Part shown: piece by piece, positions 1 through 64,000 of the stretch
Layout of the letters: each line of letters starts with the position of its first letter
Position numbering within the stretch: the stretch's first letter is position 1
Source: a virus
Reading direction: 5' to 3' (one strand)
DNA: 64,000 nucleotides
Virus record (IMG/VR): IMGVR_UViG_3300046616_000314
Coordinates: 286,616 to 350,615 of that record
Made by a program: the position numbers and the translations under genes
Notes under the pieces: generated by a model
What the model was told of the DNA's origin: nothing
Databases searched by the model: none
What the model saw: the letters and a program-made list of their open reading frames with translations, nothing else

Positions 1-56
1 GTCGGTATGCTGTCGCCAGCCTTCCCCGCTGGGTTCCGCAATACCAAGAAATTCCG

Positions 57-506
57 ATGCTCTGGAACAACATCGCCACGGCGAAACGCAAGTGGTCGAT
101 TCACGAAACCGAACGCCAGTGTGGTATCGCTGTTCCAGAGTTGGAAATCGTCACCTTCGAAATGAAGACGGTTGAGACGGGCGTTCAGGTTCCCGACGTA
201 GACCCCATTACCGTTCGCGTGACCCGCCTGCATCGGTTTGTGGGATCGGCGGTTGGTACCGCGTTTGAACGCCTAGTGGACTCTCGCATTGATGGCATGG
301 AATTTAATTATGCAGTCAAGCGTCGCGGCAAAACCAAAGACCTCATCGACGGTAGACTGTCGGATTCATTCTCATTTAGCACCGTAACCTTCATCAAAAC
401 CGAAGAAGATTTGATGCACGCCAAGTTGCTTCTGGGTTCGAACTTTGCTACAGCTTATGATCTGAACAACATCAAGGTCGGGGATAATGACGGAGAAGAA
501 GAGTAA
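57..506 (+). CDS. hypothetical protein
   Basis: 149 aa ORF with mixed composition and no recognisable motif; it co-orients with the downstream genes. Confidence 0.4.
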   Translation: MLWNNIATAKRKWSIHETERQCGIAVPELEIVTFEMKTVETGVQVPDVDPITVRVTRLHRFVGSAVGTAFERLVDSRIDGMEFNYAVKRRGKTKDLIDGRLSDSFSFSTVTFIKTEEDLMHAKLLLGSNFATAYDLNNIKVGDNDGEEE

Positions 507-725
507 GCCGCTGGGTCTGCACAAAGAACGCGAGCTAGCTAAACATTTGAGAAAACAATTGGCTTCGATTCCAAAGATGCCGATGGCTGTCACCGAAATG
601 ACGCCGAATGAATACGCACTCTTCGAATCACTAGCTAAAGTGATCGGCACGCTTCAATTCGTTTCCGATTATATTGATCCCGTCACTCGGGAATCACGCC
701 GTTTGGTTGAACATTCAAAGATTAC

Positions 726-754
726 TTGACAATACTCTGGGTCATGCTAAATTA
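726..754 (+). promoter_or_regulatory. sigma70-like promoter candidate (TTGACA, 16-17 nt spacer, TAAATT) upstream of the 760 ORF
   Basis: TTGACA at 726-731 with an A/T-rich -10-like hexamer; it sits very close to the ATG, so this is weak. Confidence 0.2.
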
Positions 755-759
755 TAAAC

Positions 760-1098
760 ATGACCCAGAACCCTTATGACCGCAATAATTTCCCCGGCAA
801 GTTCAAGACCAATTATATTGGTTTTGCTGACGGATTTTATTGCCTGCGTCTGAGCATGGATGCTGGTGAAGGTCTCGACGCCCTCATGTGGCAGATGGAA
901 GTCAGCGAATGGCTTTTCAACACGCTGGGCGGCAAGTGGCACATGGGGAACGATTTCCCCTACAAGGACCATCCGCAAATCAACCTGTCGGCTTGGTCGA
1001 AGAACGACTATTTCGTTCTGATCGAAAAATTTCATGAAGTCGTGCTGTTCGAAGATGCGTTCGTCGTCTCGGGTATTACCCCGTCGCAGTTGGTCTAA
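760..1098 (+). CDS. hypothetical protein
   Basis: 112 aa ORF; its stop overlaps the next start (ATGG). Confidence 0.4.
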   Translation: MTQNPYDRNNFPGKFKTNYIGFADGFYCLRLSMDAGEGLDALMWQMEVSEWLFNTLGGKWHMGNDFPYKDHPQINLSAWSKNDYFVLIEKFHEVVLFEDAFVVSGITPSQLV

Positions 1099-1385
1099 TG
1101 GCATATTGGCACGGTAAAGGCTATCGAATGACTTCGCACGATGAGCGGAAGTTGCTGCTTCAGCAATATCCGTTTGAGGGGTCGTGCCTACGGAAGAGTA
1201 AGGAAAATGATCTTCATTTCCTGGCGGGAACCGATCTTCTCGCCATCGTAGATTATTTGTCAGACCAAATGCCAAAAACAACGGAAGCAACTTGGACTTA
1301 TGACAAACTCAAGGATTGTCTGCGGTTCTCTACTGCTAAATTTCGTGACGAAACCGAGACCATCTTTAAATTGAAATTTGGTTGA
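1098..1385 (+). CDS. small protein of the C-terminal F[KR]LK[WFY] motif family
   Basis: Ends ...DETETIFKLKFG; it shares the acidic-then-FKLK[WF]G C-terminus with at least 15 other ORFs in the window. Confidence 0.45.
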   Translation: MAYWHGKGYRMTSHDERKLLLQQYPFEGSCLRKSKENDLHFLAGTDLLAIVDYLSDQMPKTTEATWTYDKLKDCLRFSTAKFRDETETIFKLKFG

Positions 1386-1405
1386 TCGTTTGATACAGTA
1401 GCTCA

Positions 1406-1735
1406 ATGAGCTACGAAATATCCGTTGACGACATTTACGACATGATTGGTGAAATCGAAGTCGAAGAACGGATGAAAGTCGGCTCCAATAAGGAAGCCTA
1501 TCGCGGCGTTTCTCATACCTTGATTGCCGCCATGCTGGCAGAGCGCAAGAGTATCAAGTTATCCCCTGAAGAAATAGCCGGATACGTAGCACTAGTTCAG
1601 TTGTCTATTCAGACGCTTTGGGAACACGGAAAACTGTTTCTTATTCGTCACAACTATCATCATCCTACGAATTATTATTCGTGCTATCCTACTGCAAAAT
1701 TTAAAGAAATATTTCGAAACTCCGATGGAACGTAA
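1406..1735 (+). CDS. hypothetical protein
   Basis: 109 aa ORF. Confidence 0.4.
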   Translation: MSYEISVDDIYDMIGEIEVEERMKVGSNKEAYRGVSHTLIAAMLAERKSIKLSPEEIAGYVALVQLSIQTLWEHGKLFLIRHNYHHPTNYYSCYPTAKFKEIFRNSDGT

Positions 1736-2024
1736 TCGTTTAGCCGTTATCATTCACGAACAAGTCTATGACCTTGAGGTTGCCGCGCGACTGATCGGTA
1801 AAGGCTACGACGGTGCCTCCAAGGAAGAAATTTACCAAGCAACGGTTAACGCTTGCGAAACGCAAAAAGCTGGTCGGTTCAACTCTATGGAATTCGATTT
1901 GGTGTTTAGAAAAATGTGTCGTTGCGATGATAGTCTTGCGCGCAACCTACATTATATGCTATCTACACGGGGACAGACTTTTTCGACCTTGGACCCAACC
2001 GAATTTACAAAGACCTTCAGATGA
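1725..2024 (+). CDS. hypothetical protein
   Basis: 99 aa ORF; overlaps its neighbours by a few nt in operon style. Confidence 0.4.
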   Translation: MERNRLAVIIHEQVYDLEVAARLIGKGYDGASKEEIYQATVNACETQKAGRFNSMEFDLVFRKMCRCDDSLARNLHYMLSTRGQTFSTLDPTEFTKTFR

Positions 2025-2821
2025 CCAATGAGATTGACGATAGCAAGCCCGATGAGCCGCACCCCACGATGGGTCCTGGCTGGTTCATCCGTTTTCCGAA
2101 GGATTGGAAGACCAAGCACGTCGATCTTCGGACCTATTATCTGATCGAGGATCAGCCCTGGTTCACCAAAGCTCCGACCACGATTTGTGATCTTCTAGGC
2201 TTCAAGATCGAACCGGGTAAGTTGAACAACCTGTTGTCGTTCGCCAATAGCGAACTGTCGTTCTGGTATTTCCTGACCTATGTCATTGGTGAACACGCCG
2301 ATGATGCAGAGACCACCAACGAAATCATCAACTTTATTCTTGGTTCCCTGGCGGGAGCCCTGAAGAACCCGCCGGGTGGGACGGGTATCGCTCTGGAATT
2401 CAAGGACATCAACAAGGTGATCCATGTCGGCGCCATTCGTGAGTACGCGAATGCGATTGCGCTGGGTATGGTCCCCAAGAGCATTCGCAAGGCTCTGGAC
2501 ATTCTGTTGATCACGGAATTCAACGCCACGCATTCGGTCACGGTTAGTCACACCGTTTCGGCTGAAGAAGCCACGCGCATCGTCCTATACGAAATGATCG
2601 CTGAGTTGACGGAAGAAATTCTGGCGCAACCGTCTGGTGAATCTATCGTGCCGATGTTCCTGAAGGTGCTTGAGGATAACCCCAAACAAGCTGATTTGCT
2701 GCGCGCTGAACCCGACAACCAAAAGCTGATCGGCTGGGCGATGGGTCAAATCATGCGCGCGAGCGTCGTGAAGCTTGATCCGAACTTTGTTCGTGGTGTG
2801 ATTATCGAGCAACTGAAGTGA
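2021..2821 (+). CDS. protein with C-terminal GatB/YqeY-like domain
   Basis: The C-terminus ...KLIGWAMGQIMRASVVKLDPNFVRGVIIEQLK resembles the GatB C-terminal/YqeY domain (pattern ...IGFLVGQVMKA..G.ANP..V.ELLKK.L). Confidence 0.5.
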   Translation: MTNEIDDSKPDEPHPTMGPGWFIRFPKDWKTKHVDLRTYYLIEDQPWFTKAPTTICDLLGFKIEPGKLNNLLSFANSELSFWYFLTYVIGEHADDAETTNEIINFILGSLAGALKNPPGGTGIALEFKDINKVIHVGAIREYANAIALGMVPKSIRKALDILLITEFNATHSVTVSHTVSAEEATRIVLYEMIAELTEEILAQPSGESIVPMFLKVLEDNPKQADLLRAEPDNQKLIGWAMGQIMRASVVKLDPNFVRGVIIEQLK

Positions 2822-2990
2822 GCATCTTCACCGACACGATCTCGGACGAGAGTACCGTAACGTATTTCGAACGTTTCTGGGATCGCGCCCGTGCTGTAGT
2901 GTGGTTCACTTTCCTAAGTCTAACGGTCCCGGTTGTCACCGTGTACCCGTGGTTCTTGGGAATGCGAGAAATATTGCATAAGGTTTTCGG

Positions 2991-3260
2991 ATGACCGAAA
3001 AACTTCAGGAGTATTATACGCCTGCTGCCATGCAAATTCTTCTGAAATATCCCGTGCCACATTGGCTGGTTCTGCGCGCGTTAGTCAACGAGCATCTTTC
3101 TCGCACGGATGCTTCGATGGTGGGAACCCCTGACATCGATATTAGTTCATTGATAATCTGCGTTCGACGCGGTATTAAACTAAGCGAATTCCTCAAATAC
3201 CTCGAAAAGGTATTTGGTGAATATTTTAGTGCTTATGAGGATGATCGCGCTGTTCTTTAA
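2991..3260 (+). CDS. hypothetical protein
   Basis: 89 aa ORF. Confidence 0.3.
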   Translation: MTEKLQEYYTPAAMQILLKYPVPHWLVLRALVNEHLSRTDASMVGTPDIDISSLIICVRRGIKLSEFLKYLEKVFGEYFSAYEDDRAVL

Positions 3261-3750
3261 CAGCCGACGCAATGCTACCGCTATGGAAACCTAGAACCTT
3301 GATGGTTCGGTTCAGGTGCTTACAGCAAACGCCCTTTAGATGGGGGTTGCGAATATGCGGGAAGCGGACTTCGGGAATAATCGCCGATTCCGCCTGAGTC
3401 ATGATGTACTGATAGCCCCAGTATTTGTAAGCTGGGCACGGGCAGTGAACCCGAATATTACCTGCCCATAGCAGCAAACGCGCTGCTTCTGGTGCGGTGA
3501 TGTTTTCATCATCGACTTGCTCATACCATTCGGGGAACTGAATGTAGGTATTCCAGCCGTTGTATTTGTTGGGAACGAAGAACTTCATAACGTTGTTCTT
3601 GATAGCAACAAATTTGACGTAAGGGATTAGTGGCGAATAGTCTTTGTGAGGCATCCAATTAGGATCAACCTGTTGCAGAAGAACCTTATAGGTTTCTTCG
3701 TCAAGCACGGGTGGGTGCTCATCACTAAAATATCGCTTCAAGTCCATCAT
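3226..3750 (-). CDS. hypothetical protein with SWIM-like CxC...CxH zinc finger
   Basis: HCPCPAYKYWG...GVCCKHL matches the CxCxnCxH (SWIM-type) pattern. Confidence 0.4.
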   Translation of the reverse strand: MMDLKRYFSDEHPPVLDEETYKVLLQQVDPNWMPHKDYSPLIPYVKFVAIKNNVMKFFVPNKYNGWNTYIQFPEWYEQVDDENITAPEAARLLLWAGNIRVHCPCPAYKYWGYQYIMTQAESAIIPEVRFPHIRNPHLKGVCCKHLNRTIKVLGFHSGSIASAVKEQRDHPHKH

Positions 3751-3795
3751 TTATTTATCTCTTGAAATTTTCGTAATCCGTGCTATATTCGAGGG

Positions 3796-4722
3796 ATGTA
3801 TGACGCGGCATTCACACGAGCGGGAAACGACCCTTGGGTTCTAGATTATGAACCTAACAAGGGACCGCGTTACCGTATCAAAGTCCGCCTCTGCGAATCT
3901 CAAAATTATCGTTGCTGCATCTGTGGCAACCACATTGAAGCTATGGCTTTCAATGGTGATCCCAAACAATGCGCTCTGGCATCCATTGATCGCACCAAGC
4001 CGACCAACTACAAAAACGAAGTGGTGGTTTGTCAGTCGTGCGCGGGTCCGATGTCAGGCTATACGCATCTGTTGGATTACTACAATGCTGTTCACTCGGG
4101 TCAAATTGTGAACGGTAAGAAAGTTAAGGCGGAAAAGGTTCGTGTGGTTCATACCGAAACCATACCTCTGATTAAGCAATTACTTGCTGAGCAAGGATAT
4201 TCTAGCGTAAAGGTTCCGGTCGATTATCAGTATGCTCCCCCGACAACCGCGCCGAAGATAGCGAAATTTTTGAGTGCTGCCGAGAAACGTCAAGAAAATA
4301 AAAAAAGCAAGCATCGCCCGCCGCCCTGGTTCCGCTGGCGCGATGAGAAAAAACGCGAGTTGATGGAATGCCAAAATCACAAATGCTGCTATTGCGGCTC
4401 TGTGATGACGGTTGAGTTTTTGCGTCACCCTCGTTACGCGACGTGGGAACACGTCATTGAATTGTCTAAGGGTGGTACGTGGGACTTAGACAATCTTGTG
4501 ATTGCCTGTTCGGTTTGTAATCATCTTCGTTCGGCTATGAAGCTGGACGCTTATGAATTTTACGAATGGGCAAAGGATCACCTTGCTGAAATCGAAGAAC
4601 GGGTACGCAATCGTTTCGTCCGTGCGCGGAATTATAATAGACCGCCCATTGTGGAAGAACGAAAAACAAGATCGTTCATGAAGGGCGCATCACAGTGGAA
4701 GGGTCCGATTTATGGGCGGTAG
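3796..4722 (+). CDS. tandem HNH endonuclease-domain protein
   Basis: C-terminal canonical HNH: CCYCG...ATWEHVIELSKGGTWDLDNLVIACSVCNH. N-terminal HNH-like module: CCICGNHIEAMAF...ASIDRTKP...CQSCAG. Confidence 0.6.
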   Translation: MYDAAFTRAGNDPWVLDYEPNKGPRYRIKVRLCESQNYRCCICGNHIEAMAFNGDPKQCALASIDRTKPTNYKNEVVVCQSCAGPMSGYTHLLDYYNAVHSGQIVNGKKVKAEKVRVVHTETIPLIKQLLAEQGYSSVKVPVDYQYAPPTTAPKIAKFLSAAEKRQENKKSKHRPPPWFRWRDEKKRELMECQNHKCCYCGSVMTVEFLRHPRYATWEHVIELSKGGTWDLDNLVIACSVCNHLRSAMKLDAYEFYEWAKDHLAEIEERVRNRFVRARNYNRPPIVEERKTRSFMKGASQWKGPIYGR

Positions 4723-5383
4723 CATCAACGTAACTGTTCGCAAGACGGACGGTCAAATTTTCAATCTCGATTCGTACACCAATTCGATGCCCTATTGGTT
4801 ACGGAATATCAGAATCTACAACTGTGACGATACTCACTTGGAAGAGTACATCGAGGAACATCGTCCAACTGCACAACTTATTCCGACTGGAACTGCCCCT
4901 AGTGGCTATGGTTTGGTCCTCGTTGACTATATGACCAAGACGTTTCTGTCGATGCAGGGATATTGCGGTTTCGATGAATTTTCTACTATCGAACTGACCG
5001 GGCGGCACGAACGTAAAGAAAATTTCTTAGAATTTCTCGACGCTGGGCTCATCGAAGTTCAGATGCTTGAAGTCAATAAATCGAACAATCATTACGAGAA
5101 AACTGGTAGGATCACTGGCTTTGACAACATCAAGGCTTTGCTAGATTCGCCAAAGTCTAGATTTGAATTCGACAGTGGCACGAAAGATGCCCCGTATTAC
5201 AACTATGAAATCAACTGGTCGCCCAAGTGGACATACTGGGATTCCGAATCATCCCTAAGTACCTCAATTGAACTTTACAGAAAAGTCAAAGACCTGGGCT
5301 TTGATTTGGACATCAATGGCTGGCGCGAATGGTTCGAAGAGAACGGACGTTTTGTGTTGGATAAGCCTACGGAAGCATTCTAG
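4712..5383 (+). CDS. hypothetical protein
   Basis: 223 aa ORF. Confidence 0.45.
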   Translation: MGGSINVTVRKTDGQIFNLDSYTNSMPYWLRNIRIYNCDDTHLEEYIEEHRPTAQLIPTGTAPSGYGLVLVDYMTKTFLSMQGYCGFDEFSTIELTGRHERKENFLEFLDAGLIEVQMLEVNKSNNHYEKTGRITGFDNIKALLDSPKSRFEFDSGTKDAPYYNYEINWSPKWTYWDSESSLSTSIELYRKVKDLGFDLDINGWREWFEENGRFVLDKPTEAF

Positions 5384-5592
5384 TGGGTTGGGGTCGCTAT
5401 TATCGCCAAAAAGTGCATTTTTACGTTGAGCACGTCACAAAGGCTGGGGTCGTCCCGGCTCTGGCTTGTGGCAAACCCAATCGGACTAAGACACGATACA
5501 GTGGTACCGCGCCGCTAGTGACTTGTGGCAATTGTCAACGAATGCAATCGCACATTGAAGCGATGGTGTTTGACAAACTGAGCCAGCAATGA
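5383..5592 (+). CDS. small zinc-ribbon protein (CxxC...HIEAMVF family), paralog 1
   Basis: ACGK...TCGNCQRMQSHIEAMVF; the motif is shared with the two following ORFs and with the N-terminal half of the 3796 HNH protein. Confidence 0.45.
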   Translation: MGWGRYYRQKVHFYVEHVTKAGVVPALACGKPNRTKTRYSGTAPLVTCGNCQRMQSHIEAMVFDKLSQQ

Positions 5593-5801
5593 AACGTCAT
5601 TTCAAAATCTATCGACTAATGACGAGTGCAGCGGCATGTATCGATGAAGGCATTGCGGCGTGTGGAAATAAGGGCGGTCCATTCGGTGATACGACGTGGC
5701 TTCAGTTATTTGGAAACCCCGAAGCAGTTACTTGCTTGCATTGCAAGAAAACGCAAGCACACATAGAAGCAATGGTTCTAGTTAAGTTAAAACGAAAATG
5801 A
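5589..5801 (+). CDS. small zinc-ribbon protein (CxxC...HIEAMVL), paralog 2
   Basis: ACGNK...TCLHCKKTQAHIEAMVL. Confidence 0.45.
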   Translation: MKRHFKIYRLMTSAAACIDEGIAACGNKGGPFGDTTWLQLFGNPEAVTCLHCKKTQAHIEAMVLVKLKRK

Positions 5802-5989
5802 AATACCGGTCGCGCCGATATCATTTACAGCATCCGAAACATCAATTTGTCGCGGTCTGTGGAAAAAATACTTTAGATTCCGATCTGTTAATGTCGGACT
5901 ACCCGTCAGACGTTGAATGTAAAGCGTGTAAGCGAACAACGCATTTCGCTGAACAATCGATTTTTTGGAAGATTAAAGAATCGTCTTGA
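5798..5989 (+). CDS. small zinc-ribbon protein, paralog 3 (degenerate)
   Basis: VCGKN...ECKACKRTTHFAEQSIF; same architecture with a diverged motif. Confidence 0.4.
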   Translation: MKYRSRRYHLQHPKHQFVAVCGKNTLDSDLLMSDYPSDVECKACKRTTHFAEQSIFWKIKESS

Positions 5990-6024
5990 CGCCATATACC
6001 ATATTGGGCTATAAATAGTTCAGT

Positions 6025-6297
6025 ATGAAAAATGAAAAATTGATGGTAGAAAATTCGTTCTACCAAGCGTGCGCCGACCTTCTAGGGGTCTCGTACGATT
6101 ATTCGCCCTATCCGTTCTCGCGTCGTACGCGCTGGAATAATCGCGCCCCTGGCAACGGTCGTTTCCCCGACCACGGGCTCATCCGTATGCACGGACCCAA
6201 TCTCATCAATGTTAGTTTGAAGAATCCCCGTATGTCGGGGTTCTATTACAGCGTTGAATCTGCCTTAGACGCTATCAAGAAAGCACTGAAAAAGTGA
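6025..6297 (+). CDS. hypothetical protein
   Basis: 90 aa ORF preceded by TATAAATA at 6010-6017. Confidence 0.4.
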   Translation: MKNEKLMVENSFYQACADLLGVSYDYSPYPFSRRTRWNNRAPGNGRFPDHGLIRMHGPNLINVSLKNPRMSGFYYSVESALDAIKKALKK

Positions 6298-6581
6298 TCA
6301 ACTCTCAAGAAGATATCGAACAAGATCGCAAAGAAATCGCCTTTGCCCTGGCTGAAGCTGGTGTGAACGTTGCGGCTTTTGAGCCCGGTACGTTTGGCTA
6401 TCATGAGATTGTTAATACATCCTCGTTGATCTTGGATTTGATCGCTACTCTGCTAGAACATCCTGCTACCGCAAACGATCCCGAAGCCTTCCGTATGGTC
6501 CATAAAGCTCATGGTGCTTTGTTTGAAGCCTATACTTATATGGGCGAAAAACATTTGCCGGAAAATCCAGAGCGCGACTAA
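6294..6581 (+). CDS. hypothetical protein
   Basis: 95 aa ORF. Confidence 0.4.
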   Translation: MINSQEDIEQDRKEIAFALAEAGVNVAAFEPGTFGYHEIVNTSSLILDLIATLLEHPATANDPEAFRMVHKAHGALFEAYTYMGEKHLPENPERD

Positions 6582-6589
6582 ATACTGTC

Positions 6590-6919
6590 ATGCGCGAATT
6601 GATGGATATTTTGGGTGACGTACAGGCTGACAACGCATACGATGCGGTCGCCACCATCTTGCGTAAGGTGTTTGGTAAGCCGTACAATCCTGAAATGATG
6701 CGATATAACGGCGGGGGTTCGGCAGTTAGTCAAACAATTTGGGGCAATCATGGATTGACCTATCGGTTGGAACGCCTAGGTTTTGTGCGTGGCGCCGGTG
6801 AACCGGCTACAGACGGTGATTATTCACTGAGTGTATTCCGTCATCCTGACGGAACATCCGTCAAGATTTGGCATCGTTCCTATGGCACACGTTTCAGTGT
6901 TTTGCTCACACACAATTAA
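6590..6919 (+). CDS. hypothetical protein
   Basis: 109 aa ORF. Confidence 0.4.
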   Translation: MRELMDILGDVQADNAYDAVATILRKVFGKPYNPEMMRYNGGGSAVSQTIWGNHGLTYRLERLGFVRGAGEPATDGDYSLSVFRHPDGTSVKIWHRSYGTRFSVLLTHN

Positions 6920-6962
6920 CACCATAAATACACTAATAGCCTAATTCTAGGAGTGTATTTTC

Positions 6963-8162
6963 ATGCGACAGTGGATTAACATAGTCGAACACCGGGAACC
7001 CATCAACGAACTATTTGATGATTCGCCATCGTTGACCGCTATTCCTGACGCTGAACTTCCGCATTCGGGGCTCCCGCAATTACCCAGTGTGCCGACACTT
7101 AAGGCTTATAAATTTAAGGTAGGGTCGGAACGCTATGCGGTCTGGTTCATAAAACATTCCGATGCCGTGGAATGTCTATTTGCTAAATTCGTCCCGGCTC
7201 CGAACGGCACACAAACCATTTCATTTGAGCTAACACCGTCAGCAAGTGCCGTACAGGTGTTCTCCGCTGTCATGGTAGCCATCAACACGTTCTGTTCGAC
7301 GGTTAGACCTGAAACGATTGTATTCCCTGGTTGGAATGCAAGACAGAGCAATTTCTATAAGCGTCTAGCTCGTTATGCCGACAAGACCGGTGTCTTGTCG
7401 AATGCGTATGAACTGTACACGCATGAACTTGACGGCAAAGAAATAACTGCGATCCGAAAGAAAGTTACGCCCAAGGCTTTCGAAGACATCAGCGAAGATG
7501 TCTCGCCTGGGTTTAAGGCATGGTTCGGGGATAGCAAGGTGGTTGACGAACACGGCAACCCTCTAAAAGTTTATCACGGCACGAATCAGCCGCTCACTAA
7601 ATTTTCTAAAGATCGTGGCGGTGCCGCCACTGGTCCTCGCCACGGCGCGGCGCATGGTTTCTTCTTTACAAAATCGCCAGTTGTTGCATCAATGTATGCG
7701 GTTCATGCTGGCACTACGAATATTGCGGGTATGGAAGACCACGAACAAAAATCAGCACAATATCAAAAAGAAATTGCTGCTGCTGAGCGCAAAGGTGATT
7801 GGGATCGCTACGAACAACTCATGAGCGATTACGAAGATCACGAAATCAATGCAACTCGGGAAGACCCAATTCACGGTCAAAACGTAATTCCGGCGTATCT
7901 GTCTTTACAGCATCCTAAAATTTTAAATTATCAAGGTGGAAGTGGTGGTACATTTAGTGTTCATGGCGATTTGGATGTGGTTATTGATCAAGCCAAAGCC
8001 GAAGGCTACGATGGTTTGATTATGCTCAATGTCGATGATACTCCTAGCGATTCCGTCGTTACGGATCACTACGTTGCATTTAGCCCGAAGCAAATCAAAT
8101 CGGTGTTCAACGGAAGCTTCAATCCGAACAGCGATCACATTAGCGAGACTTCACGAAAATAA
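6963..8162 (+). CDS. hypothetical protein; possible H-Y-[EDQ]-class ADP-ribosyltransferase fold (ART-like)
   Basis: KVYHGTNQP...GFFFTKSPVVASMYAV...VVTDHYVAFSPKQIK resembles the HGT / aromatic-Y / [ED]Y-hydrophobic triad of PARP/DT-like ARTs (compare PARP YNEYIVY). The GGAGG RBS is well spaced. Confidence 0.35.
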   Translation: MRQWINIVEHREPINELFDDSPSLTAIPDAELPHSGLPQLPSVPTLKAYKFKVGSERYAVWFIKHSDAVECLFAKFVPAPNGTQTISFELTPSASAVQVFSAVMVAINTFCSTVRPETIVFPGWNARQSNFYKRLARYADKTGVLSNAYELYTHELDGKEITAIRKKVTPKAFEDISEDVSPGFKAWFGDSKVVDEHGNPLKVYHGTNQPLTKFSKDRGGAATGPRHGAAHGFFFTKSPVVASMYAVHAGTTNIAGMEDHEQKSAQYQKEIAAAERKGDWDRYEQLMSDYEDHEINATREDPIHGQNVIPAYLSLQHPKILNYQGGSGGTFSVHGDLDVVIDQAKAEGYDGLIMLNVDDTPSDSVVTDHYVAFSPKQIKSVFNGSFNPNSDHISETSRK

Positions 8163-8222
8163 TTGCACCGCTTTGGTTTTTGTGCGATGATACCTTGTCT
8201 TTTAGATGAGGAAACAATTTCC

Positions 8223-8942
8223 ATGACGACAACCGTGTCTGCCTCGCAGACTGAAACCTACGATGTTGGTCTGCGCGCTTTCATGACCGGCGTCTACAAT
8301 CGCATGTTCGGTGCCATCGCCCTCACCGGCATTCTTGCCTATCTTGCGAGCATCGAGCCCCTGAAGTCGCTGTTCTTCACGCTCAATGACAAGGGTCAAC
8401 TGACCTATACCCTGTTGGGTATCGTCGTCGCCTTCGCACCGCTGGGCATCATCCTGGCTCAAGGCTTCCTGAAGTCCGTGAGCGGCAAGTTCGTTCTCTG
8501 GTCCGTCTCGGCACTGTTCGGGTTGAGCCTGGGTTCGATCTTCCTGAAATATACCGGCGGGTCCATCGCTTCGACGTTCTTCGCCACGGCGGCGGCGTTC
8601 GGCGGTCTGAGCCTGTGGGGTTACACCACCAAGCGCAATCTGAGCGGTTGGGGTAGCTTCCTTCTGGTCGCCCTTATCGGGCTGATCGTGGTGTCGCTGA
8701 TCAACGTGTTCCTGCTGCATTCGAGCGGCTTGGACTTGATCGTGTCGGGTGCCGGGGTTCTGATCTTCGCGGGCTTCATCGCCTACGATACGCAGACGAC
8801 CAAGAACTTCTACTCGGAGTCCCTGTCGTCGTCGGAACTGGGTGACGTGCAAGATTCGGCTGCACTGAACCTCTATCTCGACTTCATCAACCTGTTCCTG
8901 TACCTGCTGCGCTTCATGGGCGTCGGCAAGTCCAGCGACTAA
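8223..8942 (+). CDS. Bax inhibitor-1/YccA family (TMBIM) membrane protein
   Basis: Seven predicted hydrophobic helices. The C-terminus YDTQTT..NFY...AALNLYLDFINLFLYLLRFMG matches the YccA/BI-1 signature (E. coli YccA ...[33 protein letters not shown]). Start chosen at the MTTTVS codon behind a GAGGAAAC RBS. Confidence 0.7.
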   Translation: MTTTVSASQTETYDVGLRAFMTGVYNRMFGAIALTGILAYLASIEPLKSLFFTLNDKGQLTYTLLGIVVAFAPLGIILAQGFLKSVSGKFVLWSVSALFGLSLGSIFLKYTGGSIASTFFATAAAFGGLSLWGYTTKRNLSGWGSFLLVALIGLIVVSLINVFLLHSSGLDLIVSGAGVLIFAGFIAYDTQTTKNFYSESLSSSELGDVQDSAALNLYLDFINLFLYLLRFMGVGKSSD

Positions 8943-8963
8943 CGGTTGACGTTAGTCACAAAG

Positions 8964-8998
8964 AGCCGGGCGTCTGAAAAGGCTCCCGGCTTTTTCTT
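8964..8998 (+). terminator. rho-independent terminator
   Basis: GAGCCGGGcgtctgaaaaggCTCCCGGCTTTTTCTTT hairpin followed by a T-tract. Confidence 0.6.
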
Positions 8999-9016
8999 TG
9001 TCAAAATGAGTGCGCT

Positions 9017-9340
9017 ATGTCTGATCTGATTCAAGCCAGAACAAAATATAAAAAATTAAAAGATTCCCTGGATAAGGCTCAAAAGAAAGTCACCAAAGCC
9101 CACGGCAAAGCCGAAGAGGCAGGGTGGGACGATCAGAGCCTAGCGCGTTTCGAGCACGCTCTTGAGGCTGTTCAAACTCTTGACGAAGAGATCGCAATCG
9201 CAGAAGCCGATCTGCGACAAGGCGTGACCGAAGCCTTGGAAGAAATCAAACGCTTGGAACAAAAAGCCAAAGAACTTCGAAGCGAAGCCTATCAATTAGA
9301 GGCTAAGCGAGATCGGGTTTATGCGAGCATTTGGCACTAA
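9017..9340 (+). CDS. coiled-coil hypothetical protein
   Basis: 107 aa, K/E/A-rich with heptad-like repeats. Confidence 0.45.
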   Translation: MSDLIQARTKYKKLKDSLDKAQKKVTKAHGKAEEAGWDDQSLARFEHALEAVQTLDEEIAIAEADLRQGVTEALEEIKRLEQKAKELRSEAYQLEAKRDRVYASIWH

Positions 9341-9353
9341 ACACTTAGTGCTT

Positions 9354-9382
9354 GACAATACTTAGGAAGGTGTTAGATTACG
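9354..9382 (+). promoter_or_regulatory. sigma70-like promoter candidate sharing TTAGTGCTTGACA with the 35597 site
   Basis: cacTTAGTGCTTGACAat then TAGATT 16 nt later; the same 13-mer appears at 35591-35603. Confidence 0.3.
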
Positions 9383-9390
9383 TATATTGA

Positions 9391-10578
9391 TTGACGCAAT
9401 TCGGAGACATCTTCATGGACACCCGCACGAAGTTCCTGATTCCTGAAGCGAACTATCCCAAGTTCGAAGCTCAGATCGCGAAGCTGTCGCGCAAGTCGAT
9501 GAAGCTGATCGGCGAAGAAATCATGCCGGTCGTCTTCGGCTACGAATACAAGCCCTTTTCGGAAGGCAGCAAGGAAACCTATAAGGTTTTCAACGTTCTG
9601 CTGACCGCCTCGACTCCGGTGCTGGACGGTTGGGAATTCGTCGCCCGCCTGGACCACACCAACGAAACCGGTACCATCGTCCGTACCGTGCCGACTTATC
9701 ACGGCGAAATCCCGACCAAGTATCGTGAATCGGTGGTCAAGTGCGATCACTGCAACGTGCAACGCTATCGCCGCGACACGTTCGTTCTGCGCAACGAACA
9801 AGGCGAATTTCAACAAGTCGGCTCGACTTGCCTGAAGGATTTCTTCGGTCACGACCCCTACAAGATCGCCAAGCTGGCTGAACTGCTGGGCTATGTGAAC
9901 GAATGCGCTCGCGCCGCTCAAGAGTGGGGTGAATTCACCCCCGCGAACCGTCGCTGGGTTGAACTGGTCCCGTTCCTGGCTTGCGCCGCTCAAGAAGTTC
10001 GCAAGAACGGTTGGGTTTCGCGCACGGTCGCCAAGGAAAAGGACATCAACGCTACGGCTGATTACGCCATCACCGACTATCTGGGCGGTGGTCGCTATCC
10101 TGAACAAGTCCCCACTCAAGCCGATTTCGATCTGGCTGAACAAGCTCTGGAATGGGCTCAATCGCTGTCGGCGAAGGAATACCTGAACGACTACGAAAAC
10201 AACCTGCTGGTGATCGCCAATGCCGAATGGATCGAATTCCGTTCGTGCGGTCTGGCGGCTTCCATCGTCGGTGTGTTCTTCATGAACCAAGAGCGCGCCA
10301 AGAAGGCGGCTGCTGGTCCGAGCAAGCACGTCGGCACGCTGGGCGAGCGCGTCACGGTTGAAGCCGTGGTGACGGGCAATTCGAGCCGCGAAAACAACTT
10401 CGGCGGGATCACCTACAACTATCGTTTCCTCTCGGGTGATGACGTGGTTGTCTGGTTCGCTTCGGTAAACTCCAACCTGTCGATTGGTGACAAGGTGAAG
10501 CTGACGGGCACTGTCAAGAAGCTCGACAACTTCAACGGCAAGAACCAAACCATCCTGACCCGTTGTAAGGTGGCGTAA
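9391..10578 (+). CDS. hypothetical protein
   Basis: 395 aa ORF with diverse composition; the overlapping minus-strand 391 aa ORF looks like an antisense artefact (R/V/L-rich). Confidence 0.55.
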   Translation: MTQFGDIFMDTRTKFLIPEANYPKFEAQIAKLSRKSMKLIGEEIMPVVFGYEYKPFSEGSKETYKVFNVLLTASTPVLDGWEFVARLDHTNETGTIVRTVPTYHGEIPTKYRESVVKCDHCNVQRYRRDTFVLRNEQGEFQQVGSTCLKDFFGHDPYKIAKLAELLGYVNECARAAQEWGEFTPANRRWVELVPFLACAAQEVRKNGWVSRTVAKEKDINATADYAITDYLGGGRYPEQVPTQADFDLAEQALEWAQSLSAKEYLNDYENNLLVIANAEWIEFRSCGLAASIVGVFFMNQERAKKAAAGPSKHVGTLGERVTVEAVVTGNSSRENNFGGITYNYRFLSGDDVVVWFASVNSNLSIGDKVKLTGTVKKLDNFNGKNQTILTRCKVA

Positions 10579-10988
10579 TGGATGTTGCCACCCTCAATCT
10601 TCTTGCCGATATGGTGGTTGCATCCTGTCGGGATAAGATTTTGACTTTTGATGTAACCGATAAGTCATTTGGTACATCATCGCTGCATACGACACACGAA
10701 TTCGTCGGAGCCGGAATCACTCTTGATGTTGTTTTGGAACGCAAGAGTGGTGCCCGCTATATCACGTTCACGGGCGAAGGCTGGAAAGTAAAAGTCTACG
10801 CCATGGACGCCATTTCCCGTGTTCGGTACAATACCGACGAAGCGTTGATCAATCGTAATTTCATATATTACAACGAAAATGAATATCTGACTTTTCGCAA
10901 GGCGGAAGTCCTCGGCGGCGATCCTAGCGAAGCCCTAACGACGCTTTTGCTGTTCAAACATAAATGGTTTGTGCAAGATGGATACTAA
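10578..10988 (+). CDS. small protein of the C-terminal F[KR]LKW motif family
   Basis: Ends ...PSEALTTLLLFKHKWFVQDGY. Confidence 0.5.
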   Translation: MDVATLNLLADMVVASCRDKILTFDVTDKSFGTSSLHTTHEFVGAGITLDVVLERKSGARYITFTGEGWKVKVYAMDAISRVRYNTDEALINRNFIYYNENEYLTFRKAEVLGGDPSEALTTLLLFKHKWFVQDGY

Positions 10989-11421
10989 CACGATAGAGCT
11001 TCTTCTTGATCTGGCATTGTATCTTCGTCAACGTCGCGATGATCACCGAGACACGCCCGAAGATTGGGAGCGTGCCCGTGGGCGCGTCCCTAAGATGCCA
11101 TCGTTCGTGGTCCCTGGAACCGAGATCAAAATCAATTACAAAGAACAGCCGCGCAAACATCGGGCACAAACTCCCGATATTATTCTCACATGCGGTAATC
11201 GTTGGTCCGTTCATTTTCAGCCCGTTCTTCTGACGGAAATTACTTCAAAGAACGCGGAGGGAGTTGTTTCGCGTAAGGCTGTCGTTCCGGGTGATGTCGT
11301 CGGAAGATGGACCCGGCATCTTTTCGCCGCACGCCCCGCAACTCGTGGCTGGGAAGCCCTACAAGAAGATTTGGTATACCTAGCGTTGTTCAAGAATCGG
11401 TGGGTGTTGCCCACGGAATAA
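10969..11421 (+). CDS. small protein of the C-terminal F[KR]LKW motif family
   Basis: Ends ...LQEDLVYLALFKNRWVLPTE. Confidence 0.5.
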   Translation: MCKMDTNTIELLLDLALYLRQRRDDHRDTPEDWERARGRVPKMPSFVVPGTEIKINYKEQPRKHRAQTPDIILTCGNRWSVHFQPVLLTEITSKNAEGVVSRKAVVPGDVVGRWTRHLFAARPATRGWEALQEDLVYLALFKNRWVLPTE

Positions 11422-11876
11422 ATTCCTGTTATATTACAATAGAATATGAGCATTGGATTGAGTGCGTGGAATTAGACAAGCTTGAGTTGCATGGGTCGAA
11501 CAAGCAAGAAATTCTTGCCTTGTTCAACGCCGTCTCGAATGAAGATAGCGATTGGCTTGTGACCAAGACCTATGCCCGAACGGTGCGTGACATCAGCGGA
11601 ACCAAGATTTACGTTCGGTGTAATTTCAACGCTCAGAACAAAGTGACAGAAGTTTCAATCGGTGGTGAGAATGGTTGGATGATGCGTTTCCAACTTCGTC
11701 TTCGTCCCACAGGTATGACCAAGGATTACATTAGAGCAAGTCTATGGTTGTGCGACGGCGAAGAGACGGGATTGGCGACTTATATTCTCTATGATCCGCT
11801 CTTGATGAGTCCCGGTGTGTTTCAAGAGGATATGGTAACGCTTCGGCTGTTCGCTACAAAATGGATGCCGCAATGA
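11307..11876 (+). CDS. small protein of the C-terminal F[KR]LKW motif family (start uncertain; possibly GTG at 11466)
   Basis: Ends ...FQEDMVTLRLFATKWMPQ; the annotated ATG overlaps the upstream gene by 115 nt. Confidence 0.4.
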   Translation: MDPASFRRTPRNSWLGSPTRRFGIPSVVQESVGVAHGINSCYITIEYEHWIECVELDKLELHGSNKQEILALFNAVSNEDSDWLVTKTYARTVRDISGTKIYVRCNFNAQNKVTEVSIGGENGWMMRFQLRLRPTGMTKDYIRASLWLCDGEETGLATYILYDPLLMSPGVFQEDMVTLRLFATKWMPQ

Positions 11877-11933
11877 ACCAGACGCAGAAAGGCGCGTTTT
11901 AGCCCTCGGGTTTATGAGACCAATGGGAAAAGT

Positions 11934-12302
11934 ATGATGGTGAATAACGTACCGATGTCGTTCGTGACGCGGGTTTGTGAGGCAGTCTATTCCAAGACAA
12001 AGCCCGGCGTGACGACGATTGTGATCGGCGCCGTTTCTCTCAAATTATTCATCAAACAATATGGCACGACTTACGAGCGTTTCATGTTGATTGGTGATGA
12101 TTGGTCGCTGGGCTTCAACGCTTTCGTAAAAGGTTCCGATACCGAGAACTTGGAAGCAGTCGCGGACCCGACTGAATATCGTATTTTCTTGACGAACATG
12201 CGTATCTTTGATGTCGCGGTTCATGATGATGAAAATTTCATTCGAGACATGGCGGTTCTACGTATGACCGAACATGAATGGGCGAAAGAATTCGCTTCGT
12301 AA
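11934..12302 (+). CDS. hypothetical protein (divergent member of the same family?)
   Basis: Ends ...DDENFIRDMAVLRMTEHEWAKEFAS. Confidence 0.4.
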   Translation: MMVNNVPMSFVTRVCEAVYSKTKPGVTTIVIGAVSLKLFIKQYGTTYERFMLIGDDWSLGFNAFVKGSDTENLEAVADPTEYRIFLTNMRIFDVAVHDDENFIRDMAVLRMTEHEWAKEFAS

Positions 12303-12323
12303 TTCTACGCGCCTAAATAATGG

Positions 12324-14252
12324 ATGCGTTATCGTGACATTATCAAGGAAAATGGTGGACTCGTTGTCCCTGGTGTGAACACCACTCCTGACGTTCAGCC
12401 AGGAGAGATCGCGCGCCAAGCCGCCAAGCTTGGTTTCAAAGTTGACGCCAACGGATTGCCGCCCATCTGGACGGGTCACGATGCCTCTACGGGCGCCAAG
12501 GACACCCCTAACAAGGGCGAAGCGTTCTATAAGAAGAATGGTGCCCGCCCCAACAAAAAAGCCCCTAAGCTCAAGAAAAACGTGTCCGAAAGCGTACTCG
12601 TTGAGAGCTTGCGCGGTTGGTTTTGGAATGCAAACACTGGGGAAACTTTAGACATCCCCGGAACCCAAATGATGCACGTTGAGTACATCAAGGGTTATCC
12701 AGAAAATTTTGGCTTGTCGATTGCAGACGTTAAAGACGTAAATCTACGTAACTCGATTGAAGCTGGCAAATTACTACACATGGTATTGGCGATGGGCTGG
12801 ATTCGTTGCGCGAATTCCTTCTCCGGTCACACCGCATTTTTGAACGCAGCTTCGAAGCGTTACGCCAATATGGCAATCAAACATTTTGCTAAGATGTTTA
12901 CCGAGCTAGTGGTTGAGATCACCGAGAACGGTGAAGCCCCTGGTGGAGGCGTTAGCTTCCGATTGAAAGACCCCATGGCGGTGCGTCAATTCCTTCGTAC
13001 GGGTGTAACCGGTGAAGAATGGATTGACGATCAGCTTTCCGCTCTAACCGAAGCTCGCCGGAATCCTGAACAGAATAGAGGCGAACGAAATCAAGGCTTC
13101 GGAGCCGCCCTAAAGAACTATATCGGACCCGATAGCTTCATCAGCTTTACAATGATTGACAAGGTTGGCGCCAACCCGCGCACGCAATTTTCTACGCCCA
13201 TAGGCATCTATACCTATCCGCTTGACGAAGAAACTTGGCAAGACGTGATGGATGACGATATTCCGTTCGCTGGGGATTTGAAATACATCAACATTATCAA
13301 GTCCAGAGCTTCGAAAGTCATGGACAGCGCGAATTACGCACAAGGCGATATGGTCAGCAATGAAATCAAATTGCGCGAATGCTTACTAGACTATTGGATG
13401 GAAGACCCGGATGGCATCTATCAATTCTTGAAGGATGCTCAGACTTCGGCATTCCGAAAGAAGAATTCTCCTTTCATGGCGATGACATGGAATCAAACAC
13501 GCTGGGTAGCCATGGCAATTAGCACGGCTCGTAAGAACAAAACTCTTGACCCGGAAAAACGTTTGACACTCGTTGACGTTGCGAATCATGTAGCTAAAGA
13601 ATATGACGACAACTGGAACAGTAATCCGCAGTTGTGGAATCACGTTCTATCCAATGTTCTCGGATACGATATGATCTTGGATCGAGGCGCGGGTATCATT
13701 CACAGTAATGAACCTAAGCAAGCACTGTTCTTGAAGCTCTCTGCTTTACAGTTGATGGAGCGCAAGATCAATCCAAACTGGAATGAAGATGCAAAGACGG
13801 AAAAGAAAATCACTATGGGTTATTTGCCCTTACTGATCGGAACAGAGCGTCTTCCAATCAATAAGATTTTCTGGGGGATCAATACTGCCATCGCCAATAA
13901 GCGTGCTTATGACAATGATCAGGATATGCATAACGCCTTGGGCGGCAAGTACATAGTAACAATAAAAGACGATTTCAATAGTGATTTCAAAGTCTTTGTA
14001 ACTAATCTTCTAAATCATGTTGATGTCTCTAAGCTGAACGTAGGGCAAGCCAAAAGTTTGAATATTGGAATATATGAAATGTTCAAACATGCTGACGCAA
14101 TCCGATCATTACCTCATGATATGGTTGTCGGTCTATGTGTGATGCTTAAGAAAGCAACTACTATACACCACGGACAACGAATCGCGCTTCCTGAATACAT
14201 TCGTGGTTTCATAACGCCCGAAGAAGTCGAGAATATCAATGCTAATTACTGA
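12324..14252 (+). CDS. large hypothetical protein, paralog A of a tandem pair
   Basis: 642 aa. Residues ~260-470 align with the next ORF: SFTMIDKVGANPRTQFSTPIGIYTYP / IPFAGDLKYINIIKSRAS / WNQTRW / WNHVLSNVLGYDMILDRGAGIIHSNEPKQALFL. Confidence 0.6.
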   Translation: MRYRDIIKENGGLVVPGVNTTPDVQPGEIARQAAKLGFKVDANGLPPIWTGHDASTGAKDTPNKGEAFYKKNGARPNKKAPKLKKNVSESVLVESLRGWFWNANTGETLDIPGTQMMHVEYIKGYPENFGLSIADVKDVNLRNSIEAGKLLHMVLAMGWIRCANSFSGHTAFLNAASKRYANMAIKHFAKMFTELVVEITENGEAPGGGVSFRLKDPMAVRQFLRTGVTGEEWIDDQLSALTEARRNPEQNRGERNQGFGAALKNYIGPDSFISFTMIDKVGANPRTQFSTPIGIYTYPLDEETWQDVMDDDIPFAGDLKYINIIKSRASKVMDSANYAQGDMVSNEIKLRECLLDYWMEDPDGIYQFLKDAQTSAFRKKNSPFMAMTWNQTRWVAMAISTARKNKTLDPEKRLTLVDVANHVAKEYDDNWNSNPQLWNHVLSNVLGYDMILDRGAGIIHSNEPKQALFLKLSALQLMERKINPNWNEDAKTEKKITMGYLPLLIGTERLPINKIFWGINTAIANKRAYDNDQDMHNALGGKYIVTIKDDFNSDFKVFVTNLLNHVDVSKLNVGQAKSLNIGIYEMFKHADAIRSLPHDMVVGLCVMLKKATTIHHGQRIALPEYIRGFITPEEVENINANY

Positions 14253-15441
14253 ATTGTTTGAAGCACGTTCTAACCCAACGCAGAACAAAGACAACCGAGC
14301 TTCGGATGTTTCTGAATATTTGCGCGGTCTAGACTACGAAACTGGCGAACTGTTTATGAGTTTTACTCAAATCGATAAAGTTGGCATGAACCCGCAATCG
14401 ACTTACAACACGCCACTAGGTGTGTATTGCTATCCGATCAATCGCCACACTATCGAAGATTACGACAACAACAGTCTTCCATTTGCGGGCGATGCCAAGT
14501 TCGTGAACATTATCAAGTCACGCGGTAGTCAACTGAATGTTCAGGACTATGGCGATGATGATCTAGCCGACGACTCCAAGCGGTTGACCAGATATCTACT
14601 TAAGATTTTTCCCGAAAATGAAAATGAGATTGATCAAATTCATGCGCTAGCCGTACAGGATGCCAAGAATGGTACTCATGGCAAGAAAACGGCGGCTTCT
14701 TATATCTGGAATTACACTCGCTGGGCAGCTTACTTGCTGGACATCAAAGACCCGAAGGCAATCATTCGTAAGATGTCGGGATTTGATTCTACCACACCAA
14801 GCAAGACAGCCGCGACTTGGAATGCCGTCCTGCGTAAGGTGCTAGGATATGATTCGGTAGTCGATAACGGCTGGGGCATCATTCACGAAAACGAACCGAC
14901 ACAGGCGGTGTTCTTGGATGTTCGTGGTTTCCAGTTAGTATCGCGCCGCGTGAACACCAATTGGTCAGGTCGCCTCCTGAAGAAAATTAATCTGAGTACA
15001 GTTCCGTGGTTGTGGAAGAATAACAATATCGCTTTCCGTTCCATCCTCGCGGCTTTGGAAATTTTTATTACTAAGGCGCCCGTAGTGCTCAATCGCAAAT
15101 ATGAAGTGAACCGAGACAAACTTCGACAGGAAGTTCCAGGGTATTTTGCGGCATTGCGATCAGTGATAAGATACACGCATGTCACTATGCAGGAAGCTAG
15201 TTATATCGCTCATGGTATCATGAGTCATATCCGCAATGGTGGTATCTTGGAACATCTGAACCAAGACGAACGATTGGAACTGTTGGAGTGGTGGCTACCA
15301 TTTTTCCAAAAAGGCTTTTCTACCCAAACCGATTTGGCTAGCAATGAAACGTTCAAGAGAGATTACATGAACGTATTTGTTCACGTCCTAGACGACGCAC
15401 ATTATGCTAAATTTGAGGAATTTGTGGCTAATTATGGATAA
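14239..15441 (+). CDS. hypothetical protein, paralog B of the tandem pair
   Basis: 400 aa with SFTQIDKVGMNPQSTYNTPLGVYCYP / LPFAGDAKFVNIIKSRGS / WNYTRW / WNAVLRKVLGYDSVVDNGWGIIHENEPTQAVFL. Confidence 0.6.
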   Translation: MLITELFEARSNPTQNKDNRASDVSEYLRGLDYETGELFMSFTQIDKVGMNPQSTYNTPLGVYCYPINRHTIEDYDNNSLPFAGDAKFVNIIKSRGSQLNVQDYGDDDLADDSKRLTRYLLKIFPENENEIDQIHALAVQDAKNGTHGKKTAASYIWNYTRWAAYLLDIKDPKAIIRKMSGFDSTTPSKTAATWNAVLRKVLGYDSVVDNGWGIIHENEPTQAVFLDVRGFQLVSRRVNTNWSGRLLKKINLSTVPWLWKNNNIAFRSILAALEIFITKAPVVLNRKYEVNRDKLRQEVPGYFAALRSVIRYTHVTMQEASYIAHGIMSHIRNGGILEHLNQDERLELLEWWLPFFQKGFSTQTDLASNETFKRDYMNVFVHVLDDAHYAKFEEFVANYG

Positions 15442-16705
15442 TACATTTGCAGTAATGTCGGCTGATGAATTTAGAGAATTTATCAACCGCACGCGCGAGA
15501 TCAATTCAGACCTAGCACCGGGGCATGACAATTTCCACACGGATCGAATCAAGTACGTCTATCCTTTGGATAAGAATGAGCATTTGGTTGTGCTCAACGG
15601 TGATCACATTATTGCTATGGCAGGCGTTGAAACCAATCCGTATGACCATGAACAGCTTTGGATTAAGTATGTAAGCGTTGACCCAGAATATCGCGGTCAA
15701 GGTCTAGGGCGTTTCCTTCTAGAAAAGGTTTTCCAATACGCGGTCGCCCATGGTCAGAAGGTCAAGAATAGCAGCTTCACCGAACTAGGCGCCGAACGTC
15801 TCAAGCATCTGCACCCGGAATTCGAGAAGAAATATCCACAAGCTGCATTCGCCCGAAACGAACAGGGTAAGTACGTAAACTCTCGCGGTCAGGTCATGGA
15901 AGAATGCAACTTCACGCTTGAGCGCGAAGCGGCGAGCCATCTACCTACGGAATGGCTGAACGAAGCATCGACCGAAACCCCGGATGCCCCAACGGTCGAT
16001 ACGACCAAGGATGGTCAGACGATCACCTTTGAGCGTTTCAAGGATATCGAAGGCAATAAGAATCGCGGCTGGCGCGTAGACAAAATCGAAGCCAAGATCG
16101 GTAACGAGTTAGTGGGCTACATTAAGATTTCGTATATTCCGAAGACTCGCTTCAGACAATATTACAAGAGTGTCTTCAATTTTGCTCATCAGATGCTAGG
16201 TCAGACTGTCTTTCCATTCGGAAAAGAAACTGCCTCACTAGAAAGCTTGAATAACAAAGAATTGTTTGACGCACTCTACCGTGTATACAGAGAAAAGAGT
16301 TACAGTTTAGCCGAGCAACTAGACCCTAAGATGCCACGCAAGCAAGTTATGCTTTTGCTTAAGAAGCAAGAGTTGGCGTGGATGAACGATGAAACTAACG
16401 AACCGTATGGTGAGAAATTCAAGAAGTTCTATCGCTACCACGTTGATAAGCCGATGGTCGATGCGATTCGCGTCGAAGATGGTAGCGGATCATTGGGTAC
16501 CGCCGGTAAGCCGTCACATTTGCGTAGAGGAATCGGGCGCAAGCTCTATGCCGCCGCGTCAGAATGGATGCAAGAACGCGGTCTACGACTACACGCATCG
16601 GGTTGCCAGACGAACGATGCCAAGGCGTGCTGGACAAAGTTTGATTCTGAAGGCGGCGTTAAGAGCGATGCCGATGGACGCCGTTATATCGATTTCATGA
16701 AATAA
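15434..16705 (+). CDS. double GNAT-like N-acetyltransferase domain protein
   Basis: N-terminal IKYVSVDPEYRGQGLGRFLLE (GNAT motif A, Q/RxxGxG/A). A second C-terminal copy: LRRGIGRKLYAAASEWMQERG. Start taken at ATG 15434 (8 nt overlap); the alternative is 15404. Confidence 0.5.
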   Translation: MDNTFAVMSADEFREFINRTREINSDLAPGHDNFHTDRIKYVYPLDKNEHLVVLNGDHIIAMAGVETNPYDHEQLWIKYVSVDPEYRGQGLGRFLLEKVFQYAVAHGQKVKNSSFTELGAERLKHLHPEFEKKYPQAAFARNEQGKYVNSRGQVMEECNFTLEREAASHLPTEWLNEASTETPDAPTVDTTKDGQTITFERFKDIEGNKNRGWRVDKIEAKIGNELVGYIKISYIPKTRFRQYYKSVFNFAHQMLGQTVFPFGKETASLESLNNKELFDALYRVYREKSYSLAEQLDPKMPRKQVMLLLKKQELAWMNDETNEPYGEKFKKFYRYHVDKPMVDAIRVEDGSGSLGTAGKPSHLRRGIGRKLYAAASEWMQERGLRLHASGCQTNDAKACWTKFDSEGGVKSDADGRRYIDFMK

Positions 16706-16888
16706 CGGAACCAAACCGCTATTCGAGTATTTTGGTACTGAACCGTGCGGAGGTACCAATGTTCTTCAAATCTAAAAAGATCATCAAAGTAGAAAAGCAG
16801 CCGAGCATCAATCGCTATCTCATCGATCAAATGATGAAAGCGAACCCGGCTGCTTCATATGTCGTAGACATCGGCACTAAGGGCAAGT

Positions 16889-17167
16889 TTACTCAGTCTT
16901 GATGAACTTGCTCTGGTGTTGCGCCATGTCCTCTGGGGACTCGTAACCGAGCAATTGCCACTCGGGAATCGGGAGAACCAGAGGCAGGACGAAGTAGCGC
17001 ATATGCGCGTTGTCCACCGTTTGTTGAGCCTTGGCTTTCCACGCGGCGCGAGCTTGAGCCGGATCGCTGAAGACACCAACCACGTCAAGGTTGTCTGGGT
17101 CCTTGAAGATCGTGCCTTGAACGTGAACCAGTTCACCGCCGATTACCAGTAGAAGTTTCTGTTCCAT
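16889..17167 (-). CDS. small conserved protein, DUF4170-like (alphaproteobacterial family, recalled from memory)
   Basis: LLLVIGGELVHVQGTIFKDPDNLDVVGVFSDPAQARAAWKAKAQQTVDNAHMRYFV resembles small alphaproteobacterial proteins of the form ...LVFGG.L.D....F.DL..L..VGV...Y..A..AWRAKAQ.TVD.A.M.Y. Confidence 0.35.
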   Translation of the reverse strand: MEQKLLLVIGGELVHVQGTIFKDPDNLDVVGVFSDPAQARAAWKAKAQQTVDNAHMRYFVLPLVLPIPEWQLLGYESPEDMAQHQSKFIKTE

Positions 17168-17174
17168 CTTACCC

Positions 17175-17528
17175 TCACAAATTGATTTTTAGCATCATCA
17201 TGTCGGCGTCAAACATTTCCTTGTCGCCGTTCCATGCGAAACAATCGCAGCTTTTGTCAGTGATATTATGCTGACTCGAAAAGCTGTAAAATTCAGCAAC
17301 CCATTCATCCGCTTCAATTATGAAATGGGTAGATGAATTGGTCTTGAGTTGCCCGTAGTCTTCCGCCGGTTGGAAAAAGATTTTTACCGTGAAGTTCTTG
17401 CCAGAAAAATCCACGTGCCGCATGGCGCCGCATTTTTCCTTACCATTCCCGAAGAAGAAAGAATCCAACTCGGGTAGAACGAAGCGCATCAAGAGACGCT
17501 TATATTCCGGCTCAATGATGCGCTTCAT
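17175..17528 (-). CDS. hypothetical protein (last gene of the NAD operon)
   Basis: 117 aa ORF lying 6 nt downstream of nadE on the same strand. Confidence 0.45.
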   Translation of the reverse strand: MKRIIEPEYKRLLMRFVLPELDSFFFGNGKEKCGAMRHVDFSGKNFTVKIFFQPAEDYGQLKTNSSTHFIIEADEWVAEFYSFSSQHNITDKSCDCFAWNGDKEMFDADMMMLKINL

Positions 17529-17533
17529 CGTTC

Positions 17534-19327
17534 CTAGTTCCGCCAGCGGTTCACGATGGGATAGCGACGATCCCGACCAAAAATCTTGCTTCCGATCTTA
17601 ACACCGGGAGCCGCTTGGCGACGCTTGTATTCAGCGTTATCCACAAGTTTGCGGATTTTCTGAACAACATCCAATCGAACTTCAAGTTCGACAACGATGT
17701 CAGCGACCGACAGTTCTTCTTCGATCATCGCCTTGAGGATCGAATCGAGAACCGGATAGGGCGGCAGGCTGTCTTCGTCCTTTTGATCGGGACGCAGTTC
17801 AGCCGAAGGCGGCTTCACGATGATCTCTTCGGGAACCACTTGAGTTGCCCGACCCAAGAAGCCAAATTCCGTCAGATATTTTTGCGGAATGGCATTGCGC
17901 CAGCGGCACAAGTCCCAAACCGTCGTCTTGTAGCAATCCTTGATCGGATTGAAGCCACCGCTCATGTCGCCGTAGAGGGTCGAGTAACCCACGCTGACTT
18001 CCGACTTGTTGCCGGTGGTCAGGAGGATATGACCCTCTTGGTTGGAGATCGCCATCAGGATAGTACCACGGGCACGCGCCTGGATATTTTCATCCGCAAC
18101 GCCTTCAAGCTCACGAAGACCAGCAGTCATACCCTTTTCGTACTGGGCACTGCTATAGGCAACGCGCAGCGAATTCACGACGTTCTCAATCGGGATGGTT
18201 CGCATTTGCGCACCAAGGCGATCAGCCCCGGCTTCTGCATCCGATAGCGAGTGATCCGAAGAGAATGCCGAAGGCAGGCGAACCAAGTGAACGTTCTCGG
18301 GACCGATGGCGTCACAGGCGACAGCCGCGACCAGACCGGAGTCCACCCCGCCGCTGTAGCCGAGAACCACTGACTTGAAGCCTTGCTTTAGAAGGTAGTC
18401 ACGGGTACCGAGCACGACAGCTTGATAGATTTCCTGTTCGTGTGGTGTAACGATCTTCGGATAAAGATGCAAGGGAGCCCGATTTTCCGGCGGCTTGATC
18501 CAGTGCGAGAACGAACCGTCATCGCGCACCGAGCCCACAATCGTAGTCGGAACGCCCGCGTCATTATATTCGAAATGGCGCGAACGGGTTTGCGGGTGGA
18601 ATTCGAAGGCGAACAAACCTTCTTTGAAATATGGCGCCGACTGATAGCCCTTGGCGTCGTAGTAGAACGATCCGCCGTCGAACACCAGTTCGTCTTGACC
18701 ACCGATCATGTTGACGTACAGGAACGGCAAGCCGGTTTCCTTGATGCGGTTGGCGATCACTTGGTGACGAGTGACATTCTTACCGGCTTCGAACGGTGAA
18801 CCGTTGATGCTCAGAAGGAACGTGGCGTCATTGTCCGACAGCGAACGGCTCACGCTGGGGAACCAGCAGTCTTCGCAGATCATCAGACCGATGCGTTGAC
18901 CCCGGAATTCGATGGGAAACGGTTCGGCGGTATTTGCTTCGAACACGCGCTTTTCATCGAACACACCGTAGTTCGGTAGTTCGGTCTTGTGGATCAGATC
19001 GACCTTCTTGAGAACCGGATCGATCAAGTACGCACTGTTGCGCGGTTTGACGTTGCCCTTCGTCGGCGTGCCGAAGATGATCCCGGCGTCCATGAAGCCG
19101 CCGCCCATGACAGCATCAATGATGCGTTGGTTGGCGCGTTCAACCGCGTCCATGAACGAATGGCGCGACACCAAGTCTTCGATGGGATAGCCGGTCACGG
19201 CGCACTCTGGGAAGACGACCAGATCAAAGCCCGATTTTGCGGCGTTCTCGTATTGGGCAATGATTTGATCCGCGTTGCCGACGATATCACCGACGACCGG
19301 GTTAAATTGAATGACAGCAATTCTCAT
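17534..19327 (-). CDS. nadE: glutamine-dependent NAD+ synthetase (nitrilase domain + NAD synthetase PP-loop domain)
   Basis: N-terminal CN-hydrolase signature (MRIAVIQFNPVVGD...LVVFPECAVTGYPIEDL...GLMICEDCWFP). C-terminal PP-loop (VVLGYSGGVDSGLVAAV). 597 aa is typical for Gln-dependent NadE; GAGGAA RBS. Confidence 0.85.
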   Translation of the reverse strand: MRIAVIQFNPVVGDIVGNADQIIAQYENAAKSGFDLVVFPECAVTGYPIEDLVSRHSFMDAVERANQRIIDAVMGGGFMDAGIIFGTPTKGNVKPRNSAYLIDPVLKKVDLIHKTELPNYGVFDEKRVFEANTAEPFPIEFRGQRIGLMICEDCWFPSVSRSLSDNDATFLLSINGSPFEAGKNVTRHQVIANRIKETGLPFLYVNMIGGQDELVFDGGSFYYDAKGYQSAPYFKEGLFAFEFHPQTRSRHFEYNDAGVPTTIVGSVRDDGSFSHWIKPPENRAPLHLYPKIVTPHEQEIYQAVVLGTRDYLLKQGFKSVVLGYSGGVDSGLVAAVACDAIGPENVHLVRLPSAFSSDHSLSDAEAGADRLGAQMRTIPIENVVNSLRVAYSSAQYEKGMTAGLRELEGVADENIQARARGTILMAISNQEGHILLTTGNKSEVSVGYSTLYGDMSGGFNPIKDCYKTTVWDLCRWRNAIPQKYLTEFGFLGRATQVVPEEIIVKPPSAELRPDQKDEDSLPPYPVLDSILKAMIEEELSVADIVVELEVRLDVVQKIRKLVDNAEYKRRQAAPGVKIGSKIFGRDRRYPIVNRWRN

Positions 19328-19329
19328 TT

Positions 19330-19671
19330 TTATTCCTCAATATCAACGGGAGTGATATGCCAAACCGAACGGCTCTGGGGTTTCACTCCGGTACGCATGG
19401 CGTCCATCACTTGACTGATATTACTGATTCCGCCAGTAATTTCAACAAAGCCAACGCCGACGATGTTTAGGGCAAGCGCATCCGCACCCGCCGTGATGTT
19501 TTGAACCTTGTCATTCTTAAGAATGATTTCAGTACAATCGACCAAGTTCTTGATGTTCTTGATCGCTTTCACGTGTCCAATTTTCAGAGCCACCTTGGCT
19601 GCATCATCTTCATTGTGGGCGAAGATGCTGCAACCAGAGTTGGCAGAATTGGTGATGCGGTAGATACGCAT
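19330..19671 (-). CDS. hypothetical protein within the NAD operon
   Basis: 113 aa ORF packed tightly between pncA and nadE. Confidence 0.45.
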   Translation of the reverse strand: MRIYRITNSANSGCSIFAHNEDDAAKVALKIGHVKAIKNIKNLVDCTEIILKNDKVQNITAGADALALNIVGVGFVEITGGISNISQVMDAMRTGVKPQSRSVWHITPVDIEE

Positions 19672-20316
19672 TTAGTCCTCGTGCGGATAGGCGTGAGCGA
19701 AGGTCAGGTTTTCGTTACCCGGAAACTCTTCCAAGATAACTTGCTGCATGTCGCGCACGATGCCCTTGGTCAGGTCAGCCATGACGATCACCTTGAAGCC
19801 ACGCTTCAGGAAACCTTCAATCGCCCAAAAGACGCAGAAGTCGGCAGCAAAACCGGTGATGATGATCGTATCGACGCCTTGCGCCTTCAGATCGGCGAAG
19901 AATTCATCGCGATCATAGTACGAGTTGGTCAGCGCGAGACGCAGATCGCGCAGATACAACTTGTCTTCTTCCCACATATTGAAGACGCCCTTTTCCAGGG
20001 CATAGACCGGGATGGCGAAATTGATCAACGCCGGATTGATGACGTTCTCCCAACCGGGTGTGCCCTTTTCACAGTGCAGATTGAAGCCTGGGGCGCCCAC
20101 TTCCGGGTTGCCGAGATTTTCCGGCGAGCCGATGAAGGTTTCTTCGGTGTGCGTATCGAAGGTGTTCAGAACACCCGCGATTTCGTCAGGGTTCAAGCTG
20201 GCGTTCCAACGCAGCAGCTTGGAAACCACGGCTTCAGCACCTTCCACCGGCAGGGCAAAGCCCTTGAAGATGAAATCGGCTTGGGTATCAACGTTGACCA
20301 CAAATTTGTTTTTCAT
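19672..20316 (-). CDS. pncA: nicotinamidase / isochorismatase-family cysteine hydrolase (PncA-like)
   Basis: VNVDTQADF (the VDxQNDF motif), ...IITGFAADFCVFWAIEGFLKRGFKVIV (catalytic Cys in the GxxxxxCV context), ~214 aa. Confidence 0.65.
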   Translation of the reverse strand: MKNKFVVNVDTQADFIFKGFALPVEGAEAVVSKLLRWNASLNPDEIAGVLNTFDTHTEETFIGSPENLGNPEVGAPGFNLHCEKGTPGWENVINPALINFAIPVYALEKGVFNMWEEDKLYLRDLRLALTNSYYDRDEFFADLKAQGVDTIIITGFAADFCVFWAIEGFLKRGFKVIVMADLTKGIVRDMQQVILEEFPGNENLTFAHAYPHED

Positions 20317-20328
20317 AATATTTTTTCC

Positions 20329-21663
20329 TTAAACCAGAACCGGAGCACCATCGAGACCTTCGATCCCGAACAGTGCGCGGTAGCGGTCCACTTCAGAGGC
20401 GGGACCAGTTGCCTTGTTATAGTTGTCCGACATCTTCACGGCAGGACGCCCATCGGCATCCTTGATCTTGGCAACAACCGAGATCGAACCCATGTAGTCG
20501 TCAGCTTCGCCAGGGACGCAGCCATAGAAATCGTTCGACAGGTTGGTACCCCAACCAAAGCCCATGCGGACCTTGCCACGGAAGTAGGCTTCGATTTCCA
20601 AGATGTCTTCACCGTGGGTGTCGTAGCCATCGATCTTGACATCAAGACCGTCGCTGAAAATAATCAGCTTTTCTTGCGGGTTCTCGCCGTGCGTCTTCCA
20701 ATATTTGATCAGTTCGTCACCGCCAGGAATCGGCTTCTTGGAGTCGGGGCGAGCACCCGTCCACTGAGAAACCCATTGCGGGGCATTCTCAAGGAACTGG
20801 GTCGTGCCGAACGTGTCGGGCAGGAAGACCAGCAGTCCGCCGCGATATTGCGCCGCCCACTTCAGGAGCACCTTGTATTGTGCATCCTTCAGTTCGGCAT
20901 CGTCTTGCGCCAGAGCCGCCAGGGTCATCGGTAGTTCATGGGCGTTCGTGCCCTTGGCTTCCAAACCATGCTTCATGGCGAGATATGCGTTCGACGTACC
21001 GGTGAAGCGGTCGCCAAGAACTTCCTTCGCCAGCAGCATGGCGTATTCTTGCCAAAGGAAGCTATGGCGACGGCGAGTGGCGAAGTCCGTCAGGTTCAGG
21101 TCTTCGACAGTCGCCAGCTTTTCGAGCTTGGCGTACAGCTTCGCCTTGGCGCGGGCATACATGATGTCGATTTGGGTAGCCGTCAGCTTTGACATCCGCG
21201 AACGAGCAAGAAGCTCATTGATGATGGTCAGTGCGTAGATTTCCCAAAGCGTCACTTCGGTCCAAGTGCCGTGGAATTCGAGGATGTATTGACCGGTTTC
21301 TTCGTCAACTTCCAATGAATATTCCGGCAGTTGGAACGTCTTCAGATATTCGATATAGCCCGGCTTGAACAGTCGGTCTTGACCGTAGAAGGTGTTTCCC
21401 TTGAGCCAGTGAATCTCGTTCGGCTGGAAACGCAGCGTGCGAGCATGGTCGAGTTGCGCGCGGAGTTGCTTGATATTGATGTTCCGCGCGAGCTTCACTC
21501 GCTTGGTACGATTGGTGACGGCGAACGTCACCTTCGTATTGAAGAAATCTTCACGGATAAGCTGTTGCATCAGCAGCTTATAAAAATCGATGTCCAGCAG
21601 CGACCGAACGATGGGGTCGATGTCGTAAAGAAGGGCGTCTTTGGCGCGTTTTGCAAAATCCAT
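20329..21663 (-). CDS. pncB: nicotinate phosphoribosyltransferase
   Basis: Aligns by eye to E. coli PncB: DIDFYKLLMQQ/DTDAYKLHMQQ, LWEIYALTIINE/LWEVPLLAVISE, FATRRRHS/FGTRRRFS, GTSN, GTNAHE/GTQAHE, KMSDNYNKATG/KLSDSPGKTIC. Confidence 0.8.
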   Translation of the reverse strand: MDFAKRAKDALLYDIDPIVRSLLDIDFYKLLMQQLIREDFFNTKVTFAVTNRTKRVKLARNINIKQLRAQLDHARTLRFQPNEIHWLKGNTFYGQDRLFKPGYIEYLKTFQLPEYSLEVDEETGQYILEFHGTWTEVTLWEIYALTIINELLARSRMSKLTATQIDIMYARAKAKLYAKLEKLATVEDLNLTDFATRRRHSFLWQEYAMLLAKEVLGDRFTGTSNAYLAMKHGLEAKGTNAHELPMTLAALAQDDAELKDAQYKVLLKWAAQYRGGLLVFLPDTFGTTQFLENAPQWVSQWTGARPDSKKPIPGGDELIKYWKTHGENPQEKLIIFSDGLDVKIDGYDTHGEDILEIEAYFRGKVRMGFGWGTNLSNDFYGCVPGEADDYMGSISVVAKIKDADGRPAVKMSDNYNKATGPASEVDRYRALFGIEGLDGAPVLV

Positions 21664-21668
21664 AATAA

Positions 21669-22760
21669 TTAAACTTTCTTAATCAGAGCTTCGGAGTCGC
21701 TGATCATCTTCCAATGATCTTCGAAATATTCGTAACGCGGAATGGTATCCGGGTCCTTCCAAACGGCGCGCTTGGCGTCCGACGCCGCGCGAACCTTCGG
21801 ATACGCCAGGGCTTCGCGAACCTTGGTGATATCGGTCACGCCCGGCGGAATCTTCGGAGTCAGATTGATGAAGGTGGTGTGGCTGACGGTGCGCTTGCGA
21901 GTCGAGCGATTGGGATCATCGTAGGTTTTTTCGCCGATGATGCTGTTGCGTAGAGTTTCGCGAGCGACCTTCAGACGGGTCTCTTCGTACAGTTCCTTGA
22001 TCGCAGCGTCCGCAGCCGTTTGATTTTCGCAGTGACCACCGGGGACCGCCCACAGACCCTTACCGGGGAAGCCGCCGCGCTGGACCAAAAGAACCTTGCG
22101 CGCTTGGCGAACGACCGAATCCGCCGTGTAGAAAATCGGCGGATAGGGAGCACTGTCCCATTGCCCCAGATAGTTTTGCATGAACACCTTCTCGGCAAGA
22201 AGGCTTTCAAGATATTCGGGGGTTTGACGGAATTCTTGAAGGAAGGCGATCACGCCTGGGGCGAGATATTCAGTCGCTTCGCCGTTCAGGAATTCCGAGA
22301 CGAGGCGTTGATCTTCGACAATATATTTGTCGCGCGCATAGGTCGCGTTGATCCCACGGAAGTTGGGGACTTCGACGCTTTCCCAATCGGGGAACTGCGA
22401 CAGATAATAGCCGGTGGGTTGATCTTTCTTGTGACCGACAAGGGCGGTGGGATCATCTTGAACGATATCCCGCGTGGCATCATGCACGGCGGCTTGCCAT
22501 TGCGAAATGTTGCCATAGTCCATGACGTTGACGAACTTGACCCGACGCAGTTGTTCGGGAGGCAGCATACGCCGCCACATTTCTTCACGTTCAAATTCTC
22601 GGAAGGGAACATGGTCCCATCGCCGTGCGGCGAAAGAAGAACCGTTGACGACAACTAGTTCTTCGCATTCTTGTAGCCCGGCTGCAACTACGGCGCCGTG
22701 AGCTAGTGTTACTGGTTGACCGCGAACAACGGTCACACCGTGACGATAACGATACTTCAA
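21669..22760 (-). CDS. nadM: bifunctional NMN/NaMN adenylyltransferase - Nudix hydrolase (NadM-Nudix type)
   Basis: N-terminal nucleotidyltransferase region (VVRGQPVTLAHGAVV, GQP..xHxGH-like). C-terminal Nudix box GGHCENQTAADAAIKELYEETRL (Gx5Ex7[RK]ELxEEx). The architecture matches NadM-Nudix and phage NatV. Confidence 0.65.
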   Translation of the reverse strand: MKYRYRHGVTVVRGQPVTLAHGAVVAAGLQECEELVVVNGSSFAARRWDHVPFREFEREEMWRRMLPPEQLRRVKFVNVMDYGNISQWQAAVHDATRDIVQDDPTALVGHKKDQPTGYYLSQFPDWESVEVPNFRGINATYARDKYIVEDQRLVSEFLNGEATEYLAPGVIAFLQEFRQTPEYLESLLAEKVFMQNYLGQWDSAPYPPIFYTADSVVRQARKVLLVQRGGFPGKGLWAVPGGHCENQTAADAAIKELYEETRLKVARETLRNSIIGEKTYDDPNRSTRKRTVSHTTFINLTPKIPPGVTDITKVREALAYPKVRAASDAKRAVWKDPDTIPRYEYFEDHWKMISDSEALIKKV

Positions 22761-22813
22761 GGTAAATCCTACCGAGCTATGGTAGCGCGTGGACTATTCC
22801 TGCGCCATGTTTT

Positions 22814-22821
22814 TATTTATA
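22814..22821 (-). promoter_or_regulatory. T4 late-promoter-like TATAAATA box upstream of the NAD operon
   Basis: Plus strand reads tatttata, so the minus strand reads TATAAATA, 54 nt upstream of the nadM start. Confidence 0.3.
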
Positions 22822-22862
22822 CCAAACTTTTTTCGTAAACGCAATTAAAAAATGCGGGCAAG

Positions 22863-22895
22863 AAAAAGCCCGGCGATTGCTCGCCGGGCTCTTGT
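22863..22895 (-). terminator. rho-independent terminator downstream of the mucR-like gene
   Basis: GCCCGGCGAttgctCGCCGGGC hairpin with a T-tract on the minus strand. Confidence 0.55.
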
Positions 22896-22920
22896 AGTCT
22901 CTATAGCTGGCGCCGAGAGA

Positions 22921-23475
22921 TTAGGCTTCGGTCGAAGCCAGATCAGCAGCGGCGTTCTTGGCTTCCGATTCCACGACGGTTTCCTTGGCGGGCTTGCGAG
23001 CCTTGGTCGCCTTCGGAGCCTTCGCAGCCGGGGCAGCAGCCTTCGCCTTGCGACCGCCTTGACCCAGACCCAGAGCCTTCGCCATCGCCGAACGGGCTTC
23101 CGAGTAGGCGGGCGCCGTGGTCGGGTAGTCGTTCGGGAGACCGAACTTCGCCTTGTATTCGGCGACGGTCATGCCGTTGGTGGTCAGGTGACGCTTCAGG
23201 GTCTTGTAGGGCTTGCCGTCGATGAAGCTGATCAGCGCGTCGTTGGTCACGGACTTGCGGATTTGAGCCGGGGTCGCCTTGGCTTGCTCGTCAGCGACGA
23301 CAGCGACCGGCGAAGCGGCGTTGGTCAGACCGGTCAGAGCCGCCGAAATGGCGCCGATGACGCCGGGGATGTCGGTCGCCGACACGGCGTTGTGCGAGAA
23401 ATAGGCACCAGCAACAGCGGCGGTCAGTTCGACGGTCGAAGTCGCGGACGACACGGGTTGAGTTTGATCAGTCAT
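22921..23475 (-). CDS. mucR: Ros/MucR-family transcriptional regulator homolog, zinc-finger-less variant with Lys/Ala-rich C-terminal tail
   Basis: VELTAAVAGAYFSHNAVSATDIPGVIGAISAALTGL and IRKSVTNDALISFIDGKPYKTLKRHLTTNGMTVAEYKAKFGLPNDYPTTAPAYSEARSAMAKALGLGQ align to Agrobacterium Ros ([104 protein letters not shown]). The Cys2His2 ligands are replaced by I/S and T/N. The tail reads KAKAAAPAAKAPKATKARKPAKE. Confidence 0.8.
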   Translation of the reverse strand: MTDQTQPVSSATSTVELTAAVAGAYFSHNAVSATDIPGVIGAISAALTGLTNAASPVAVVADEQAKATPAQIRKSVTNDALISFIDGKPYKTLKRHLTTNGMTVAEYKAKFGLPNDYPTTAPAYSEARSAMAKALGLGQGGRKAKAAAPAAKAPKATKARKPAKETVVESEAKNAAADLASTEA

Positions 23476-23798
23476 ATTCGCTCTCTGTCTGTTTCACAAA
23501 AGGATGCCGCAACCATCAGCGGCGTTGGAGAGCCTTGAAATTAGTTCGCTGCTTTCAAGGTGTCAACAGCACTCATAGAGATTTTTTGATTTTATGCTGT
23601 TTTGGCAAGCCTAGACACTGATTTTAGACCAACGGATACATGAGCTAGATGCAAAAGGTTTAATGAAAAAATCAATAAAATCATATAGTTATGGTGGAGG
23701 TTCCGTAGAGGCTCACCGCTTTGGGGGCTTCTGAAACTTTTTTTGCTTTTTTGCTTGGAACCAAAGCTTTTCGAAAGATATTGCGCGTAAAAGGGACC

Positions 23799-24299
23799 AT
23801 GAGTTATGATTATCAGATGACAACGAAACTTGATCTCGGCTTCAAACACGGTGGATTGGCTCGCCAGCTATCCAATCTCTACGCTTACCCTTTCGTGCTC
23901 GATGGCACGCAATGCGGCTCTATTGAGGGCTTTCTTCAGGGTGTGAAATTCCAGGGCTTGGAAGAACAAGCCTTGATTGCGTCTTTGCAGGGCTACGAAG
24001 CTTATAAGACCGGGCAACTAGGGAACGACTGGAAAGAAACTCAAACCCTGTGGTGGCAGGGTAAGGCTTTTCCTCGCCTTAGTAGAGAGTACCATACTCT
24101 CTTAGAGCGGGCGTACGATGCGTGCTTCGATCAGAACCCGGCTTTCGTACAAGCATTGATCGACAGCGGCATTGATGTCCTGACACATTATATGGGGCAT
24201 CACGATCCGCATAATTCGGTGCTCACCGAATGGGAATACATCTATCTTATGTATCGAGCGCGTACGAAGGCGTTCCAAGGGATCATGGCAGAAACTTGA
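23799..24299 (+). CDS. NADAR (YbiA-like, DUF1768) domain protein, predicted ADP-ribose/NAD-derivative N-glycosidase
   Basis: GGLARQLSNLYAYPFVLDGTQCGSIEGFLQGVKF ... GNDWKETQ ... NPAFVQALIDSGIDVL matches the NADAR core (LSNFYP.PF..DG..Y.SVEHYFQA.KF ... DWE ... NP.L...LL.TG). AAGGGA RBS 4 nt upstream. Confidence 0.65.
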   Translation: MSYDYQMTTKLDLGFKHGGLARQLSNLYAYPFVLDGTQCGSIEGFLQGVKFQGLEEQALIASLQGYEAYKTGQLGNDWKETQTLWWQGKAFPRLSREYHTLLERAYDACFDQNPAFVQALIDSGIDVLTHYMGHHDPHNSVLTEWEYIYLMYRARTKAFQGIMAET

Positions 24300-24325
24300 C
24301 AGTGCCTTAACGAAAGTTTATAGAC
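24297..24325 (+). promoter_or_regulatory. sigma70-like promoter candidate
   Basis: TTGACA at 24297-24302, a 17 nt spacer, then TATAGA at 24320-24325, upstream of the 24350 ORF. Confidence 0.3.
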
Positions 24326-24349
24326 AGGATTCCGGTCGAGGGAATTTCT

Positions 24350-24592
24350 ATGTCATCTGACGAATTTGGTATTTTGTTTCTCGCTGCGGTGTGTCTTGGA
24401 CCATTTGTGTTAGTTTGTTTTTTTGCCCTGAACGAAAACCGCAACAAGGGCAAGTGGGAAACCGTCAAGGATGACGGGCGTTATTCCTATCAACAACACA
24501 AGGTGACGGGTAAGCGGCGCCTTTGGGTGTCTAAAGTTGGTCTCCTTCCTGTAAATCAGGATTGGGTAGACGGCAAAACTGATATTCTTTAG
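24350..24592 (+). CDS. small membrane protein
   Basis: 80 aa with an N-terminal hydrophobic helix (ILFLAAVCLGPFVLVCFFAL). Confidence 0.4.
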   Translation: MSSDEFGILFLAAVCLGPFVLVCFFALNENRNKGKWETVKDDGRYSYQQHKVTGKRRLWVSKVGLLPVNQDWVDGKTDIL

Positions 24593-24594
24593 GA

Positions 24595-24900
24595 ATGAAA
24601 ATGACCGCTTCCGTCCGTCAGCCCGTCGTGTGGGTGAAATCCCCGGTGAAACAAGAAGAAGAAAACGCCCGATTGGCGCGTGAAAAATCTGCAATGATCG
24701 TCAAAGTGCAGGTTCCCTTCATTGAAGACGGCGAAGTGTCGGTGTATCGTGAAGGTCGAAAGGGTTTGAAGCACCAAGCCCTGACCGTCGAAGAACAAGC
24801 CATGCTGGGCGATGACCGCAAGGCGCATTTTAAGGCGTTATGGAACGTCGATGCCGTTCGATGGGATTTGCTGAAGCGGGTTAAGGACCAAGCGTGGTAA
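24595..24900 (+). CDS. hypothetical protein
   Basis: 101 aa ORF. Confidence 0.4.
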   Translation: MKMTASVRQPVVWVKSPVKQEEENARLAREKSAMIVKVQVPFIEDGEVSVYREGRKGLKHQALTVEEQAMLGDDRKAHFKALWNVDAVRWDLLKRVKDQAW

Positions 24901-25211
24901 CTTCCATTAAGTGGTATGCGCGGGTAAAAGAGACCTCTGGTGGAATTTTGAAAACGATTGACTGGGTTGAAGAAAATTGCCCCGGTTGGTCGTTTTTCGA
25001 TATTAAAAGCAAAGATGGTCCGCTACCTGAAATCAAAAGTATTTTGAGCTTGAGTGCGATAGATGCACCCGAGCGCAATATGGAATATGAAATCTATTTT
25101 GTTCAAGAAGAACATTTTGCGATATTTAAGCTATATAAGTCTGAAAGGATAATTGCATCTTCGACTGTTTGGGTAAGTAATATTCCCAATCTTTCGTGGG
25201 GACCAGAATAA
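24894..25211 (+). CDS. small protein, weak member of the F[KR]LK family
   Basis: Contains ...VQEEHFAIFKLYKSE. Confidence 0.35.
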   Translation: MVTSIKWYARVKETSGGILKTIDWVEENCPGWSFFDIKSKDGPLPEIKSILSLSAIDAPERNMEYEIYFVQEEHFAIFKLYKSERIIASSTVWVSNIPNLSWGPE

Positions 25212-25220
25212 CCAATTATC

Positions 25221-25481
25221 ATGATTAAGATTGAGCTAGATGTTAAGAATTCCGACATGCGTTCATTGCATGTGTGGCTCGACGCCAATTGCATTGGTTG
25301 GTGCTATCAAGGTGCAGGAAACCGTTTGTCCAACGAGCTTTGGGCAAAGAAAATGAACAAAAACATCGGCGCCCGCCAGAACGATATGAAAATTATTTTT
25401 TATGTAAAAGTTATCGAGGACGTTGCGACGATTCGTTTAAAATACGGCGGCGTCCGCGTAATTTCCGTCGATATCAATTGA
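25221..25481 (+). CDS. small protein of the F[KR]LK[YW]GG family
   Basis: Ends ...IEDVATIRLKYGGVRVISVDIN. Confidence 0.4.
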   Translation: MIKIELDVKNSDMRSLHVWLDANCIGWCYQGAGNRLSNELWAKKMNKNIGARQNDMKIIFYVKVIEDVATIRLKYGGVRVISVDIN

Positions 25482-25494
25482 TTAACGAATTTAA

Positions 25495-25854
25495 ATGGTG
25501 CATAGACGCCATGAGGGGGAACCCATGATCGAATTACCGAAAAACAAAAACAATTTTTGGGTTGAAGCACGTGTGCTGATCGCAGCTACCTTGCATCTGA
25601 TCCTTTGGAACATCTGGCATTTGAAATTTGCCATTTTTCTCGCACTCGTCACCTTTGGGTTTGCGGATGGAATGGCAAAGCAACTGATTGCCCCCTGGCA
25701 ACTGTTGGTCTTGATTTCGTTTGTCGTGTTGATCGCCTACAGCGATGGCTCTACAGCCAGAGACAGTTACGAACACCACATGCGCAAGCGTGAGAATAGC
25801 AACGCAGCTAAGTTCCAGCGTAAGATGGACAAGCTCAAAGCAAAAAAGAAATAG
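25495..25854 (+). CDS. small membrane protein
   Basis: Three hydrophobic segments and a basic C-terminus. Confidence 0.4.
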   Translation: MVHRRHEGEPMIELPKNKNNFWVEARVLIAATLHLILWNIWHLKFAIFLALVTFGFADGMAKQLIAPWQLLVLISFVVLIAYSDGSTARDSYEHHMRKRENSNAAKFQRKMDKLKAKKK

Positions 25855-25856
25855 AT

Positions 25857-26375
25857 ATGAACATCATCTATAAGCACGGCGACCTAATGGCTTCGCCGGA
25901 AACATTCATCGTTCAGGGCTGTAACGCCCAAGGTGTAATGGGTTCGGGTGTCGCGAAGCTATTGCGTGACGCAGATGAAACCATTTACTCCGAATATCGA
26001 CAAGTTTACGAGGACCAAGGCAATTTCCTGAAGCAAGGGCAATGCGTTTGGGTTTTCTCGAAAGTGTTGAACAAGTTCGTTATCAACGCGATCACACAAC
26101 GATTTTATGGTCGCGAACCCGGCGTGGTCTACGCGGATTACGATGCCATTGAACAAGCGTTCCGTGACATCAATGATCATTTCTATAAGCATCGCAACGA
26201 GAATGCGACTATCCCTCAAGTGGCAATGCCTTTGATCGGAGCCGGGCTTGCTCAAGGTAAGTGGTCGATCATCGCTCAAACCATCGAAGAAAGCGCGGAG
26301 CATTTTCAGCCCGTCGTCTATCTGATGGACGGGATCATTCCCGATGGTGTTCAAGGGGAAGTCATCAATGCGTAA
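25857..26375 (+). CDS. macro domain protein (ADP-ribose binding / ADP-ribosyl hydrolase, Appr-1''-pase family)
   Basis: IVQGCNAQGVMGSGVAKLL (the N-A-x-N...GGGV-like motif) and QVAMPLIGAGLAQGKW (the PxIGxGxxG motif); 172 aa is typical for a single macro domain. Confidence 0.7.
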   Translation: MNIIYKHGDLMASPETFIVQGCNAQGVMGSGVAKLLRDADETIYSEYRQVYEDQGNFLKQGQCVWVFSKVLNKFVINAITQRFYGREPGVVYADYDAIEQAFRDINDHFYKHRNENATIPQVAMPLIGAGLAQGKWSIIAQTIEESAEHFQPVVYLMDGIIPDGVQGEVINA

Positions 26376-26619
26376 AATTATTCTAATTGCCTTGCTGGCT
26401 CTCAGTGCGTGTGGTCGCCCGCCCGAAAAAACCAGCGAAGACACCAAATCTACCGTGACCACCGATTTTACGTTGGTGCGCAAATGCGAGAACGGCAGCG
26501 AGCTATATCGACTAAGCAACGGAGACCTTGCGCAATACAACGCACCTAGCGAAGGTGAGGGATATTTCGTGAAGTTCGAAGGAACAATAGAAGAATATTG
26601 CGTCGAAGCTTCTTCTTGA
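26368..26619 (+). CDS. small lipoprotein
   Basis: MRKIILIALLALSAC: signal peptide with the L-S-A-C lipobox; AAGGGGAAG RBS; start taken inside the longer ORF at 26344. Confidence 0.5.
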   Translation: MRKIILIALLALSACGRPPEKTSEDTKSTVTTDFTLVRKCENGSELYRLSNGDLAQYNAPSEGEGYFVKFEGTIEEYCVEASS

Positions 26620-26674
26620 CCAAACGAAAATAATCGTGTAAAAAGCCCTTTGAAACTCTCAGAGGGCTTTTTTC

Positions 26675-26908
26675 ATGAGCACGGAATCGATTGGTGGCGC
26701 GTTGTCAGCGGAAGAACTGGGCGAAGCCCTGTCCGGTGGTAACTGGACCGTCGTGGAGACCGATCCCCGCTGGGAAGAAGAAAATCGTCTGCGGGCGATT
26801 GAAGACGAGAACGTTCGTCGTCGCACCGCCATGAAGAATCCCATCATTGCCTTCATCCACTGGGTTTACCAGTCCGAATGGCACAAGCAAACCAAAGCCG
26901 AACGCTGA
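26675..26908 (+). CDS. hypothetical protein
   Basis: 77 aa ORF; a terminator-like hairpin lies upstream at ~26640-26665. Confidence 0.35.
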   Translation: MSTESIGGALSAEELGEALSGGNWTVVETDPRWEEENRLRAIEDENVRRRTAMKNPIIAFIHWVYQSEWHKQTKAER

Positions 26909-27108
26909 TGGGAACGCAATTTCTTCGTCAAGGGAAATACGCCAAATTGTCGGCTCGTGGCAATGATGGTGTGGAATGGGTGGAAGATCGGGTGATTAGC
27001 TCGATCCTCTACGATGACGATATCATTGAATGTATTCGGAAAATGTACCCGGATGCTACCGAAATTCAAGTTGACCCTAACGCAGACGAATTTAAGAGAT
27101 TTATTTGA
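26878..27108 (+). CDS. hypothetical protein
   Basis: 76 aa ORF ending ...ADEFKRFI. Confidence 0.35.
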   Translation: MAQANQSRTLMGTQFLRQGKYAKLSARGNDGVEWVEDRVISSILYDDDIIECIRKMYPDATEIQVDPNADEFKRFI

Positions 27109-27485
27109 TGGCATATTCAGGTTGGGAAATTAGCGAAAAAGATCGCGCGACACTCATGGGGATCATGGGTGCCGCTTATCCTGACGTGATCGCTCATCAT
27201 ATCACCTTGCGTCCTTTTGTTCGCAAGGATGATCCCGACGAATTGCCCCCGGAAGTTGTCGCCGAAGCTGTTGGCTGGGCGGACAACGGTGTTGGCGTAC
27301 AAGCAATTGTTGTTGCGATAAACGGTTCCACCAAGCGTCCCGATGGTCGTACTTACCATATTACGTGGTCGATCAACCGCGCCGCTGGCTACAAGCCGGT
27401 GGACAGCAATCGTGTTATCGAACTAGGCTGGAATGTGCTCTTTGAGCCTGTTCCTCTGACAGTAACTCCCAAAATCTTCAGTTAG
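27105..27485 (+). CDS. hypothetical protein
   Basis: 126 aa ORF. Confidence 0.4.
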   Translation: MMAYSGWEISEKDRATLMGIMGAAYPDVIAHHITLRPFVRKDDPDELPPEVVAEAVGWADNGVGVQAIVVAINGSTKRPDGRTYHITWSINRAAGYKPVDSNRVIELGWNVLFEPVPLTVTPKIFS

Positions 27486-27495
27486 GATACTCGAT

Positions 27496-28554
27496 ATGGG
27501 TTCTTGGAACCATACCTGCATGATTTCTCGGATGCCGGTACTTGATGGAGAGAAAGTGGTTTCGCTATTCCTGGCTCAACAGAGCCAAGATTATGTGAGC
27601 TTCGTTTACGCCACCGCGTTGTGGGCGCCGATCCCGTACGTGGTTCATGGTGAATATAACGATTATGGCGCCGTCCATAATTTCACCGGCAAAAGCGACG
27701 CGCATCTGGTGGAGTATTTTAAAGAAAATGCTATCAAGATGGGCATTGGTGAAAACGAGTACCACGATATCGAAATCAGTGAAGAAAAGATTTCGAGTGA
27801 TGGTCTGGAATTCATCTACAGTGCCGACCACGAAAATCGTCTGCAATTCAGCGACTATCGGAAGAACAAACTTCTGGTGAAACACGTCGTAATCCGCGAA
27901 TCCTTGTACAACAAGGTGCTCTCGGATTACAGTTTCTCGAATTATCAAATGAAGCTGGGCGCCAAGAAAACCGACAGCTACGTTTCGGAAGATCACGAAT
28001 ACGTTCGGGTCAATTTCGCTTACATCACGCAAGATTGGGAAAACCAATCCAAGAAAATCATCGAACTGCTTCGCGAACAACTCAGCGAAGAAAAAAATAT
28101 GTTCGGAATGCGGGATGATTATCTCATTCGGACGTTGACACAAGATATTTACGACCACGAAGCCACGCTTCCTGCGCTACAATGGTTGAGCGGTGCATCG
28201 GGTGGGCGCGGCGAGTCGGCGGGATGGATGCCCCCTCTTGGCTTCTGGTCCAAGTTCAGTGGAATGTCGGACGCTGATGCGGCTGACTACCTGTACGAAT
28301 TCCTGAAGTTTGCGTGGTTCAATCGTTTCGTTTGGGATTCGCGCATCACGTGGTTCCCGTCCTGTAACGCCAGCCAAGATTCCGATATGGACGCCCAAGT
28401 CTTCCTGGCGAACTATATGAAGGAAGAAGCTCGATCCCTCATCAAGGAACGAATCGAAGACGATTGGGAATTCGATCCCGATCAGCTTGCGGCGGTCGAT
28501 TTGCTCGATTACAAGCCCGCCAACTTCGAAGATGCCACCATCGCCGAAGACTAA
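27496..28554 (+). CDS. hypothetical protein
   Basis: 352 aa ORF; the minus-strand ORF overlapping it looks like an antisense artefact. Confidence 0.5.
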   Translation: MGSWNHTCMISRMPVLDGEKVVSLFLAQQSQDYVSFVYATALWAPIPYVVHGEYNDYGAVHNFTGKSDAHLVEYFKENAIKMGIGENEYHDIEISEEKISSDGLEFIYSADHENRLQFSDYRKNKLLVKHVVIRESLYNKVLSDYSFSNYQMKLGAKKTDSYVSEDHEYVRVNFAYITQDWENQSKKIIELLREQLSEEKNMFGMRDDYLIRTLTQDIYDHEATLPALQWLSGASGGRGESAGWMPPLGFWSKFSGMSDADAADYLYEFLKFAWFNRFVWDSRITWFPSCNASQDSDMDAQVFLANYMKEEARSLIKERIEDDWEFDPDQLAAVDLLDYKPANFEDATIAED

Positions 28555-28559
28555 GGAAA

Positions 28560-28590
28560 AAGCCCCCGGAACGATCCGGGGGCTTCTTTC
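28560..28590 (+). terminator. rho-independent terminator
   Basis: AAAAGCCCCCGGAacgaTCCGGGGGCTTCTTTCG. Confidence 0.6.
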
Positions 28591-28791
28591 GTTGGTAAGG
28601 TGTCGGGTCTGGCTAGGGTCGTGAGTGGTCTCTATGGTGCGGACACAGAGACCACTCACGAATGACCAACAACGCAGGGTCGGGTCTGGGTGTGCCAGTC
28701 ACGCTTGCACCTTATAAACCATAGTTCTCTGTGTCAAATTGAATCGGACATAATGTCGCACTTTTTTATTGCATCTGTGAGTATGCACTGA

Positions 28792-28799
28792 TATAAATA
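28792..28799 (+). promoter_or_regulatory. T4 late-promoter consensus TATAAATA immediately upstream of the tRNA
   Basis: Exact TATAAATA lies 9 nt before tRNA position +1. Confidence 0.35.
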
Positions 28800-28808
28800 A
28801 TAACTGTT

Positions 28809-28883
28809 GCGGGTGTAGTTCAGTGGTAGAACATCAGTTTTCCAAACTGAGTGTCGCTGGTTCGATCCCAGTCACCCGCTCCA
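28809..28883 (+). tRNA. tRNA-Gly (anticodon UCC)
   Basis: Cloverleaf folded by hand: acceptor stem GCGGGTG/CACCCGC, D-arm GTTCAGTGGTAGAAC, anticodon stem TCAGT/ACTGA with loop TTTCCAA (anticodon TCC), T-arm GCTGG-TTCGATC-CCAGT, discriminator U, encoded CCA. Confidence 0.8.
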
Positions 28884-28888
28884 ATCCT

Positions 28889-29128
28889 TCAAATCTTTGG
28901 TGGTGCAGGCTTCTTAGGTAGAGGCTTGATGAATGCTGGATTTGTTAGCTTGTAGTGCGTGCCACACGCCGAACAATGGAAATCCAGAGTACGGAAGATC
29001 GCATTCTTGAAATGCAGTTCCGCAACTTGACCACAATCGCAACTGAATTGCAGTGGTCCCATCATCATTTTATATTGGTTAGTAGCCTCAATCTTGGGTT
29101 CTGAACCCGGAAACTTAATAATTTTCAT
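28889..29128 (-). CDS. small zinc-ribbon protein
   Basis: CDCG...HCSACG pattern, 79 aa. Confidence 0.4.
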   Translation of the reverse strand: MKIIKFPGSEPKIEATNQYKMMMGPLQFSCDCGQVAELHFKNAIFRTLDFHCSACGTHYKLTNPAFIKPLPKKPAPPKI

Positions 29129-29242
29129 TTTTACTGTTGTAACAAAGACCCGACCTTTGTTTCCTTTTGGAATATTTATTGGTCAGTAAAAAATTAATAA
29201 GTCCTCATATTGAATGAATGCGTTCAATCATATAGGGCAAAA

Positions 29243-31285
29243 TTATGTCACAACCAACGTAAACGTGCGGAAATTTGACGTATAATTGTCGTTTGCCGCC
29301 AATTCGAACGTATAAGTTCCGGCTGATACTGTTCCCGATAGTAGACCGGTTGCTGACAGCGTTGTTCCAGAAGGCAACGTTCCCGAAGCCAACATATATT
29401 TTACGCCTTGACCTTCTGGGTCAGTCGCAGAGAATTGCAAGCTGTATGCGCCTGCGGAAGCCCCTGGCAACGATGCTGCGGTATTCCAGTTAGGAGCACG
29501 GTTTGTGATTTGAACAGTAAAATTATGTGGAGTGATCAAAAACCCATCCGTTGCGGCGATAGTAAAACCATAAAAGGTAGTAGCTACATCAACAAATGGT
29601 ACGGTTCCAGTAATCACACCCGTATTTCCATTGAGTGTCCAATTATTGAAACCCAAATCTACGGAGCGATAGGTAATAGTCAAACCATCATCTGATCCTG
29701 TATTACACGTAATAGTGATAGGATCACCGCAATTGGCTTGAATAACCGCGCTATTGTTGTACCAAATAGGTCCAGCAGCGCGCTTAGTACCCAAGAAATC
29801 CGATAGGCGAATTTCTCCCGACGTTGGAATTCTTGACGTGTATGGACGATCTACCACATAGAAATTGCCCAAACCAAAAACCTTATGTGTATACGGATTC
29901 GTGCAGGTTCGGATGCCAAGATCATCGACGTGTTCAGTCGGGCTCAATGTCCAAACGGTACCCGAACGATTATAAACACTATTATTTCGATTGTCATAAA
30001 TCTTGGTGAAACCGACACCGGGTAATGTTCCACCGGCTGCTTTGGTTACTCCAATATTGGTTGTCTGGTTGATTTGATCCCCGGTGTAGTAAGTAGAATT
30101 TCCAGTTACGGGATCAACATATGCAAAAATATTATCGTATGTATACCATTTTGCATATACGGCGCCGGGGAGGGCTGCAACAATTTGGGCATACGTTTTC
30201 GACCCAGTAAGCGTTTGCCAACCATCCGCCGCTGTCAATGCTTGGTGGATAAATTCGATTCCACCAATTTGTTTATAATTTACATCAAAACAATATAGAC
30301 CCATAATGTGATGACATGGATTGCCATTTGTTGTGGTAGGATCGGTTACTTGGCGGCGATCCATAGACATATTGTATGTCGCGCCGCTTTCTAATTTAAA
30401 ATATGCCAATTCACCGTAGGATCGTGCCTGGATAATGCTACCCCAGTATTGCCCTTGTGTTTGGATGACTGGTCCCTTGGTCGGGTCAGTAACATACGTA
30501 ACCTGCCCGCCGCCGGGTAGGTTTCCACGCGGGACCATCGTTCCATAGTCAGATGATAGATACAATTGACTCGTATGAACAGAGGGGTGATTACCAGCCT
30601 CCGACAGGTACATGGAATCGAATTCCCATTGTGTGTCCACAACGTTGTTCGTAATCTCAGACAGCACGGTCTTGCGATAGTAATCAGTTAGCTTGGTTGG
30701 GGTAGGTCCAACGAATTCTGTTCGAATGTCGCCCAAGCTGATTTTCGGAAGCACTTCGAATTTGAGGATTTCGTAGATGGCATCCGAAAAGGGAATACCA
30801 TCAGGGGCTCCCGACCGATTTAGGCGAATACGCGGACGTGCCGCCGGATAATTTTGCGGACAAACCCACAAGCAAAGAATTTCGTACCATTCATTGACAA
30901 CCCACGATGATGTATCAATGAAATCATCGGGCGCGATCAAGCCAGGACCACTAGTCGGACCTTTAATAATAATGTTAGTTGAGTAATCAGTGGGCGCATC
31001 GGGATAGACAATAAAACCGGGTCTCAACCACGATGTAATACCAGATGACGCCGCAATCTTCCGCATGGTGGCGCGCATAAGATAAGACCGCCCGGCTTGT
31101 GGAACAAATGCATCAATGCCAGTGAGTGATGGACCCTCACCGGTTTTAGAACGGAATACTTGCTGACCATCACCATTAGTTACCAAATACGACGGATCAA
31201 TTGGAGTCGGAGACGCCGAATTTTCATTGAATGTCCAATCGTTTACGGACGTGAAGAGGGATGGGTAGTAGGGAGGTAGAGCCAT
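29243..31285 (-). CDS. tail fiber / host-recognition protein with C-terminal Ig-like (cadherin-like putative-Ig) repeats
   Basis: 680 aa, rich in G/T/N/S. C-terminal LPSGTTLSATGLLSGTVSAGTYTFELAANDNYTS (the ...LP.G.sld..tG.isGtp...g.y.f.v.a.d motif of the dystroglycan/cadherin-like Ig domain). Confidence 0.5.
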   Translation of the reverse strand: MALPPYYPSLFTSVNDWTFNENSASPTPIDPSYLVTNGDGQQVFRSKTGEGPSLTGIDAFVPQAGRSYLMRATMRKIAASSGITSWLRPGFIVYPDAPTDYSTNIIIKGPTSGPGLIAPDDFIDTSSWVVNEWYEILCLWVCPQNYPAARPRIRLNRSGAPDGIPFSDAIYEILKFEVLPKISLGDIRTEFVGPTPTKLTDYYRKTVLSEITNNVVDTQWEFDSMYLSEAGNHPSVHTSQLYLSSDYGTMVPRGNLPGGGQVTYVTDPTKGPVIQTQGQYWGSIIQARSYGELAYFKLESGATYNMSMDRRQVTDPTTTNGNPCHHIMGLYCFDVNYKQIGGIEFIHQALTAADGWQTLTGSKTYAQIVAALPGAVYAKWYTYDNIFAYVDPVTGNSTYYTGDQINQTTNIGVTKAAGGTLPGVGFTKIYDNRNNSVYNRSGTVWTLSPTEHVDDLGIRTCTNPYTHKVFGLGNFYVVDRPYTSRIPTSGEIRLSDFLGTKRAAGPIWYNNSAVIQANCGDPITITCNTGSDDGLTITYRSVDLGFNNWTLNGNTGVITGTVPFVDVATTFYGFTIAATDGFLITPHNFTVQITNRAPNWNTAASLPGASAGAYSLQFSATDPEGQGVKYMLASGTLPSGTTLSATGLLSGTVSAGTYTFELAANDNYTSNFRTFTLVVT

Positions 31286-31360
31286 ACCAATATTTAGCCC
31301 AAATTTTCGTTGACAAAAATTTTCAAAGTCGATAGTGGTAGGTCGGATTAACAGGAGGAT

Positions 31361-31591
31361 TTGTTAATGAGTAAGAAAGTCCCGACCGTGTACGAATTCG
31401 TACTCTGGGGTCTGGCGGCGATTCTAACCATGCCGATTTCGATTGTCGTGGCGTCGCGTCTGTTTAACCAGAAGAACGATTTCCTTCTGGTCATCGCTGG
31501 GCTTGTTCTGATCGGCGGCGTGCTGCTGGTCATCAAGCTCGTGTCTATCATTGTTGGGAAGCTTCAGCTTCTCGCCGCGAACAAGGAATAA
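31361..31591 (+). CDS. small membrane protein
   Basis: Two hydrophobic helices, 76 aa. Confidence 0.4.
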   Translation: MLMSKKVPTVYEFVLWGLAAILTMPISIVVASRLFNQKNDFLLVIAGLVLIGGVLLVIKLVSIIVGKLQLLAANKE

Positions 31592-31595
31592 CCCT

Positions 31596-32492
31596 TTGAT
31601 CAAGAAGCTTATGCTGGTTGCCGCCCTGGCGGTTACTGCGCTCACTTCGACCGCCTGTGGTCAGCGCATCGACTACAACGAAGCCGCCGTGGAAATCAAG
31701 GAATGGGGCTCGGGCGCCGGTGTCCAAGACACTGAAATCGGTACCGGTCGCTACTGGCGTCCGCCGTTCTCGGGCTACTACATCGTGAAGTTCCCGAAGC
31801 CGCTGCAAACCTACAAGTTCGACGGCGCCGATGGAAGCCAACCGTGCTTCCACTTCATCAACAAGGACAAGGTTGAAGTCACCGCCTGTCTGGCTCTGAC
31901 TGCCGTGATCCAAGCCGACAAGGCTTCGAACATCGTCGGCAAGTACCAAGGCGCCATCAGCAAGGGCGGCGGCTCGGACGGCTACGTTCTGGACGACATC
32001 ATTGATGGTCCGGTCGCTCGCGAAATTCAACAAGAGTTGAATTACACCGGCATCAACTACACCACCGAACAACTCTACAACGACGGTGGTCGCGCCCTGC
32101 TGGATCAAGTATCCGTCAAGGTGAAGACGATGTTCAACCCGGATGGCATCATGCTTCAGCAACTCATGTGGGCTAAGCCTCCGCGTCTGCCGGATGACAT
32201 CGTTGGGTCCATCAAGGGTGCCCTGAAGGCTCAGACCGACGCCACCCGCGCCAATGCGGAACTGGCTAAGACTGTCGCCGAAGGCAACAAGCGTCGTGCC
32301 GACGCTGACGCCAACGCCTACGTCCTGCAAACGGAAGCGCGTGCTATCGCCGCCAATCCCGAAATTCTGGCTAAGCTGGAAATCGAGCGTTCGACGGGCA
32401 TCTGTCCCCGTAACGCGGCGGTCTGTGTCGTGGGTGCTGACGCTCCTGCGGTGCTGAATGCGCTGGGTACGCGCCGCAAGCAAGAAGACTAA
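31596..32492 (+). CDS. SPFH (stomatin/prohibitin/flotillin/HflK-C) domain protein with signal peptide (probable lipoprotein)
   Basis: KKLMLVAALAVTALTSTAC signal. The core EIGTGRYWRPPFSGYYIVKF...FINKDKVEVTACLALTAVI plus the A/E/R-rich C-terminal helix ATRANAELAKTVAEGNKRRADADANAYVLQTEARAIAANPEILAKLEIER resemble HflC/prohibitin. Start taken at TTG 31596 behind AAGGAA; the track ORF begins at 31551. Confidence 0.55.
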   Translation: MIKKLMLVAALAVTALTSTACGQRIDYNEAAVEIKEWGSGAGVQDTEIGTGRYWRPPFSGYYIVKFPKPLQTYKFDGADGSQPCFHFINKDKVEVTACLALTAVIQADKASNIVGKYQGAISKGGGSDGYVLDDIIDGPVAREIQQELNYTGINYTTEQLYNDGGRALLDQVSVKVKTMFNPDGIMLQQLMWAKPPRLPDDIVGSIKGALKAQTDATRANAELAKTVAEGNKRRADADANAYVLQTEARAIAANPEILAKLEIERSTGICPRNAAVCVVGADAPAVLNALGTRRKQED

Positions 32493-32514
32493 CGTCCTCT
32501 AGCTACGGTCTAGA

Positions 32515-32548
32515 AAGAGCCCCCGTGAGCAATCGCGGGGGCTTTTTT
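32515..32548 (+). terminator. rho-independent terminator
   Basis: AGAGCCCCCGtgagcaatCGCGGGGGCTTTTTTGTG. Confidence 0.6.
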
Positions 32549-32572
32549 GTGTCTTGATTTTTTAATGATTGC

Positions 32573-32938
32573 GTGTATACTTCCGAAATTACTATGCGGA
32601 GATTTGTTATGCCCGAATTTCGAGCCAGCGATATCAGGACCACGAATTATTCTCACGCTTTCCAAGCGTCGATGTTCGCTGACAAAACCGAATGGACGAA
32701 AGCCAAGAGTGGCAAGGATTTCGCTCGAAAGTTTTTCGAAAAGAATCCCGATCTTTTGGAAGACCCTCGGACGTGGCAAGCCGGTCTCGGCGTCCAATTC
32801 GAAGAAGGTAAGTGGTCCTATTACCACCCTGGCGAATTCGGCTATATGATGCCCGACACGATTCGGGCTACGTTCTCGCCAGAAGTTTTGGCGGCGATGC
32901 AAAAGCTTCAGGACTTCGGTCAACCGCATGGTCTCTAA
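32573..32938 (+). CDS. hypothetical protein
   Basis: 121 aa ORF. Confidence 0.45.
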   Translation: MYTSEITMRRFVMPEFRASDIRTTNYSHAFQASMFADKTEWTKAKSGKDFARKFFEKNPDLLEDPRTWQAGLGVQFEEGKWSYYHPGEFGYMMPDTIRATFSPEVLAAMQKLQDFGQPHGL

Positions 32939-33944
32939 ACTCCTAACGCGCGAGCAATTCAGCGAGCAAGTGATTGGTCGTGCGAAGGGGAAGTGCGTCT
33001 TTTGTGGTGATCCGGCTACCGAAGCTCATCACATTATGGATCGCAAATTATTTAAGGATGGCGGATACTATCTCGATAACGGCGCGGCTGTCTGTAATAC
33101 CTGCCATATGAAATGCGAAGACAACACATTCACAGTTGAAGAAGTCAGAAAAGCGGCGGGTATTACTGAAGTAATTCTTCCACTTGACTTTGACCCCGAC
33201 TTACTATACGATAAGTGGGGTAATATCACACTTAGTGACGGAACAAGGGTCAAGGGACCGTTGTTTGAGGACACTGCGGTCCAAAAACTTTTGAAGAGGG
33301 AGCTTCGCATGTATGAACATCTTGTAAAGTATTCCTCGACTCCGCATCTGCCTCAGTCGCGGACGCGCACGGAAGACGACAAGGTTCTCAAGACCATCGA
33401 ACATCTGTTGAAGTTCAATGGTGTTGCGACTGAAAAAATGGATGGCGAGAATGCCTCGCTGTACAACCATCACTATCACGCACGGTCGCTTGATAGTCGT
33501 CACCACGTGTCGCGTGATTGGATCAAGTCGTTCTGGGCAACCATCAAGGAAGACATTCCGGTGGGTTGGCGCGTGTGCGGCGAAAATCTGTTCGCAGAGC
33601 ATTCCATTGGTTACAACGACCTTCCGAGCTATTTCCTCGGATTTTCGGTGTGGACCGACAAGAACGAATGTTTGGGCTGGGATGATAGCCTGGAATGGTT
33701 CGACCTTCTGGGCGTCACTCCGGTCCCGGTGCTGTATCGCGGTCCTATCTCTGAACAAGTCATCATGGACTTGATCAAGGGTATCGACATCACGGTTCAA
33801 GAGGGTTTCGTCCTTCGTAACGAAGGTTCGTTCCACTACGACGATTTTGCTTCTAATGTTGCCAAGTGGGTGCGTCCTAAGCACGTGCAAACGGACCAAC
33901 ATTGGATGGCGAAGGATGTCGTGCCCAACGGGCTTAGGAAGTAA
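32928..33944 (+). CDS. HNH nuclease - RNA ligase (Rnl2-like nucleotidyltransferase) fusion protein
   Basis: N-terminal HNH (CVFCGDPATEAHHIMDRKLFKDGGYYLDNGAAVCNTCH). C-terminal ligase motifs I EKMDGEN (KxDG), III/IV WRVCGENLFAEH and EGFVLRNE, V AKWVRPKH. Confidence 0.6.
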   Translation: MVSKLLTREQFSEQVIGRAKGKCVFCGDPATEAHHIMDRKLFKDGGYYLDNGAAVCNTCHMKCEDNTFTVEEVRKAAGITEVILPLDFDPDLLYDKWGNITLSDGTRVKGPLFEDTAVQKLLKRELRMYEHLVKYSSTPHLPQSRTRTEDDKVLKTIEHLLKFNGVATEKMDGENASLYNHHYHARSLDSRHHVSRDWIKSFWATIKEDIPVGWRVCGENLFAEHSIGYNDLPSYFLGFSVWTDKNECLGWDDSLEWFDLLGVTPVPVLYRGPISEQVIMDLIKGIDITVQEGFVLRNEGSFHYDDFASNVAKWVRPKHVQTDQHWMAKDVVPNGLRK

Positions 33945-33945
33945 G

Positions 33946-34923
33946 ATGCGTGCAGTAATTTTTGACATTGATGGCACGCTAGCGAACTGCGATCACCGGT
34001 TGCACTATCTAGACAATGGTCGCAACTGGGATGGCTTCTTCGGTGATATGCATCTGGACACGCCGATTGAGGCGGTGGCTTGGCTTGCCCAATTCATCGC
34101 CTCAAACGCGCGTGCTGGCGCCTTTGACACCGATATGAAGGGCATCATGCGCGACGACCACGTTGCCGTGCTCGTTGTCACCGCGCGCCCCGATGACAAG
34201 GATTATCGCGCCGTCACTGAAAAGTGGCTGGCTGACCATGACATCGTGTACGATAAAATTTACATGCGTGCCGGTGGAGACTATCGCCCTGACCAAATCG
34301 TCAAGGGCGAAATCCTTCAGCAAATCCTTGAAGATGGCTACGATCCCTTCTTGGTGGTCGATGACCGTCCGCAAGTGGTGGATATGTGGCGTAGCTTCGG
34401 CATCACCACGTTCCAATGTGCGGCTGATGAGAGCAAGCGTTGCCGCCCCGAAGATCAAGGCAAGCTGCTTCTGACGATGCTGGTTGGTCCCGCGTGTGCG
34501 GGTAAGAGCACCTATTGCAAGAAACACTTCAAGGCGGATGACATCATTTCGACTGATGACATTCGGGTGCAACTGTACGGGGATCGTTCAAAAGGGCATA
34601 ATCCCGATGAGCTTGCGCGCACGTGGAAGTATGCTCACTCGCTGATCAAGGCACGGTTGGAGAATGGCGTATACACGGTTCTGGACGCCACGAACCTCAA
34701 GAAGAAAGATCGCCTCAAGGTTCTGGAATCGGTTCCTTCGGGCGTGTTGGTCGAGTACGTTGTGTTGGATCGCGATTATGATACGAAGATCGCGGAACGC
34801 GGTGTGCGCTCTGTTGAACTGATTGATAAACACCATAAAACGTTTAAAAGCCAAATCAAAGAAATCCTGAATGCAGACGGGATGGGCTTTGTGATGGTGA
34901 AGGACGCGAGAGAAAAGAAATGA
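33946..34923 (+). CDS. pnkp: polynucleotide kinase-phosphatase (N-terminal HAD 3'-phosphatase, C-terminal P-loop 5'-kinase)
   Basis: HAD motifs VIFDIDGTL (DxDGT), VLVVTARPD, K...VVDDRPQ, then Walker A LLTMLVGPACAGKST. Start taken at ATG 33946, immediately after the upstream stop. Confidence 0.7.
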   Translation: MRAVIFDIDGTLANCDHRLHYLDNGRNWDGFFGDMHLDTPIEAVAWLAQFIASNARAGAFDTDMKGIMRDDHVAVLVVTARPDDKDYRAVTEKWLADHDIVYDKIYMRAGGDYRPDQIVKGEILQQILEDGYDPFLVVDDRPQVVDMWRSFGITTFQCAADESKRCRPEDQGKLLLTMLVGPACAGKSTYCKKHFKADDIISTDDIRVQLYGDRSKGHNPDELARTWKYAHSLIKARLENGVYTVLDATNLKKKDRLKVLESVPSGVLVEYVVLDRDYDTKIAERGVRSVELIDKHHKTFKSQIKEILNADGMGFVMVKDAREKK

Positions 34924-35237
34924 AATATTATGCGTTGCCACTAAACGGAGAGTATGACACCCGACTGTCTTACGACCAATCGGGTTTGCAATCCGTTGAG
35001 TGGCGAGATTATGCGGGTCAGTTCACACTTGAACTGACTTTGACTGAATTTTTGAATCAATATCAAAGCATTGCTGGTTGGATGGACCGTAATGGTTTCA
35101 CCGATGCTGACTTTGATGCGATTCTAGAAGTGTCCGAGAACAACCGGAGCGAAACTTGCGTTCTGGTCGCCTTCTTGGATTCGGATCAACGTATGCTGTT
35201 CAAGATGAAGTACGGCGGCAATTTTTGGATGACTTAA
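34920..35237 (+). CDS. small protein of the F[KR][LM]K[YW]GG family
   Basis: Ends ...DSDQRMLFKMKYGGNFWMT. Confidence 0.5.
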   Translation: MKYYALPLNGEYDTRLSYDQSGLQSVEWRDYAGQFTLELTLTEFLNQYQSIAGWMDRNGFTDADFDAILEVSENNRSETCVLVAFLDSDQRMLFKMKYGGNFWMT

Positions 35238-35594
35238 ATGCTATTTGATGAAGCTACGGCAAACAAAATTTGTGATCTTCTGATGCCCCTGGTCGATAAC
35301 GAACACGGCATGGGCGTGCTGCAAAAGGGTTTGGGGTTCACCGTGACCCCCGAATTCCTTGAAGCCATGATGCAAGCTGACAGCTTTTGCTCTGGCTTTG
35401 TTCTATCGAGCATTGTTCCGCGTGAGCAAGCCGAAGAAGTATATAACGAGAATCTTCGTTTGAGCCTTGAAAAGGCTGATGACGAACACAACTCGACATA
35501 TGGTCCAAATACCCCGGCTCATATCGTCATGGCGCAAATCAAAGAGCGTCATAAGGACAAGTATCCCAACATGAAGTGGGGCGACGAAGATTAG
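35238..35594 (+). CDS. hypothetical protein
   Basis: 118 aa ORF. Confidence 0.45.
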   Translation: MLFDEATANKICDLLMPLVDNEHGMGVLQKGLGFTVTPEFLEAMMQADSFCSGFVLSSIVPREQAEEVYNENLRLSLEKADDEHNSTYGPNTPAHIVMAQIKERHKDKYPNMKWGDED

Positions 35595-35597
35595 TGC

Positions 35598-35626
35598 TTG
35601 ACACACTAAGTAATTAGTGTACTATG
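35598..35626 (+). promoter_or_regulatory. sigma70-like promoter candidate (TTAGTGCTTGACA ... TACTAT)
   Basis: TTGACA at 35598-35603, a 16-17 nt spacer, then TACTAT; the 13-mer TTAGTGCTTGACA is shared with 9345-9359. Confidence 0.3.
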
Positions 35627-35658
35627 CTGTTATTGATTAGCAGCATAGGCAACCGCAC

Positions 35659-35988
35659 ATGACCCGCAAGACTTTCGCTCTCGCCGCTGTCGCCGTTCTG
35701 GCTGCTGCCGCCGCCGCTGCTGGTGGTGCGATCACCGTCAATAAGTATGTCGAAGCCCGCGTGGCTGTCGCCACGAAGATCGGCTACTACGACGGTTATT
35801 ATGCCCACGACGGCTACGACATGATGAAGTCGGTTGGTCAACTGTGTGACGCGGCTGTCAAGCTTCATGTTAAGCGCGGCGAGAATAAGGAAGCCGAAGC
35901 TCTTTTCGTGGAATGCCCGACCTATTACGCCAAGGCGGAAGATTTCAAGCCGAAGACCGATGCGTTCGGCAACGCTCTGAAGAAATAA
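35659..35988 (+). CDS. secreted small protein (signal peptide)
   Basis: MTRKTFALAAVAVLAAAAAAAGGA: classic Sec signal peptide. Confidence 0.5.
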   Translation: MTRKTFALAAVAVLAAAAAAAGGAITVNKYVEARVAVATKIGYYDGYYAHDGYDMMKSVGQLCDAAVKLHVKRGENKEAEALFVECPTYYAKAEDFKPKTDAFGNALKK

Positions 35989-36030
35989 ACTGCGGACTCT
36001 TTGCCGAATTAACTGCCAATAAATATTGGC

Positions 36031-36402
36031 ATGAAATTCAATGGCGACGCCCTTCTTAAGTTCCTCAAAGCCCTCCCGGCAATCTCTTTCGCGATTATGC
36101 TGGGTGCTGGCGTTGTGGCGACTTGCTTTGCCATCTGGTATACCTACATTATTGCGTATCGTACGTGGCCCGAAAGTGCCGTTCCTCAACAATTGGGAGC
36201 CGTTACTATCGGTCTGTACATTTCGCTTGGTTTGATTGGTGCAGTTCTGTTTGTCCTGGCATTCGGCAAGATCGATAGTCTTAAGATCACAACGGCTACC
36301 GGCATCGGTGGAGAAATCGACTTTGATGAAGATCACAGTGCGGCTCCCCAAGTTGTGACCACAACGACAACAACTGTTGCTCCTACGCCACCAACCGTAT
36401 AA
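36031..36402 (+). CDS. membrane protein
   Basis: Three hydrophobic helices; C-terminal TTTTTVAPTPPT. Confidence 0.45.
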   Translation: MKFNGDALLKFLKALPAISFAIMLGAGVVATCFAIWYTYIIAYRTWPESAVPQQLGAVTIGLYISLGLIGAVLFVLAFGKIDSLKITTATGIGGEIDFDEDHSAAPQVVTTTTTTVAPTPPTV

Positions 36403-36438
36403 TTTGACTTAGCCTAAGCGGCGCCATATAATGCGCCC

Positions 36439-37131
36439 ATGGTTGATATTCTTTTCCTTGCTAGAGAGTGGGCGTCGATTCATCGCGCCGAAGAAATCCG
36501 TCCGAGTTGGATGGAATTCTTCAGAATTTTGTGGGCATATTCAAGCAAGGGTCGTTTCTATCACACCCTTAAGCATCTAGAGCATGGCTTGCGCTTTATT
36601 GCGAACAACCATGCCAATGCCCGCGCAGTTCACATTGCCAAACTGGCATATTTTTATCATGACATCGTGTACAACGCCACGCGCGAGGATCACACGAACG
36701 AAGAAGATAGCGCAGAGGCGTTCATCGCCTATACACGCGCCGTTGGGTTCTCTTCGGATACCATCACGCATGGTGTCGCTCTGATTTACGCGACGAAGAA
36801 TCATTTCGCAGATCATTTCTCCAATCGTGCGGATGGCGGCTATTTGATTCAGTCGCTTTGGGCAATCATGAGCGACGCTGACCTGTGTATCCTGGCGTCA
36901 AACGAAGAAACCTATCTGGGCTATGCCACCAAAATTTGGCATGAGTATAAGATCGTTGGCGAAGAAAAATATATCGAAGGTCGCCTAAATTTCCTTCGCA
37001 AGGTCGCGGATAACAACGTCAAAATTTTCAAGACGCCTAAGATGATTGAGCATTTCGAACAGAAAGCTCACATGAATCTGGTGAATGAAATTTCACGCCT
37101 GACCGTGATCCCACATTCAATCATCAAATGA
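36439..37131 (+). CDS. HD-domain metal-dependent phosphohydrolase (predicted)
   Basis: FYHTLKHLEHGLRF ... AYFYHDIVYN (H...HD motif spacing). Confidence 0.45.
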   Translation: MVDILFLAREWASIHRAEEIRPSWMEFFRILWAYSSKGRFYHTLKHLEHGLRFIANNHANARAVHIAKLAYFYHDIVYNATREDHTNEEDSAEAFIAYTRAVGFSSDTITHGVALIYATKNHFADHFSNRADGGYLIQSLWAIMSDADLCILASNEETYLGYATKIWHEYKIVGEEKYIEGRLNFLRKVADNNVKIFKTPKMIEHFEQKAHMNLVNEISRLTVIPHSIIK

Positions 37132-37394
37132 GATACGGTGCGCCTGTCCCGAATGAGTATATTCAATATACTTGGGCGGATGATGATGAGCGATACTATC
37201 AAGGTATCGAAGATAAGGAACAGGTGAAGGAAGAACTTTACGATTGGTGCGATGACAATCTCGCTGATCCATACAAATTTTCTCTGGACCTAACGGGGTA
37301 CTACCCTGGTGGGGCAATGGTATGGAAGTTAGTCACCGATAACGAGGATGACGCCACGTTTTTCATGATGAAGTGGGGCGGGCTTAATCCTTAG
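37128..37394 (+). CDS. small protein of the F[KR][LM]KWGG family
   Basis: Ends ...DNEDDATFFMMKWGGLNP. Confidence 0.5.
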   Translation: MRYGAPVPNEYIQYTWADDDERYYQGIEDKEQVKEELYDWCDDNLADPYKFSLDLTGYYPGGAMVWKLVTDNEDDATFFMMKWGGLNP

Positions 37395-38091
37395 CCCAAC
37401 GTGATTTCATGACTTCGGGTTGTTGCGTAAAATTCCCGGTCTCTTGGTTATACCATCCTGCAAATTTTGGATGGCTGGTCAGGAATTCCAATTCTTCATC
37501 TTTCAACGGGAATGAGCCGTATGGACCATTCATCGAACTGATATAGATAGCGATCAGAAATTGATCCAAAGGCTTTACGGCGCCTTCCGCCGCTTTGAAA
37601 CGTTCCCATTCGTCGCCCATGACCCGGCGGCGCAACGGGTTCGGGTTTTCGCTATCTTTCTCGTCGTCCTCGCCGTTGTATTTGTCGAGGGTTGACTTGG
37701 TGACTACGAATTCTTCGCGTTCATTTTTGTGATGATTCCCGCTGGGGATGCTGTAACCCCAATTGAATGGAATGATTTTATAGCGTTGAGCGATTTTGGC
37801 TTGATCTAGTTTGATCATGACATCGCCCCACTTCATAGCGAAGTGAGGATCGCGGGTAAGTGAGATACCTTTCATCCAATAGGAATCTTCATATTCGGGA
37901 TCATTGTCTTTGCGACGCTTGCCATCAGCCCAAAAGCGTTGGGTGGTAGTCCCGCCCATTTCGTTCTTGTTTAGGGCTGCAATAGCCTTCCAAGCGTCTC
38001 GATAGCCATGCCAAAGAGCCGCGTCGCGACCTTCCATAATCATCACGTTCTCCGGTGTGATTCCTTCGACAATGTTCATCAAATCGCGCAT
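37384..38091 (-). CDS. hypothetical protein
   Basis: 235 aa ORF. Confidence 0.5.
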   Translation of the reverse strand: MRDLMNIVEGITPENVMIMEGRDAALWHGYRDAWKAIAALNKNEMGGTTTQRFWADGKRRKDNDPEYEDSYWMKGISLTRDPHFAMKWGDVMIKLDQAKIAQRYKIIPFNWGYSIPSGNHHKNEREEFVVTKSTLDKYNGEDDEKDSENPNPLRRRVMGDEWERFKAAEGAVKPLDQFLIAIYISSMNGPYGSFPLKDEELEFLTSHPKFAGWYNQETGNFTQQPEVMKSRWAKD

Positions 38092-38118
38092 TGAAATATT
38101 TATCCACTAAATACTTTC

Positions 38119-38499
38119 ATGGACATTCCCGGTTTCGACCCAAAAGTATTCACTGATCAGCAATTACTCGACAAAGAAACCGAGTTGCATAAGCGTATCG
38201 CCTATGCCGCTCGCTTCGCGGGGGCTGATACTATTCAACAATTTCAAAATTTCCTACAGGCGATTGCGACCGAACGAATGGAACGCCTAGTTCATTCAAC
38301 ATGGGAAATGCGTCAAAAGATGTTCCCAGATGTTATTGAGTCTGATCCCGACATGATTGAGAAAAAAGATAGTGAAATTGAGACCAAAGATGCGGTAAGA
38401 TCAGGGCGTAGAGTTGGTAGAGACCGCCTTGGAACCAAGGTGATTATGGAAAAATCTTCAACCCCTACGACTAATTTGATTACACCAAATAAAAAGTAA
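38119..38499 (+). CDS. hypothetical protein
   Basis: 126 aa ORF. Confidence 0.45.
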   Translation: MDIPGFDPKVFTDQQLLDKETELHKRIAYAARFAGADTIQQFQNFLQAIATERMERLVHSTWEMRQKMFPDVIESDPDMIEKKDSEIETKDAVRSGRRVGRDRLGTKVIMEKSSTPTTNLITPNKK

Positions 38500-38509
38500 G
38501 GTATTTTTC

Positions 38510-39208
38510 ATGGGTGATGAAGATGAACTGCCCGGCGTATATACTACATATAATTTTGAACTAAAATTAATTCGCTGTCTTGAAAACATGCTGGTTCCAA
38601 CCACGCTAAAGGTCGCGGCTGAATTCATTGCTATAGAAGATGCCGATGAGGACGATATTGATTTCGCCTTCACCAAAATTCGCTATTGGCTGGATTACGT
38701 TGTTTCCAAGAGCGTTGTTTTCTCACACGACAATTCGTCCGCAATCGAAATGTTTATTGACGAATCCACCAATTCTCGGCTGGGTAACGTCATGGTGCTA
38801 ACGCCCGAAGAACCGGACGATCAGCATCTTGCGGCAATCCTCCAAGCCAAGCTTACGGCACTGGCGGGCGGTAGTCTGATTTTTGGTCCGATGGAACTGA
38901 CATCGGATAACATCGTCGGCTTGACGTTTACGTTCATTGGCGATTCGAGTGCCGTTCTTCCGTCTAACGAAGAGTGGGCTGGTACACGAACCTATTTCGA
39001 TGAACCTTGGTGGAACCGCGATGATGGTTCGACCCTGGACGTGCTTCCACCGGAAGATGCCGATCTGAGCATCAAGCCTAGCTGGGCGTTCAATTTCGAT
39101 TTCCTAAAGAAAAATCGACAGAACCCGACCAAGGCTGGTATGATCGTCAGACCTGAATTTAAGCCGACCGTCATCACGGGTGGCAAGACCGAAGATAAAG
39201 ATGATTGA
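38510..39208 (+). CDS. hypothetical protein
   Basis: 232 aa, acidic. Confidence 0.5.
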   Translation: MGDEDELPGVYTTYNFELKLIRCLENMLVPTTLKVAAEFIAIEDADEDDIDFAFTKIRYWLDYVVSKSVVFSHDNSSAIEMFIDESTNSRLGNVMVLTPEEPDDQHLAAILQAKLTALAGGSLIFGPMELTSDNIVGLTFTFIGDSSAVLPSNEEWAGTRTYFDEPWWNRDDGSTLDVLPPEDADLSIKPSWAFNFDFLKKNRQNPTKAGMIVRPEFKPTVITGGKTEDKDD

Positions 39209-39734
39209 TAACGTAACACGCAAGGTCGATGCTTGGGGTCGAATTATTGTCGATTCCAGTGCTCTTGTTGATCTCATTTACGATGGCGTCGATATCACTA
39301 CTCTTCTCGTTGAGAGTAATGAAGAGACTGCTGCGTTCAATGATCTATGCAAGAAATTCGACAAAGCGGATAGCGTTCTCAGAACACCGGAACCGCTGGA
39401 CATTGATCCAGCGGATTTCCACGCCGAAAAATCGTCTACATGGGCTATATCCAAGGATATACAGGAACTAGACGTTCGGTCGCTATTGCTGTCTCTGTGC
39501 TCATCTGAGACGGCTACAGCACGTGTTAATATGGAAATGGATATGTTTGAAGAAAGAGGTTTGATCCCCTTGCTTCAACTCATGGTCTATCTGGTTGACC
39601 ATTTCAGACAGAATAAAATCGTGTGGGGCGTCGGGCGCGGTAGTTCGGTTTCGAGCTATTGCCTGTATCTGATCGGCGTCCACAAAATCGACAGCATCCA
39701 ATACGACTTGGATATCAACGATTTCTTGAAGTAG
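39180..39734 (+). CDS. hypothetical protein
   Basis: 184 aa ORF. Confidence 0.45.
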   Translation: MARPKIKMIDNVTRKVDAWGRIIVDSSALVDLIYDGVDITTLLVESNEETAAFNDLCKKFDKADSVLRTPEPLDIDPADFHAEKSSTWAISKDIQELDVRSLLLSLCSSETATARVNMEMDMFEERGLIPLLQLMVYLVDHFRQNKIVWGVGRGSSVSSYCLYLIGVHKIDSIQYDLDINDFLK

Positions 39735-40059
39735 CGTTTCTGACGCCAGCCAAGAGGCTGAACTTAGAACCACTGGCGCCTTGAATGATAGACCGGCGCA
39801 TTTTCTCAAATTCTGCCAGTTCTTCAAGGGACAGGACTTCGCCACCGAACTTGATTCGGAACACGGCTGCGTCCTCGGCATTCTCGAAATAATAATCCGA
39901 GAAGTAGGCGTGATGGTGGGCAGACCAATTGCCCTGGCGACCATTCGCCTTGATGAACTTGTAATAGGTGCCGCGTTCTGGACCGTTTTCGGTCCATTCC
40001 CGAGCAACCCGCACGATATGCGGAGCGGCGATATGCTTATAATCGACATACTTACCCAT
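39715..40059 (-). CDS. small protein of the F[KR][LI]K[FH]GG family
   Basis: ...GNWSAHHHAYFSDYYFENAEDAAVFRIKFGGEV; tandem paralog of the next gene. Confidence 0.5.
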   Translation of the reverse strand: MGKYVDYKHIAAPHIVRVAREWTENGPERGTYYKFIKANGRQGNWSAHHHAYFSDYYFENAEDAAVFRIKFGGEVLSLEELAEFEKMRRSIIQGASGSKFSLLAGVRNATSRNR

Positions 40060-40271
40060 TACGGAATTTCCTTAATGCGATTGCCACCATGCTTAAGAAT
40101 GAAGAAAGTAGCATCTTCTTCATTTTCGAAATAGAAATACGAATGCCTCCGATGGCGAATACACCAATTACCCGTAAGGTTAAGGTCTTTCATCACAATC
40201 GAAAGATCACGCCTCCCCAAATCAATGAGGAAGGCGTTCTTTAGTTTAGAGTGGAGAACGTGATCTCCCAT
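40059..40271 (-). CDS. small protein of the F[KR][LI]K[FH]GG family
   Basis: ...GNWCIRHRRHSYFYFENEEDATFFILKHGGNRI. Confidence 0.5.
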   Translation of the reverse strand: MGDHVLHSKLKNAFLIDLGRRDLSIVMKDLNLTGNWCIRHRRHSYFYFENEEDATFFILKHGGNRIKEIP

Positions 40272-40882
40272 TAGTCTTCCGTCTTCGGAGCGTGCATGGC
40301 GCGAACCAGACGCATTTGATTCTTCAAGCTATGCTTGATGATTTCGTACGCGCGTTCCTGTTGCGGAAAGTTGCGTCGAGCTTGCTTCAGCATCGGAATG
40401 ATATTTTCTTCCGCGAAATCGACATAGCTCAATTGCTTCGCTGGGGTGAACACGCCGACCATGGACGAGAAATTGTGATCGCGATCAATGCCCTTGTCGA
40501 GGCTGGCGATAGGGTCATTGCTCATGCTGATGAACAATTCCTTCTCGTCGCGCTTCACACCGCGATATTCCTTCGTCATGTTCCACACGGCGTTACCGGT
40601 CAGGTCGCCGAAGCGAGCGCGAAGGGTGGCGGGATCAACGTCGTAATCCTCGCTCACGTCGTGCAGGAGAGCCGTGCTGATGGTTTCTTCCGGGTGCATC
40701 AGATCGGGCAGAGCCCGCGCCAGATGCGCGATGCTGACCTGATGTTCGAATTCGGGCGTCACGCCATCCTTGCGAAAGCCGGTGTGCAGCGATTCGGCGA
40801 AATCCATGGCTTCCAGAGCCTTGTTGAAGCCCCGACCCAGGAGCCAATACCGAAGTGCAATACGGCGTTTTTCGAAGGACAT
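40271..40882 (-). CDS. small alarmone hydrolase (SpoT/RelA-type HD domain, (p)ppGpp hydrolase)
   Basis: HQVSIAHLARAL...ISTALLHDVSEDYDV matches the SpoT/Mesh1 HD motif ...H...Hpl.VA..L...ALLHDv.ED; single-domain, 203 aa. Confidence 0.7.
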   Translation of the reverse strand: MSFEKRRIALRYWLLGRGFNKALEAMDFAESLHTGFRKDGVTPEFEHQVSIAHLARALPDLMHPEETISTALLHDVSEDYDVDPATLRARFGDLTGNAVWNMTKEYRGVKRDEKELFISMSNDPIASLDKGIDRDHNFSSMVGVFTPAKQLSYVDFAEENIIPMLKQARRNFPQQERAYEIIKHSLKNQMRLVRAMHAPKTED

Positions 40883-40958
40883 ATGAACAACCTTTCTGTC
40901 TACATAATTAGAGTAACACAGAAATATAGAGTTTCAACCAATATTATCCTAAAATGAG

Positions 40959-40966
40959 GATAAATA
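40959..40966 (+). promoter_or_regulatory. late-promoter-like box GATAAATA
   Basis: 7/8 match to TATAAATA, 28 nt upstream of the 40994 ATG. Confidence 0.25.
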
Positions 40967-40993
40967 AGTATACAGAGAATGGAGAATTAACAA

Positions 40994-41344
40994 ATGTCTA
41001 AGATCAAATCCCGTTTTGGTAGAGACCTAGATTTCGGTGCCTTGGTTGCCAAGAACCCGAACACGCCTGCGGCGGGTAATGCTTCGATGAATGCTCGCGG
41101 CGACAAAATTGGTCGCAATGGCGAAATCATCAAGACTCGCGAAGCAATTTCGCACGAATATCACGCGACTTCGCGCACCGTGCAACAACAAGTTGCCCTG
41201 CGTAATCTGAAGTCAGAAGTCTTCCAATCCCCGGCGGAAGCACTTGCTTCGCTGGCTGCGGCGAAAACCGCCCCGGCTCCGGTGGCGGAAGTAGAGAAGA
41301 CCCCTGCGAAGAAACCTCGCAAGCTGGACGACTCGGCAGAATAA
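40994..41344 (+). CDS. hypothetical protein
   Basis: 116 aa, basic with an Ala-rich C-terminus; followed by a terminator. Confidence 0.5.
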   Translation: MSKIKSRFGRDLDFGALVAKNPNTPAAGNASMNARGDKIGRNGEIIKTREAISHEYHATSRTVQQQVALRNLKSEVFQSPAEALASLAAAKTAPAPVAEVEKTPAKKPRKLDDSAE

Positions 41345-41376
41345 AGAAAAGGGCGGGGAAATCCCCGCCCTTTTCA
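41345..41376 (+). terminator. rho-independent terminator
   Basis: AAAAGGGCGGGGAaatCCCCGCCCTTTTCATTTT. Confidence 0.65.
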
Positions 41377-41596
41377 TTTTACAGATTATTCGATTTCACC
41401 AATTAAGGAACCGAACCCCGTTGCCCTATGTAGAAGAACACGCCCGTCTGTAGTCGGCTGCGTTTTGCGAAGGACCATCCGCAAATACACAATATCATGT
41501 TTCAAAAGTCTGTCAACGAAAATTTTCGTAAAAATGAAATTGCAATCTGTTAACCAAACCTGTATTCTACGTTAATCAATTAAGTACAGGTATTTT

Positions 41597-41950
41597 ATGT
41601 CCATTTTAACCCGTGCAGAGATTAGCACATTTACACCGCTTGTTAATCATGTCTTTGTGACCGATCTGGATTCTGGTGTTCAAAAAACAAAGAATGGCAT
41701 CCTAATTCCCGATGACAACATGACCAATCGTGGCGTTCGTCCGCGTTGGGGTCAAGTCTATGCAGTTGGTCCCGACGTGACCGAACTGAAGCCGGGCGAG
41801 TGGATTTATATCGAACACGGTCGCTGGACCGAACGCATCACGCTTCAATTTGAAGACCATGAAGTCAACGTTTGGCGCGTCGATTTCCCTGCGGCTGTCA
41901 TGGTTGCCTCGGAAACCGATCCACGAAATACCGACCGAACCACACTTTAA
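41597..41950 (+). CDS. GroES-like co-chaperonin (phage Cpn10 / gp31-like)
   Basis: LVNHVFVTDLDSGVQKTKNGILIPDD...GQVYAVGPDV...LKPGEWIY parallels GroES (LKPLGDRVLVK...TAGGIILPDSAKEKPQ.GEVVAVGPG......VKVGD.VLF). Confidence 0.55.
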   Translation: MSILTRAEISTFTPLVNHVFVTDLDSGVQKTKNGILIPDDNMTNRGVRPRWGQVYAVGPDVTELKPGEWIYIEHGRWTERITLQFEDHEVNVWRVDFPAAVMVASETDPRNTDRTTL

Positions 41951-42015
41951 AATTGGTTTTTCCGTTTCGGTCTGGTATGGTTAACCATACTTTGAAAATT
42001 TAGGTTTTTTGATTA

Positions 42016-42951
42016 ATGAGCGTTGAACTCTGGGTGGAAAAATACCGCCCGAATACCCTTGACGAATTCGTCTGGAAAGATACCGCGCAGCGCAAAACAG
42101 CCGAAGAATGGATCAAGCAAGGCGCCTTCCCGCACCTGATGTTCTCGGGTGTCCAGGGTTCGGGTAAGACCAGCCTTGCCAAACTTCTGCTAAAGATGCT
42201 GAACATCCCTCGGGGTGACATCTTGGAAATCAACGCTAGTCGTGAACGTCAAGTTGACGTTATCCAAGATCGCATCGTTAATTTCGTTCAGACTTGGGCT
42301 CTTGGTCCGACTGGTATTAAGTACATTATTCTTGACGAAGCTGACAGCATGAGCCAATTGGCTCAACGTGTTCTTCGCGGGGAAATGGAAAAGTATCACG
42401 ATATGTGCCGGTTTATTTTGACCTGCAACTATCCTGAACGTATCATTCCGGCTATTCACTCGCGTTGCCAGGGCTACCGTTTCGGTTCTCTGGACTCCGA
42501 TGAATTCACGGCTCGGGTGGGTGAAATTCTCGTCACGGAAAACGTCAATTTCGAAGTTGACGACCTTCTGGTGTACGTGGAAAAGACCTATCCCGACCTA
42601 CGGAAGTGTATCAACCTTGCTCAACAACATTCGTCGTCGGGTACGCTCGCGCCGCTTGAAGCTGATGAGGAAGGTACAAAGGATTACCTAGTTGATATGG
42701 TCAATCTGTTCAACTCGGGTAAGTTCTTGGAAGCTCGTAAGCTTGTTGTCGGTCAGGCGCAAGTCGAAGAGTATCCCGAAATCTTCAAGTTCATGTATCG
42801 TAACCTGAACTTGTGGGGTGCTACCGAAGACAAGCAGGATGAGGCTTTGCTTATCATCCGGCGCGGTCTGGTAAATCACGCGGTAGTAGCGGACTTTGAA
42901 ATCAATCTGGCGGCGACGCTGGCTGAACTTTCGCGTCTGGCAAAATCGTAG
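42016..42951 (+). CDS. gp44: sliding-clamp loader large subunit (gp44 / RFC small-subunit homolog)
   Basis: WVEKYRPNTLDEFV (the RFC box), Walker A GVQGSGKTS, DEAD-like ILDEADSM, sensor ILTCNYPERIIPAIHSRC. Confidence 0.85.
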   Translation: MSVELWVEKYRPNTLDEFVWKDTAQRKTAEEWIKQGAFPHLMFSGVQGSGKTSLAKLLLKMLNIPRGDILEINASRERQVDVIQDRIVNFVQTWALGPTGIKYIILDEADSMSQLAQRVLRGEMEKYHDMCRFILTCNYPERIIPAIHSRCQGYRFGSLDSDEFTARVGEILVTENVNFEVDDLLVYVEKTYPDLRKCINLAQQHSSSGTLAPLEADEEGTKDYLVDMVNLFNSGKFLEARKLVVGQAQVEEYPEIFKFMYRNLNLWGATEDKQDEALLIIRRGLVNHAVVADFEINLAATLAELSRLAKS

Positions 42952-42958
42952 GATAACA

Positions 42959-43138
42959 ATGATTCCTGATTTGGAAATTTATAGTGCCATTCGGCGCGCT
43001 GATGGTTCCGTTCTCGTAACTTTTAGCAATCAACGAATGGAAAAATATAGCAATCCAGTGGACATTGCAGTTATCATACAGAAATTGAAGAGACAGCAAG
43101 AAACTCTGCCTCCTAGATTTCCTAGTTTATTATCTTAA
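42959..43138 (+). CDS. small hypothetical protein
   Basis: 59 aa starting MIPDLEIY, just after the gp44 stop. Confidence 0.3.
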   Translation: MIPDLEIYSAIRRADGSVLVTFSNQRMEKYSNPVDIAVIIQKLKRQQETLPPRFPSLLS

Positions 43139-43141
43139 TTT

Positions 43142-43615
43142 TTGGAGAATATTTTGGACGACACTGAAAACGTTGTGACTCCGGTTGAAGCAGCCGAAGC
43201 CACCAAGAAGGCGACATATGATCGCTACTTGCGTAATCGTCCTTTCCTCGTGATCAACACGGTTCGTCGTCCTTCTTCGAAGGCTCGCACGAATAAAGCG
43301 GGTTGGGCAGAGGACGAGACGAACTGGGAAGTTTTCGAACAACCCGTTCTTGTGGACCGTGTTAATGCGGTTCACATGAGAGACGCCACCGTCATTATTG
43401 ACGTTATGAAGGCAGAAGTTGTTAAGACGCGCTTCGCGGACAATAGTCCAGAGGAAGTCGTCAACTACTACCTGAATAAGTATCGCGAACAAATTTCGGA
43501 AGCGATGGGCGTTTGGCTGAACAATATGTCTAAGAAGGTTGCTGCAAATATGCGCCGCGAAGACGAATTGGCGGCTGTCGCTGCGAAGATCGACGCTACT
43601 TATAGCGCGGTCTAA
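43142..43615 (+). CDS. hypothetical protein (by position possibly clamp-loader small subunit gp62)
   Basis: 157 aa ORF directly downstream of the gp44 homolog, as gene 62 is in T4; no motif support. Confidence 0.35.
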   Translation: MENILDDTENVVTPVEAAEATKKATYDRYLRNRPFLVINTVRRPSSKARTNKAGWAEDETNWEVFEQPVLVDRVNAVHMRDATVIIDVMKAEVVKTRFADNSPEEVVNYYLNKYREQISEAMGVWLNNMSKKVAANMRREDELAAVAAKIDATYSAV

Positions 43616-43630
43616 CTCGGAAACCATTTT

Positions 43631-44239
43631 ATGAAATACATCCTTACGGATATTGACGACACAATCTTGCGCTTTGCTGACGCTTTCCAAGATTGGGCGG
43701 AAACCAAAGGTTATATCGGCACGGATCGTTTGCGCGATACTTGCTCAATAGAAAAACTTTTGGGGTCAACGGATCGAGAGATTGTCAACAATTTTATTGA
43801 CGAATTTTCGTGTGATCCGAAGTTCATGGCTAACCTTGAACCCGAACCAGACGCGCTCGTCATTCTCCCGGTATTGCATAAGATGGGTTACGAAATCGTG
43901 GCAATTTCCTCATGTTCGGATAAGCCGGGCGTGCAGGAAAGTAGAGAAGCAAACCTGAAGAAAGTTTTCGGGTTTGATTTTGCTGCGGTCCATTGTGTGG
44001 GATTGCAGCAACCGAAAAGTGCAGTGTTGAAGAATTATCCTTCATCGATTTGGGTGGAAGATAATTTTAAACACGCACTTGACGGGGCGTCCATAGGTCA
44101 CAAGAGCTACCTAATGGAACGTGAGTATAACCGTGACAAAGGTTTGAGATTTGCCACGGGGCGCATGGTACCGAATTGGTACCATATCCACCATGATATT
44201 GTGCAACAGGGTTTTCTTTTAGATTATGCGAGTGCGTGA
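43631..44239 (+). CDS. HAD-superfamily hydrolase (5''(3'')-deoxyribonucleotidase-like)
   Basis: MKYILTDIDDTIL (DxDxT motif I), VAISSCSD (motif II), IWVEDN. Confidence 0.5.
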   Translation: MKYILTDIDDTILRFADAFQDWAETKGYIGTDRLRDTCSIEKLLGSTDREIVNNFIDEFSCDPKFMANLEPEPDALVILPVLHKMGYEIVAISSCSDKPGVQESREANLKKVFGFDFAAVHCVGLQQPKSAVLKNYPSSIWVEDNFKHALDGASIGHKSYLMEREYNRDKGLRFATGRMVPNWYHIHHDIVQQGFLLDYASA

Positions 44240-44411
44240 GCAACTTTTAGACTTGGAACGCCAACGTCGGTTAGAAATTGAACAACGTCGTATCGGTCAG
44301 CTAAAGACCCTTCGTAATCAATTTTCCACTTCGTATAGCAAAAAAGCTATCGAATATTTGGATACCGCCATTGCCCTTCTCGAAAGCGAGAATCAATGTT
44401 CGGGAAACTAA
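44226..44411 (+). CDS. small hypothetical protein
   Basis: 61 aa overlapping ORF. Confidence 0.3.
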   Translation: MRVREQLLDLERQRRLEIEQRRIGQLKTLRNQFSTSYSKKAIEYLDTAIALLESENQCSGN

Positions 44412-44947
44412 CGACCATTTGCGGTCCAATGTATGCTGGTAAGACCACGGAACTTTTGAAGCGAGTCCTATGGGCTCAACAGGGTCAAAAGAAACGTGTT
44501 CTGGTAGTAAAGCCAGCATTTGATGATCGGTTCTCAACCACTAAGATCGTCTCACATGACGGTCTTTCGGTTGACGCCAAGTCAGTTACGACTTGGGATC
44601 AAGTTGCCTTAGAAGCCGCCGACTCTGAAATTGTGTTCGTAGACGAAATACAATTTTTCCAAGAGCCGCATTTCAAGGGAAATATCATTGAGCATATTCG
44701 AGACTGTCTAATAACGGGCGCCGACGTTGTAGTTACAGGTCTCGATATGGACTGGCAAGGAGAGCCGTTTCTGAAGACGGCTCTCCTTGCCGGAATGGCA
44801 GACAGCACGATTAAGCTGAAGGCTAACTGCACCCGTTGCGGTCAGCCTGCCGCCAAGACGCATAAGAAAGTCCCCGATGGGGAGCAAATCGAACTGGGCG
44901 CGGCTGACAAATACGAAGCCCGCTGTAACGATCACTGGGGTATGTGA
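44396..44947 (+). CDS. tdk: thymidine kinase
   Basis: Walker A ICGPMYAGKTTELL, VFVDEIQFF, and the C-terminal zinc ribbon CTRCGQPA...C. Confidence 0.85.
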   Translation: MFGKLTTICGPMYAGKTTELLKRVLWAQQGQKKRVLVVKPAFDDRFSTTKIVSHDGLSVDAKSVTTWDQVALEAADSEIVFVDEIQFFQEPHFKGNIIEHIRDCLITGADVVVTGLDMDWQGEPFLKTALLAGMADSTIKLKANCTRCGQPAAKTHKKVPDGEQIELGAADKYEARCNDHWGM

Positions 44948-45083
44948 TGAAAGACGCCGCGATAGGCATAATCATCCTGTCCGCGTTCTTGATCACGGGA
45001 TATCTAGTGCTTCTGCGCAAGCCAGGGATTGCAATCATCTACCTATTGGTGATGACCTACATCCTCATGGCGACGATGAACAG

Positions 45084-45347
45084 CTAGAATAAAATCGAAA
45101 TTTCACGAACGTTGCCATCCTTGTCACGCACGAGGATGGCTTCTTCGTTTTTACGAACAGTCTTGACCCATTCAAGAAGCTTGAGGCTGTTCTTCACGGT
45201 TTCGGTATAGGTCGAATCCGTCTCTGCAACGTGTGCATCGAGAAAATCCCACACCGACTGTGGGATAGACATATTCAAATTACGCCGCTTAACCATAGCA
45301 TTTCTCCGATTCTGCTTAGGTATAGCACGTATTTTGGCTACCACCAA
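45084..45347 (-). CDS. hypothetical protein
   Basis: 87 aa ORF. Confidence 0.4.
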   Translation of the reverse strand: MVVAKIRAIPKQNRRNAMVKRRNLNMSIPQSVWDFLDAHVAETDSTYTETVKNSLKLLEWVKTVRKNEEAILVRDKDGNVREISILF

Positions 45348-45682
45348 ACGTGAATAAAGACCGGGGTTACAGCAACGTCGATGTCGTGTTGCTTCAAGAA
45401 CCTCAACATCTTCCCGTCGAAATCGTCAAGCGTATCGACGCTCGGACCATCGTACTCCGGGTGATAGTAATCGCGCAGCAACGTGAGATCGATCACCGAA
45501 TGCTTACGAAAAAACTCGGTACTGATGTACCGCGCCTTGATTAGAGCTTGGATGTCTTGATCGGGAATAAAGCACCAATCAAGAACAACGGCATTCCGAT
45601 GGATGAATTCGCTCATACAAATCTCCTGATCAATGGTGGGGATTATTGCACGCTTATATGATTTTGTCAAGAAGACAATCAT
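45338..45682 (-). CDS. hypothetical protein
   Basis: 114 aa ORF. Confidence 0.4.
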   Translation of the reverse strand: MIVFLTKSYKRAIIPTIDQEICMSEFIHRNAVVLDWCFIPDQDIQALIKARYISTEFFRKHSVIDLTLLRDYYHPEYDGPSVDTLDDFDGKMLRFLKQHDIDVAVTPVFIHVWW

Positions 45683-45816
45683 TACTAATGAATACTATTA
45701 ATATCGAAGTATAGCCAAGTATTTGCTATGGTTAATAAGTGAATAGATCATGAGTAGTCAAAAATTCCCTAGATAAAACCATACTTATTTAAAAAAATCT
45801 CTACTCCTAAATATTT

Positions 45817-46638
45817 GTGAGCGGTTTTAACAAACTCAAAATGGAGGCTGAAGTGGCAAGACACCTCGCCAGAAATGCAAAACGGTCTAACAAGCCCAAC
45901 CCTCGGGAAGAACGCAACTCACCCGAATATTCTCGTTCTAAGCAACGAGGCGCCAACGTCATCGACTTTGATCACGGCAAAACTCAAACCAAAATTAAGC
46001 GTGTAGAACTTACACCGCGTAACCTAGCCCAAGAAGACTACGTTGATGCTCTCGAAAACGATAGCAAGTCAGTAGTTTTCGCAATGGGTCCAGCCGGTTG
46101 CGGTAAGACTTTGCTGGCAACACAGTATGCCATCAAGTGCTTGCAAGAAGGTTTGATTTCCAAAATCGTCATTACTCGTCCAGCCGTCTCGGTTGACGAA
46201 GAACACGGCTTCCTCCCCGGCGATCTTATCGCCAAGATGACGCCCTGGATGATGCCGATTTTGGACGTGTTCAAGGAACATTATTCGAAAGATCAAGTCT
46301 TGAAGATGTTCACTGATGAAGTAGTCGAAATCGCTCCCCTCGCGTATATGCGCGGTCGCACATTCAAAAACGCAATCATCATTGCCGACGAAATGCAAAA
46401 TTCGCAAGTCAGCCAAATGAAGATGGTTCTCACCCGTATCGGTGAAAACAGTCGTATGATCGTAACTGGTGACTTGAACCAGCATGATCGCGGTTTCAAG
46501 ATCAATGGTCTTGGTGATTTTGTTGAACGTCTAGAAAAGCGTGGAAGCAAGGCGATTTCCGTCATTCGCTTCGATGCACACGACGTTGAACGTCACCCGA
46601 TCATTGAAGAAATTCTTGATATCTATGGTGATGACTAA
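45817..46638 (+). CDS. phoH: PhoH-like ATPase
   Basis: Walker A AMGPAGCGKTLLA and the PhoH core ITRPAVSVDEEHGFLPGDLIAKMTPWMMPI...IIADEMQN...MIVTGDLNQHD. GTG start at 45817; the alternative is ATG 45841. Confidence 0.85.
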   Translation: MSGFNKLKMEAEVARHLARNAKRSNKPNPREERNSPEYSRSKQRGANVIDFDHGKTQTKIKRVELTPRNLAQEDYVDALENDSKSVVFAMGPAGCGKTLLATQYAIKCLQEGLISKIVITRPAVSVDEEHGFLPGDLIAKMTPWMMPILDVFKEHYSKDQVLKMFTDEVVEIAPLAYMRGRTFKNAIIIADEMQNSQVSQMKMVLTRIGENSRMIVTGDLNQHDRGFKINGLGDFVERLEKRGSKAISVIRFDAHDVERHPIIEEILDIYGDD

Positions 46639-46683
46639 ACAACAGTATAACCGGGGCGCCGCTCACTGACCCGGATGGTTAAA

Positions 46684-46718
46684 CTGAAAGCCCCGCTCTA
46701 ATCAGCGGGGCTTTTGAG
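46684..46718. terminator. bidirectional rho-independent terminator between convergent genes
   Basis: AAAGCCCCGCTctaatcAGCGGGGCTTTT with A/T tracts on both sides. Confidence 0.6.
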
Positions 46719-46725
46719 TCCTCGG

Positions 46726-47010
46726 TTATGCAGCTTTCCTATTCATATCAACGTATTCGTCATACGCTGCTTTAAACGAAAGCCCAATATACCATCGATT
46801 GTTGTTCGGACACGTCTTAATCCACAACGTATCGTCGCGGCGATCATAGCCGAACGCTTCAATTACTTTTTCAAGTTGCTCTCGCGTCCCCTCATGCAGG
46901 GTAGACGGAAAATCATGCCCATATTCAGCAAATGCTTTGGTAACACGCCAATAAATCAAATCTGTCATGAGCAATTTCCTTAGTCGGATTCCCGACAGAT
47001 ATCCGTGCAT
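46726..47010 (-). CDS. hypothetical protein
   Basis: 94 aa ORF. Confidence 0.45.
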   Translation of the reverse strand: MHGYLSGIRLRKLLMTDLIYWRVTKAFAEYGHDFPSTLHEGTREQLEKVIEAFGYDRRDDTLWIKTCPNNNRWYIGLSFKAAYDEYVDMNRKAA

Positions 47011-47039
47011 CTGCGCGCTGTCAAGCTACGAAAATCGGC

Positions 47040-47067
47040 TTGACAAATATAGGATAGACGATAATAT
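47040..47067 (+). promoter_or_regulatory. sigma70-like promoter (TTGACA, 16 nt spacer, TAATAT)
   Basis: TTGACA at 47040-47045 and TAATAT at 47062-47067, 30 nt upstream of the 47097 ATG. Confidence 0.4.
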
Positions 47068-47096
47068 AGCCAAATATTCGTTTAGGAGTATTTGTC

Positions 47097-47474
47097 TTGA
47101 AGCTTAAGAAAGCCCCCAAATCGGTTGCCGATATTCGTACGAAGAAGGCTCAAGGAAGCCATATGGCGCCGACAAGCTGGGACAGCTACTTGCGCACTAT
47201 GAACGAGCCCAGGCGCGTTCTAACGCCCAAGGAAGCCCGCGAAGCGGGCAAGGCATACTCCGGTCCCCTCATGGACGATAAGGGCAAACTGGACGGTTCC
47301 TGCAACCGCACGGCGTGCCAATATCCGCTTAAGGGCGAGCCCCGACAGTGGTATATGGAGGACATCACGAAGAACCACTATTGCGATCAGTGCGCTCGCA
47401 TGTTCAATCGTGATGATCGCGATATGCGTCAACCCCAACGTTGTATGCCGGTGGACCGAACCCATGAAGATTAA
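47097..47474 (+). CDS. Cys-rich small protein (zinc-binding?)
   Basis: CNRTACQYP...HYCDQCARMF. Confidence 0.45.
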   Translation: MKLKKAPKSVADIRTKKAQGSHMAPTSWDSYLRTMNEPRRVLTPKEAREAGKAYSGPLMDDKGKLDGSCNRTACQYPLKGEPRQWYMEDITKNHYCDQCARMFNRDDRDMRQPQRCMPVDRTHED

Positions 47475-47760
47475 ACTTCGCATCACCATGCGCGCAGGCA
47501 TGAACGGCGAGCTTGCTCGCAAAGGAACCCCGTATTCGGACTACGAAATCCTGTTGGTGGATGAACTTCCGACTTACTCGGAAACCGTGCTGAATACCAT
47601 CGTGGGTTATGATCGGTTCATGAGCCACGTCTACGACATCGACCAGATTCGCCAGGATGCGGTGACGTATCTGAACGAGAAGGCGAAGTTCATGCATATT
47701 CAAATCGCCGAACCGGAGATCATCATCACCGATGCCGCCAAGAAATTGATGCTGGACTAA
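47464..47760 (+). CDS. hypothetical protein
   Basis: Starts MKIKLRITMRAG; internal start chosen to avoid a 65 nt overlap. Confidence 0.4.
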   Translation: MKIKLRITMRAGMNGELARKGTPYSDYEILLVDELPTYSETVLNTIVGYDRFMSHVYDIDQIRQDAVTYLNEKAKFMHIQIAEPEIIITDAAKKLMLD

Positions 47761-48170
47761 TGTATCAAGAACTTGTTCAATTTTTTCCCAAGCGTGGAAC
47801 GCTTGATATTGCTCGCGGCAAGTTTGTGCTTGCTCTAGGGAGCGATATGGATTGGTCTATCTACAAGATCATGCGGCTGGAAAAGTACGGCGACAGAGTG
47901 TTCATCGATACGGATTTTATCGATGATCCATTTCCGTTTGATACGGCGTCGTATAGCTTTCATTCGCAAGAACAATTTGAATTTCATGATGGTGACAGTT
48001 TCATCATGAAGAAAGATATTGTTGGCGTCTTTGATACTAAGGAACAAGTCAAAGCGGTCGGTGATATGATGGACGAATTGACACACCAATTCCGAAGGCG
48101 TACAGCCGAAATGCGCCTTGAATTTTGGATGGGAACCCAAGGTGTGATCAACACCGGCACGAGGTACTAA
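47760..48170 (+). CDS. hypothetical protein
   Basis: 136 aa ending ...EMRLEFWMGTQG. Confidence 0.4.
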   Translation: MYQELVQFFPKRGTLDIARGKFVLALGSDMDWSIYKIMRLEKYGDRVFIDTDFIDDPFPFDTASYSFHSQEQFEFHDGDSFIMKKDIVGVFDTKEQVKAVGDMMDELTHQFRRRTAEMRLEFWMGTQGVINTGTRY

Positions 48171-48171
48171 C

Positions 48172-48411
48172 ATGCCTTTGTATATGGACCCGCTTGAAAT
48201 GGAAATTCCGATGGAATACGTCGAATTTCCATCTGGTGATCTGAAACGTGAGCTAGTGCATTGGTGTAAAGCAAATCTCGGAACGTGTTATCACTTTGAA
48301 GAAACCGAAGCCGACAAATGGAAATTTGTTACTTTGGATGTCGAAGAAATGGCATTGTTTAAATTGAAGTGGTCCAGACAAACAAAAACGGCGGGGTTTC
48401 CCCCGCCGTAA
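48172..48411 (+). CDS. small protein of the FKLKW family
   Basis: ...HFEETEADKWKFVTLDVEEMALFKLKWSRQ. Confidence 0.5.
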   Translation: MPLYMDPLEMEIPMEYVEFPSGDLKRELVHWCKANLGTCYHFEETEADKWKFVTLDVEEMALFKLKWSRQTKTAGFPPP

Positions 48412-48435
48412 TCGTTGTCTATTTCTAAGCTAGGC

Positions 48436-49650
48436 TTAGATGAAGGACAGAGTGCCGGTGTCGATTGCAACCAGACCCAGGTAGTCAGCAGCGTTGCCGA
48501 GCGACGAAGCACTGTTGGACAGTTCAACGTAGCCGTAACGTGTTTGGAAGCTAACGACTGGTTCGAAGGTTTGCGGATCGATAACAACGCCCGAGCTTGT
48601 CAGCGGGACGTAAGGGCAGTAGAACGCAGCGGCGTCCATTTCGTTACCCTTATAACCAACCAGAACCGGAGTTGCGTCCGAAGCGTATTGGTCAACGTAA
48701 ACGCGCATGGAGTTGTTCAGAGTACCGACATACTTAGTATTGGTCGGAGCTTCGAAAACGCCTTCGGTTGTACGGGCGAAAGCCGATGTAGTTGCGGATT
48801 GCAGGATGGTCAGAGCGGTCGGCGAAACGACAACCCAGTTACCAGCACCACGGCGAGTACGCGAAGCGATCAGGTTAGCTTGACGGTTGATCAAGATAGC
48901 CAGAGCGGCGTGAACGTCACCGACGAAGGTCGGGGTACCCGAGACTTCATCTTGCTTGAAGGTCGAAGTAGCAGCACCCGGCAGAGCACGCAGCGAAACC
49001 AAGATTTCTTGGTCGATTTCTGCGGTGATTTCTTGAGCCAGGATTGCCATGATTTCTGCTTCGATGTCAATGCCTTGTTGGGCTTGAGCATCTTGGGCAG
49101 CTTCGTAAGTCCAGCGAGCCGACAGCTTGCGCGACTTAGCTTCAACGACTTCCTTCAGGATTTGGATCGACAGGCGATTACCCGGCTTTCCTTCCAGAGC
49201 GGATGTCGGTGCAGCCTTCGGGGTAGCAACGTTTTCGTTACCCGAATAGAAACGAGCGATGTCAAACGGCGACAGGGCTTCGTTACCAGCCGAGACACCA
49301 CCGCCAGCGGTCGGAACGGTATCAGCGTAACGGACGCGCAGGGTGTGGATTTGGGCAACGGGACCGGTCATCGGTTGAACGCCGATGATTTCGTTGGCGA
49401 TAACGGTAGGCATAACGCGGCGGATAACCGGCAGAATGACCTTGTTCAGAGTAGCAACCGACGCTGCGTTGGTAGCACCGGCAGTAGCCGATTCCATCAG
49501 GCGCAGTTCGCGACGGGTGTTCTCAAGAACAGTTTCCATCATCTTCTTCTTAGTTGTGTTAGGTGTACCGTCCATATTACGGGTCAGGTCTTCACCTTCG
49601 CAAAGCGTTTGCTTGATTACGCTCCACTGAGATTCAAAAAGCTTCGACAT
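48436..49650 (-). CDS. gp23: major capsid protein (T4 gp23 family)
   Basis: VIRRVMPTVIANEIIGVQPMTGP matches the gp23 signature (VRRVFPRLIAHDLVSVQPM) and GNWVVVSPTALTIL matches T4 GNWIVCSP; it sits downstream of the gp20-gp67-gp21-gp22 cluster exactly as in T4. Confidence 0.85.
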   Translation of the reverse strand: MSKLFESQWSVIKQTLCEGEDLTRNMDGTPNTTKKKMMETVLENTRRELRLMESATAGATNAASVATLNKVILPVIRRVMPTVIANEIIGVQPMTGPVAQIHTLRVRYADTVPTAGGGVSAGNEALSPFDIARFYSGNENVATPKAAPTSALEGKPGNRLSIQILKEVVEAKSRKLSARWTYEAAQDAQAQQGIDIEAEIMAILAQEITAEIDQEILVSLRALPGAATSTFKQDEVSGTPTFVGDVHAALAILINRQANLIASRTRRGAGNWVVVSPTALTILQSATTSAFARTTEGVFEAPTNTKYVGTLNNSMRVYVDQYASDATPVLVGYKGNEMDAAAFYCPYVPLTSSGVVIDPQTFEPVVSFQTRYGYVELSNSASSLGNAADYLGLVAIDTGTLSFI

Positions 49651-49668
49651 TTTGAAAAAACTCCTTAT

Positions 49669-50916
49669 TTACTTAATACCGGCAAGGCGAATAACTTGCG
49701 CTAGTTCATGATCGATTTCGGCGTCTGTATCGGAAACCGATTCTTCAAGCCGTGCGCGGCGGTCGCCAGTGACGACGGTTCCACGCTGTTCTTGGTGGTT
49801 CTTCTTCTCTTCCATCAGAGCGGGCTTAGCCGTGGCAATTGCCGGGCGAGCCTTGCTTTCGTTCAGAACGACAGGAAGGAGACGATTGAAGGATTCGCGG
49901 AGGTTAGGTGTTTTCACCATTTCCAGCATACCTTCCATGACTTGCTTCTTTTCACCGCGAAGGTTAGAAAGAAGTTCGTTCATGATTTTCGTGCGAACCG
50001 CACGGTCTTCAGCCAGCTTATTCTTGCGAATAAGTGCAGCCGACGATTGTTCAGCTTCGTTCAGCTTGGACTTCAATGAAGCCAGTTCTGATTCCTTCGA
50101 TTCAACGACGGTTTGCAGAGTGGCAATTTCAGTACCTTCGACTAGATAGCTAGTCATGAATTCAGCAGCGACAGCTTCGAAGATGCGACGACCGAACGAG
50201 TTCTGACGATTACGTTCTAGGTCTTCATGCAACTGGGTCATTTCACGCTTCAGCGACTCATTCACCATTTCCTCAACCTTTTTGGCAGAGTGCTTGATGA
50301 ATGTAGTTTGAGTTTCCTTCAGCTTCTTACGACCTTCGGAAACCAGCTTCAGACGAGTTTCGACTAGAGCACGGTGATCTTCTTTAAATTCAACGAGTTC
50401 TTTGCTGAGATTACGCACAACAAATTCATCGATTTTTTGGACACGTTCAGCTTGTTGCTTAGCAACGCTTTCCTTCAGAGCCTTCAGGTCTTCAAGAGCC
50501 GTCTTGCGGGTCTCAACGAGAGCCGAACGGGCTTCCTTCAGCTTGATAGCTTCCTTGGAAAGTTGTTCCACGGCGAAGTTGTTTGTAAGGTCAACGTGTT
50601 CCTTCAACTTCGTCTTGTACTGAGCACGCGATTCTTTTACTGCATTACGGAATGCCTTACGGGCTTCAGCCAACTTAGCGACTTCAGCCGATTGCTTTTC
50701 CGCATGTTCTGTGACCGCTGTAGTAATCATACGGTCCATAGCTTCGACGAGTTGTCCGTGGTCATGTTCATAACGACGGGCAAATTCTTCGCGAATCGAC
50801 AGTTCTGCCTCTTCACGCGCCGCAGCCACCTTTGCATCAAAGGCTTCCTGTAGGCTTTCAACGATGTCCGAAGACAGTCCAGCCTGACCAAGAAGTTCTG
50901 CGAGAGTTTTATCCAT
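49669..50916 (-). CDS. gp22: prohead core scaffold protein (gp22-like)
   Basis: 415 aa, almost entirely coiled-coil (K/E/A/L-rich), in the gp22 position between the protease and the MCP. Confidence 0.6.
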   Translation of the reverse strand: MDKTLAELLGQAGLSSDIVESLQEAFDAKVAAAREEAELSIREEFARRYEHDHGQLVEAMDRMITTAVTEHAEKQSAEVAKLAEARKAFRNAVKESRAQYKTKLKEHVDLTNNFAVEQLSKEAIKLKEARSALVETRKTALEDLKALKESVAKQQAERVQKIDEFVVRNLSKELVEFKEDHRALVETRLKLVSEGRKKLKETQTTFIKHSAKKVEEMVNESLKREMTQLHEDLERNRQNSFGRRIFEAVAAEFMTSYLVEGTEIATLQTVVESKESELASLKSKLNEAEQSSAALIRKNKLAEDRAVRTKIMNELLSNLRGEKKQVMEGMLEMVKTPNLRESFNRLLPVVLNESKARPAIATAKPALMEEKKNHQEQRGTVVTGDRRARLEESVSDTDAEIDHELAQVIRLAGIK

Positions 50917-51137
50917 AGGATGAGTTCTCCTTTGGGTTTAATCGGTTCTTTGACTGACGCCTAGACTTCAGTCATACTTACAAGGCAAGATGATTTCAGA
51001 TCATGTTGAGCAAATCGGTCGGAACCAAAGAACGCTGCAACGTGTAAGAAACACTTGCCTATACAATTATTTAGATAGACAATAAAAAAGCCCCCAGTTA
51101 AGGCGGCTTTTTCGCGTTTTTTATTCAACTAAATTGA

Positions 51138-51166
51138 AAAAGCCCTCCGAAGAGGGCTTTTTACTG
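51138..51166 (-). terminator. rho-independent terminator between gp21 and gp22
   Basis: AAAAAGCCCTCcgaaGAGGGCTTTTT (palindromic, so it works on either strand). Confidence 0.55.
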
Positions 51167-51168
51167 TA

Positions 51169-51810
51169 TTAGCGGAATTTTAGATTATCGATTACTTTCA
51201 GAAGTGTCTCTTTCAAGTGCTTCTGAGCCTTGGGGTCTTCGACCATGGCATGAGCCAACTTGTCGATTTCGTAGCCCTGGCGAGAGTGCATCATCGCTTC
51301 ATAGACAGCCTTCGGATAAGCATTCTGAGCCGAAGGGCGAGCAACCACGTCAACCGTGATGATTTCGAAATCCGAAACGTTACCGCTTGCATCAACGTTA
51401 CCCGATCCGCGCGACGAAACGCCGAGCTTCACGCCGCTTTCCAGCAGAGTACGGATGATGTTGCCCTTCGGTGTTTCGAGGATTTGCAACTTGCCCATAC
51501 CGGTGTTGCCATCCATCCACATCTTAGTAATCATGTGGGAAACGCGATCTAGGTTGATGGTCAGTTCTTCGGGGTGATCACACTCGCCGAGAACGCTTTC
51601 GCCCTTGTGCAGGGTTTCATTGATGTTATCGACCGCCTTACGAATCTCGTTAGTCGGGTAAACACGTTGGTTCAGGTTACGGACGCCACCTTGAATAAAG
51701 ACGCCAGACATGAACAGCTTCTTCTTGGCGGTATCGCCTTCGCCTTCGGTCTTCGCTTCAACGATTAGTCCAGCTTGATCAAAGGTCAATTGTTCTGTAA
51801 GAAATTTCAT
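51169..51810 (-). CDS. gp21: prohead protease (gp21 family, peptidase U9/S78-like)
   Basis: ...GESVLGECDHPEE... (the GxxDHP motif), ~213 aa, in the gp21 position. Confidence 0.7.
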   Translation of the reverse strand: MKFLTEQLTFDQAGLIVEAKTEGEGDTAKKKLFMSGVFIQGGVRNLNQRVYPTNEIRKAVDNINETLHKGESVLGECDHPEELTINLDRVSHMITKMWMDGNTGMGKLQILETPKGNIIRTLLESGVKLGVSSRGSGNVDASGNVSDFEIITVDVVARPSAQNAYPKAVYEAMMHSRQGYEIDKLAHAMVEDPKAQKHLKETLLKVIDNLKFR

Positions 51811-51915
51811 TTGCTTATCTCAAATTTAATTACAGGCAAATTCGCCCACGTAATGTCAATATTATTTAGTCGAAACTGTACTTGCTTTATCTTCAACGTA
51901 ATCTTTTCAACAAAA

Positions 51916-51943
51916 AACCCCGGAGTTTCCTCCGGGGTCATTG
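51916..51943 (-). terminator. rho-independent terminator
   Basis: Minus strand reads AATGACCCCGGAGGAAACTCCGGGGTTTTTTG. Confidence 0.55.
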
Positions 51944-51965
51944 TAGTAAGTCGTTAATCTAGAAT

Positions 51966-53036
51966 TTACTTCTTGATCAGCGGCGAGACGTTGTTACCGT
52001 CCGACTTCAACTTATTGACTTCAGCAGCAGGCTTATTGCCTTCCTTGCTGATCTTTTCCATCGAAGGTGCGGTAGGCTTGTTGTTCTTGTGTTGCTTTGC
52101 AGCGGCAACGGTCGGTGCTGTTTCACGAGCGAAACCCGAGTGGTTCTTGCTCTTGATTTGAACCGGAGCACCACCCTGACGGGCTTCCTTGCTCTTTTGC
52201 GGGATAGCAGCCGACTTGTTCTGTGTGAACGAAGGACCAGTGCCGATTTCGTCGCCGTCAGTCAGAGCGATCTTGATGGCTTGCAATTCCGACAGAACCG
52301 ATTCGTTCATGTCGTCATAGTCGTCATCTAGGTCTTCGTCTTCGTTAACGTCGTCTTCGTCAGTGTCAGCCATGTCGTCTTGGATTTCATCAGCTTCGTC
52401 TTCGTCACCTTCCGGTGCAACGTCCAGACCTTCGTCGTCGGTCGGAGCGAATTCGTCAGCCGGTTCGTCCAGAGTTTCATCGCCGTCAACGCCAGCATCA
52501 GCTTCCGCTTCGCCGTTGAATGCAGCCATAACTTGTTCGAACTTCGAAACCATGTCGTCAATCTTGCCGGTCAGTTCATCGATTTGATCTTCGACGGTTT
52601 CCGGTTCATCGTTCAGGTCGGTGTCGAGATCGTCAGCCGGTTCGCCCAGGTCATCGCCCAGTTCGCCAGCAGCATCATCAACGCCGTCAACGCCATCTTC
52701 GGCACCGAAGGCGCCAGCGTCGTCAGCAACGTCGCCCGTTTCCAGGTTTTCGTCATCAGCAACGTCATCTTCGTCGCCGTCTTCTAGGTCGGTCAGGTCT
52801 TCTTCAGTGAAGTAGTGTTCCGACGAGATTTCTTGATCCCAATTTTCTTCTAGAGCAAATTCGTCACCCGAACGGTTAGATTCGTGGATTTGACGAGCAC
52901 GCTCAACGATGAAATTGTGGAAATATTCTTGGGCTTTGTCGTTCTCTTCATTAAGAAGGGCGACCAGTGCCTTTTCTAGCATAGCACGCATGTTATTAGT
53001 TCTCCCATATGGTTTTGCACGACGCCGCTCAAGCAT
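51966..53036 (-). CDS. highly acidic prohead core / internal protein (gp68-position)
   Basis: 356 aa whose central ~200 aa are D/E-rich low complexity, with a basic K-rich C-terminus; it sits between the gp67-like gene and gp21. Confidence 0.45.
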   Translation of the reverse strand: MLERRRAKPYGRTNNMRAMLEKALVALLNEENDKAQEYFHNFIVERARQIHESNRSGDEFALEENWDQEISSEHYFTEEDLTDLEDGDEDDVADDENLETGDVADDAGAFGAEDGVDGVDDAAGELGDDLGEPADDLDTDLNDEPETVEDQIDELTGKIDDMVSKFEQVMAAFNGEAEADAGVDGDETLDEPADEFAPTDDEGLDVAPEGDEDEADEIQDDMADTDEDDVNEDEDLDDDYDDMNESVLSELQAIKIALTDGDEIGTGPSFTQNKSAAIPQKSKEARQGGAPVQIKSKNHSGFARETAPTVAAAKQHKNNKPTAPSMEKISKEGNKPAAEVNKLKSDGNNVSPLIKK

Positions 53037-53161
53037 CTGAATTATTTAGTTCTTTGAATATAAATGCTGTTGTTAACTGTAAAAAACAGTATATTTTTTG
53101 AATAACAGCAATATGATGGGTGAAAACTAGGAGAATTTAAGACTAAATCCCCCTGAATTCA

Positions 53162-53404
53162 CTACATCGGGAAGCCACCGCCTTCACCTTCATCGGGTGA
53201 TGAGTACATCACACTGATCAAATCTTGGTGTTTCAGTTTCTCCAACTTGCGCAATGCACGCATACGCTTCAATCGGTTTAGAGCCGAAAGTGTGAGCTTG
53301 GGCTTACGAGTATCGTCCAAGTTACGTTTATTCAACGCATCCTTGGCAGGATCGTAGTAAGCTGTTTGCATATCGCGTTCATCGACAAATTCAAAAATTT
53401 TCAT
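53162..53404 (-). CDS. prohead core protein (gp67-like)
   Basis: 80 aa (T4 gp67 is also ~80 aa) immediately downstream of the portal gene. Confidence 0.4.
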   Translation of the reverse strand: MKIFEFVDERDMQTAYYDPAKDALNKRNLDDTRKPKLTLSALNRLKRMRALRKLEKLKHQDLISVMYSSPDEGEGGGFPM

Positions 53405-53418
53405 ATCCCAAATCCTTC

Positions 53419-55197
53419 TTACATCGGACCCGCGCCACCACCCGGCGGGGGTGCAGCATCAGGAGCCCCACCAGGGACGCCACCACCTTCAGGGGGTGCA
53501 TCGCCGTCCAGTGCTGCTTCGTCTCCCGGTGGCAGTTCCATGTCATCACCCGGCGGGCGAATACCAACGGCGCCAAGATCGCCATCAGGTTCGCTTTCAG
53601 CAGCCGTTGTACCGGTTGCCTTACGAACCTTGTCGGGATTCTCTTCCTTCCACAGACGCTCGTTTTCCACCATTTCGTCTTCAGAGAGGTTCAAGAAGCG
53701 GGTCAGCTTAAAGCGTTCCGACAGTTTCTTGATCCCTTGAACACCGGCATAGACTTGCGTTTGTTGTAGGTCGAGTTCGATCTGACGATATTTAGTGAAG
53801 TTTTGGGGAGGATTAAATCGTAATTCAAATAGGCTTTGTTCGATTTCAATGCCGTTTTCCTTCAAGTAATACTTGAAGTCTTCATCGAATTTATTAGCAA
53901 GCAAAGCTTGTTGGCGCATACAATACTTGTTGAAACGGAATTCTTGAATAACCGCTGCACCAAGCTTGCCGTCATTATATGACACGCCTTGACCTTCATC
54001 GTCACCGATAGCCAGATACGAAGAAGGAATACGCAGACCGCGCGCCATCTTACGGCTGAAATAGCTCAAGTCGCCAATGTCACCGAGCGAATCGCCGCCC
54101 GGCAAGGTTTCGACCTTTGAGCCACGACCATCAGCCGATTGAGCAAAGTAATAGTCTTCAAGAATACCCAGAGGATTATAAGCAGCATCCATGATCGAAG
54201 ACCCGCCGCCAGTGCGGTTAGGAATACGACGTTGGTGGATTTCGTTCTTGATTTGCTCAATGTGCGACTTGGCACGAACCGGAGGCATGTTACCAACGTC
54301 AATATAGAACACGCGACGTTCGGGAGCGCGCTGAACGCGATAGATGATGATCGAATCTTCAAGCAATTCTTTTTGCTTATACGTCTTGAAGATGGGTTCA
54401 AGGATAGATTTGCCGAAGGGCCAATTGGCGTCCATGCCAACTGACAAGGAAAGGTGAACAACGTGCTTGGCTTCGATGACGCTCATTTCAACAAGCGAGT
54501 TGCCACCCTGCATGGTACGGGGATCGCGGTTTTGTCCTGCCATTTGGAAGTTCGATGAACTGGTTGTGCCACCGCCGCCAACTGGACGGCTGTTCGGAAT
54601 CAGCGAGGTACCGAACGGGGTACGATACTGAGTGGGGTCAGCAGTCTTAGTGGCAAACTTGCCTTGGAGGTTCAGGTCTAGACCACGAACGATATACTCA
54701 TCCGGCTTCTTACCTTGGGTTTCGTCAACCTTGACCATTTCAACAGCGAAGTGGTCAATCCAGAGCCATTCACCCGTTTCGGGGTCACGCAAGAAGAACT
54801 GATCGCCGTTCTTCATGGTTTGGCGGAAGATATGCCACAGGCGGCTCTTGAAATCGTTGAGCTTTACCCATTTTGTCAAGTAACTCTTGATGAGAGTTAC
54901 TTCAGTTTCATTGGCTTCTTCGGTATAAAGAATATCAAACGGTTCTTCATTCTGTTCTTCAGATTGTGTACAGAAGTCAGCAATAGTGTCCAGCGCAGCA
55001 TTAATATCGCTATCGCGGTCCATGTCTTCGTATTGATAGTAACGCTGAATACGGTTAGGGTGTCCAGCGTAGACTTCCGGCAGATAGCTTGCGTATTTCG
55101 CAGAAGCAGAAGCCCCCGCACTATAGCCAGTATTGCCGCCACTAATAGGAGTGGTTGCTACCGGATTTACGACTACAAAGTGTTTTTTCCAAGACAT
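53419..55197 (-). CDS. gp20: portal vertex protein (gp20 family)
   Basis: NRIQRYYQYEDMDRDSDINAALDTIADFCTQSEE matches the conserved gp20 N-terminal block (QR...Y..FDEMD...EI..ALDI.A.F.TQ); 592 aa with a Pro/Gly-rich C-terminal extension. Confidence 0.85.
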   Translation of the reverse strand: MSWKKHFVVVNPVATTPISGGNTGYSAGASASAKYASYLPEVYAGHPNRIQRYYQYEDMDRDSDINAALDTIADFCTQSEEQNEEPFDILYTEEANETEVTLIKSYLTKWVKLNDFKSRLWHIFRQTMKNGDQFFLRDPETGEWLWIDHFAVEMVKVDETQGKKPDEYIVRGLDLNLQGKFATKTADPTQYRTPFGTSLIPNSRPVGGGGTTSSSNFQMAGQNRDPRTMQGGNSLVEMSVIEAKHVVHLSLSVGMDANWPFGKSILEPIFKTYKQKELLEDSIIIYRVQRAPERRVFYIDVGNMPPVRAKSHIEQIKNEIHQRRIPNRTGGGSSIMDAAYNPLGILEDYYFAQSADGRGSKVETLPGGDSLGDIGDLSYFSRKMARGLRIPSSYLAIGDDEGQGVSYNDGKLGAAVIQEFRFNKYCMRQQALLANKFDEDFKYYLKENGIEIEQSLFELRFNPPQNFTKYRQIELDLQQTQVYAGVQGIKKLSERFKLTRFLNLSEDEMVENERLWKEENPDKVRKATGTTAAESEPDGDLGAVGIRPPGDDMELPPGDEAALDGDAPPEGGGVPGGAPDAAPPPGGGAGPM

Positions 55198-55271
55198 ATG
55201 AATCTTTTCGAATAGTTACAATAGGATATTTAGTTAATTATGCCTATTAACCACGAAGATTACAATATTTA

Positions 55272-57848
55272 CTATTTCATTCCGTCAGTTAATGTGCCGT
55301 TAGTCTTACGCAATAGATCGTTGTTTTCTTTTTGAAGACGCAGGTTTGTTTGCCCTTGTTGTTCCAACATTAGGCGCATTTGACGCATTTCTTTGGCTGT
55401 TTCATCCGATCCAGCGGATTGCTTAGGTACATAGCCAAGGTCGCCCGAGCCCAATGGTGCGCCGGGTAAAGGCTTGCCAGTCGGGGATTTAACAGTGCCC
55501 GAAGGTGCTTTCTTTCCAGACAGCTTATCGTAAGCAAAACCACCAATAGCTTCGCCGCCTTTTGCACCAGCCCATGCACCAATAGCCGAGCCAGCAGCAC
55601 CGCCGATGACGGCACCAATGACCGTGCCAGGACCAGGGACGATAGAGCCCACGACGCCGCCGATCAGAGCACCGATTTGTGCGCCGCCAGCAGCACCAAG
55701 GGCGCCGCCTGCTAGCCCACCAGTGAGCTTAGCTAGTTTTTTCTTAGCCTCTTCGGGCGTGATCTTTCCACTATCGACGGCTTCTTTGATTTTCACCATA
55801 TCGTTGACAGCCATACCAGCCGTGATAGCAACGCCAAGAAGACCGGCGCCCTTTGTTAAACCGGAACCGAACTTAGCTACCTTGGAACCTGCACCGGCAA
55901 CTTCAAGAACACCCGTCAGACCTTTAGAGCCATATTTTTCAGCAGCCATTCCGAGCTTGCCGCCAATGCCTTTGCTTCTGAACAGGCGTTGCTCAACCGC
56001 AGCCATACGCTTTGCTGAGCCCGCGCCCTTGCGCCAGCCCTTACCACGGCGTCTGCGTCCCTTGCCTTCGACCAGATCGTCAAGGACACCCCCGCCGCCA
56101 CCACCGCCATTGACGGATGCCGCATTGATGTTAACGACACCAGCAGTGACGTGCATCTTGGAATTGCCCATCAGCATACCGAGGGCTTGCTTAGCCTTAA
56201 GGAAAGCAACCAGACCGACGAAACTAGTCACAACCAGCGATCCGGTCTCACCCAGGAAACCGAGTTGCTTATGTACAAAGCGCAGACTATCGAGGAAGAA
56301 ACCAGCGATGAATGTTCCGGCTGTAACCAGAGCCGAACCCACCTTGAACAGCATGTCCAACATCGAAGCAAAACGCTCGATATTTTGTGGTGTAACGGTT
56401 TCAGAAATGAACAAGCCGAGATTTGTTCCGAGTTTTTCGAACAGCGGCGCAAGTTTGTCGAAGGCTCCACCTTCACCCATAGCGGATTCAATGGATTCCA
56501 GCGGCTTAAGCAATGCGTCAACGAATTTACCGCGCAAACGCTTGAACACGCTGTCAAATGCAGTAAAGAAATTCGTTACTTTCTTTTGACGTTCGATATC
56601 CGCCGAGTTTGCTTTCTTTTGCGCCGCAGTATAGACCGTAATCTCTGATCCTAATTTGATCAAAGATTTAGCAGTCGCATCACCCGTCGAAGCATTGACC
56701 TTCAGCATTTGCAGAACTTGTGGGTTCGTAAGCAATTGCTTCATCTGTGTATTGAACGACGCAGTTGCCTCATCCGGGTCCATGCCGTTCGCAATATTGT
56801 CTTGTAATTGTTGAAGGAAATCAACACCTTGACCTAAGCCTTGATCCAACAATTTCTGACCCAGATCAGAGAATTGGGGACCAATGCCGCCCGCAGTTTC
56901 AGCAAACGCTTGGGACAACATTGTACCAGCTTGCCCGGTTTGGGCGGCAAGATCATACACAACCTTTTCGATTGCTTTGTTGTAGGTTCCCATACCGGCT
57001 TTGGTTGTTTGTTGCATGGTTGCAACAAGAACTTCAGTGTCCAATGCCGCCTTACCATCTTGAATGATTTGCTCTCTGAGCTTACCCGTGATGACAGCCA
57101 TGGACGAAACACTTAGTGCGAATTCTTGAACCGCCTTGGCTTGTGACTTGGTATTCTTAGCTGATTTGTCCCCGGTCAAACGCTGAGTATCCAAGGCGAT
57201 GCCTTGGAGATCATTCATTTGTTCAAGAGTAAAGCCGTAATTACCAGCAGCATCCGTAAGCTCACGAACACGCTTGCTCAAACCGGTGAAGTCTTTCAAG
57301 CCGACGTTGGCGATAACAACACTGTTCTTCTTGATAACGGTGGCAAGTTCATCCAACGGCAAACCAGCTTGGGCAGCAGCACGAGACATCGTGAACATGC
57401 TACCGCTGAAGGTTTGTCCATAGTTGGACAGGTCTTTCATAACCTTTGCAGACTCTTGACCGTACTTCAAGAAACTCTCAAGGAAGAAACCAGCGGTTGC
57501 CATACCGCCATAGATCATCTTGTTGTTGCTTGGGCGGTTGCCCGTCATCTTATCAACAGCATTGTCGAGACCACGAGCAAACTTGCTCATGAAGCCCGGT
57601 AGGGCATTCATCATGCTCTTAGATGACGAAGTATTTTTTAGGAACTGATCAGTGCTACTCTTTAACGCCTTGACGTGATCTTGAGTAGACTTGGTATCGT
57701 CTTGAAGGTTCTTGCGCAGGATTTGACGAGCGTTCGACTTCCCGGCAGCAGTAGCGTCGAGATTATCCGCGATTTGCTTAAGCAAACCGGTTGACTTGTT
57801 CATCGAGTTAACAAGTTCTGCTAATGCTACGTCAGTAATGTCAGCCAT
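55272..57848 (-). CDS. large virion-associated protein (tape-measure-like / internal structural) with C-terminal glycine-zipper
   Basis: ~858 aa. The long helical N-terminal region is A/K/Q-rich; the C-terminal GGGGGGG...GxxxGxxxG repeats read LAGGALGAAGGAQIGALIGGVVGSIVPGPGTVIGAVIGGAAGSAIGAWAGA. Start taken at ATG 57848; the track TTG is at 57872. Confidence 0.45.
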   Translation of the reverse strand: MADITDVALAELVNSMNKSTGLLKQIADNLDATAAGKSNARQILRKNLQDDTKSTQDHVKALKSSTDQFLKNTSSSKSMMNALPGFMSKFARGLDNAVDKMTGNRPSNNKMIYGGMATAGFFLESFLKYGQESAKVMKDLSNYGQTFSGSMFTMSRAAAQAGLPLDELATVIKKNSVVIANVGLKDFTGLSKRVRELTDAAGNYGFTLEQMNDLQGIALDTQRLTGDKSAKNTKSQAKAVQEFALSVSSMAVITGKLREQIIQDGKAALDTEVLVATMQQTTKAGMGTYNKAIEKVVYDLAAQTGQAGTMLSQAFAETAGGIGPQFSDLGQKLLDQGLGQGVDFLQQLQDNIANGMDPDEATASFNTQMKQLLTNPQVLQMLKVNASTGDATAKSLIKLGSEITVYTAAQKKANSADIERQKKVTNFFTAFDSVFKRLRGKFVDALLKPLESIESAMGEGGAFDKLAPLFEKLGTNLGLFISETVTPQNIERFASMLDMLFKVGSALVTAGTFIAGFFLDSLRFVHKQLGFLGETGSLVVTSFVGLVAFLKAKQALGMLMGNSKMHVTAGVVNINAASVNGGGGGGGVLDDLVEGKGRRRRGKGWRKGAGSAKRMAAVEQRLFRSKGIGGKLGMAAEKYGSKGLTGVLEVAGAGSKVAKFGSGLTKGAGLLGVAITAGMAVNDMVKIKEAVDSGKITPEEAKKKLAKLTGGLAGGALGAAGGAQIGALIGGVVGSIVPGPGTVIGAVIGGAAGSAIGAWAGAKGGEAIGGFAYDKLSGKKAPSGTVKSPTGKPLPGAPLGSGDLGYVPKQSAGSDETAKEMRQMRLMLEQQGQTNLRLQKENNDLLRKTNGTLTDGMK

Positions 57849-57911
57849 AAAAAAGAACCCACAAATATTCAAATATATTTAGGGTCGTATTAAAGCCCGC
57901 CTTAATTGCTC

Positions 57912-57919
57912 CATAAATA
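57912..57919 (+). promoter_or_regulatory. late-promoter-like box CATAAATA
   Basis: CCATAAATAC, 28 nt upstream of the 57947 ATG; the same CCATAAATAC occurs at 6922-6931 upstream of 6963. Confidence 0.3.
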
Positions 57920-57946
57920 CCTATATAACTCTTTAGGAATTTTCAC

Positions 57947-58840
57947 ATGAGCGATGCGTTTGATGATTTTGATGAATCTGCAATGTTTTCACCAGCAGCG
58001 GTTTCGGGCAATCCTCTAGCCAAGTATTTCCGTCAGCCGGGCTTGCATATTGATTTGCCGACGCGCGGTGCATTCTTGCGCCCCGAACAATATAATCCGA
58101 CGATGGCAGGACAAATCCCGGTCTTGCCCATGCGCGCGGCTGACGAACTATTGCTGTCGTCCCCAGATGCATTGATGAGTGGCTATGCCATTGAAAAGTT
58201 GTTGGAATCATGTGTCCCAGACATCAAGGCGCCGCGCGCGATCTCTACGCCAGACCTAGACGTGATCTTGCTGGCTATTCGTGCTGCGACCTACGGTAAC
58301 ACCATGGAAATCCAGGCACGTTGCCCCAAGTGCGGTCACAATCATGAAATGGACTGTGATCTTGGTGGAATGCTGGCAGGCATGGTTCACATTGAATTGG
58401 AAGACGGTCTAGTTCGACTATCCGACGAAATTCTAGTGTATACGAAGCCGTTTGACATGGAAATCGGCACTCGAATTGCCATGGTTGCTTATGATGTCAA
58501 CCGCATGATTCAAGAGATCGAAGAAGATACACCCGAGGCAGAGCGTTCGCAAATTCGAAACGCTGCACACAAGCGTCTGACCGATCTATCGGTTCGGTCG
58601 CTGGCGGAATCGATTACTAAGGTTGTTGTGCCGAACAACACCGTGACCAAGACATCCGACATTGCTGAATTCTTGTCGAACATCCCGAAGCCTTGGTTTG
58701 AAAAGATTGAAAAGACCGTGGATAGCATGAATTCCAAGGGTCTCGACAAGGGCGTCAACGTCCAGTGCGAAGCTTGCCAGCACGAGTGGAAGTCGGACGT
58801 GGAGTTTGACCCTTCTAGTTTTTTCGCCAAGGGCTCTTGA
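57947..58840 (+). CDS. hypothetical protein with split CxxC...CxxC zinc ribbon
   Basis: CPKCGHNHE...CEACQHEW; 297 aa. Confidence 0.5.
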   Translation: MSDAFDDFDESAMFSPAAVSGNPLAKYFRQPGLHIDLPTRGAFLRPEQYNPTMAGQIPVLPMRAADELLLSSPDALMSGYAIEKLLESCVPDIKAPRAISTPDLDVILLAIRAATYGNTMEIQARCPKCGHNHEMDCDLGGMLAGMVHIELEDGLVRLSDEILVYTKPFDMEIGTRIAMVAYDVNRMIQEIEEDTPEAERSQIRNAAHKRLTDLSVRSLAESITKVVVPNNTVTKTSDIAEFLSNIPKPWFEKIEKTVDSMNSKGLDKGVNVQCEACQHEWKSDVEFDPSSFFAKGS

Positions 58841-59058
58841 GGATCACTGATCGTCAAGAGCTAGGTCAATTCTTGAAAGAATATGCAGTCGGTACAAAGA
58901 AATTGATTTTAGATATTCATGAAATCATGTGGTACATGCGCGGTTCGGTTTCGCGAGAAGAAGCATGGACACTATGCTTTGAAGAACGCGAAGCTATTAA
59001 AGAAATGATCGCGGAGAAAGTCAAAAACGTAGAGAAATCGGGACTACCGATCCTATGA
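58837..59058 (+). CDS. hypothetical protein
   Basis: 73 aa ORF. Confidence 0.4.
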   Translation: MRITDRQELGQFLKEYAVGTKKLILDIHEIMWYMRGSVSREEAWTLCFEEREAIKEMIAEKVKNVEKSGLPIL

Positions 59059-59381
59059 GCGAGTTTTCCGAAACTTGTACGTTCTTCGGTGTTCGTGCTT
59101 TGAACGAAGTGAATTACTTTGTGCTTCGCATGATCGCCGAAGATCATTCCCGCCCGGCGTGGCTGAACGGCAAGCACAAGCTTGAACTGTTGCCACGCTG
59201 GAATGAAGCCGTTCGCGGAACTGGCAACCTTTATCCAACCCAAAGCGTCGCGGGATACAAAGTCGCCCGGCGTTTGTTATGGCTTGTCGAGAATTTACAG
59301 GGTGGATGGTGTTTAGACGTAGCCGGTATTCATTTCGAAACCGATGACGATCTCGTACACTTCAGACTGAAATTTAGCTAG
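59055..59381 (+). CDS. small protein of the F[KR]LKF family
   Basis: ...GIHFETDDDLVHFRLKFS. Confidence 0.5.
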   Translation: MSEFSETCTFFGVRALNEVNYFVLRMIAEDHSRPAWLNGKHKLELLPRWNEAVRGTGNLYPTQSVAGYKVARRLLWLVENLQGGWCLDVAGIHFETDDDLVHFRLKFS

Positions 59382-59601
59382 TACCGAGTATCCACTTGCC
59401 GAGCTTATAGCAGATCGAGACACCGACAAGGGTGAGGGCGGCATACAGAACCCACATTAGGTGTGAGATCGCGTAGATTAGAAACAAGACGAATAGAGAT
59501 ATCAAACAAACCGAGATTGCAATAGCCGCCGCGCCAGCGATGACGTGGAAACACATATCGCATATAATCTTGATGATATCGGATAAAGTGTTTTCTCTCA
59601 A
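59374..59601 (-). CDS. small membrane protein
   Basis: Two hydrophobic helices, 75 aa. Confidence 0.4.
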   Translation of the reverse strand: MRENTLSDIIKIICDMCFHVIAGAAAIAISVCLISLFVLFLIYAISHLMWVLYAALTLVGVSICYKLGKWILGTS

Positions 59602-59966
59602 TTCAAGTCCTCGATATATTGCCCCGCGAGGTTATCGTTCCGGCGGACATGCAACAAAGTCAGACGCGGAAGCCGCGCTTTGACTTGATCGAAACAAGCC
59701 TTGTAGGTCTTCAGTTCCGGGGCGTTGACCTTCCACTTCCCAAGAGCTTGCTGAATGACCAGATTCGAGTCACCGAGGATGGTGATGTCTTGGTCTTTAT
59801 AGTGATCAGCTAGTTCGACCGCCGCCAGGAAAGCAATCCATTCAGCTTCGTTGTTTGTGCCGTCATGAATGCGTTGGTGAAAGCGCACGGACCCGCATTC
59901 GGAAACCACCGCGATTTCCATCTTGCCAGGGTTCGGCTTACATCCACCATCGAAATAAATTTTCAT
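59598..59966 (-). CDS. rnh: ribonuclease H (RNase HI type)
   Basis: MKIYFDGGC (first Asp), TNNEAEW (Glu), ILGDSNLV (Asp), RRNDNLAGQ (Asp); start taken at the internal ATG 59966, which abuts the upstream stop. Confidence 0.8.
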   Translation of the reverse strand: MKIYFDGGCKPNPGKMEIAVVSECGSVRFHQRIHDGTNNEAEWIAFLAAVELADHYKDQDITILGDSNLVIQQALGKWKVNAPELKTYKACFDQVKARLPRLTLLHVRRNDNLAGQYIEDLN

Positions 59967-60307
59967 TTCATACGCCACAAACACTCCGACCAGCGGAGCA
60001 AAAACAAAGGAATAATTTCCGTATCGGTAAAGAATATCACATTTGAGCCGTAACCCCAACCGTGAACTTCGGTATGTTCCAACGATAAATCAGCGGGATC
60101 ATCCGACGACAGCCACATGGGTTCCCCGTGTTCTTTCGTCATCCAATCTATAATGCGTTGAGTAGTTTCCGAACGGAAGAACAGATTGCCATCCGCAATT
60201 TGGAAGGCATAGAGGATCGGAAACTTTGGGTTGTTGCTGTCGAACTGCGCGACGTGACAAGAATACGTCTTCATCAGTCGTCTCGGAACGAAACGAAATC
60301 TGACCAC
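59963..60307 (-). CDS. small protein of the F[KR]L[KR]W family
   Basis: ...FFTDTEIIPLFLLRWSECLWRMK. Confidence 0.45.
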   Translation of the reverse strand: MVRFRFVPRRLMKTYSCHVAQFDSNNPKFPILYAFQIADGNLFFRSETTQRIIDWMTKEHGEPMWLSSDDPADLSLEHTEVHGWGYGSNVIFFTDTEIIPLFLLRWSECLWRMK

Positions 60308-60540
60308 CGTAACTTGAACTGCACAAACTGTTCATGATTAGGGAAATAGAGGATAGTTCCCGTACGAGCCCATTGGGTAGGAACAGCATCATCCGGTTTC
60401 AGCCCGTGCAAAATTGCGGGAGCACCGAACGTCGTGGTCATCCACTTTATAATATCACAGAAGTAATCAGTAGGTATTAGCCCACCATCTTTGTCCAAGA
60501 TGCTGGCAATCACCGGACCATCTTCTAAGATCATCATCAT
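60274..60540 (-). CDS. small protein of the FKLRW family
   Basis: ...YFPNHEQFVQFKLRWSDF. Confidence 0.5.
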   Translation of the reverse strand: MMMILEDGPVIASILDKDGGLIPTDYFCDIIKWMTTTFGAPAILHGLKPDDAVPTQWARTGTILYFPNHEQFVQFKLRWSDFVSFRDD

Positions 60541-60779
60541 ATGCGGTAGAATTTCTTCTTGCGCTTCGTTTTGTAGACGACTTTCCCATCATGATCGACA
60601 TACATGCCGACCAGAACATCTTCTTCGGGGGCTTCACGATACTCGCGAATCATTTCGTGCCCGTGGCGAATCAAATCATAGACAACCCGAAGGGTTGCGG
60701 CGGCGATCAGAGCCATGAACGTGACGCCCACGAATTGCATGACAATGCCGATCCCGCCTAGAATTTCTTCAATGCTCAT
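60537..60779 (-). CDS. small membrane protein
   Basis: One transmembrane helix, 80 aa. Confidence 0.4.
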   Translation of the reverse strand: MSIEEILGGIGIVMQFVGVTFMALIAAATLRVVYDLIRHGHEMIREYREAPEEDVLVGMYVDHDGKVVYKTKRKKKFYRI

Positions 60780-61069
60780 GACAGTATCGCAAACGCAACC
60801 ATCCCCAGAAGCAGTTCTATACCAAGAACCATGAAGATTGTCCCGTAAATTATACGACGAACGGTAACTTTTCGGCGATCTTTCCTAACGGGCTTGGCTT
60901 GTTCAACTTGTCGTATAGGTGAACCATCCGGCTTTCGTTTCAGGACATATACACCCGAGGGAGCCCGGTCACAGGCGGCAGTAATCGCAGAATAGCTTCC
61001 ATACTCCGCAAGAAGGGCGCGCATGTCCATCATCTTAGTCGGTTGCTGATGGCGTCGATCTAGCTTCAT
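60776..61069 (-). CDS. small membrane protein
   Basis: C-terminal transmembrane helix, 97 aa. Confidence 0.4.
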   Translation of the reverse strand: MKLDRRHQQPTKMMDMRALLAEYGSYSAITAACDRAPSGVYVLKRKPDGSPIRQVEQAKPVRKDRRKVTVRRIIYGTIFMVLGIELLLGMVAFAILS

Positions 61070-61365
61070 CGGCGGCGGGCCTTGTTGGCGGCGACCTGTT
61101 TCTTACGTCCCTCACGTGCTCCCACCATTTGACGCTCTTGGACAGACCCATTGTAGGAACGTAAAACACGCGAGTAGAGGGCGTCAACCATCTGATCCAG
61201 TTCATCGGGCGATTTTGTAGGATTGCCCCGGATAAGGTTGGCTCGCAAAGTCTTTCTAATCTGATATGACGTGTATGATTTGGTTTCTTCCCGATTTTCT
61301 CGGATCATACGCTTGCTGATTTCAGTAACAGCCGAGTGATAGTTTGTAGAGGTAAGATACGCCAT
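61066..61365 (-). CDS. hypothetical basic protein
   Basis: 99 aa, R/K-rich. Confidence 0.4.
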   Translation of the reverse strand: MAYLTSTNYHSAVTEISKRMIRENREETKSYTSYQIRKTLRANLIRGNPTKSPDELDQMVDALYSRVLRSYNGSVQERQMVGAREGRKKQVAANKARRR

Positions 61366-61448
61366 ATAGTTAATATATACGAATTATTCCTAACTCTCAA
61401 TTTTTAGTTCGCTAAATATGTATGTAGTTTATTCGGGAATTTTCATAC

Positions 61449-61943
61449 ATGGCGGTCCAAAGCAAAAACAAAGGGAACACTTTCGAACGAAAGATTTCAA
61501 ATCTTTTATCAAAGCGTTTCGCTGAGATTACTGGAATTGAGACGGCTTTCCGCCGGAACATCGATTCGGGATCGTTCTTCGGAGGCAAGAACCAACAGCG
61601 CACGGTTACGCACAATCTTGAAACCGCGACGTTTGGTGATATCGTTTGCCCATCGAATTTTAAATTTTCGCTAGAGTGCAAGCACTACAAATCGGCGCCA
61701 TCTTTTGCGTTGCTGATCAATCAGAACTGGAAAGAATTGGATAGTTGGATTGAACAGGCTTCCCAGGATGCCGCCAATGGCGATAAGGCTCTTGCGGTCA
61801 TCGTCAAGTACAACAACGTCCCTGAGATCGTCGTTCTCGATAAACTCCCCGCAGGTTTGACAGCTATCGTCAACTACAAGCAATATTTTGTATTGCCTCT
61901 GGCTGCATGGCTTGCTCTACCAGATACAGAATTTTTCGATTGA
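61449..61943 (+). CDS. hypothetical protein, possible PD-(D/E)xK nuclease fold
   Basis: GNTFERKI...GDIVCPSNFKFSLECKHYK (a D...E-x-K arrangement). Confidence 0.3.
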   Translation: MAVQSKNKGNTFERKISNLLSKRFAEITGIETAFRRNIDSGSFFGGKNQQRTVTHNLETATFGDIVCPSNFKFSLECKHYKSAPSFALLINQNWKELDSWIEQASQDAANGDKALAVIVKYNNVPEIVVLDKLPAGLTAIVNYKQYFVLPLAAWLALPDTEFFD

Positions 61944-61957
61944 GAAAAGAATAGACT

Positions 61958-62347
61958 ATGTTAGATTGTGGTATGGTTTTTAATCCGATCACCGCTACGA
62001 ACAAATCTAATAAGATGAAGAAACGCAACCGGCGAAATGTCGGAACTGCGACCAAGCATCGTAAGAAAGAACGTCCCGAGGGCGTAACTTTCAACTATGA
62101 GATCGTTCTTCAACGGGCTTCAAACCCCAATTACAGCTACCAGGGCTCGCCGAAAGAGATCGAGCGACGTAGGATGGTGGATGCCGTGATCGCCGCGACT
62201 AAGCGGATGCCGCAATTCAAAGTCATTGAAAATCCCAGTTATCGTTGGGCGATGACAACTAAGCTCTATGTTATGTCGGAAGACGAAGTGATCTTCCTGA
62301 CGCTCATGGCAAAGGATGTGATTTTCCGCGTCTACAAATATTCTTAG
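61958..62347 (+). CDS. hypothetical protein
   Basis: 129 aa with a basic N-terminus. Confidence 0.4.
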   Translation: MLDCGMVFNPITATNKSNKMKKRNRRNVGTATKHRKKERPEGVTFNYEIVLQRASNPNYSYQGSPKEIERRRMVDAVIAATKRMPQFKVIENPSYRWAMTTKLYVMSEDEVIFLTLMAKDVIFRVYKYS

Positions 62348-62643
62348 TAGATGCCGTACTTGAGCCGCATCAGACAAGCGGCTTCAATCGTTTTGAATTT
62401 GAGCGTAGTTTTGTCGTACGACCGAAGACCGAGGGTTGGTAAATCCCCGTCTAAATTATCTTCCATCCATTTTGTTACTTCCGGTGTGAACTGTGTAATT
62501 TGTTTCCCGGTACCATCCCTATAATCATTGTATAGAATATCGTGCGAAACAACGACCATTCGCATTCCGAATTCAGGGTCTTTCAAATTTTTGGCAAGTT
62601 TAGCCAGGATTTCCGTCACAGCCGCGTCCATATCTAAAGCCAT
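62344..62643 (-). CDS. small protein of the [MF][KR]LKYG family
   Basis: ...KFKTIEAACLMRLKYGIY. Confidence 0.45.
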   Translation of the reverse strand: MALDMDAAVTEILAKLAKNLKDPEFGMRMVVVSHDILYNDYRDGTGKQITQFTPEVTKWMEDNLDGDLPTLGLRSYDKTTLKFKTIEAACLMRLKYGIY

Positions 62644-63002
62644 TTGAGTTTGAACATCGTTAGGTCTTCTTCCGTGGCGAAGACGACTTGGCTGTAACCG
62701 GTGTACGGATATTTCGATGCACCACTATGGCAGCGGACAGGATGCATTTCCACGTCATTCTTTTCGCACCATTCATCAATGTCGCCTCTAAGGCGCATGG
62801 TGGACATCGGGTCTGCCAAATCGAATTGACTTATGACAAACGCATACGGAACCCGGATGACCAACGGTAATTGCTCACCCCGGCGGGCTTGCAATCGAAT
62901 TTCGTTTAGGTCGCCCGGTTGGATTATCATCGGAAATAAGTCGAGATTGCGTTGATCGCCATGCGCAACGCACTGAGGTTCAGCAGCAGGAAGCCAGACC
63001 AA
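62634..63002 (-). CDS. small protein of the FKLKW family
   Basis: ...VVFATEEDLTMFKLKWL. Confidence 0.5.
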   Translation of the reverse strand: MVWLPAAEPQCVAHGDQRNLDLFPMIIQPGDLNEIRLQARRGEQLPLVIRVPYAFVISQFDLADPMSTMRLRGDIDEWCEKNDVEMHPVRCHSGASKYPYTGYSQVVFATEEDLTMFKLKWL

Positions 63003-63119
63003 AACATGATGGTCTGAGTCATGATTTCCTTGGGATCGAGATCGGGAAGCTTATCCAGAATCTTACCAGCCATGACAAAGGCTGTCGCCAGGGCAAGAAA
63101 TCCCGCAACGGTCCAGATG

Positions 63120-63509
63120 CTAATCATCTTTTTTATTATACCAGTAATGAACCGAGCCGTTGGCATCCTTGTAGGATTTCTCGTAATCAATACTGATTAC
63201 CTTAGCGAGCCAAGGTGTAATGATTCGATAGTGCTGGGGATGACGTTCTTGATCCATCGTATAGGAAGACATTTTTATAGCCTTCACTGTACGCTTGCCC
63301 GTGGGGGTTTCATACAAATCCCAACGCCACATGACGCCGCTACTAGTTTCACCAAGTACCGTATGCTTAAACACAGGAGTACGTGCATAAATCGCGTCAG
63401 CCTTCAACGCCCGCTTGGCTTCTCGCCAGCGGAAGAATTCGACATACCAACGGACTAAGAAAAAACTCTTGTCCTCGATTTTAGTCAGAGTAGTCATGTA
63501 ACCTATCAT
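63120..63509 (-). CDS. hypothetical protein
   Basis: 129 aa ORF. Confidence 0.4.
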   Translation of the reverse strand: MIGYMTTLTKIEDKSFFLVRWYVEFFRWREAKRALKADAIYARTPVFKHTVLGETSSGVMWRWDLYETPTGKRTVKAIKMSSYTMDQERHPQHYRIITPWLAKVISIDYEKSYKDANGSVHYWYNKKDD

Positions 63510-63915
63510 GCCACTTCATTTTGTAGAGCACAAGATTTTCTTCAGTGTTAAACATAATAAATGCAGGCGGAAGCTTAAACCCGTGGTTCGCCTTGAAGGT
63601 GTCAAATTCGGTGCTATCTGGGAAAGCGATCAAGTCCCAATTGAACTTTCCGACCGTCTCATCAAGCCATTTCTTGATTGACGAGCCGCCTACCGAAAAA
63701 TGCCATTCATCGGTCCAGCCGTAATAGACTTGGATGTTGTCGGGCGTGGGAGCACGCCATTCTGACCACACATGCCCAATCGTGGCTCCGCTATGGGGCG
63801 GATTGCTACTAGTGCCCGGTTGCCCCCATCGATAGCTTGAGGGATGGATCATGTAGCCTTTATCAATCGGTCCCATGAATTTAGAAGTGGCTACGTTCAA
63901 TATCACGTTTGCCAC
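63481..63915 (-). CDS. small protein of the [FY]K[LM]KW family
   Basis: ...FIMFNTEENLVLYKMKWHDRLHDYSD. Confidence 0.5.
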   Translation of the reverse strand: MANVILNVATSKFMGPIDKGYMIHPSSYRWGQPGTSSNPPHSGATIGHVWSEWRAPTPDNIQVYYGWTDEWHFSVGGSSIKKWLDETVGKFNWDLIAFPDSTEFDTFKANHGFKLPPAFIMFNTEENLVLYKMKWHDRLHDYSD

Positions 63916-64000
63916 CCATGAATGCCATAGTCAGAATGTCTTCGAACAATTCGGCACGCACACACCGAGCGGGCATGTTGCGAAACATAGCACGATTGAA

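Follow-up and report, generated by a model that had tools for sequence, protein, structure and literature searches.

A divergent family of small phage proteins sharing a C-terminal motif, with 13 copies in a 64-kb window of a viral genome

Immunity-protein arrays of the SUKH/Imm type in bacterial polymorphic-toxin loci (Zhang and Aravind; PMC3113570, PMC3482391) consist of many divergent paralogues of one small alpha+beta scaffold that lie head to tail and combine a conserved core with variable surfaces. Phage accessory proteins, among them anti-CRISPRs and other anti-defence proteins and the T4 hyperplastic-region or SPO1 host-takeover modules, are likewise small, phage-specific and fast-evolving, carry no enzymatic signatures and lie in accessory regions, often clustered. 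The family reported here appears to resemble both groups in these features. In published genome descriptions of the phages Atu_ph07 and AP-J-162, ORFs of this kind are given as ORFans or as unique, and a paralogous family is not mentioned.

The main finding of this work is that a motif recurring at the C-terminus of small proteins encoded in the window (the whole stretch of 64,000 nucleotides analysed) almost certainly marks a genuine family of small single-domain phage proteins, as judged by sequence comparison. The original prediction had listed the motif at a series of ORFs, where it was indeed found, and the shuffled-sequence control that it proposed placed the frequency above chance: with at least two acidic residues required upstream, a regular expression for the motif matched 9 of the 102 called genes, where 1000 shuffles gave 0.85 +/- 0.88 matches (maximum 5); among the 474 non-called ORFs it matched 2. 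BLASTP and jackhmmer searches within the window linked the members to one another and recruited no decoys, and leave-one-out HMMs, run against about 2800 sequences with decoys among them, placed 11 of 13 members at rank 1-2. Two external-only HMMs contained no sequences from the window. The one built from 86 homologues retrieved 13 ORFs at E 2.8e-11 to 2.6e-4, with the best decoy at 0.23; the one built from 187 retrieved the same 13 at E 8e-10 to 1.6e-3, with the best decoy at 1.5. These tests bore out a paralogous family. The 13 copies are given below, with E-values for the 86-sequence HMM and, where a second value follows, for the 187-sequence HMM.

24894..25211, plus strand: member of 105 aa with a GTG start (P0004, JGI gene call), E 1.1e-6 and 1.2e-6; in tandem with 25221..25481, recovered in all leave-one-out runs, bears IDWVEENCPGW ... 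EIYFVQEEHFAIFKL.
25221..25481, plus strand: member of 86 aa, E 1.6e-5 and 1.5e-3; bears VWLDANCIGW ... IIFYVKVIEDVATIRLKYGG, reached by jackhmmer from 40059..40271 at 1.7e-11, leave-one-out on the first alignment failed.
34920..35237, plus strand: member of 105 aa, gene called, E 1.5e-4 and 9.7e-4; its start overlaps by 4 nt the stop of a PNKP-like gene upstream.
37128..37394, plus strand: member of 88 aa, E 2.8e-11; structure model 1.
39715..40059, minus strand: member of 114 aa, E 4.1e-7; domain in mid-protein, with about 40 aa of C-terminal tail after it.
40059..40271, minus strand: member of 70 aa, E 4e-9; directly downstream of an HD_4 hydrolase gene (40271..40882), with a 1-nt overlap.
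48172..48411, plus strand: member, 79-aa ORF (75 aa from 48184 in the JGI call), E 4.3e-10; structure model 2; adjoins the 3' end of the major capsid gene, which is on the opposite strand.
59055..59381, plus strand: member of 108 aa, gene called, E 2e-5 and 8e-6; the domain is the last ~45 residues.
59963..60274, minus strand: member of 103 aa (P0002, JGI call; mechanical ORF to 60307), E 3.1e-7.
60274..60540, minus strand: member of 87-88 aa (P0001), gene called, E 2e-9; in tandem with 59963..60274 (jackhmmer pair E 1.7e-37).
62344..62643, minus strand: member of 99 aa, E 2.6e-4 and 1.6e-3; in tandem with 62634..62930, leave-one-out E 3.2e-5 at rank 1.
62634..62930, minus strand: member of 98 aa as called (P0013; mechanical ORF to 63002), E 1.4e-9.
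63481..63876, minus strand: member of 131 aa as called (P0010; mechanical ORF to 63915), E 1.4e-7 and 1.9e-5; long N-terminal extension.

The count of at least 16 members stood in part. Twelve of the 16 listed ORFs are homologous, namely all those above except 24894..25211, which had been missed, and the other four (1098, 10578, 10978 and 11466, the last two listed earlier with starts 10969 and 11307) fail the external-only profiles. These four and one borderline ORF lie in the following regions:

760..1098, plus strand: possible degenerate member of 112 aa, bearing EVSEWLFNTLGGKW ... YFVLIEKFHEVVLFEDAF; E 0.46 with the 86-sequence and 0.063 with the 187-sequence HMM, the latter better than all decoys yet not significant.
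1098..1385, plus strand: membership not supported; E 3.2 with both external HMMs, inside the decoy range, and leave-one-out rank 8, its family likeness being limited to the last ~18 residues (hhalign probability 40%, 18 columns).
10578..10988, 10978..11421 and 11466..11876, plus strand: separate tandem trio of paralogues of ~136-147 aa (gene calls), membership not supported; no HMM match at E<=10, hhalign probability 5% over 12 columns.

The trio resembles the family only in the last helix (QEDLVxLxLFKxKW, ~12 C-terminal residues) and is, on sequence grounds, a small family of its own. Since the regular expression behind the original prediction was very degenerate, and a quarter of its examples failed the homology tests, a chance or compositional motif shared by proteins that form no homologous family had to be considered. 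Such an explanation is scarcely credible: shuffle, reverse-sequence and leave-one-out controls together with the external profiles place the 13 ORFs several orders of magnitude away from noise, and for these core members chance similarity is ruled out by the decoys and the independent profiles. The members are very divergent, with best pairwise identities of about 27-40%. Some had been predicted to form tandem pairs, and the partners are indeed mutual best hits, as for 39715..40059 and 40059..40271 (54% identity over 33 aa, E 2e-6); only such pairs are each other's best hits, and most window members find theirs outside their own genome, in a comparison whose external set had itself been retrieved with the window's profile.

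The homologous unit spans about 55-60 aa and comprises a Trp helix (xxIxxW-C-xx-N-x-G), an aromatic position (W/Y/F) in a strand, a strand F-x-F and a final helix N-E-E-D-A-x-x-F-K-L-R-W, which is usually the end of the protein. The proteins are typically of 55-130 aa and single-domain, and their N-terminal parts are variable extensions without recognisable domains. The idea of a C-terminal element fused to diversifying heads was not upheld, since the homologous unit is the whole beta-alpha-beta-beta-alpha domain, including the upstream Trp helix. The G[NQ]W...H block noted upstream of the motif in several members is real; it is not a separate block but this nearly invariant helix. Over 190 aligned sequences, the core columns are conserved at 98% (W), 92% (F), 96% (F), 90% (L) and 99% (aromatic), and conserved or semi-conserved polar columns are few (C 62%, N 54%, D 69%, K/R at two positions). 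Structure prediction had been proposed as a check, and AlphaFold models of 37128 (pLDDT 69, pTM 0.59; E10-15, H28-44, E49-54, E65-70, H73-83) and 48172 (pLDDT 71; E15-20, H24-35, E41-45, E49-54, H57-74), obtained with different alignments, gave the same order of elements, beta1-alpha1-beta2-beta3-alpha2. The predicted fold, held with moderate confidence, is a generic ferredoxin/RRM-like two-layer sandwich without the usual fourth strand. The moderate confidence of the models (pLDDT 69-71) and their non-specific fold matches count against the binding-scaffold reading given below.

Database comparisons agreed with the original prediction, which could assign the motif to no named domain. Among the 86 homologues, no Pfam model matched consistently, immunity-protein families included, and none had a match in PHROGs v4 at E<=0.001, where window members gave scattered matches only (E 0.02-0.08). 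NCBIfam yielded no consistent match, with three unrelated single-member hits (E>0.002); none of the 13 window members matched PADLOC defence-system proteins, and no catalytic family was matched in Pfam or NCBIfam. Judging by these searches, the family is absent from curated databases. The proposed search of phage and metagenome proteins with the family profile gave 136 matches at E<1e-3 among 1.84 billion (1.84e9) representative proteins, nearly all of which are 47-200 aa long and carry the domain C-terminally. In IMG/VR, 256 stretches carry DA[MTA]xF[KR]L[RKT]W, and in 185,579 cellular species genomes the pattern [ED]DA[MTA]xF[KR]L[RKT]W, one residue stricter, occurs in 21 stretches, with one confirmed relative, in a MAG contig. 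Phage genes are present in the genomic contexts of the homologues, and the family appears essentially confined to viruses. A lineage-specific expansion, as originally predicted, is contradicted by homologues in many unrelated viral contigs and in cultured phages. Unrelated contigs carry 4-13 copies in tandem array (L010, 13 in 3 kb; L017, 9; L014, 7; L005, 7; L002, 4). This phage has two further copies just past the window end; the Sinorhizobium jumbo phage Phosso (PV764938.1) has 49 at E<=0.01 (best shuffled decoy 0.73), all annotated as hypothetical, and Atu_ph07 (MF403008.1) has 5, of which 4 are annotated.

As to function, we tentatively favour the possibility that the family provides a binding scaffold, non-enzymatic and diversified at its surfaces, for host takeover or anti-defence. 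The domain would be a stable scaffold that keeps its aromatic core and varies in its surfaces and in the loops alpha1-beta2 and beta2-beta3. During infection every paralogue would have a partner of its own, probably a host protein or a defence or toxin effector, and the set of copies in a genome would act as a panel of inhibitors or modulators. Interaction or dimerisation would probably take place at the three-stranded sheet, through its free edge and open face, an idea that the natural two-domain fusions (P0014, P0016, P0047, P0072) fit. The proteins look non-enzymatic because conserved positions belong mostly to an aromatic/aliphatic core, few are polar and no catalytic family is matched. 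The majority of members are acidic (median pI ~5.3), a property that suits binding to proteins better than binding to nucleic acids; about a quarter are basic, and function may therefore differ from member to member. The original prediction also suggested looking for clustering in early regions, and no obvious grouping of that kind was seen: members sit in mixed operons, translationally coupled to whichever gene precedes, and a sigma-70 promoter scan was uninformative (25 sites against 23.6 expected). Copies are commonly back-to-back, with intact, tightly packed ORFs. Counter-defence-type neighbours occur (RNA ligase and PNKP, a Macro domain, an HD_4 hydrolase, an NAD salvage cluster). Since structural (capsid, portal, baseplate) as well as metabolic genes also adjoin window members in these mixed operons, the surroundings do not point to an anti-defence role in particular.

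The fold invites comparison with nucleic-acid-binding regulators of the RRM type, whose sheet face would hold mRNA or tRNA and which would adjust RNA stability or translation in infection. RRM-like and ferredoxin-like sandwiches (the UPF3 RRM-like domain, U2AF-homology motifs, ACT) have the same predicted order of elements, and both they and the family show an aromatic-rich beta3, then an acidic N-cap and a 'DA' opening alpha2. We nevertheless regard this function as unlikely: UPF3, the best PDB sequence match, is not significant (E 0.12-0.3), Pfam RRM models match none of the 86 homologues and none of the 10 of 13 window members compared, and no fourth strand is predicted, as the proteins stop at the second helix. 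Column conservation shows no RNP1/RNP2 signature, beta3 being F/I-x-F without the K/R-G-F/Y-G/A-F/Y context and beta1 unconserved, and the prevailing acidity also argues against RNA binding. RRMs of the UPF3 and UHM types themselves bind proteins. For ACT and other ferredoxin-like ligand-binding domains, no specific structural or sequence match was found beyond the fold class.

Extreme divergence, scarce conserved polar residues, evident local duplications and the uneven copy number of relatives such as Phosso and Atu_ph07 would suit largely neutral copies. Recombination in hyperplastic regions would then have duplicated, time and again, a small domain that folds easily and now has little or no function. 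We consider this quite improbable, since the ORFs are intact, tightly packed and translationally coupled, phages that otherwise have little in common retain the same core signature, and both the coding scores, which are positive, and independent gene calls speak for expression as proteins. A role in the virion or its assembly, as internal or ejected head proteins, decoration proteins or assembly chaperones, is suggested by the several window copies that flank structural genes and by ~120-aa proteins, conserved in several jumbo phages, whose family domain is preceded by a segment matching the major capsid protein family (Pfam Gp23). Within the P0193 group, to which Phosso 113926-114303 belongs, the segment aligns with the C-terminal portion of the capsid gene. 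This role seems very improbable, as most copies lie in non-structural regions, e.g. 15 in the tRNA-rich first 25 kb of Phosso, and the 131 virion proteins detected by ESI-MS/MS (PMC6102473 Table S5) include none of the four annotated Atu_ph07 members (232nd, 255th, 258th and 313th CDS by order), a weak test with ~0.7 expected by chance.

Returning to the binding scaffold and the systems closest to it, the family differs from the SUKH/Imm arrays in being carried by phage genomes, with one locus in the 185,579 cellular species genomes, and in that no toxin genes were seen beside its loci and no Pfam immunity family matched consistently. No homology to curated phage families was found (PHROGs, 0 of 86). 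Its actual homologues are the 'hypothetical' or 'unique' ORFs of the rhizobial T4-like jumbo phages Phosso, Atu_ph07 and AP-J-162 (49 in Phosso and 5 in Atu_ph07). Compared with typical anti-defence genes, its copies per genome (tens) and its array length (up to 13) are far higher, and the logic shared with the SUKH/Imm arrays suggests, by analogy, a panel of binders against varied targets.

Thirteen ORFs of the window belong to a single family of homologous small phage proteins, which share a domain of ~55-60 residues comprising a W-C-x-x-N helix, an F-x-F strand and the terminal motif N-E-E-D-A-x-x-F-K-L-R-W. As the decisive test we took two HMMs with zero window sequences in the profile. 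The HMM built from 86 external homologues recovered the 13 ORFs at E values of 2.8e-11 to 2.6e-4 (best decoy, 0.23), and that built from 187 external sequences recovered the same 13 at 8e-10 to 1.6e-3 (best decoy, 1.5); the independence of these profiles is only partial, because the external sequences were originally retrieved with the window's own profile. The original prediction had grouped 16 ORFs by a C-terminal acidic-then-F[KR]LKW[GS] motif, and the quoted translations were reproduced for all 16. Twelve of them were confirmed as members (25221, 34920, 37128, 39715, 40059, 48172, 59055, 59963, 60274, 62344, 62634 and 63481), membership of ORFs 1098, 10578, 10978 and 11466 was not supported, and the unlisted ORF 24894..25211, repeatedly picked up by a leave-one-out domain HMM, was added. 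Two more copies lie 5-6 kb past the window end, and ORF 760..1098 is a borderline member (E 0.063). ORF 1098 fell among the decoys (E 3.2), with its last 18 residues alone aligning (hhalign probability 40%). The other three rejected ORFs form a separate trio of ~140-aa paralogues that are only weakly similar to one another (E about 1e-3) and in which the last helix alone is family-like (hhalign probability 5%):

Tandem trio of paralogues
10578..10988, plus strand, first ORF
10978..11421, plus strand, second ORF
11466..11876, plus strand, third ORF

The C-terminal helix of the trio, QEDLVxLxLFKxKW, resembles the final helix of the family, through either distant homology or convergence.

Tests inside the window point in the same direction. 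A motif expression demanding at least two acidic residues upstream matched 9 of 102 called genes, as against 0.85 +/- 0.88 in shuffles (maximum 5 in 1000), and 2 of 474 non-called ORFs, so that the motif is indeed commoner than chance. BLASTP linked 39715 with 40059 (4e-6), 40059 with 37128 (8e-4), 37128 with 48172 (5e-4 over 77 aa), 60274 with 59963 (3e-4) and 62634 with 63481 (0.02); jackhmmer widened these links and recruited no reversed or shuffled decoys. The leave-one-out domain HMM returned 11 of the 13 candidates at rank 1-2 among ~2800 sequences. The reading as a chance resemblance, to which we give almost no credence, is refuted for the 13 members.

The conserved element had been described as a C-terminal tail, and the conserved unit proved to be bigger, also taking in the Trp helix, an aromatic position and the F-x-F strand. 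Among 202 aligned family sequences, the first helix conserves W (98%), C (62%), N (54%) and G (44%), the aromatic position is W/Y/F in 96%, the strand carries F/I followed by F (92%), the acidic stretch reads N/D, E, E, D (69%) and A (70%), and the final helix reads F (96%), K/R (75%), L (90%), K/R (78%) and W/F/Y (99%), this last residue usually standing 0-3 residues short of the C-terminus. The loops that separate the first helix from the F-x-F strand differ greatly in length, and N-terminal extensions range from zero to ~80 residues. Four external proteins (P0014, P0016, P0047 and P0072) are two-domain versions whose linker contains a conserved EPAF motif, an architecture suggesting that the domain acts as a dimer or pseudo-dimer.

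An exhaustive HMMER search of 1.84 billion representative proteins with a 52-position window profile gave 136 matches at E<1e-3; a few were repetitive false positives, and the rest were 47-200 aa long and carried the domain C-terminally, some of them in two copies. The homologues are labelled hypothetical in their source databases. No consistent family match was found among 86 homologues in Pfam, PHROGs or NCBIfam, PADLOC was negative for the window members, and a BFVD structure search returned uncharacterised phage proteins alone (E>=0.013). A word-index protein search with the window profile gave self matches alone, and when 50,697 phage records were searched by tblastn with members from the window and homologues from outside it, almost nothing emerged, a single weak match to the Sinorhizobium jumbo phage Phosso (PV764938.1) providing the route to cultured relatives. 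Related loci, searched for in part with a motif-rich subset of the 86-sequence alignment, were phage contigs carrying the copies in arrays:

Arrays of family genes in related contigs
L005, 7 copies
L002, 4 copies; its sister contigs L003 and L004 also carry an AmoC gene
L010 (IMG/VR), 13 copies, consecutive genes of 53-79 aa inside 3 kb
L017 (IMG/VR), 9 copies
L014 (IMG/VR), 7 copies

Since the member-carrying viral ENA contigs L003 (129 kb) and L004 (40 kb) encode AmoC, the ammonia monooxygenase subunit C, the family may extend to viruses of ammonia oxidisers. The strict motif DA[MTA]xF[KR]L[RKT]W matched 256 stretches in IMG/VR. Among cellular genomes, with each of 185,579 species of bacteria and archaea represented once, a pattern stricter by one residue matched 21 stretches, with one locus confirmed, on a MAG contig and bearing four tandem copies.

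In the 469-kb genome of Phosso, whose major capsid gene shares 76.5% nucleotide identity with that of the window, 49 family ORFs were found at E<=0.01 and 39 at 1e-3 (best shuffled decoy, 0.73), as against 735 annotated features in the record. They cluster at 0-25, 75-125, 325-375 and 400-425 kb, and those compared with the annotation tables bear the label hypothetical. The Agrobacterium phage Atu_ph07 (MF403008.1) has five family ORFs. The top-scoring one (347322-347651, minus strand, E 1e-6) lacks a CDS annotation and overlaps two annotated hypothetical genes, which suggests local mis-annotation. Neither the Atu_ph07 nor the AP-J-162 genome paper describes a family of this kind, and most of these ORFs are classed there as ORFans; literature searches on motif strings, paralogue families of these two phages and RRM-like small phage proteins found no description.

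The window was predicted to hold a lineage-specific expansion. Mutual best matches were limited to the tandem pairs 39715/40059 and 59963/60274 and a pair past the window end, and the closest relative of most members lay outside this genome at 27-38% identity, although the use of the window's profile to collect the external set biases this comparison. In L010, on the other hand, 11 of the 13 copies are nearest to array mates. Instead of a lineage-specific expansion, the picture is of a family that is old and shared by many phages, and in which tandem duplication has come in local bursts. Among members with a reliable upstream gene call, nine are translationally coupled to that gene (gaps of -10 to +1 nt), and the upstream genes are diverse, among them those for PNKP and the HD_4 hydrolase, a small gene after the baseplate gene and other family members. 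Scans of the window for sigma-70-like promoters and for terminators gave about as many sites as expected from shuffles. Members are not restricted to any recognisable early region, and of the three copies of the T4 late-promoter motif TATAAATA in the window none adjoins a member.

The window lies in a 561,116-bp metagenomic contig, and the assembly of run SRR26076614 holds the same sequence. Its source is a T4-related jumbo phage, with called genes for a T4-type portal, an S77 prohead protease, a T4-type baseplate protein, a gp23-like capsid protein, RNase H and thymidine kinase. Other features are:

Selected features of the window
17534-22760, minus strand, NAD synthesis and salvage block of four adjacent genes (gene calls)
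22921-23475, minus strand, Ros/MucR-family transcription regulator gene
25857-26375, plus strand, Macro-domain protein gene, downstream of the tandem member pair 24894/25221
28809-28883, plus strand, single tRNA, tRNA-Gly(TCC)
29243-31285, minus strand, 680-aa ORF in which the Logan gene call places a Pfam He_PIG domain
32928-34923, plus strand, RNA ligase gene, then a PNKP-like kinase/phosphatase gene (HAD_PNKP and AAA_33)
40271-40882, minus strand, HD_4 (RelA/SpoT-type hydrolase) gene, upstream of the tandem member pair 40059/39715

The NAD block encodes an NAD synthetase (CN_hydrolase and NAD_synthase), an isochorismatase/nicotinamidase-like protein, a nicotinate phosphoribosyltransferase and a Nudix protein, and could counter NAD-depleting host defences; similar genes are also present in Phosso and Atu_ph07. 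The codon-usage model left the He_PIG ORF unselected, so this ORF may be of atypical composition and recently acquired. The RNA ligase and PNKP genes form a T4-style tRNA repair pair, and the PNKP stop codon is overlapped by family member 34920..35237. Phosso encodes dozens of tRNAs, whereas a single one was noted in the window.

We tentatively favour, while giving it somewhat less than even chances, a role of the domain as a non-enzymatic binding scaffold in which each paralogue would recognise a different partner, most plausibly a host or defence protein. This is proposed because conservation falls chiefly on an aromatic core and on few polar residues, loops and surfaces are variable, the majority of members have an acidic pI (median about 5.3, about a quarter being basic), one edge and one face of the predicted three-stranded sheet are free, two-domain fusions occur naturally, and copy numbers are very high in a phage-restricted family. 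RNA binding through an RRM-like surface would agree with the predicted fold and with the tRNA-rich neighbourhoods of the Phosso copies, but it is unlikely given the acidity of most members, the absence of RNP motifs and the non-significance of RRM matches. Largely neutral duplication of the copies appears quite improbable.

A virion or assembly role is a slighter prospect still. In its favour, conserved proteins of relatives carry a segment resembling capsid protein in front of the domain; however, copies are scattered genome-wide, and none of the four annotated Atu_ph07 members is in the 131-protein virion proteome determined by ESI-MS/MS (PMC6102473 Table S5), which is a weak test. Molecular-weight matches of Atu_ph07 members to that proteome were coincidental and were dropped after mapping by CDS order. 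What looked like a fusion to the capsid family Gp23 of Pfam is in relatives a separate, conserved protein, of ~120 aa in several jumbo phages (Phosso 113926-114303, P0193, P0199, P0207, P0217 and also P0129), and no such gene lies within the window. Proteins of the P0193 group are similar over their first ~50 residues to the C-terminal portion of the major capsid protein; in P0129 the segment resembles the capsid N-terminal region instead.

Returning to the binding scaffold, a more specific version, which we hold to be doubtful, is that a phage-specific RRM-like mini-domain lacking the final strand is a scaffold for hypervariable binders, whose copies would form a polyvalent library of inhibitors directed at host defence or toxin effectors, as the viral counterpart of bacterial poly-immunity loci. 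The load per phage would reach tens of copies, with as many as 13 genes in one tandem array and up to about 7% of jumbo-phage genes. If each copy did inhibit a specific target, the arrays would amount to a catalogue, ready for use, of proteins that bind host systems.

Small ORFans make up a large share of phage genes, and each genome paper calls them unique; here, dozens per genome fold into one widespread family covered by no curated database, whose definition would provide annotation for many metagenomic proteins. Phosso on Sinorhizobium meliloti and Atu_ph07 on Agrobacterium tumefaciens C58 offer tractable cultured systems for asking why phages retain such arrays, in which one very small fold recurs in divergent copies. 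That large phages carry many small, fast-evolving accessory proteins is already familiar; this family itself appears undescribed and uncurated, and it is a major paralogue family by size in a cultured, experimentally tractable jumbo phage.

Follow-up and report, generated by a model that had tools for sequence, protein, structure and literature searches.

The 64-kb stretch of viral DNA analysed here (64,000 nt; hereafter the window), part of a 561-kb contig, carries seven co-directional genes that likely form a functional NAD+ salvage operon of a jumbo phage (approximately 561 kb) with Atu_ph07 and Phosso among its relatives, derived largely from alphaproteobacterial host genes. The genes encode NadM-Nudix, PncB, PncA, orf113, NadE, orf117 and a DUF4170 protein, and span positions 16889–22760 on the minus strand (Table 1). 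Their tight packing, noted in the preliminary description, was confirmed, with gaps of 5, 12, 0, 2, 5 and 7 nt; the spacing is accordingly 0–12 nt rather than the 2–12 nt given there. Each of the seven genes is preceded by a Shine-Dalgarno-like purine run, and the same seven products appear in a public gene call made independently for the identical contig. The arrangement is very unlikely to be due to chance, and the same enzyme set recurs clustered in related phage genomes.

Table 1. Features of the NAD+ salvage operon and of its surroundings, in window coordinates.
Feature	Position	Strand	Remarks
NadM-Nudix	21669–22760	−	363 aa, TTG start; nicotinamide/nicotinate mononucleotide adenylyltransferase and ADP-ribose pyrophosphatase-type Nudix (predicted)
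PncB	20329–21663	−	444 aa; nicotinate phosphoribosyltransferase
PncA	19672–20316	−	214 aa; PncA-type nicotinamidase
orf113	19330–19671	−	113 aa; small protein, start abuts PncA stop (TAAATG)
NadE	17534–19327	−	597 aa; two-domain glutamine-dependent NAD+ synthetase
orf117	17175–17528	−	117 aa; ORFan, GC 0.44 as in phage backbone
DUF4170 protein	16889–17167	−	92 aa; DUF4170 at 74.8 bits, 30-residue C-terminal extension
Promoter-like element	22814–22844	−	putative, read from sequence; T-run, TTGCGT, 17 nt, TATAAATA (22814–22821)
Matching composite	28769–28799		T-run, TTGCAT, 17 nt, TATAAATAATAAC; ahead of tRNA-Gly
Further version	5986–6017		TTGACG, 18 nt, TATAAATA
Intrinsic-terminator-like hairpin	22860–22890	−	read from sequence; would terminate the upstream Ros/MucR gene
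ART-PolyVal ADP-ribosyltransferase gene	6963–8162		9 kb from operon; would consume NAD+
NADAR/AdfN (gp30.3) homologue	23721–24299		ADP-ribose counter-defence type
Macro-domain gene	25857–26375		ADP-ribose counter-defence type
gp20-type portal	53419–55197		PHROG 213, E 1e-101

HMM family searches and matches to solved structures agreed for PncA, PncB, NadM-Nudix and NadE, which bears out the four enzyme assignments made earlier from the sequence. PncB showed the Pfam domains NAPRTase_N and NAPRTase, scored 424 bits against NCBIfam NF003704 (cut-off 379) and had the A. tumefaciens NAPRTase as its best solved structure (1ybe, E 2.7e-145). NadE combined CN_hydrolase and NAD_synthase domains, reaching 634.6 bits for NF010588 (cut-off 479) and E 4e-184 for PHROG 36784; its closest solved structures were two-domain NadE enzymes (3n05, 5kha and 4f4h), and the glutaminase triad (E41/K114/C151) and the PP-loop (SGGVDS, 325–330) are present. 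PncA matched Pfam Isochorismatase at 42.2 bits (vs. 27) and scored 30.6 bits with the NCBIfam nicotinamidase model, far below its cut-off of 174. Its top PDB matches were nicotinamidases/pyrazinamidases (1ilw, 2wt9 and 3pl1), and D10, K109 and C161 fit the catalytic triad, with D54-x-H56 and H81 (in an HCxxGTPG motif) fitting the metal ligands.

The fused NadM-Nudix protein has divergent motifs. It matched NCBIfam NF003786 over its full length at 251.8 bits (equivalog cut-off 397) and scored under every NadM-Nudix equivalog cut-off; Pfam NUDIX was also found. The best solved structures were the Synechocystis NadM-Nudix 2qjo (E 1e-49) and 2qjt (E 4e-36), and identity to the NadM-Nudix proteins of phages RcXuper, DSS3P8 and Lacusarx was 35–38%. 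The N-terminal NadM motif, conserved elsewhere as GRFQPFHxGH, reads VRGQPVTLAH and thus carries five changes (G→V, F→G, F→V, H→T and G→A); the second motif (NATYAR) is retained. In the Nudix box (G-x5-Q-x7-KELYEE) one residue is deleted, an E is replaced by Q and an R by K. Because of these divergent motifs and the scores below cut-off, adenylyltransferase activity or acceptance of NaMN may be reduced or lost. Bacterial NadM-Nudix enzymes, e.g., those of Synechocystis and Francisella, prefer NMN, and NaMN is a predicted substrate of the phage domain.

Judging from the sequence, a Preiss-Handler-type route is plausibly complete. PncA would deamidate nicotinamide to nicotinate with release of NH3, PncB would join nicotinate and PRPP to NaMN, the NadM domain would presumably adenylylate NaMN to NaAD, and the two-domain NadE would amidate NaAD to NAD+ with glutamine. 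The Nudix domain would cleave ADP-ribose to AMP and ribose-5-phosphate, the latter of which the host can convert back to PRPP. The claim of a complete route from nicotinamide to NAD+ stands as far as all four enzyme types are present; it is weakened at NaMN adenylylation, which would depend on a NadM domain with a divergent catalytic motif. These activities, their order and their physiological purpose are predictions, and the routing could change with the remainder of the genome, since the window covers 64 kb of approximately 561 kb and NadV, NadR/PnuC or NadD may lie elsewhere. The deamidated route costs more ATP than NAMPT and NMNAT. The same combination of enzyme families (PncA-PncB, NadM rather than NadD, and two-domain NadE) makes up the NAD network of Acinetobacter, in which bifunctional NadM works with two-domain NadE (PMC3376133); there the genes are dispersed and the network serves cellular housekeeping, whereas the window holds a viral operon. 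Proteins on contigs misfiled as 'Acinetobacter phage MD-2021a' were 29–40% identical to those of the window.

Two other arrangements of the steps were weighed against this route. The NadM domain could be inactive or repurposed, leaving mainly an ADP-ribose pyrophosphatase, with host NadD adenylylating between phage PncB and NadE; in favour of this, five of the 10 residues of the signature motif differ from those in slr0787 and in the homologous phage proteins, and all NadM equivalog scores stay under their cut-offs. We consider it unlikely, since conservation extends to the second motif (NATxxR) and to the alignment over the full length, active NMNATs use a T-x-x-H variant of the (H/T)xGH motif, and the clusters of related phages retain NMNAT as a gene of its own, implying selection on this step. 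An order as in Francisella, in which NadE amidates NaMN to NMN and an NMN-specific NadM then makes NAD+ without NaAD, appears more doubtful still. The NMN synthetase of Francisella is reportedly a single-domain NadE (Sorci et al. 2009), whereas the window NadE is a conventional two-domain enzyme well over the NAD+ synthase equivalog cut-off. Enzymes of this type work with bifunctional NadM in Acinetobacter (PMC3376133). The Francisella-like order would nevertheless suit the efficient use of NMN by NadM family enzymes, the pairing of the closest phage NadM-Nudix proteins with NAMPT (hence acting on NMN), and the precedent of a Francisella NadE homologue that became an NMN synthetase paired with NadM (PMC3376133).

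Upstream of the operon, the putative promoter lies 54 nt from the NadM start codon. The preliminary description had likened TATAAATA to a T4 late promoter, a comparison that was not upheld. The sequence occurs three times in 64 kb (1.09 expected; at least three copies in 11 of 100 shuffles), each time with TTG 17–18 nt upstream, and one copy would serve a tRNA gene. Because T4 late promoters lack a −35 element, the −35-like TTG makes TATAAATA fit a sigma-70-type promoter better. The terminator-like hairpin has a 10-bp stem (AGCCCGGCGA/TCGCCGGGCT) and a GCAA loop followed by TTTTTCT, and would insulate the operon against read-through; the sole report of a terminator scan there was an overlapping weaker hairpin at 22872–22855. 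The operon is probably transcribed as a single unit from the sigma-70-like element, whose function is predicted, as are co-transcription and the timing of promoter activity and operon expression.

The window belongs to a T4-like jumbo phage. Its portal shares 50–51% identity with the portals of Phosso (a Sinorhizobium phage) and Atu_ph07 (an Agrobacterium phage), in line with the phage origin proposed earlier, and the host is probably alphaproteobacterial. Metabolic genes, MucR and DUF4170 of alphaproteobacterial sequence type, with GC above the flanks, might suggest a bacterial origin outside any lytic phage genome, be it the chromosome of a host, cargo of a prophage or a chimeric assembly. 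This origin is effectively refuted: besides the portal, the window holds tail proteins, a gp30.3 homologue, tRNA, RNA ligase and PNKP genes; identical proteins were found on two contigs, the 561-kb one and another of 40 kb that was assembled independently; phage-specific ORFans are interspersed among the operon genes; and homologous clusters occur in the cultured phages Phosso and Atu_ph07.

Within this phage genome, PncA, PncB, NadE and DUF4170 look host-derived. GC3 is 0.60–0.70 in the metabolic genes vs. 0.42–0.56 in phage core genes. PncB was 57–62% identical to PncB of Sphingomonadales/Caulobacter and 51–58% to phage PncBs, and a rough NJ tree grouped it with sphingomonad bacteria and apart from other phages. 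PncA shared 52% identity with part of a sphingomonad pncA, truncated where its contig ends, and 38–48% with its counterparts in Phosso, Atu_ph07 and viral contigs of IMG/VR, while NadE was 54% identical to that of a 480-kb IMG/VR viral contig and 46% to that of Atu_ph07. Both PncB and PncA were most similar to sphingomonad genes flanking the regulator gene nrtR, and this similarity, together with the raised GC3, suggests capture from a host. In the Sphingomonadales/Caulobacter locus, where the two genes likewise adjoin, pncA is followed by divergent nrtR (a Nudix-wHTH regulator gene) and pncB; in the phage operon, an enzymatic NadM-Nudix occupies the equivalent position and NadE is added.

PncB was present in 13 of 50,697 phage records, most of those with a given genome size exceeding 400 kb. 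In GenBank, one Phosso cluster is annotated with NadE, PncB, Nudix hydrolase, NMNAT and a hydrolase, the last being the PncA homologue. The same enzyme cluster was found in at least seven further jumbo-phage-like metagenomic contigs (L004, L005, L009, L031, L032, L034 and L036; L005 and L030 are one contig and were counted once), no PncA being detected in the L036 cluster. Gene order in Phosso and the seven contigs is NadE-PncB-Nudix-NMNAT-PncA; in Atu_ph07 the set is dispersed. Retention of the enzyme set across related phages suggests selection on the whole pathway. With this Atu_ph07/Phosso-like cluster, which also includes a nucleoside deoxyribosyltransferase, the window shares phage lineage, four enzymatic functions and homologous PncB and PncA, and two-domain NadE occurs in the 480-kb contig and Atu_ph07. 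It differs in its rearranged order, the absence of a deoxyribosyltransferase gene and the insertion of two lineage-specific small ORFs; most relatives have a single-domain NH3-type NadE, and in place of their separate Nudix and NMNAT the window has a NadM-Nudix fusion from another lineage, with an identity of only 28% across 61 aa.

Clusters of this kind have also been published. A 2024 study in Microbiome described 'NAD-jumbo phages', which carry complete Preiss-Handler sets as well as clustered pncB-nadD-nadE, and proposed that these genes serve phage NAD+ supply and counter-defence (PMC11662467). Phages such as Kuafu_71 resemble the window in being jumbo phages with a clustered, complete deamidated NAD+ route, but are gut phages with predicted Bacteroidota hosts, and use NadD in a cluster starting from nicotinate without pncA (PMC11662467); the window has a NadM-Nudix fusion, PncA and genes of alphaproteobacterial origin, and both cases are bioinformatic only. 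The novelty claimed at first is therefore reduced: the searchable literature contained no experimental characterisation of the deamidated (nicotinic-acid) route as phage counter-defence, whereas the jumbo-phage Preiss-Handler cluster as such is already known from that study and from the Phosso entry, and the window is a rearranged version with a fused NadM-Nudix.

The three small genes had been suggested as possible accessory factors, which found little backing. The family assignment of the DUF4170 protein was correct, and DUF4170 recurs in three phage NAD clusters, in contrast to orf113 and orf117; Phosso and L007 carry it as the window does, and its bacterial context is unrelated to NAD. No match to orf113 was found in Pfam, NCBIfam or PHROG, but it has eleven distant homologues of about 100 aa and belongs to a small phage family, and NAD genes were absent near the one homologue examined for context, which is phage-like. 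Its AF2 model (pLDDT 93.5) gave no significant fold match. For orf117, the sole match among 5.8 billion proteins was itself, and Pfam, NCBIfam and PHROG returned no family match.

Three phage NAD+ routes have been described, NARP1 (Adps + Namat), NARP2 (NAMPT + NadM/NatV-type Nmnat) and NARP3 (PnuC + NadR), whose genes defeat Thoeris, DSR and Sir2-HerA. NARP1 (ADPR-PP ligation) and NARP3 (nicotinamide riboside import and phosphorylation) likewise restore NAD+, but with enzymes and substrates unrelated to those of the window. NARP2 of Vibrio phage KVP40 shares the adenylyltransferase-Nudix type, the inputs nicotinamide, PRPP and ATP, and the output NAD+; it is, however, a two-step amidated route via NMN proven by experiment, whereas the window route, known from sequence alone, swaps NAMPT for PncA and PncB and needs NadE. 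No NAMPT homologue was detected within the 64-kb window.

A counter-defence role of the operon is plausible. As its dedicated function, i.e., a fourth NARP-like route rebuilding NAD+ and clearing ADP-ribose after SIR2/TIR/SEFIR/DSR NADases, it is a tentative reading of modest probability. Beyond the NARP precedents, the NadM-Nudix matches the NARP2 Nmnat in protein type and stands immediately upstream of a phosphoribosyltransferase, like the NARP2-like pairs of RcXuper and Lacusarx; NADases release exactly the substrate of PncA, and their other product is the one that the Nudix domain accepts; the gp30.3/AdfN NADAR and macro-domain genes lie within 4 kb; and a sigma-70-like promoter would permit early expression. 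Against this, nicotinamide removal could relieve product inhibition of Sir2-type NADases, and NARP2 raised NAD+ in B. subtilis even without a defence system, so that boosting need not be defence-specific. The phage also encodes its own NAD+ consumer, the ADP-ribosyltransferase, which supports plain NAD+ supply equally well, and the rarity of the pathway and its occurrence mostly in genomes above 400 kb also fit giant phages being metabolically autonomous in general. By recycling what NAD+ consumption leaves behind, the operon would increase the NAD+ pool during infection or keep it up, and two uses, inseparable from sequence, may be served: feeding NAD+-consuming enzymes of the phage and buffering against host NADase defences. 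If the operon is indeed dedicated to counter-defence, it would spare the phage the abortive infection that NAD+ depletion brings about.

The seven co-directional open reading frames of the operon were recovered on the minus strand at exactly the coordinates of the preliminary description (see the table). They are separated by intergenic gaps of 5, 12, 0, 2, 5, and 7 nt, and each of the seven start codons is preceded by a purine-rich ribosome-binding site. The same seven products were called on a public contig that was assembled independently and encodes identical proteins.

Table. Features of the window, ordered by position; operon genes are taken from the ORF listing.
Feature	Position	Strand	Remarks
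ART-PolyVal ADP-ribosyltransferase domain protein	6963-8162	+	E 1.5e-18; downstream of promoter-like site 5986-6017
Bax1-inhibitor-family membrane protein	8163-8942	+	Bax1-I, E 1e-49
Paralogous ORF	12324-14252	+	642 aa
Paralogous ORF	14239-15441	+	400 aa
GNAT-domain protein	15404-16705	+	433 aa
DUF4170	16889-17167	-	92 aa
orf117	17175-17528	-	117 aa
NadE	17534-19327	-	597 aa
orf113	19330-19671	-	113 aa
PncA	19672-20316	-	214 aa
PncB	20329-21663	-	444 aa
NadM-Nudix	21669-22760	-	363 aa; TTG start; first gene
Ros/MucR-family regulator	22921-23475	-	E 9e-37; upstream of operon
T4 gp30.3/AdfN homologue	23721-24299	+	Phage_30_3, E 2.6e-39; divergent, about 250 nt beyond the Ros/MucR gene
Macro-domain protein	25857-26375	+	Pfam Macro, E 3.4e-07; 3 kb from operon
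tRNA-Gly(TCC)	28809-28883	+	preceded by T-run, TTGCAT, 17 nt, TATAAATAATAAC (28769-28799)
RNA ligase and PNKP-type polynucleotide kinase/phosphatase	32928-34923	+	RNA ligase with weak HNH match
gp20-type portal	53419-55197		PHROG 213, E 1e-101

HMM searches supported the four enzyme families initially read from the sequence (NAPRTase, CN_hydrolase plus NAD_synthase, isochorismatase, and NadM-Nudix), PncA and NadM-Nudix being divergent. PncB matched NAPRTase_N and NAPRTase (Pfam, 95.1 and 114.5 bits), passed the NCBIfam subfamily cut-off of NF003704 (424 vs. 379 bits), and scored slightly below that of the equivalog TIGR01514 (255 vs. 269.55). Its match to the A. tumefaciens NAPRTase structure 1ybe was strong (E 2.7e-145), and the PHROG NAMPT family was reached only at E 1.5e-16. 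Specificity for nicotinate over nicotinamide is predicted from the protein belonging to the PncB subfamily and not to the NAMPT family. NadE is a two-domain enzyme with an N-terminal CN-hydrolase glutaminase (PF00795) and a C-terminal synthetase domain (PF02540; NF010588 over the protein, 634.6 vs. 479 bits). It has E41, K114, and C151 as the Glu-Lys-Cys triad of the glutaminase, and SGGVDS (residues 325-330) as the PP-loop.

PncA is a weak but significant member of the isochorismatase family (PF00857, 42.2 bits vs. a cut-off of 27, residues 6-196). Residues D10 (VDTQADF) and C161 (DFCV) align with the PncA proteins of P. horikoshii and M. tuberculosis and complete, with K109 (LEKG), an Asp-Lys-Cys catalytic triad, of which K109 is the least certain residue as it lies in a poorly aligned stretch. 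For the metal ligands, D54-T-H56 and H81 (in LHCEKGTPG) match DWH and HCVQNTPG in the alignment with 1ilw, and they also align with 3pl1. The motif HCxxG(T/S)xG, which distinguishes nicotinamidases from other isochorismatase-like hydrolases, occurs here as HCxxGTPG, and each of the best matches among solved structures is a nicotinamidase or pyrazinamidase. Because the protein scored below the NCBIfam equivalog cut-off NF008623 (30.6 vs. 174 bits, with only residues 141-187 matching), it was assigned as a divergent nicotinamidase with a substrate predicted from its motifs.

The NadM-Nudix protein aligned end to end with Synechocystis slr0787 (2qjo, over residues 1-335, E 1e-49) and with Francisella NadM, and the alignment with NF003786 covered residues 2-355, so that the two-domain architecture is full length. 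It fell below all NCBIfam equivalog cut-offs, the best score being 251.8 bits vs. 397. Its nucleotidyltransferase signature (GxFxPxHxGH) reads VRGQPVTLAH in place of the GRFQPFHxGH of slr0787 and the phage homologues; the Q, P, and final H are retained, and among the changes T replaces H and A replaces G. By contrast with this signature, NATYAR preserves the motif (S/N)xTxxR, the second of the domain. The Nudix box (G-x5-Q-x7-K-E-L-Y-E-E-T-R-L vs. Gx5Ex7REUxEExGU) retains the ExxEE core; it carries Q for E and K for R, and lacks one residue relative to homologues. The divergent NadM motif is the weak point of the pathway model, the NadM domain being the only candidate enzyme for adenylylation of NaMN to NaAD. 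Bifunctional NadM proteins have been reported in archaea and Acinetobacter (PMC3376133).

In the best-supported model of the pathway, PncA would convert nicotinamide to nicotinate, PncB would combine nicotinate with PRPP to give NaMN, the NadM domain would convert NaMN to NaAD, and NadE would form NAD+ from NaAD and glutamine. The Nudix domain would convert ADP-ribose to AMP and ribose-5-phosphate. The combination of a bifunctional NadM with a two-domain NadE has a precedent in Acinetobacter, and the Francisella order of reactions, in which NadE acts as an NMN synthetase, is less likely, as NadE here is the canonical two-domain enzyme (PMC3376133).

Among the smaller genes, orf117 had no homologue among 5.8 billion proteins, and orf113 had eleven remote homologues of about 100 aa (P0003-P0013), which together form a small phage protein family. 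The orf113 homologue whose genomic context was readable lies on phage-like contigs (L018-L020) that carry no NAD genes; it is found there near glutathionylspermidine-synthase-like, HD_4, and M24 peptidase genes. The predicted model of orf113 was confident (pLDDT 93.5) and matched no solved fold. The DUF4170 assignment suggested earlier held, with Pfam PF13773 above its gathering score. This protein is 53-68% identical to chromosomal alphaproteobacterial proteins over the whole alignment and up to 74% identical in the best local match. In the two bacterial homologues examined (on three distinct contigs), an inositol-monophosphatase-family gene lies directly upstream, and in one of the two kdtA and lpxK lie downstream. 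No functional data on DUF4170 were found in the literature, and the fold matches were limited to a Caulobacter protein that is itself uncharacterised and a weak one to ClpS. Divergent copies occur inside the NAD cluster of Sinorhizobium phage Phosso and shortly after PncB in contig L007, giving three clusters including the present one; DUF4170 is absent from the other phage NAD clusters compared. This recurrence may be taken as a lead rather than as a function.

The Ros/MucR-family regulator gene upstream of the operon ends in its own terminator at 22860-22890, where a GC-rich hairpin of 10 bp leads into a T-run. It was probably captured recently from an alphaproteobacterial host, because its GC content (0.64; GC3 0.76) is the highest in the region. 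From this hairpin toward the operon follow TTGCGT, 17 nt, and TATAAATA (22844-22814, the octamer itself at 22814-22821), and then a 53-nt leader up to the TTG start codon of NadM-Nudix. The leader folded no better than shuffled sequences (z = -0.5), and no structured leader was found. A search of the operon and its surroundings for riboswitches and other known RNAs gave nothing near any gathering threshold.

The octamer had been read as T4 late-promoter-like in the preliminary description. It is present, but its three copies in the 64-kb window (1.09 expected; at least three in 11 of 100 shuffles) are all intergenic, oriented toward downstream genes, and accompanied by a TTG 17-18 nt upstream; one of these sites, at 5986-6017, precedes the ART-PolyVal gene, and another lies 10 nt before the tRNA-Gly gene. 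No copy was found upstream of the portal and tail genes in the window. As a T4 late promoter would have TATAAATA repeated ahead of late (structural) genes and would lack a -35 element, that assignment was rejected as unsupported, and the operon element looks like a sigma-70-type promoter instead. Two of the three copies share a T-run, TTGCRT, 17 nt, and TATAAATAAWAAC, a pattern that suggests strong sigma-70-like promoters of a class specific to the phage. The composite motif with TATAAATAATAAC before the tRNA-Gly gene is nearly identical to that upstream of the operon.

The portal protein is 50-51% identical to those of Phosso (469 kb) and Agrobacterium phage Atu_ph07 (490 kb), and the window also holds a tail-lysin or tape-measure-like protein, tRNA-Gly, the gp30.3 homologue, and the RNA ligase and PNKP genes. 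No near-identical DNA was found among 50,697 phage records, and the exact proteins of the window occurred only on one 561-kb JGI contig (561,116 bp) and one 40-kb Logan contig. On the basis of the portal, the other phage genes, the lack of a near-identical record, and the 561,116-bp contig, the source is an undescribed jumbo phage of the Atu_ph07/Phosso lineage. A bacterial or chimeric origin of the region was rejected.

Five genes of the operon differ in composition from the phage core genes, with GC3 values of 0.60-0.70 for NadM, PncB, PncA, NadE, and DUF4170 vs. 0.42-0.56. Within the operon, overall GC is lowest in orf113 and orf117, where it resembles that of the phage backbone; the GC3 of these two is intermediate. 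PncB is 57-62% identical to PncB of Sphingomonadales and Caulobacter, which are thereby at least as similar to it as the phage copies are; in these bacteria, pncB follows the regulator gene nrtR, from which pncA is divergent. The phylogeny proposed earlier for checking host acquisition was followed for PncB as a quick neighbour-joining tree, which grouped it with sphingomonads; having no support values, the tree was not relied on. The simplest reading is that the operon is a mosaic of host-derived salvage genes and a phage-type NadM-Nudix gene.

Related gene sets occur in other phages. The Phosso cluster, annotated in GenBank, has the order NadE (NH3-type)-x-PncB-four small ORFs-Nudix-NMNAT-hydrolase (PncA-like)-x-deoxyribosyltransferase. 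The 480-kb IMG/VR viral contig L005 shares this order but encodes a two-domain NadE; the order also recurs on L004, L009, L031, L032 (435 kb), and L034, and on L036 with no PncA detected. In Atu_ph07 the same parts are dispersed. In all, 11 distinct phage-like contigs have NadE and PncB side by side, and at least 7 of these carry the full set as a cluster. Unlike the Phosso-type clusters, the present operon lacks split Nudix and NMNAT genes and a deoxyribosyltransferase gene, and carries the fused NadM-Nudix instead. The closest relatives of this protein (35-38% identity), in phages of other alphaproteobacteria, are followed by NAMPT in the arrangement of NARP2 (NAD+ reconstitution pathway 2), so that the order of NadM and then a phosphoribosyltransferase in the window mirrors NARP2. 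No close relatives of NadM-Nudix were found in IMG/VR and JGI metagenomes, and a tblastn search with a single query (NAMPT of phage RcXuper) gave no match in the 64-kb window. In a Hypericibacter MAG contig binned as bacterial (L017, NZ_JBOHKS010000276.1, about 4177-7296), PncB is directly preceded by a two-domain NadE (52 and 42% identical to their counterparts in the window, respectively). This contig may be a phage contig inside the MAG, because the adjacency is typical of jumbo-phage clusters.

The preliminary view that phages had no described deamidated route is outdated. Complete salvage or Preiss-Handler pathways have been reported for 174 jumbo phages, with pncB-nadD-nadE clusters named and counter-defence discussed (PMC11662467; preprint April 2024, Microbiome December 2024). 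In the literature searched, no study testing a phage-encoded PncA, PncB, or NadE was found. The window is a new, rearranged case; its points of interest are the substitution by NadM-Nudix, what appears to be capture from a host, and the recurrence of DUF4170.

NAD+ is at the centre of the conflict between bacteria and phages. Since 2024, three ways in which phages rebuild it have been proven, none of them via nicotinic acid, and these routes (NARP1, Adps and Namat; NARP2, NAMPT and Nmnat; NARP3, PnuC and NadR) demonstrate the principle of NAD+ rebuilding as counter-defence. A role of the operon in counter-defence is plausible given this principle, the NARP2-like gene order, and the AdfN homologue and macro-domain gene within 4 kb. 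T4 gp30.3, recently renamed AdfN, neutralises the DarTG1 defence as an ADP-ribosylglycohydrolase of the NADAR type (PMC11257639), and the macro-domain protein is possibly an ADP-ribose-binding or hydrolysing enzyme; together, the two genes suggest a local concentration of genes related to NAD and ADP-ribose. The NAD gene set is also kept as a linked unit across phages, as would be expected of a NARP-type pathway. Equally plausible is that the operon serves NAD+ supply or the general metabolic autonomy of giant phages: the ART-PolyVal ADP-ribosyltransferase of the window would consume NAD+, and NARP2 raises NAD+ in B. subtilis even without a defence system. Metabolic autonomy also fits the rarity of PncB, found in 13 of 50,697 phage records, mostly in genomes >400 kb where size is given; the phage counts of PncB and NadE are inflated by two records of 'Acinetobacter phage MD-2021a' (CAKLQH02 and CAKLQF02), which carry nadE, pncB, and ydjB with bacterial-style gene names and look like bacterial contigs within the phage collection. 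As a joint reading, the operon would encode a fourth, deamidating route ("NARP4") that defeats SIR2/TIR/DSR-type NADases via nicotinate, NaMN, and NaAD, with the Nudix domain recycling ADP-ribose, a NARP2-like NadM-phosphoribosyltransferase cassette in which NAMPT was swapped for host PncB, PncA, and NadE, and DUF4170 as an accessory factor; taken as a whole, we consider this rather unlikely.

Several other genes of the window were recorded. The RNA ligase gene and the PNKP gene that follows it form a tRNA-repair pair, a type of pair that serves against anticodon nucleases, and this pairing also adjoins the NadM-NAMPT genes of RcXuper (L025). The Bax1-inhibitor-family membrane protein is unusual phage cargo. 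The two adjacent paralogues (33% identity over 311 aa, E 5e-46) had no Pfam or PHROG match, and the protein with an N-terminal GNAT acetyltransferase domain is encoded convergently with the end of the NAD operon.

The nicotinic-acid route is the standard salvage path of many bacteria, and the compact seven-gene operon could be cloned as a unit for testing this deamidated route against NADase defences. The apparent union of a NARP2-type adenylyltransferase with captured host genes would show how such pathways can be rebuilt from local parts. The advance would be incremental either way, because such jumbo-phage gene sets have already been published. If the operon works, it would add a module that could be transplanted when phages are engineered for use on hosts lacking NAMPT substrates or inhibiting NARP1-3; if it gives no rescue from NADase defences, this would support the view that NAD+ synthesis in giant phages serves mainly metabolic autonomy.

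Follow-up and report, generated by a model that had tools for sequence, protein, structure and literature searches.

This locus raises the question of why a NADAR gene and a stand-alone macrodomain gene lie 1.6 kb apart beside an NAD operon in a phage genome, and what the two proteins act on. The window, that is, the whole 64-kb stretch of DNA that was analysed, contains a Portal_T4 match (E 6e-96), which identifies a T4-like phage. Bacterial DarT toxins ADP-ribosylate DNA, and the T4 relatives of both genes are tied to resistance (PMC11825919; 10.1101/2025.11.20.689424). The analysis itself establishes the families of the two proteins, their catalytic residues, the fold of the NADAR protein and the conserved gene order in related loci; enzymatic activities of homologues are taken from the literature. 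The features are collected in Table 1.

Table 1. Features of the NAD operon and the divergent plus-strand cluster, in window coordinates
Position	Strand	Feature	Evidence or remarks
17534-21663	-	NAD operon other than NadM	Pfam, NCBIfam
17534-19327	-	Glutamine-dependent NadE	NCBIfam 634.6 bits (cut-off 479)
19330-19671	-	113-aa ORF in NAD operon	
19672-20316	-	PncA-like isochorismatase	Pfam; NCBIfam PncA match weak
20329-21663	-	PncB	NCBIfam 424 bits (cut-off 379)
21669-22760	-	NadM-type bifunctional NMN/NaMN adenylyltransferase + Nudix (ADP-ribose pyrophosphatase-like)	NUDIX E 8.6e-14
22921-23475	-	MucR/Ros-family regulator, divergent from NADAR gene	Pfam ROS_MUCR E 9.2e-37
23476-23798	.	Divergent intergenic region, MucR / NADAR gene	41.5% GC; presumed promoter region
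23799-24299	+	AdfN-type NADAR (T4 gp30.3 family), predicted guanine-DNA ADP-ribose glycohydrolase	166 aa; ATG start; AAGGGA upstream
24350-24592	+	Small ORF, 80 aa, N-terminal hydrophobic segment	TM-like window; no conserved counterpart in L005
24595-24900	+	Small ORF, 99-101 aa	39-45% identical ORFs at same position in L005, L007, L008
24894-25211, 25221-25481, 25495-25854	+	Three small ORFs	Variable between relatives
25857-26375	+	Stand-alone macrodomain, Tk.4/AdfM - SCO6735 - BT1257 type (ALC1/TARG1/DarG-like class)	172 aa
26344-26619, 26675-26908, 26878-27108	+	Three small ORFs 3' of macrodomain gene	ORF list
27105-27485	+	Minimal 2H phosphoesterase, CNPase/Trl1-CPD type	125-126 aa
27496-28554	+	Acidic 352-aa protein, last gene of plus-strand cluster	phrog_5960 E 2e-21
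28560-28585	+	Strong bidirectional terminator-like hairpin closing the cluster	11-bp stem, 8 GC pairs
28809-28883		tRNA-Gly(TCC), 3' of hairpin	

The NAD operon and the divergent regulator

The minus-strand operon includes a NadM-type gene whose Nudix half, named in a preliminary description of this DNA, is recovered as a NUDIX domain. The ORF also matches phrog_395, and its matches to the bifunctional NMNAT/Nudix NCBIfam models fall below their cut-offs (e.g. NF003786, E 1.1e-74). The adjacent MucR/Ros-family protein contains no cysteine, and its position is kept in three related phage loci (L005, L007 and L008). The preliminary description began at 22921, the end of this gene, and made no mention of it. 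A sigma-70 search of the plus strand of the divergent intergenic region gave nothing above chance, and no promoter was identified there.

A NADAR protein of the phage gp30.3 clade

The first plus-strand gene encodes a protein that scores well above the cut-off for Pfam PF08010, Phage_30_3 (E 1.8e-39, 135 bits, cut-off 36), and also matches phrog_652. It had been described as NADAR/YbiA-like. The NADAR assignment stands, but the histidine in its last strand places it in the phage gp30.3 clade and not in the YbiA clade. This residue, H130, is invariant in the alignment, and a histidine of this type is the defining residue of phage gp30.3 NADARs (PMC11125620). The candidate catalytic residues E43 and K50 are also present, and align with E36 and K43 of T4 gp30.3, mutation of which impairs anti-DarTG1 activity (PMC11825919). 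Residues 144-165 form a C-terminal helix, which the T4 protein requires for full activity (PMC11825919).

Reversal of DarT guanine ADP-ribosylation, a link drawn for the NADAR family in the preliminary description, has been demonstrated experimentally for T4 gp30.3, or AdfN (PMC11825919, PMC11125620). The two proteins belong to the same Pfam family, are 36% identical (MAFFT alignment), and share the catalytic Glu and Lys, the phage-type His, the C-terminal helix and the NADAR fold; both are stand-alone proteins of T4-like phages. However, the window NADAR falls in a sub-clade apart from the T4-like sequences, and a second AdfN paralogue in L005 is nearer to the Straboviridae versions than the window-type protein is. 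The T4 gene sits in the gene 30 / alt region without NAD genes, whereas that in the window heads a cluster adjoining the NAD operon and the MucR gene. Because T4 AdfN is active only within T-even infection (PMC11825919), transfer of its activity to the window protein is not to be assumed.

A DarG-like macrodomain with glutamine in place of lysine

The macrodomain assigned earlier is well founded, with a Pfam Macro score of 30.6 bits (cut-off 22) and a match to phrog_335 (E 7.7e-38). Judged by its sequence, the protein is a homologue of the T4 anti-DarTG2 factor Tk.4/AdfM (29% identity, E 1e-12) and belongs to the TARG1/DarG/SCO6735 class. Against the PDB, the family profile matches BT1257 best among solved structures (E 6e-24), followed by Mtb DarG (2.7e-17), SCO6735 (3e-17), Taq DarG (1e-16), Poa1p (1.5e-15) and TARG1 (3e-14). 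DarG is the only NCBIfam and PADLOC match, for the macro part only, the PADLOC match covering positions 2-137 of 329.

Both predicted active-site residues, N23 and Q81, are present and invariant in the alignment. N23 corresponds to N22 of Taq DarG and N23 of PhiKZ AdfM (PhiKZ: PMC13309987). Q81 occupies the position of the DarG catalytic lysine and of Gln85 in SCO6735, an enzyme that depends on this glutamine to cleave thymidine-linked ADP-ribose (PMC9411070). The catalytic lysine of DarG, TARG1 and PhiKZ AdfM (K78 in the latter) is thus absent, and T4 Tk.4 likewise has glutamine. As in T4 Tk.4 and PhiKZ gp104 (AdfM), this is a stand-alone DarG-like macrodomain from a large myovirus; it shares a TQ motif with Tk.4 and carries the conserved active-site-loop asparagine. 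SCO6735 of Streptomyces coelicolor and BT1257 of Bacteroides are also ALC1-like macrodomains with Gln replacing Lys, but are cellular rather than phage proteins. SCO6735 features a long, Lys-rich mobile loop, and its DNA-positioning Lys34 is replaced by Ser30 in the window protein (assigned by hand from the aligned motifs).

The macro family had been said to remove ADP-ribose from nucleic acids, which agrees with a class that includes DarG2 and with homologues (T4 Tk.4/AdfM, PhiKZ AdfM and SCO6735) each tied to DarT2 (10.1101/2025.11.20.689424; PMC13309987; PMC9411070). In T4, knockout of tk.4 leads to DarTG2 sensitivity (preprint 10.1101/2025.11.20.689424).

The remaining genes of the cluster

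The five ORFs between the two genes (24350-25854) are tightly packed on the plus strand and have no family match in Pfam, PHROGs or PADLOC. Only the second is clearly conserved; the other four are not, even in the closest relatives. The last three have no L005 counterpart at E<=0.01, and the fifth, a predicted membrane protein with TM-like windows, has only a weak 26% match in L007. The suggestion that these ORFs belong to the same module is therefore not supported, an apparent transcription unit being all that they have in common with the two eraser genes.

The three small ORFs that follow the macrodomain gene have no Pfam or PHROG match, and the first carries a lipoprotein-like signal, MRKIILIALLALSAC. 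The 2H phosphoesterase gene, ~0.7 kb downstream of the macrodomain gene, had been overlooked. The acidic protein has no Pfam or NCBIfam match. The genes of 23799-28554 are co-oriented and tightly packed with one strong terminator at their end, which suggests a single transcription unit.

Gene order in relatives and in other phages

The order NadE-PncA-PncB-NadM-MucR, followed divergently by AdfN, small ORFs and the macrodomain gene, is kept in L005, L007 and L008 at 50-65% protein identity. In L005 and L007 the cluster contains a second AdfN paralogue. Clustering thus exceeds chance within the lineage of this phage. The AdfN-macrodomain linkage is lineage-specific, and the idea of a general island is not supported: in T4, adfN (30.3) and tk.4 are unlinked, 67 kb apart, and no macrodomain gene of this kind lies within 10 kb of gp30.3 in any of 79 loci from gut MAGs.

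Among 80 viral loci of the macrodomain family, an NMNAT-Nudix gene occurs within 10 kb in ten, in several arrangements, and AdfN in only five, which indicates that the wider genomic association of the family is with NAD metabolism and not with AdfN. In phiM12 the macrodomain gene is also near an NMNAT-Nudix gene. In L009 it comes immediately before NadM-PncB-PncA and AdfN is absent, and in L031 a 40% identical macrodomain adjoins NAMPT-like and PRPP-synthetase-like / Pribosyltran-like genes. The 2H gene lies within ~2 kb of a macrodomain gene in six other loci; more distant 2H homologues have no adjoining macrodomain.

Proposed function

Based on these observations, the region beside the NAD operon is probably a counter-defence cluster of a large T4-like phage that erases DarT-type marks. 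Host DarT1-type toxins would mark guanine in phage DNA with ADP-ribose, blocking replication and transcription, and the NADAR protein, by homology to T4 gp30.3, would hydrolyse the N-glycosidic bond between ADP-ribose and guanine. The macrodomain most likely reverses the DarT2-type mark on single-stranded DNA, where it would release ADP-ribose from thymine by a Gln-dependent, Lys-independent chemistry such as that described for SCO6735. Both reactions would yield free ADP-ribose, and the divergent NAD operon may then handle the small molecules: the Nudix half of NadM would degrade ADP-ribose, and PncA, PncB, NadM and NadE would rebuild NAD+ from nicotinamide freed by ADP-ribosyltransferases and NADases.

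A possible, if rather doubtful, alternative that is compatible with DNA de-ADP-ribosylation is that the macrodomain serves the NAD operon as an ADPR-1''-phosphate phosphatase like Adpp. NAD+ phosphorylases of the RES type in the host would convert NAD+ to nicotinamide and ADPR-1''P, from which the macrodomain would produce ADP-ribose that the NadM Nudix could recycle. ADPR-1''-phosphate phosphatase activity has been demonstrated for phage macrodomains encoded beside NAD-reconstitution genes; that of Vibrio phage Gary is a proven case and counters aRES, and macrodomains are among the commonest extra genes of phage NARP1 operons (10.64898/2026.01.28.702374). The profile match to yeast Poa1p, the label 'phosphatase' given to phrog_335 in PHROGs, and the NMNAT-Nudix, L009 and L031 neighbourhoods also favour this role. 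Like Adpp, the window protein is a stand-alone macrodomain related to Poa1p, and its gene adjoins phage NAD+ reconstitution genes. However, the neighbouring pathway is PncA/PncB/NadM/NadE rather than Adps/Namat; it starts from nicotinamide and PRPP and not from ADP-ribose, so that NAD synthesis does not depend on rescuing ADPR-1P. In addition, Poa1p is outranked by DarG and SCO6735 among the named matches, and in this lineage the macrodomain gene clusters with one or two AdfN genes.

It seems unlikely that by-products of NAD-dependent RNA repair are the substrates, with the macrodomain, the 2H protein and possibly the NADAR acting alongside the RNA ligase and PNKP of the phage (32928-34923) to take ADPr 1''-2'' cyclic phosphate to ADPR-1''P and on to ADPR. 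This scheme has been proposed bioinformatically (PMC9503650), and the type of the 2H protein and its closeness to macrodomain genes here and in the six other loci are consistent with it. The pathway requires a KptA/Tpt1 2'-phosphotransferase, however, and a KptA-like motif was not found in the window, a weak test with one motif in 64 kb of the genome. The window PNKP has a HAD phosphatase domain, and T4-type repair is not known to leave a 2'-phosphate. The more distant 2H homologues and the defence-specific phenotypes of the T4 homologues of both erasers also argue against it.

Less probable still is that the erasers serve to control or restrain an ADP-ribosyltransferase of the phage itself, for self-immunity or timing, rather than acting against host toxins. 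The window encodes a protein with an ART-PolyVal domain (6963-8162), and T4 gene 30.3 is 2.8 kb from alt. However, the window ART gene is 16 kb away in a separate transcription unit, and we know of no phage ART that modifies DNA bases of its own genome. Several T4-like phages express NADARs together with ARTs (PMC9503650), but deletion of the T4 homologues gives a phenotype only in DarTG-carrying hosts (PMC11825919; 10.1101/2025.11.20.689424).

Degradation of soluble immune signals derived from NAD, among them the gcADPR isomers of Thoeris, was suggested in the preliminary description; it finds no support in the analysis and is very improbable, since all characterised proteins in the gp30.3 clade and in the DarG/SCO6735/Tk.4 group act on ADP-ribosylated DNA (or protein), and the anti-Thoeris factors known to us are sponges or inhibitors, none a NADAR or macrodomain hydrolase; nor do we know of a NADAR or macrodomain homologue with gcADPR activity. 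A similar general proposal, favouring soluble ADPr derivatives as substrates, was made in PMC9503650, and later experiments point to DNA adducts.

Relation to known systems

Similar gene neighbourhoods are already in the literature. Iyer, Burroughs, Anantharaman and Aravind (2022) reported phage NADAR genes beside NadM and NAD salvage genes, and found Macro, NADAR and Nudix together in large myoviruses (PMC9503650). That survey describes NadV+NadM salvage with no mention of PncA, PncB or NadE, all of which the window has. The antitoxins DarG1 (NADAR) and DarG2 (macrodomain) of DarTG toxin-antitoxin systems have the same two folds and reverse guanine- and thymine-linked DNA ADP-ribosylation. 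The two window genes look like orphan antitoxins, with no DarT toxin gene among the window ORFs scanned. In contrast to DarG2, the window macrodomain lacks a C-terminal DarT-binding domain, and its NADAR has His where DarT-associated NADARs typically have Asp. The NADAR and macrodomain proteins are further members of already known anti-defence families and, with relatives of two T4 DarT-resistance genes placed beside NAD-synthesis genes, the locus would represent a counter-defence cluster of a recognisable sort and not a novel type of system.

Gene content of the locus

Two genes for predicted ADP-ribose erasers, a NADAR protein and a macrodomain protein, lie on the plus strand beside a minus-strand NAD operon. 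The plus-strand genes of the cluster are closely packed or overlap, and as far as this spacing can tell, such an arrangement fits a single transcription unit. A scan for sigma-70 promoters scored no better than on shuffled sequence, so no promoter is claimed. The MucR/Ros homologue is divergent from the NADAR gene, with an intergenic region of 41.5% GC (23476-23798) between them, and this position is kept in related phages. It contains no cysteine, so the usual Cys2His2 zinc site is impossible.

Features of the locus in window coordinates
Feature	Position	Strand	Match or description
NadE	17534-19327	-	
113-aa ORF	19330-19671	-	
PncA-like isochorismatase	19672-20316	-	
PncB	20329-21663	-	
NadM	21669-22760	-	NMNAT + Nudix
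MucR/Ros regulator	22921-23475	-	E 9.2e-37
NADAR ORF	23799-24299	+	Pfam PF08010
Five small ORFs	24350-25854	+	
Macrodomain	25857-26375	+	Pfam Macro, phrog_335
Three small ORFs	26344-27108	+	
2H phosphoesterase, 125-126 aa	27105-27485	+	
352-aa ORF	27496-28554	+	
Strong bidirectional hairpin terminator	28560-28585	+	11-bp stem, 8 GC pairs
tRNA-Gly(TCC)	28809-28883	+	Sole tRNA within window, 3' of hairpin

The NADAR protein

The NADAR ORF encodes a protein with the NADAR (YbiA) fold that matches the Pfam family 'Bacteriophage protein GP30.3' at 135.1 bits (cut-off 36, E 1.8e-39) across profile positions 4–133 of 138. Residues E43 and K50 align with the catalytic E36 and K43 of T4 gp30.3; across 25 sequences E43 never varies, and K50 is kept in at least 90%. 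H130 is also invariant and stands immediately after the last strand (residues 127–129), its equivalence to the published site being drawn from position and invariance. Within the NADAR superfamily the gp30.3 proteins make up the phage clade, and carry His where YbiA has Glu and the DarT-linked NADARs have Asp (PMC11125620). At this charged position of the last strand the protein has the phage-type His instead of Glu or Asp. Homologues were found by tblastn in 1509 phage records, with Straboviridae predominating.

The preliminary description had called this gene NADAR/YbiA-like. The NADAR assignment stands, through PF08010 and the gp30.3 clade, but 'YbiA-like' is rejected as an exact label: there is no match to Pfam NADAR/DUF1768 (PF08719) at E≤0.01 and the last-strand position holds His instead of Glu. 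The E. coli YbiA sequence is reached by the family profile only at E 0.0096.

The T4 member of the family has been renamed AdfN. It frees DarT1-modified DNA of ADP-ribose with specificity for guanine adducts, is responsible for the resistance of T-even phages to DarTG1, and is impaired by E36A, by K43A or by loss of the C-terminal helix (PMC11825919). The link to DarT proposed for the gene was largely right.

The macrodomain protein

The macrodomain protein scores above the Pfam threshold and shares 29% identity with T4 Tk.4 (E 1e-12). Homologues occur in 722 phage records, among them a KVP40 gene annotated as tk.4. A profile built from 29 family members was searched against solved structures, and matched BT1257 (E 6e-24), DarG of M. 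tuberculosis (E 2.7e-17), SCO6735 (E 3e-17), DarG of T. aquaticus (E 1e-16), Poa1p (E 1.5e-15) and TARG1 (E 3e-14). The assignment to the macrodomains in the preliminary description is thus confirmed, and the protein is predicted to belong to the DarG/TARG1/SCO6735 (ALC1-like) class, which includes phage AdfM. Its NCBIfam and PADLOC matches are to DarG only, and cover the macro part alone (profile positions 1–140 of 338 and 2–137 of 329, respectively), with a score of 37.7, far under the cut-off of 250. A full-length DarG2 antitoxin was considered and rejected, as there is no match to the C-terminal DarT-binding domain and the neighbouring genes are not ADP-ribosyltransferases.

Residue N23, within the sequence GCNAQG, is invariant across the 29 sequences and aligns with the N of the DarG VNTVN motif, the active-site Asn (N22 in T. 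aquaticus DarG, N23 in PhiKZ AdfM). The catalytic Lys (K80 in DarG, K84 in TARG1, K78 in PhiKZ) is absent; throughout the family Gln81 stands in its place. A Gln is also found there in T4 Tk.4, BT1257 and SCO6735. SCO6735, with the same replacement of Lys by Gln, cleaves thymidine-linked ADP-ribose efficiently and protects against DarT, and mutation of its Gln85 abolishes all activity (PMC9411070). Since Gln for Lys marks the known SCO6735/BT1257 subtype, it is no argument against activity of this protein. Of the T4 genes, tk.4 alone was needed to grow on a host carrying DarTG2, and it received the name adfM (preprint 10.1101/2025.11.20.689424). The macrodomain of PhiKZ, independently named AdfM, removes DarT2 marks from DNA (PMC13309987).

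Removal of ADP-ribose from DNA would be the likelier role of the macrodomain, on the basis of its affinity to DarG and SCO6735, its homology to Tk.4 and its clustering with AdfN. A phosphatase role, which would not exclude this one, is a tentative alternative: the protein may act on ADPR-1''-phosphate in the manner of Adpp. Poa1p-like macrodomains in phage operons of the NAD+ reconstitution pathway NARP1 are Adpp enzymes, and defeat RES-domain NAD+ phosphorylases (preprint 10.64898/2026.01.28.702374). The relation to Poa1p is seen by profile, and the alignment to Poa1p via phage phiM12 is partial. Neighbouring genes within 10 kb were surveyed at 80 IMG/VR loci with a homologue of the macrodomain (33–60% identity). 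An NMNAT-Nudix gene was present at 10 of the 80, in various arrangements, three with PncB and six with a NadV-like gene, the latter as in Sinorhizobium phage phiM12; AdfN was present at only five. At one viral locus (L031, 10001-13603) a NAMPT-like gene and a weak PRPP-synthetase-like/Pribosyltran-like gene come after a macrodomain of 40% identity, and this locus may be an operon of the NARP1-AP type. These counts, together with L031, indicate that the broad association of the macrodomain family is with NAD metabolism. The macrodomain described here lies outside any Adps-Namat (NARP1) operon. The adjacent operon is instead NadE/PncA/PncB/NadM, and no PRPS-like Adps is present by it.

Conservation of gene order

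The order NadE-PncA-PncB-NadM-MucR / AdfN-...-macrodomain is kept in three relatives: L005, a 570-kb contig from assembly GCA_040384025.1, and the IMG/VR contigs L007 and L008. Identities to these relatives are 50–65% for NadE, PncB, AdfN and the macrodomain and 34–43% for NadM and MucR. In two of them another AdfN paralogue stands between the first and the macrodomain (L005, 8317-8772; L007, 8921-9364), and this copy is nearer to the gp30.3 sequences of Straboviridae. No remnant of it was detected in the window: tblastn with the L005 paralogue matches the NADAR ORF alone, and a decayed second AdfN among the small ORFs was rejected on this result.

The ADP-ribose 'island' of the preliminary description therefore holds within this lineage but not outside it. 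In T4, 30.3 and tk.4 are separated by 67 kb, and a macrodomain of this type was found within 10 kb at none of 79 gp30.3 loci of gut MAG contigs. The gut MAG homologues of gp30.3 recovered by a scan of genome contigs are all distant (33–44% identity). Scans of IMG/VR with a single macrodomain or NADAR protein gave no matches; an alignment-based scan did find matches. Earlier work had already described NADAR genes beside NadM and NAD salvage genes, as well as large myoviruses in which Macro, NADAR and Nudix occur together (PMC9503650).

The small ORFs and the 2H phosphoesterase

The five small ORFs between the NADAR and macrodomain genes had been suggested as members of the same module, a suggestion that finds no support. 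None has a Pfam, PHROGs or PADLOC match, nothing ties them to ADP-ribose, and only one (24595-24900) is clearly matched in the relatives (39–45% identity). One further ORF has a weak match of 26% in L007, and two of the five resemble small membrane proteins. The stretch is variable, as is typical between conserved phage genes.

A gene overlooked in the preliminary description lies 0.7 kb downstream of the macrodomain. Its product has two H-x-T/S-x motifs on a duplicated fold, as in the 2H phosphoesterase superfamily, and is of a minimal CNPase/Trl1-CPD-like type; its PHROGs family (phrog_36523) is listed as of unknown function. The gene lies within about 2 kb of the macrodomain in L005 and six viral loci, and no macrodomain was found beside more distant 2H homologues (P0162, P0175). 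The enzyme could act ahead of the macrodomain by opening ADPr 1''-2'' cyclic phosphate, break down cyclic nucleotide signals, or heal RNA ends together with the RNA ligase and PNKP at 32.9–34.9 kb. No KptA/Tpt1 motif was found within the 64-kb window, which is a weak test.

The RNA repair pair (32928-34923, plus strand) consists of an RNA ligase (PF09414), weakly matched to HNH at its N-terminus, and, after it, PNKP with HAD phosphatase and P-loop kinase domains.

The NAD operon

The NAD operon (17534-22760) encodes a deamidated, Preiss-Handler-type route consisting of a PncA-like protein, PncB, NadM and a glutamine-dependent NadE. For PncA the match is weak (30.6 bits, cut-off 174). The operon differs from NARP2, in which the pair is NadV and NMNAT. 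The searchable papers on NARP1–3 make no mention of a PncA/PncB/NadE route, and PncA, PncB and NadE all go unmentioned in the 2022 survey of viral NAD genes (PMC9503650).

The phage and its host

The window comes from a T4-like myovirus and encodes a Portal_T4 protein at 53419-55197 (E 6e-96). No GenBank phage was matched by region 17000-29000 in a megablast search, so no close cultured relative exists among them. An identical copy of the macrodomain protein is encoded on a 561-kb contig, presumably that of the window, and homologues occur on contigs of 545–578 kb; at least two contigs of this kind, 570 and 509 kb long, belong to GCA_040384025.1. These contigs point to a phage family with genomes of about half a megabase and a T4-type portal. 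A 40-kb Logan contig is identical to the window across the 20.5 kb of it that was retrieved.

Elsewhere in the window (within 6963-8942, plus strand) a 399-aa protein carries an ART-PolyVal ADP-ribosyltransferase domain (E 1.5e-18), indicating that the phage also writes ADP-ribose marks. Its gene is directly followed by one for a Bax1-I/YccA-like membrane protein (E 9.7e-50). The window also encodes a GNAT acetyltransferase-domain protein of 433 aa (15404-16705, plus strand) and a DUF4170 protein (16889-17167, minus strand). DUF4170 occurs mainly in Alphaproteobacteria; its presence here, taken with that of MucR, points towards a host from that clade.

Implications for phage defence and NAD metabolism

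Both erasers are additional members of anti-defence families characterised in 2024–2026, comparable neighbourhoods have already been published, and no new kind of system is revealed. Thoeris signals, named earlier among the possible targets, are unsupported as such. What is somewhat unusual is the eraser pair standing physically together in a very large phage, along with the duplicated NADAR gene of the relatives, the adjacent 2H enzyme and the PncA/PncB/NadE operon. The two DarT counter-measures, recently described from T-even and phiKZ-like phages, are now seen in a very different, very large T4-like phage. Their presence in one cluster, and the duplication of NADAR in relatives, suggest that these phages are under significant pressure from DNA ADP-ribosylation.

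It is improbable, though conceivable, that the whole 11-kb locus (17534-28554) acts as one unit that erases ADP-ribose and rebuilds NAD+. In such a unit AdfN and a dual-purpose macrodomain would clear DNA of ADP-ribose and take the phosphate off ADPR-1''P, the opening of cyclic ADPr or nucleotide phosphates would fall to the minimal 2H enzyme, and the Nudix domain of NadM would recycle ADP-ribose. NAD+ would be rebuilt from nicotinamide by the deamidated route through PncA, PncB, NadM and NadE, with the whole possibly under the cysteine-free phage MucR. If true, this would be a fourth phage strategy of NAD reconstitution, and one physically coupled to DarT counter-measures. The locus is a natural test case for the substrate of Tk.4-type macrodomains (DNA adducts, ADPR-1''P or the two together), and for a PncA/PncB/NadE-based route as a further phage NAD+ reconstitution pathway.
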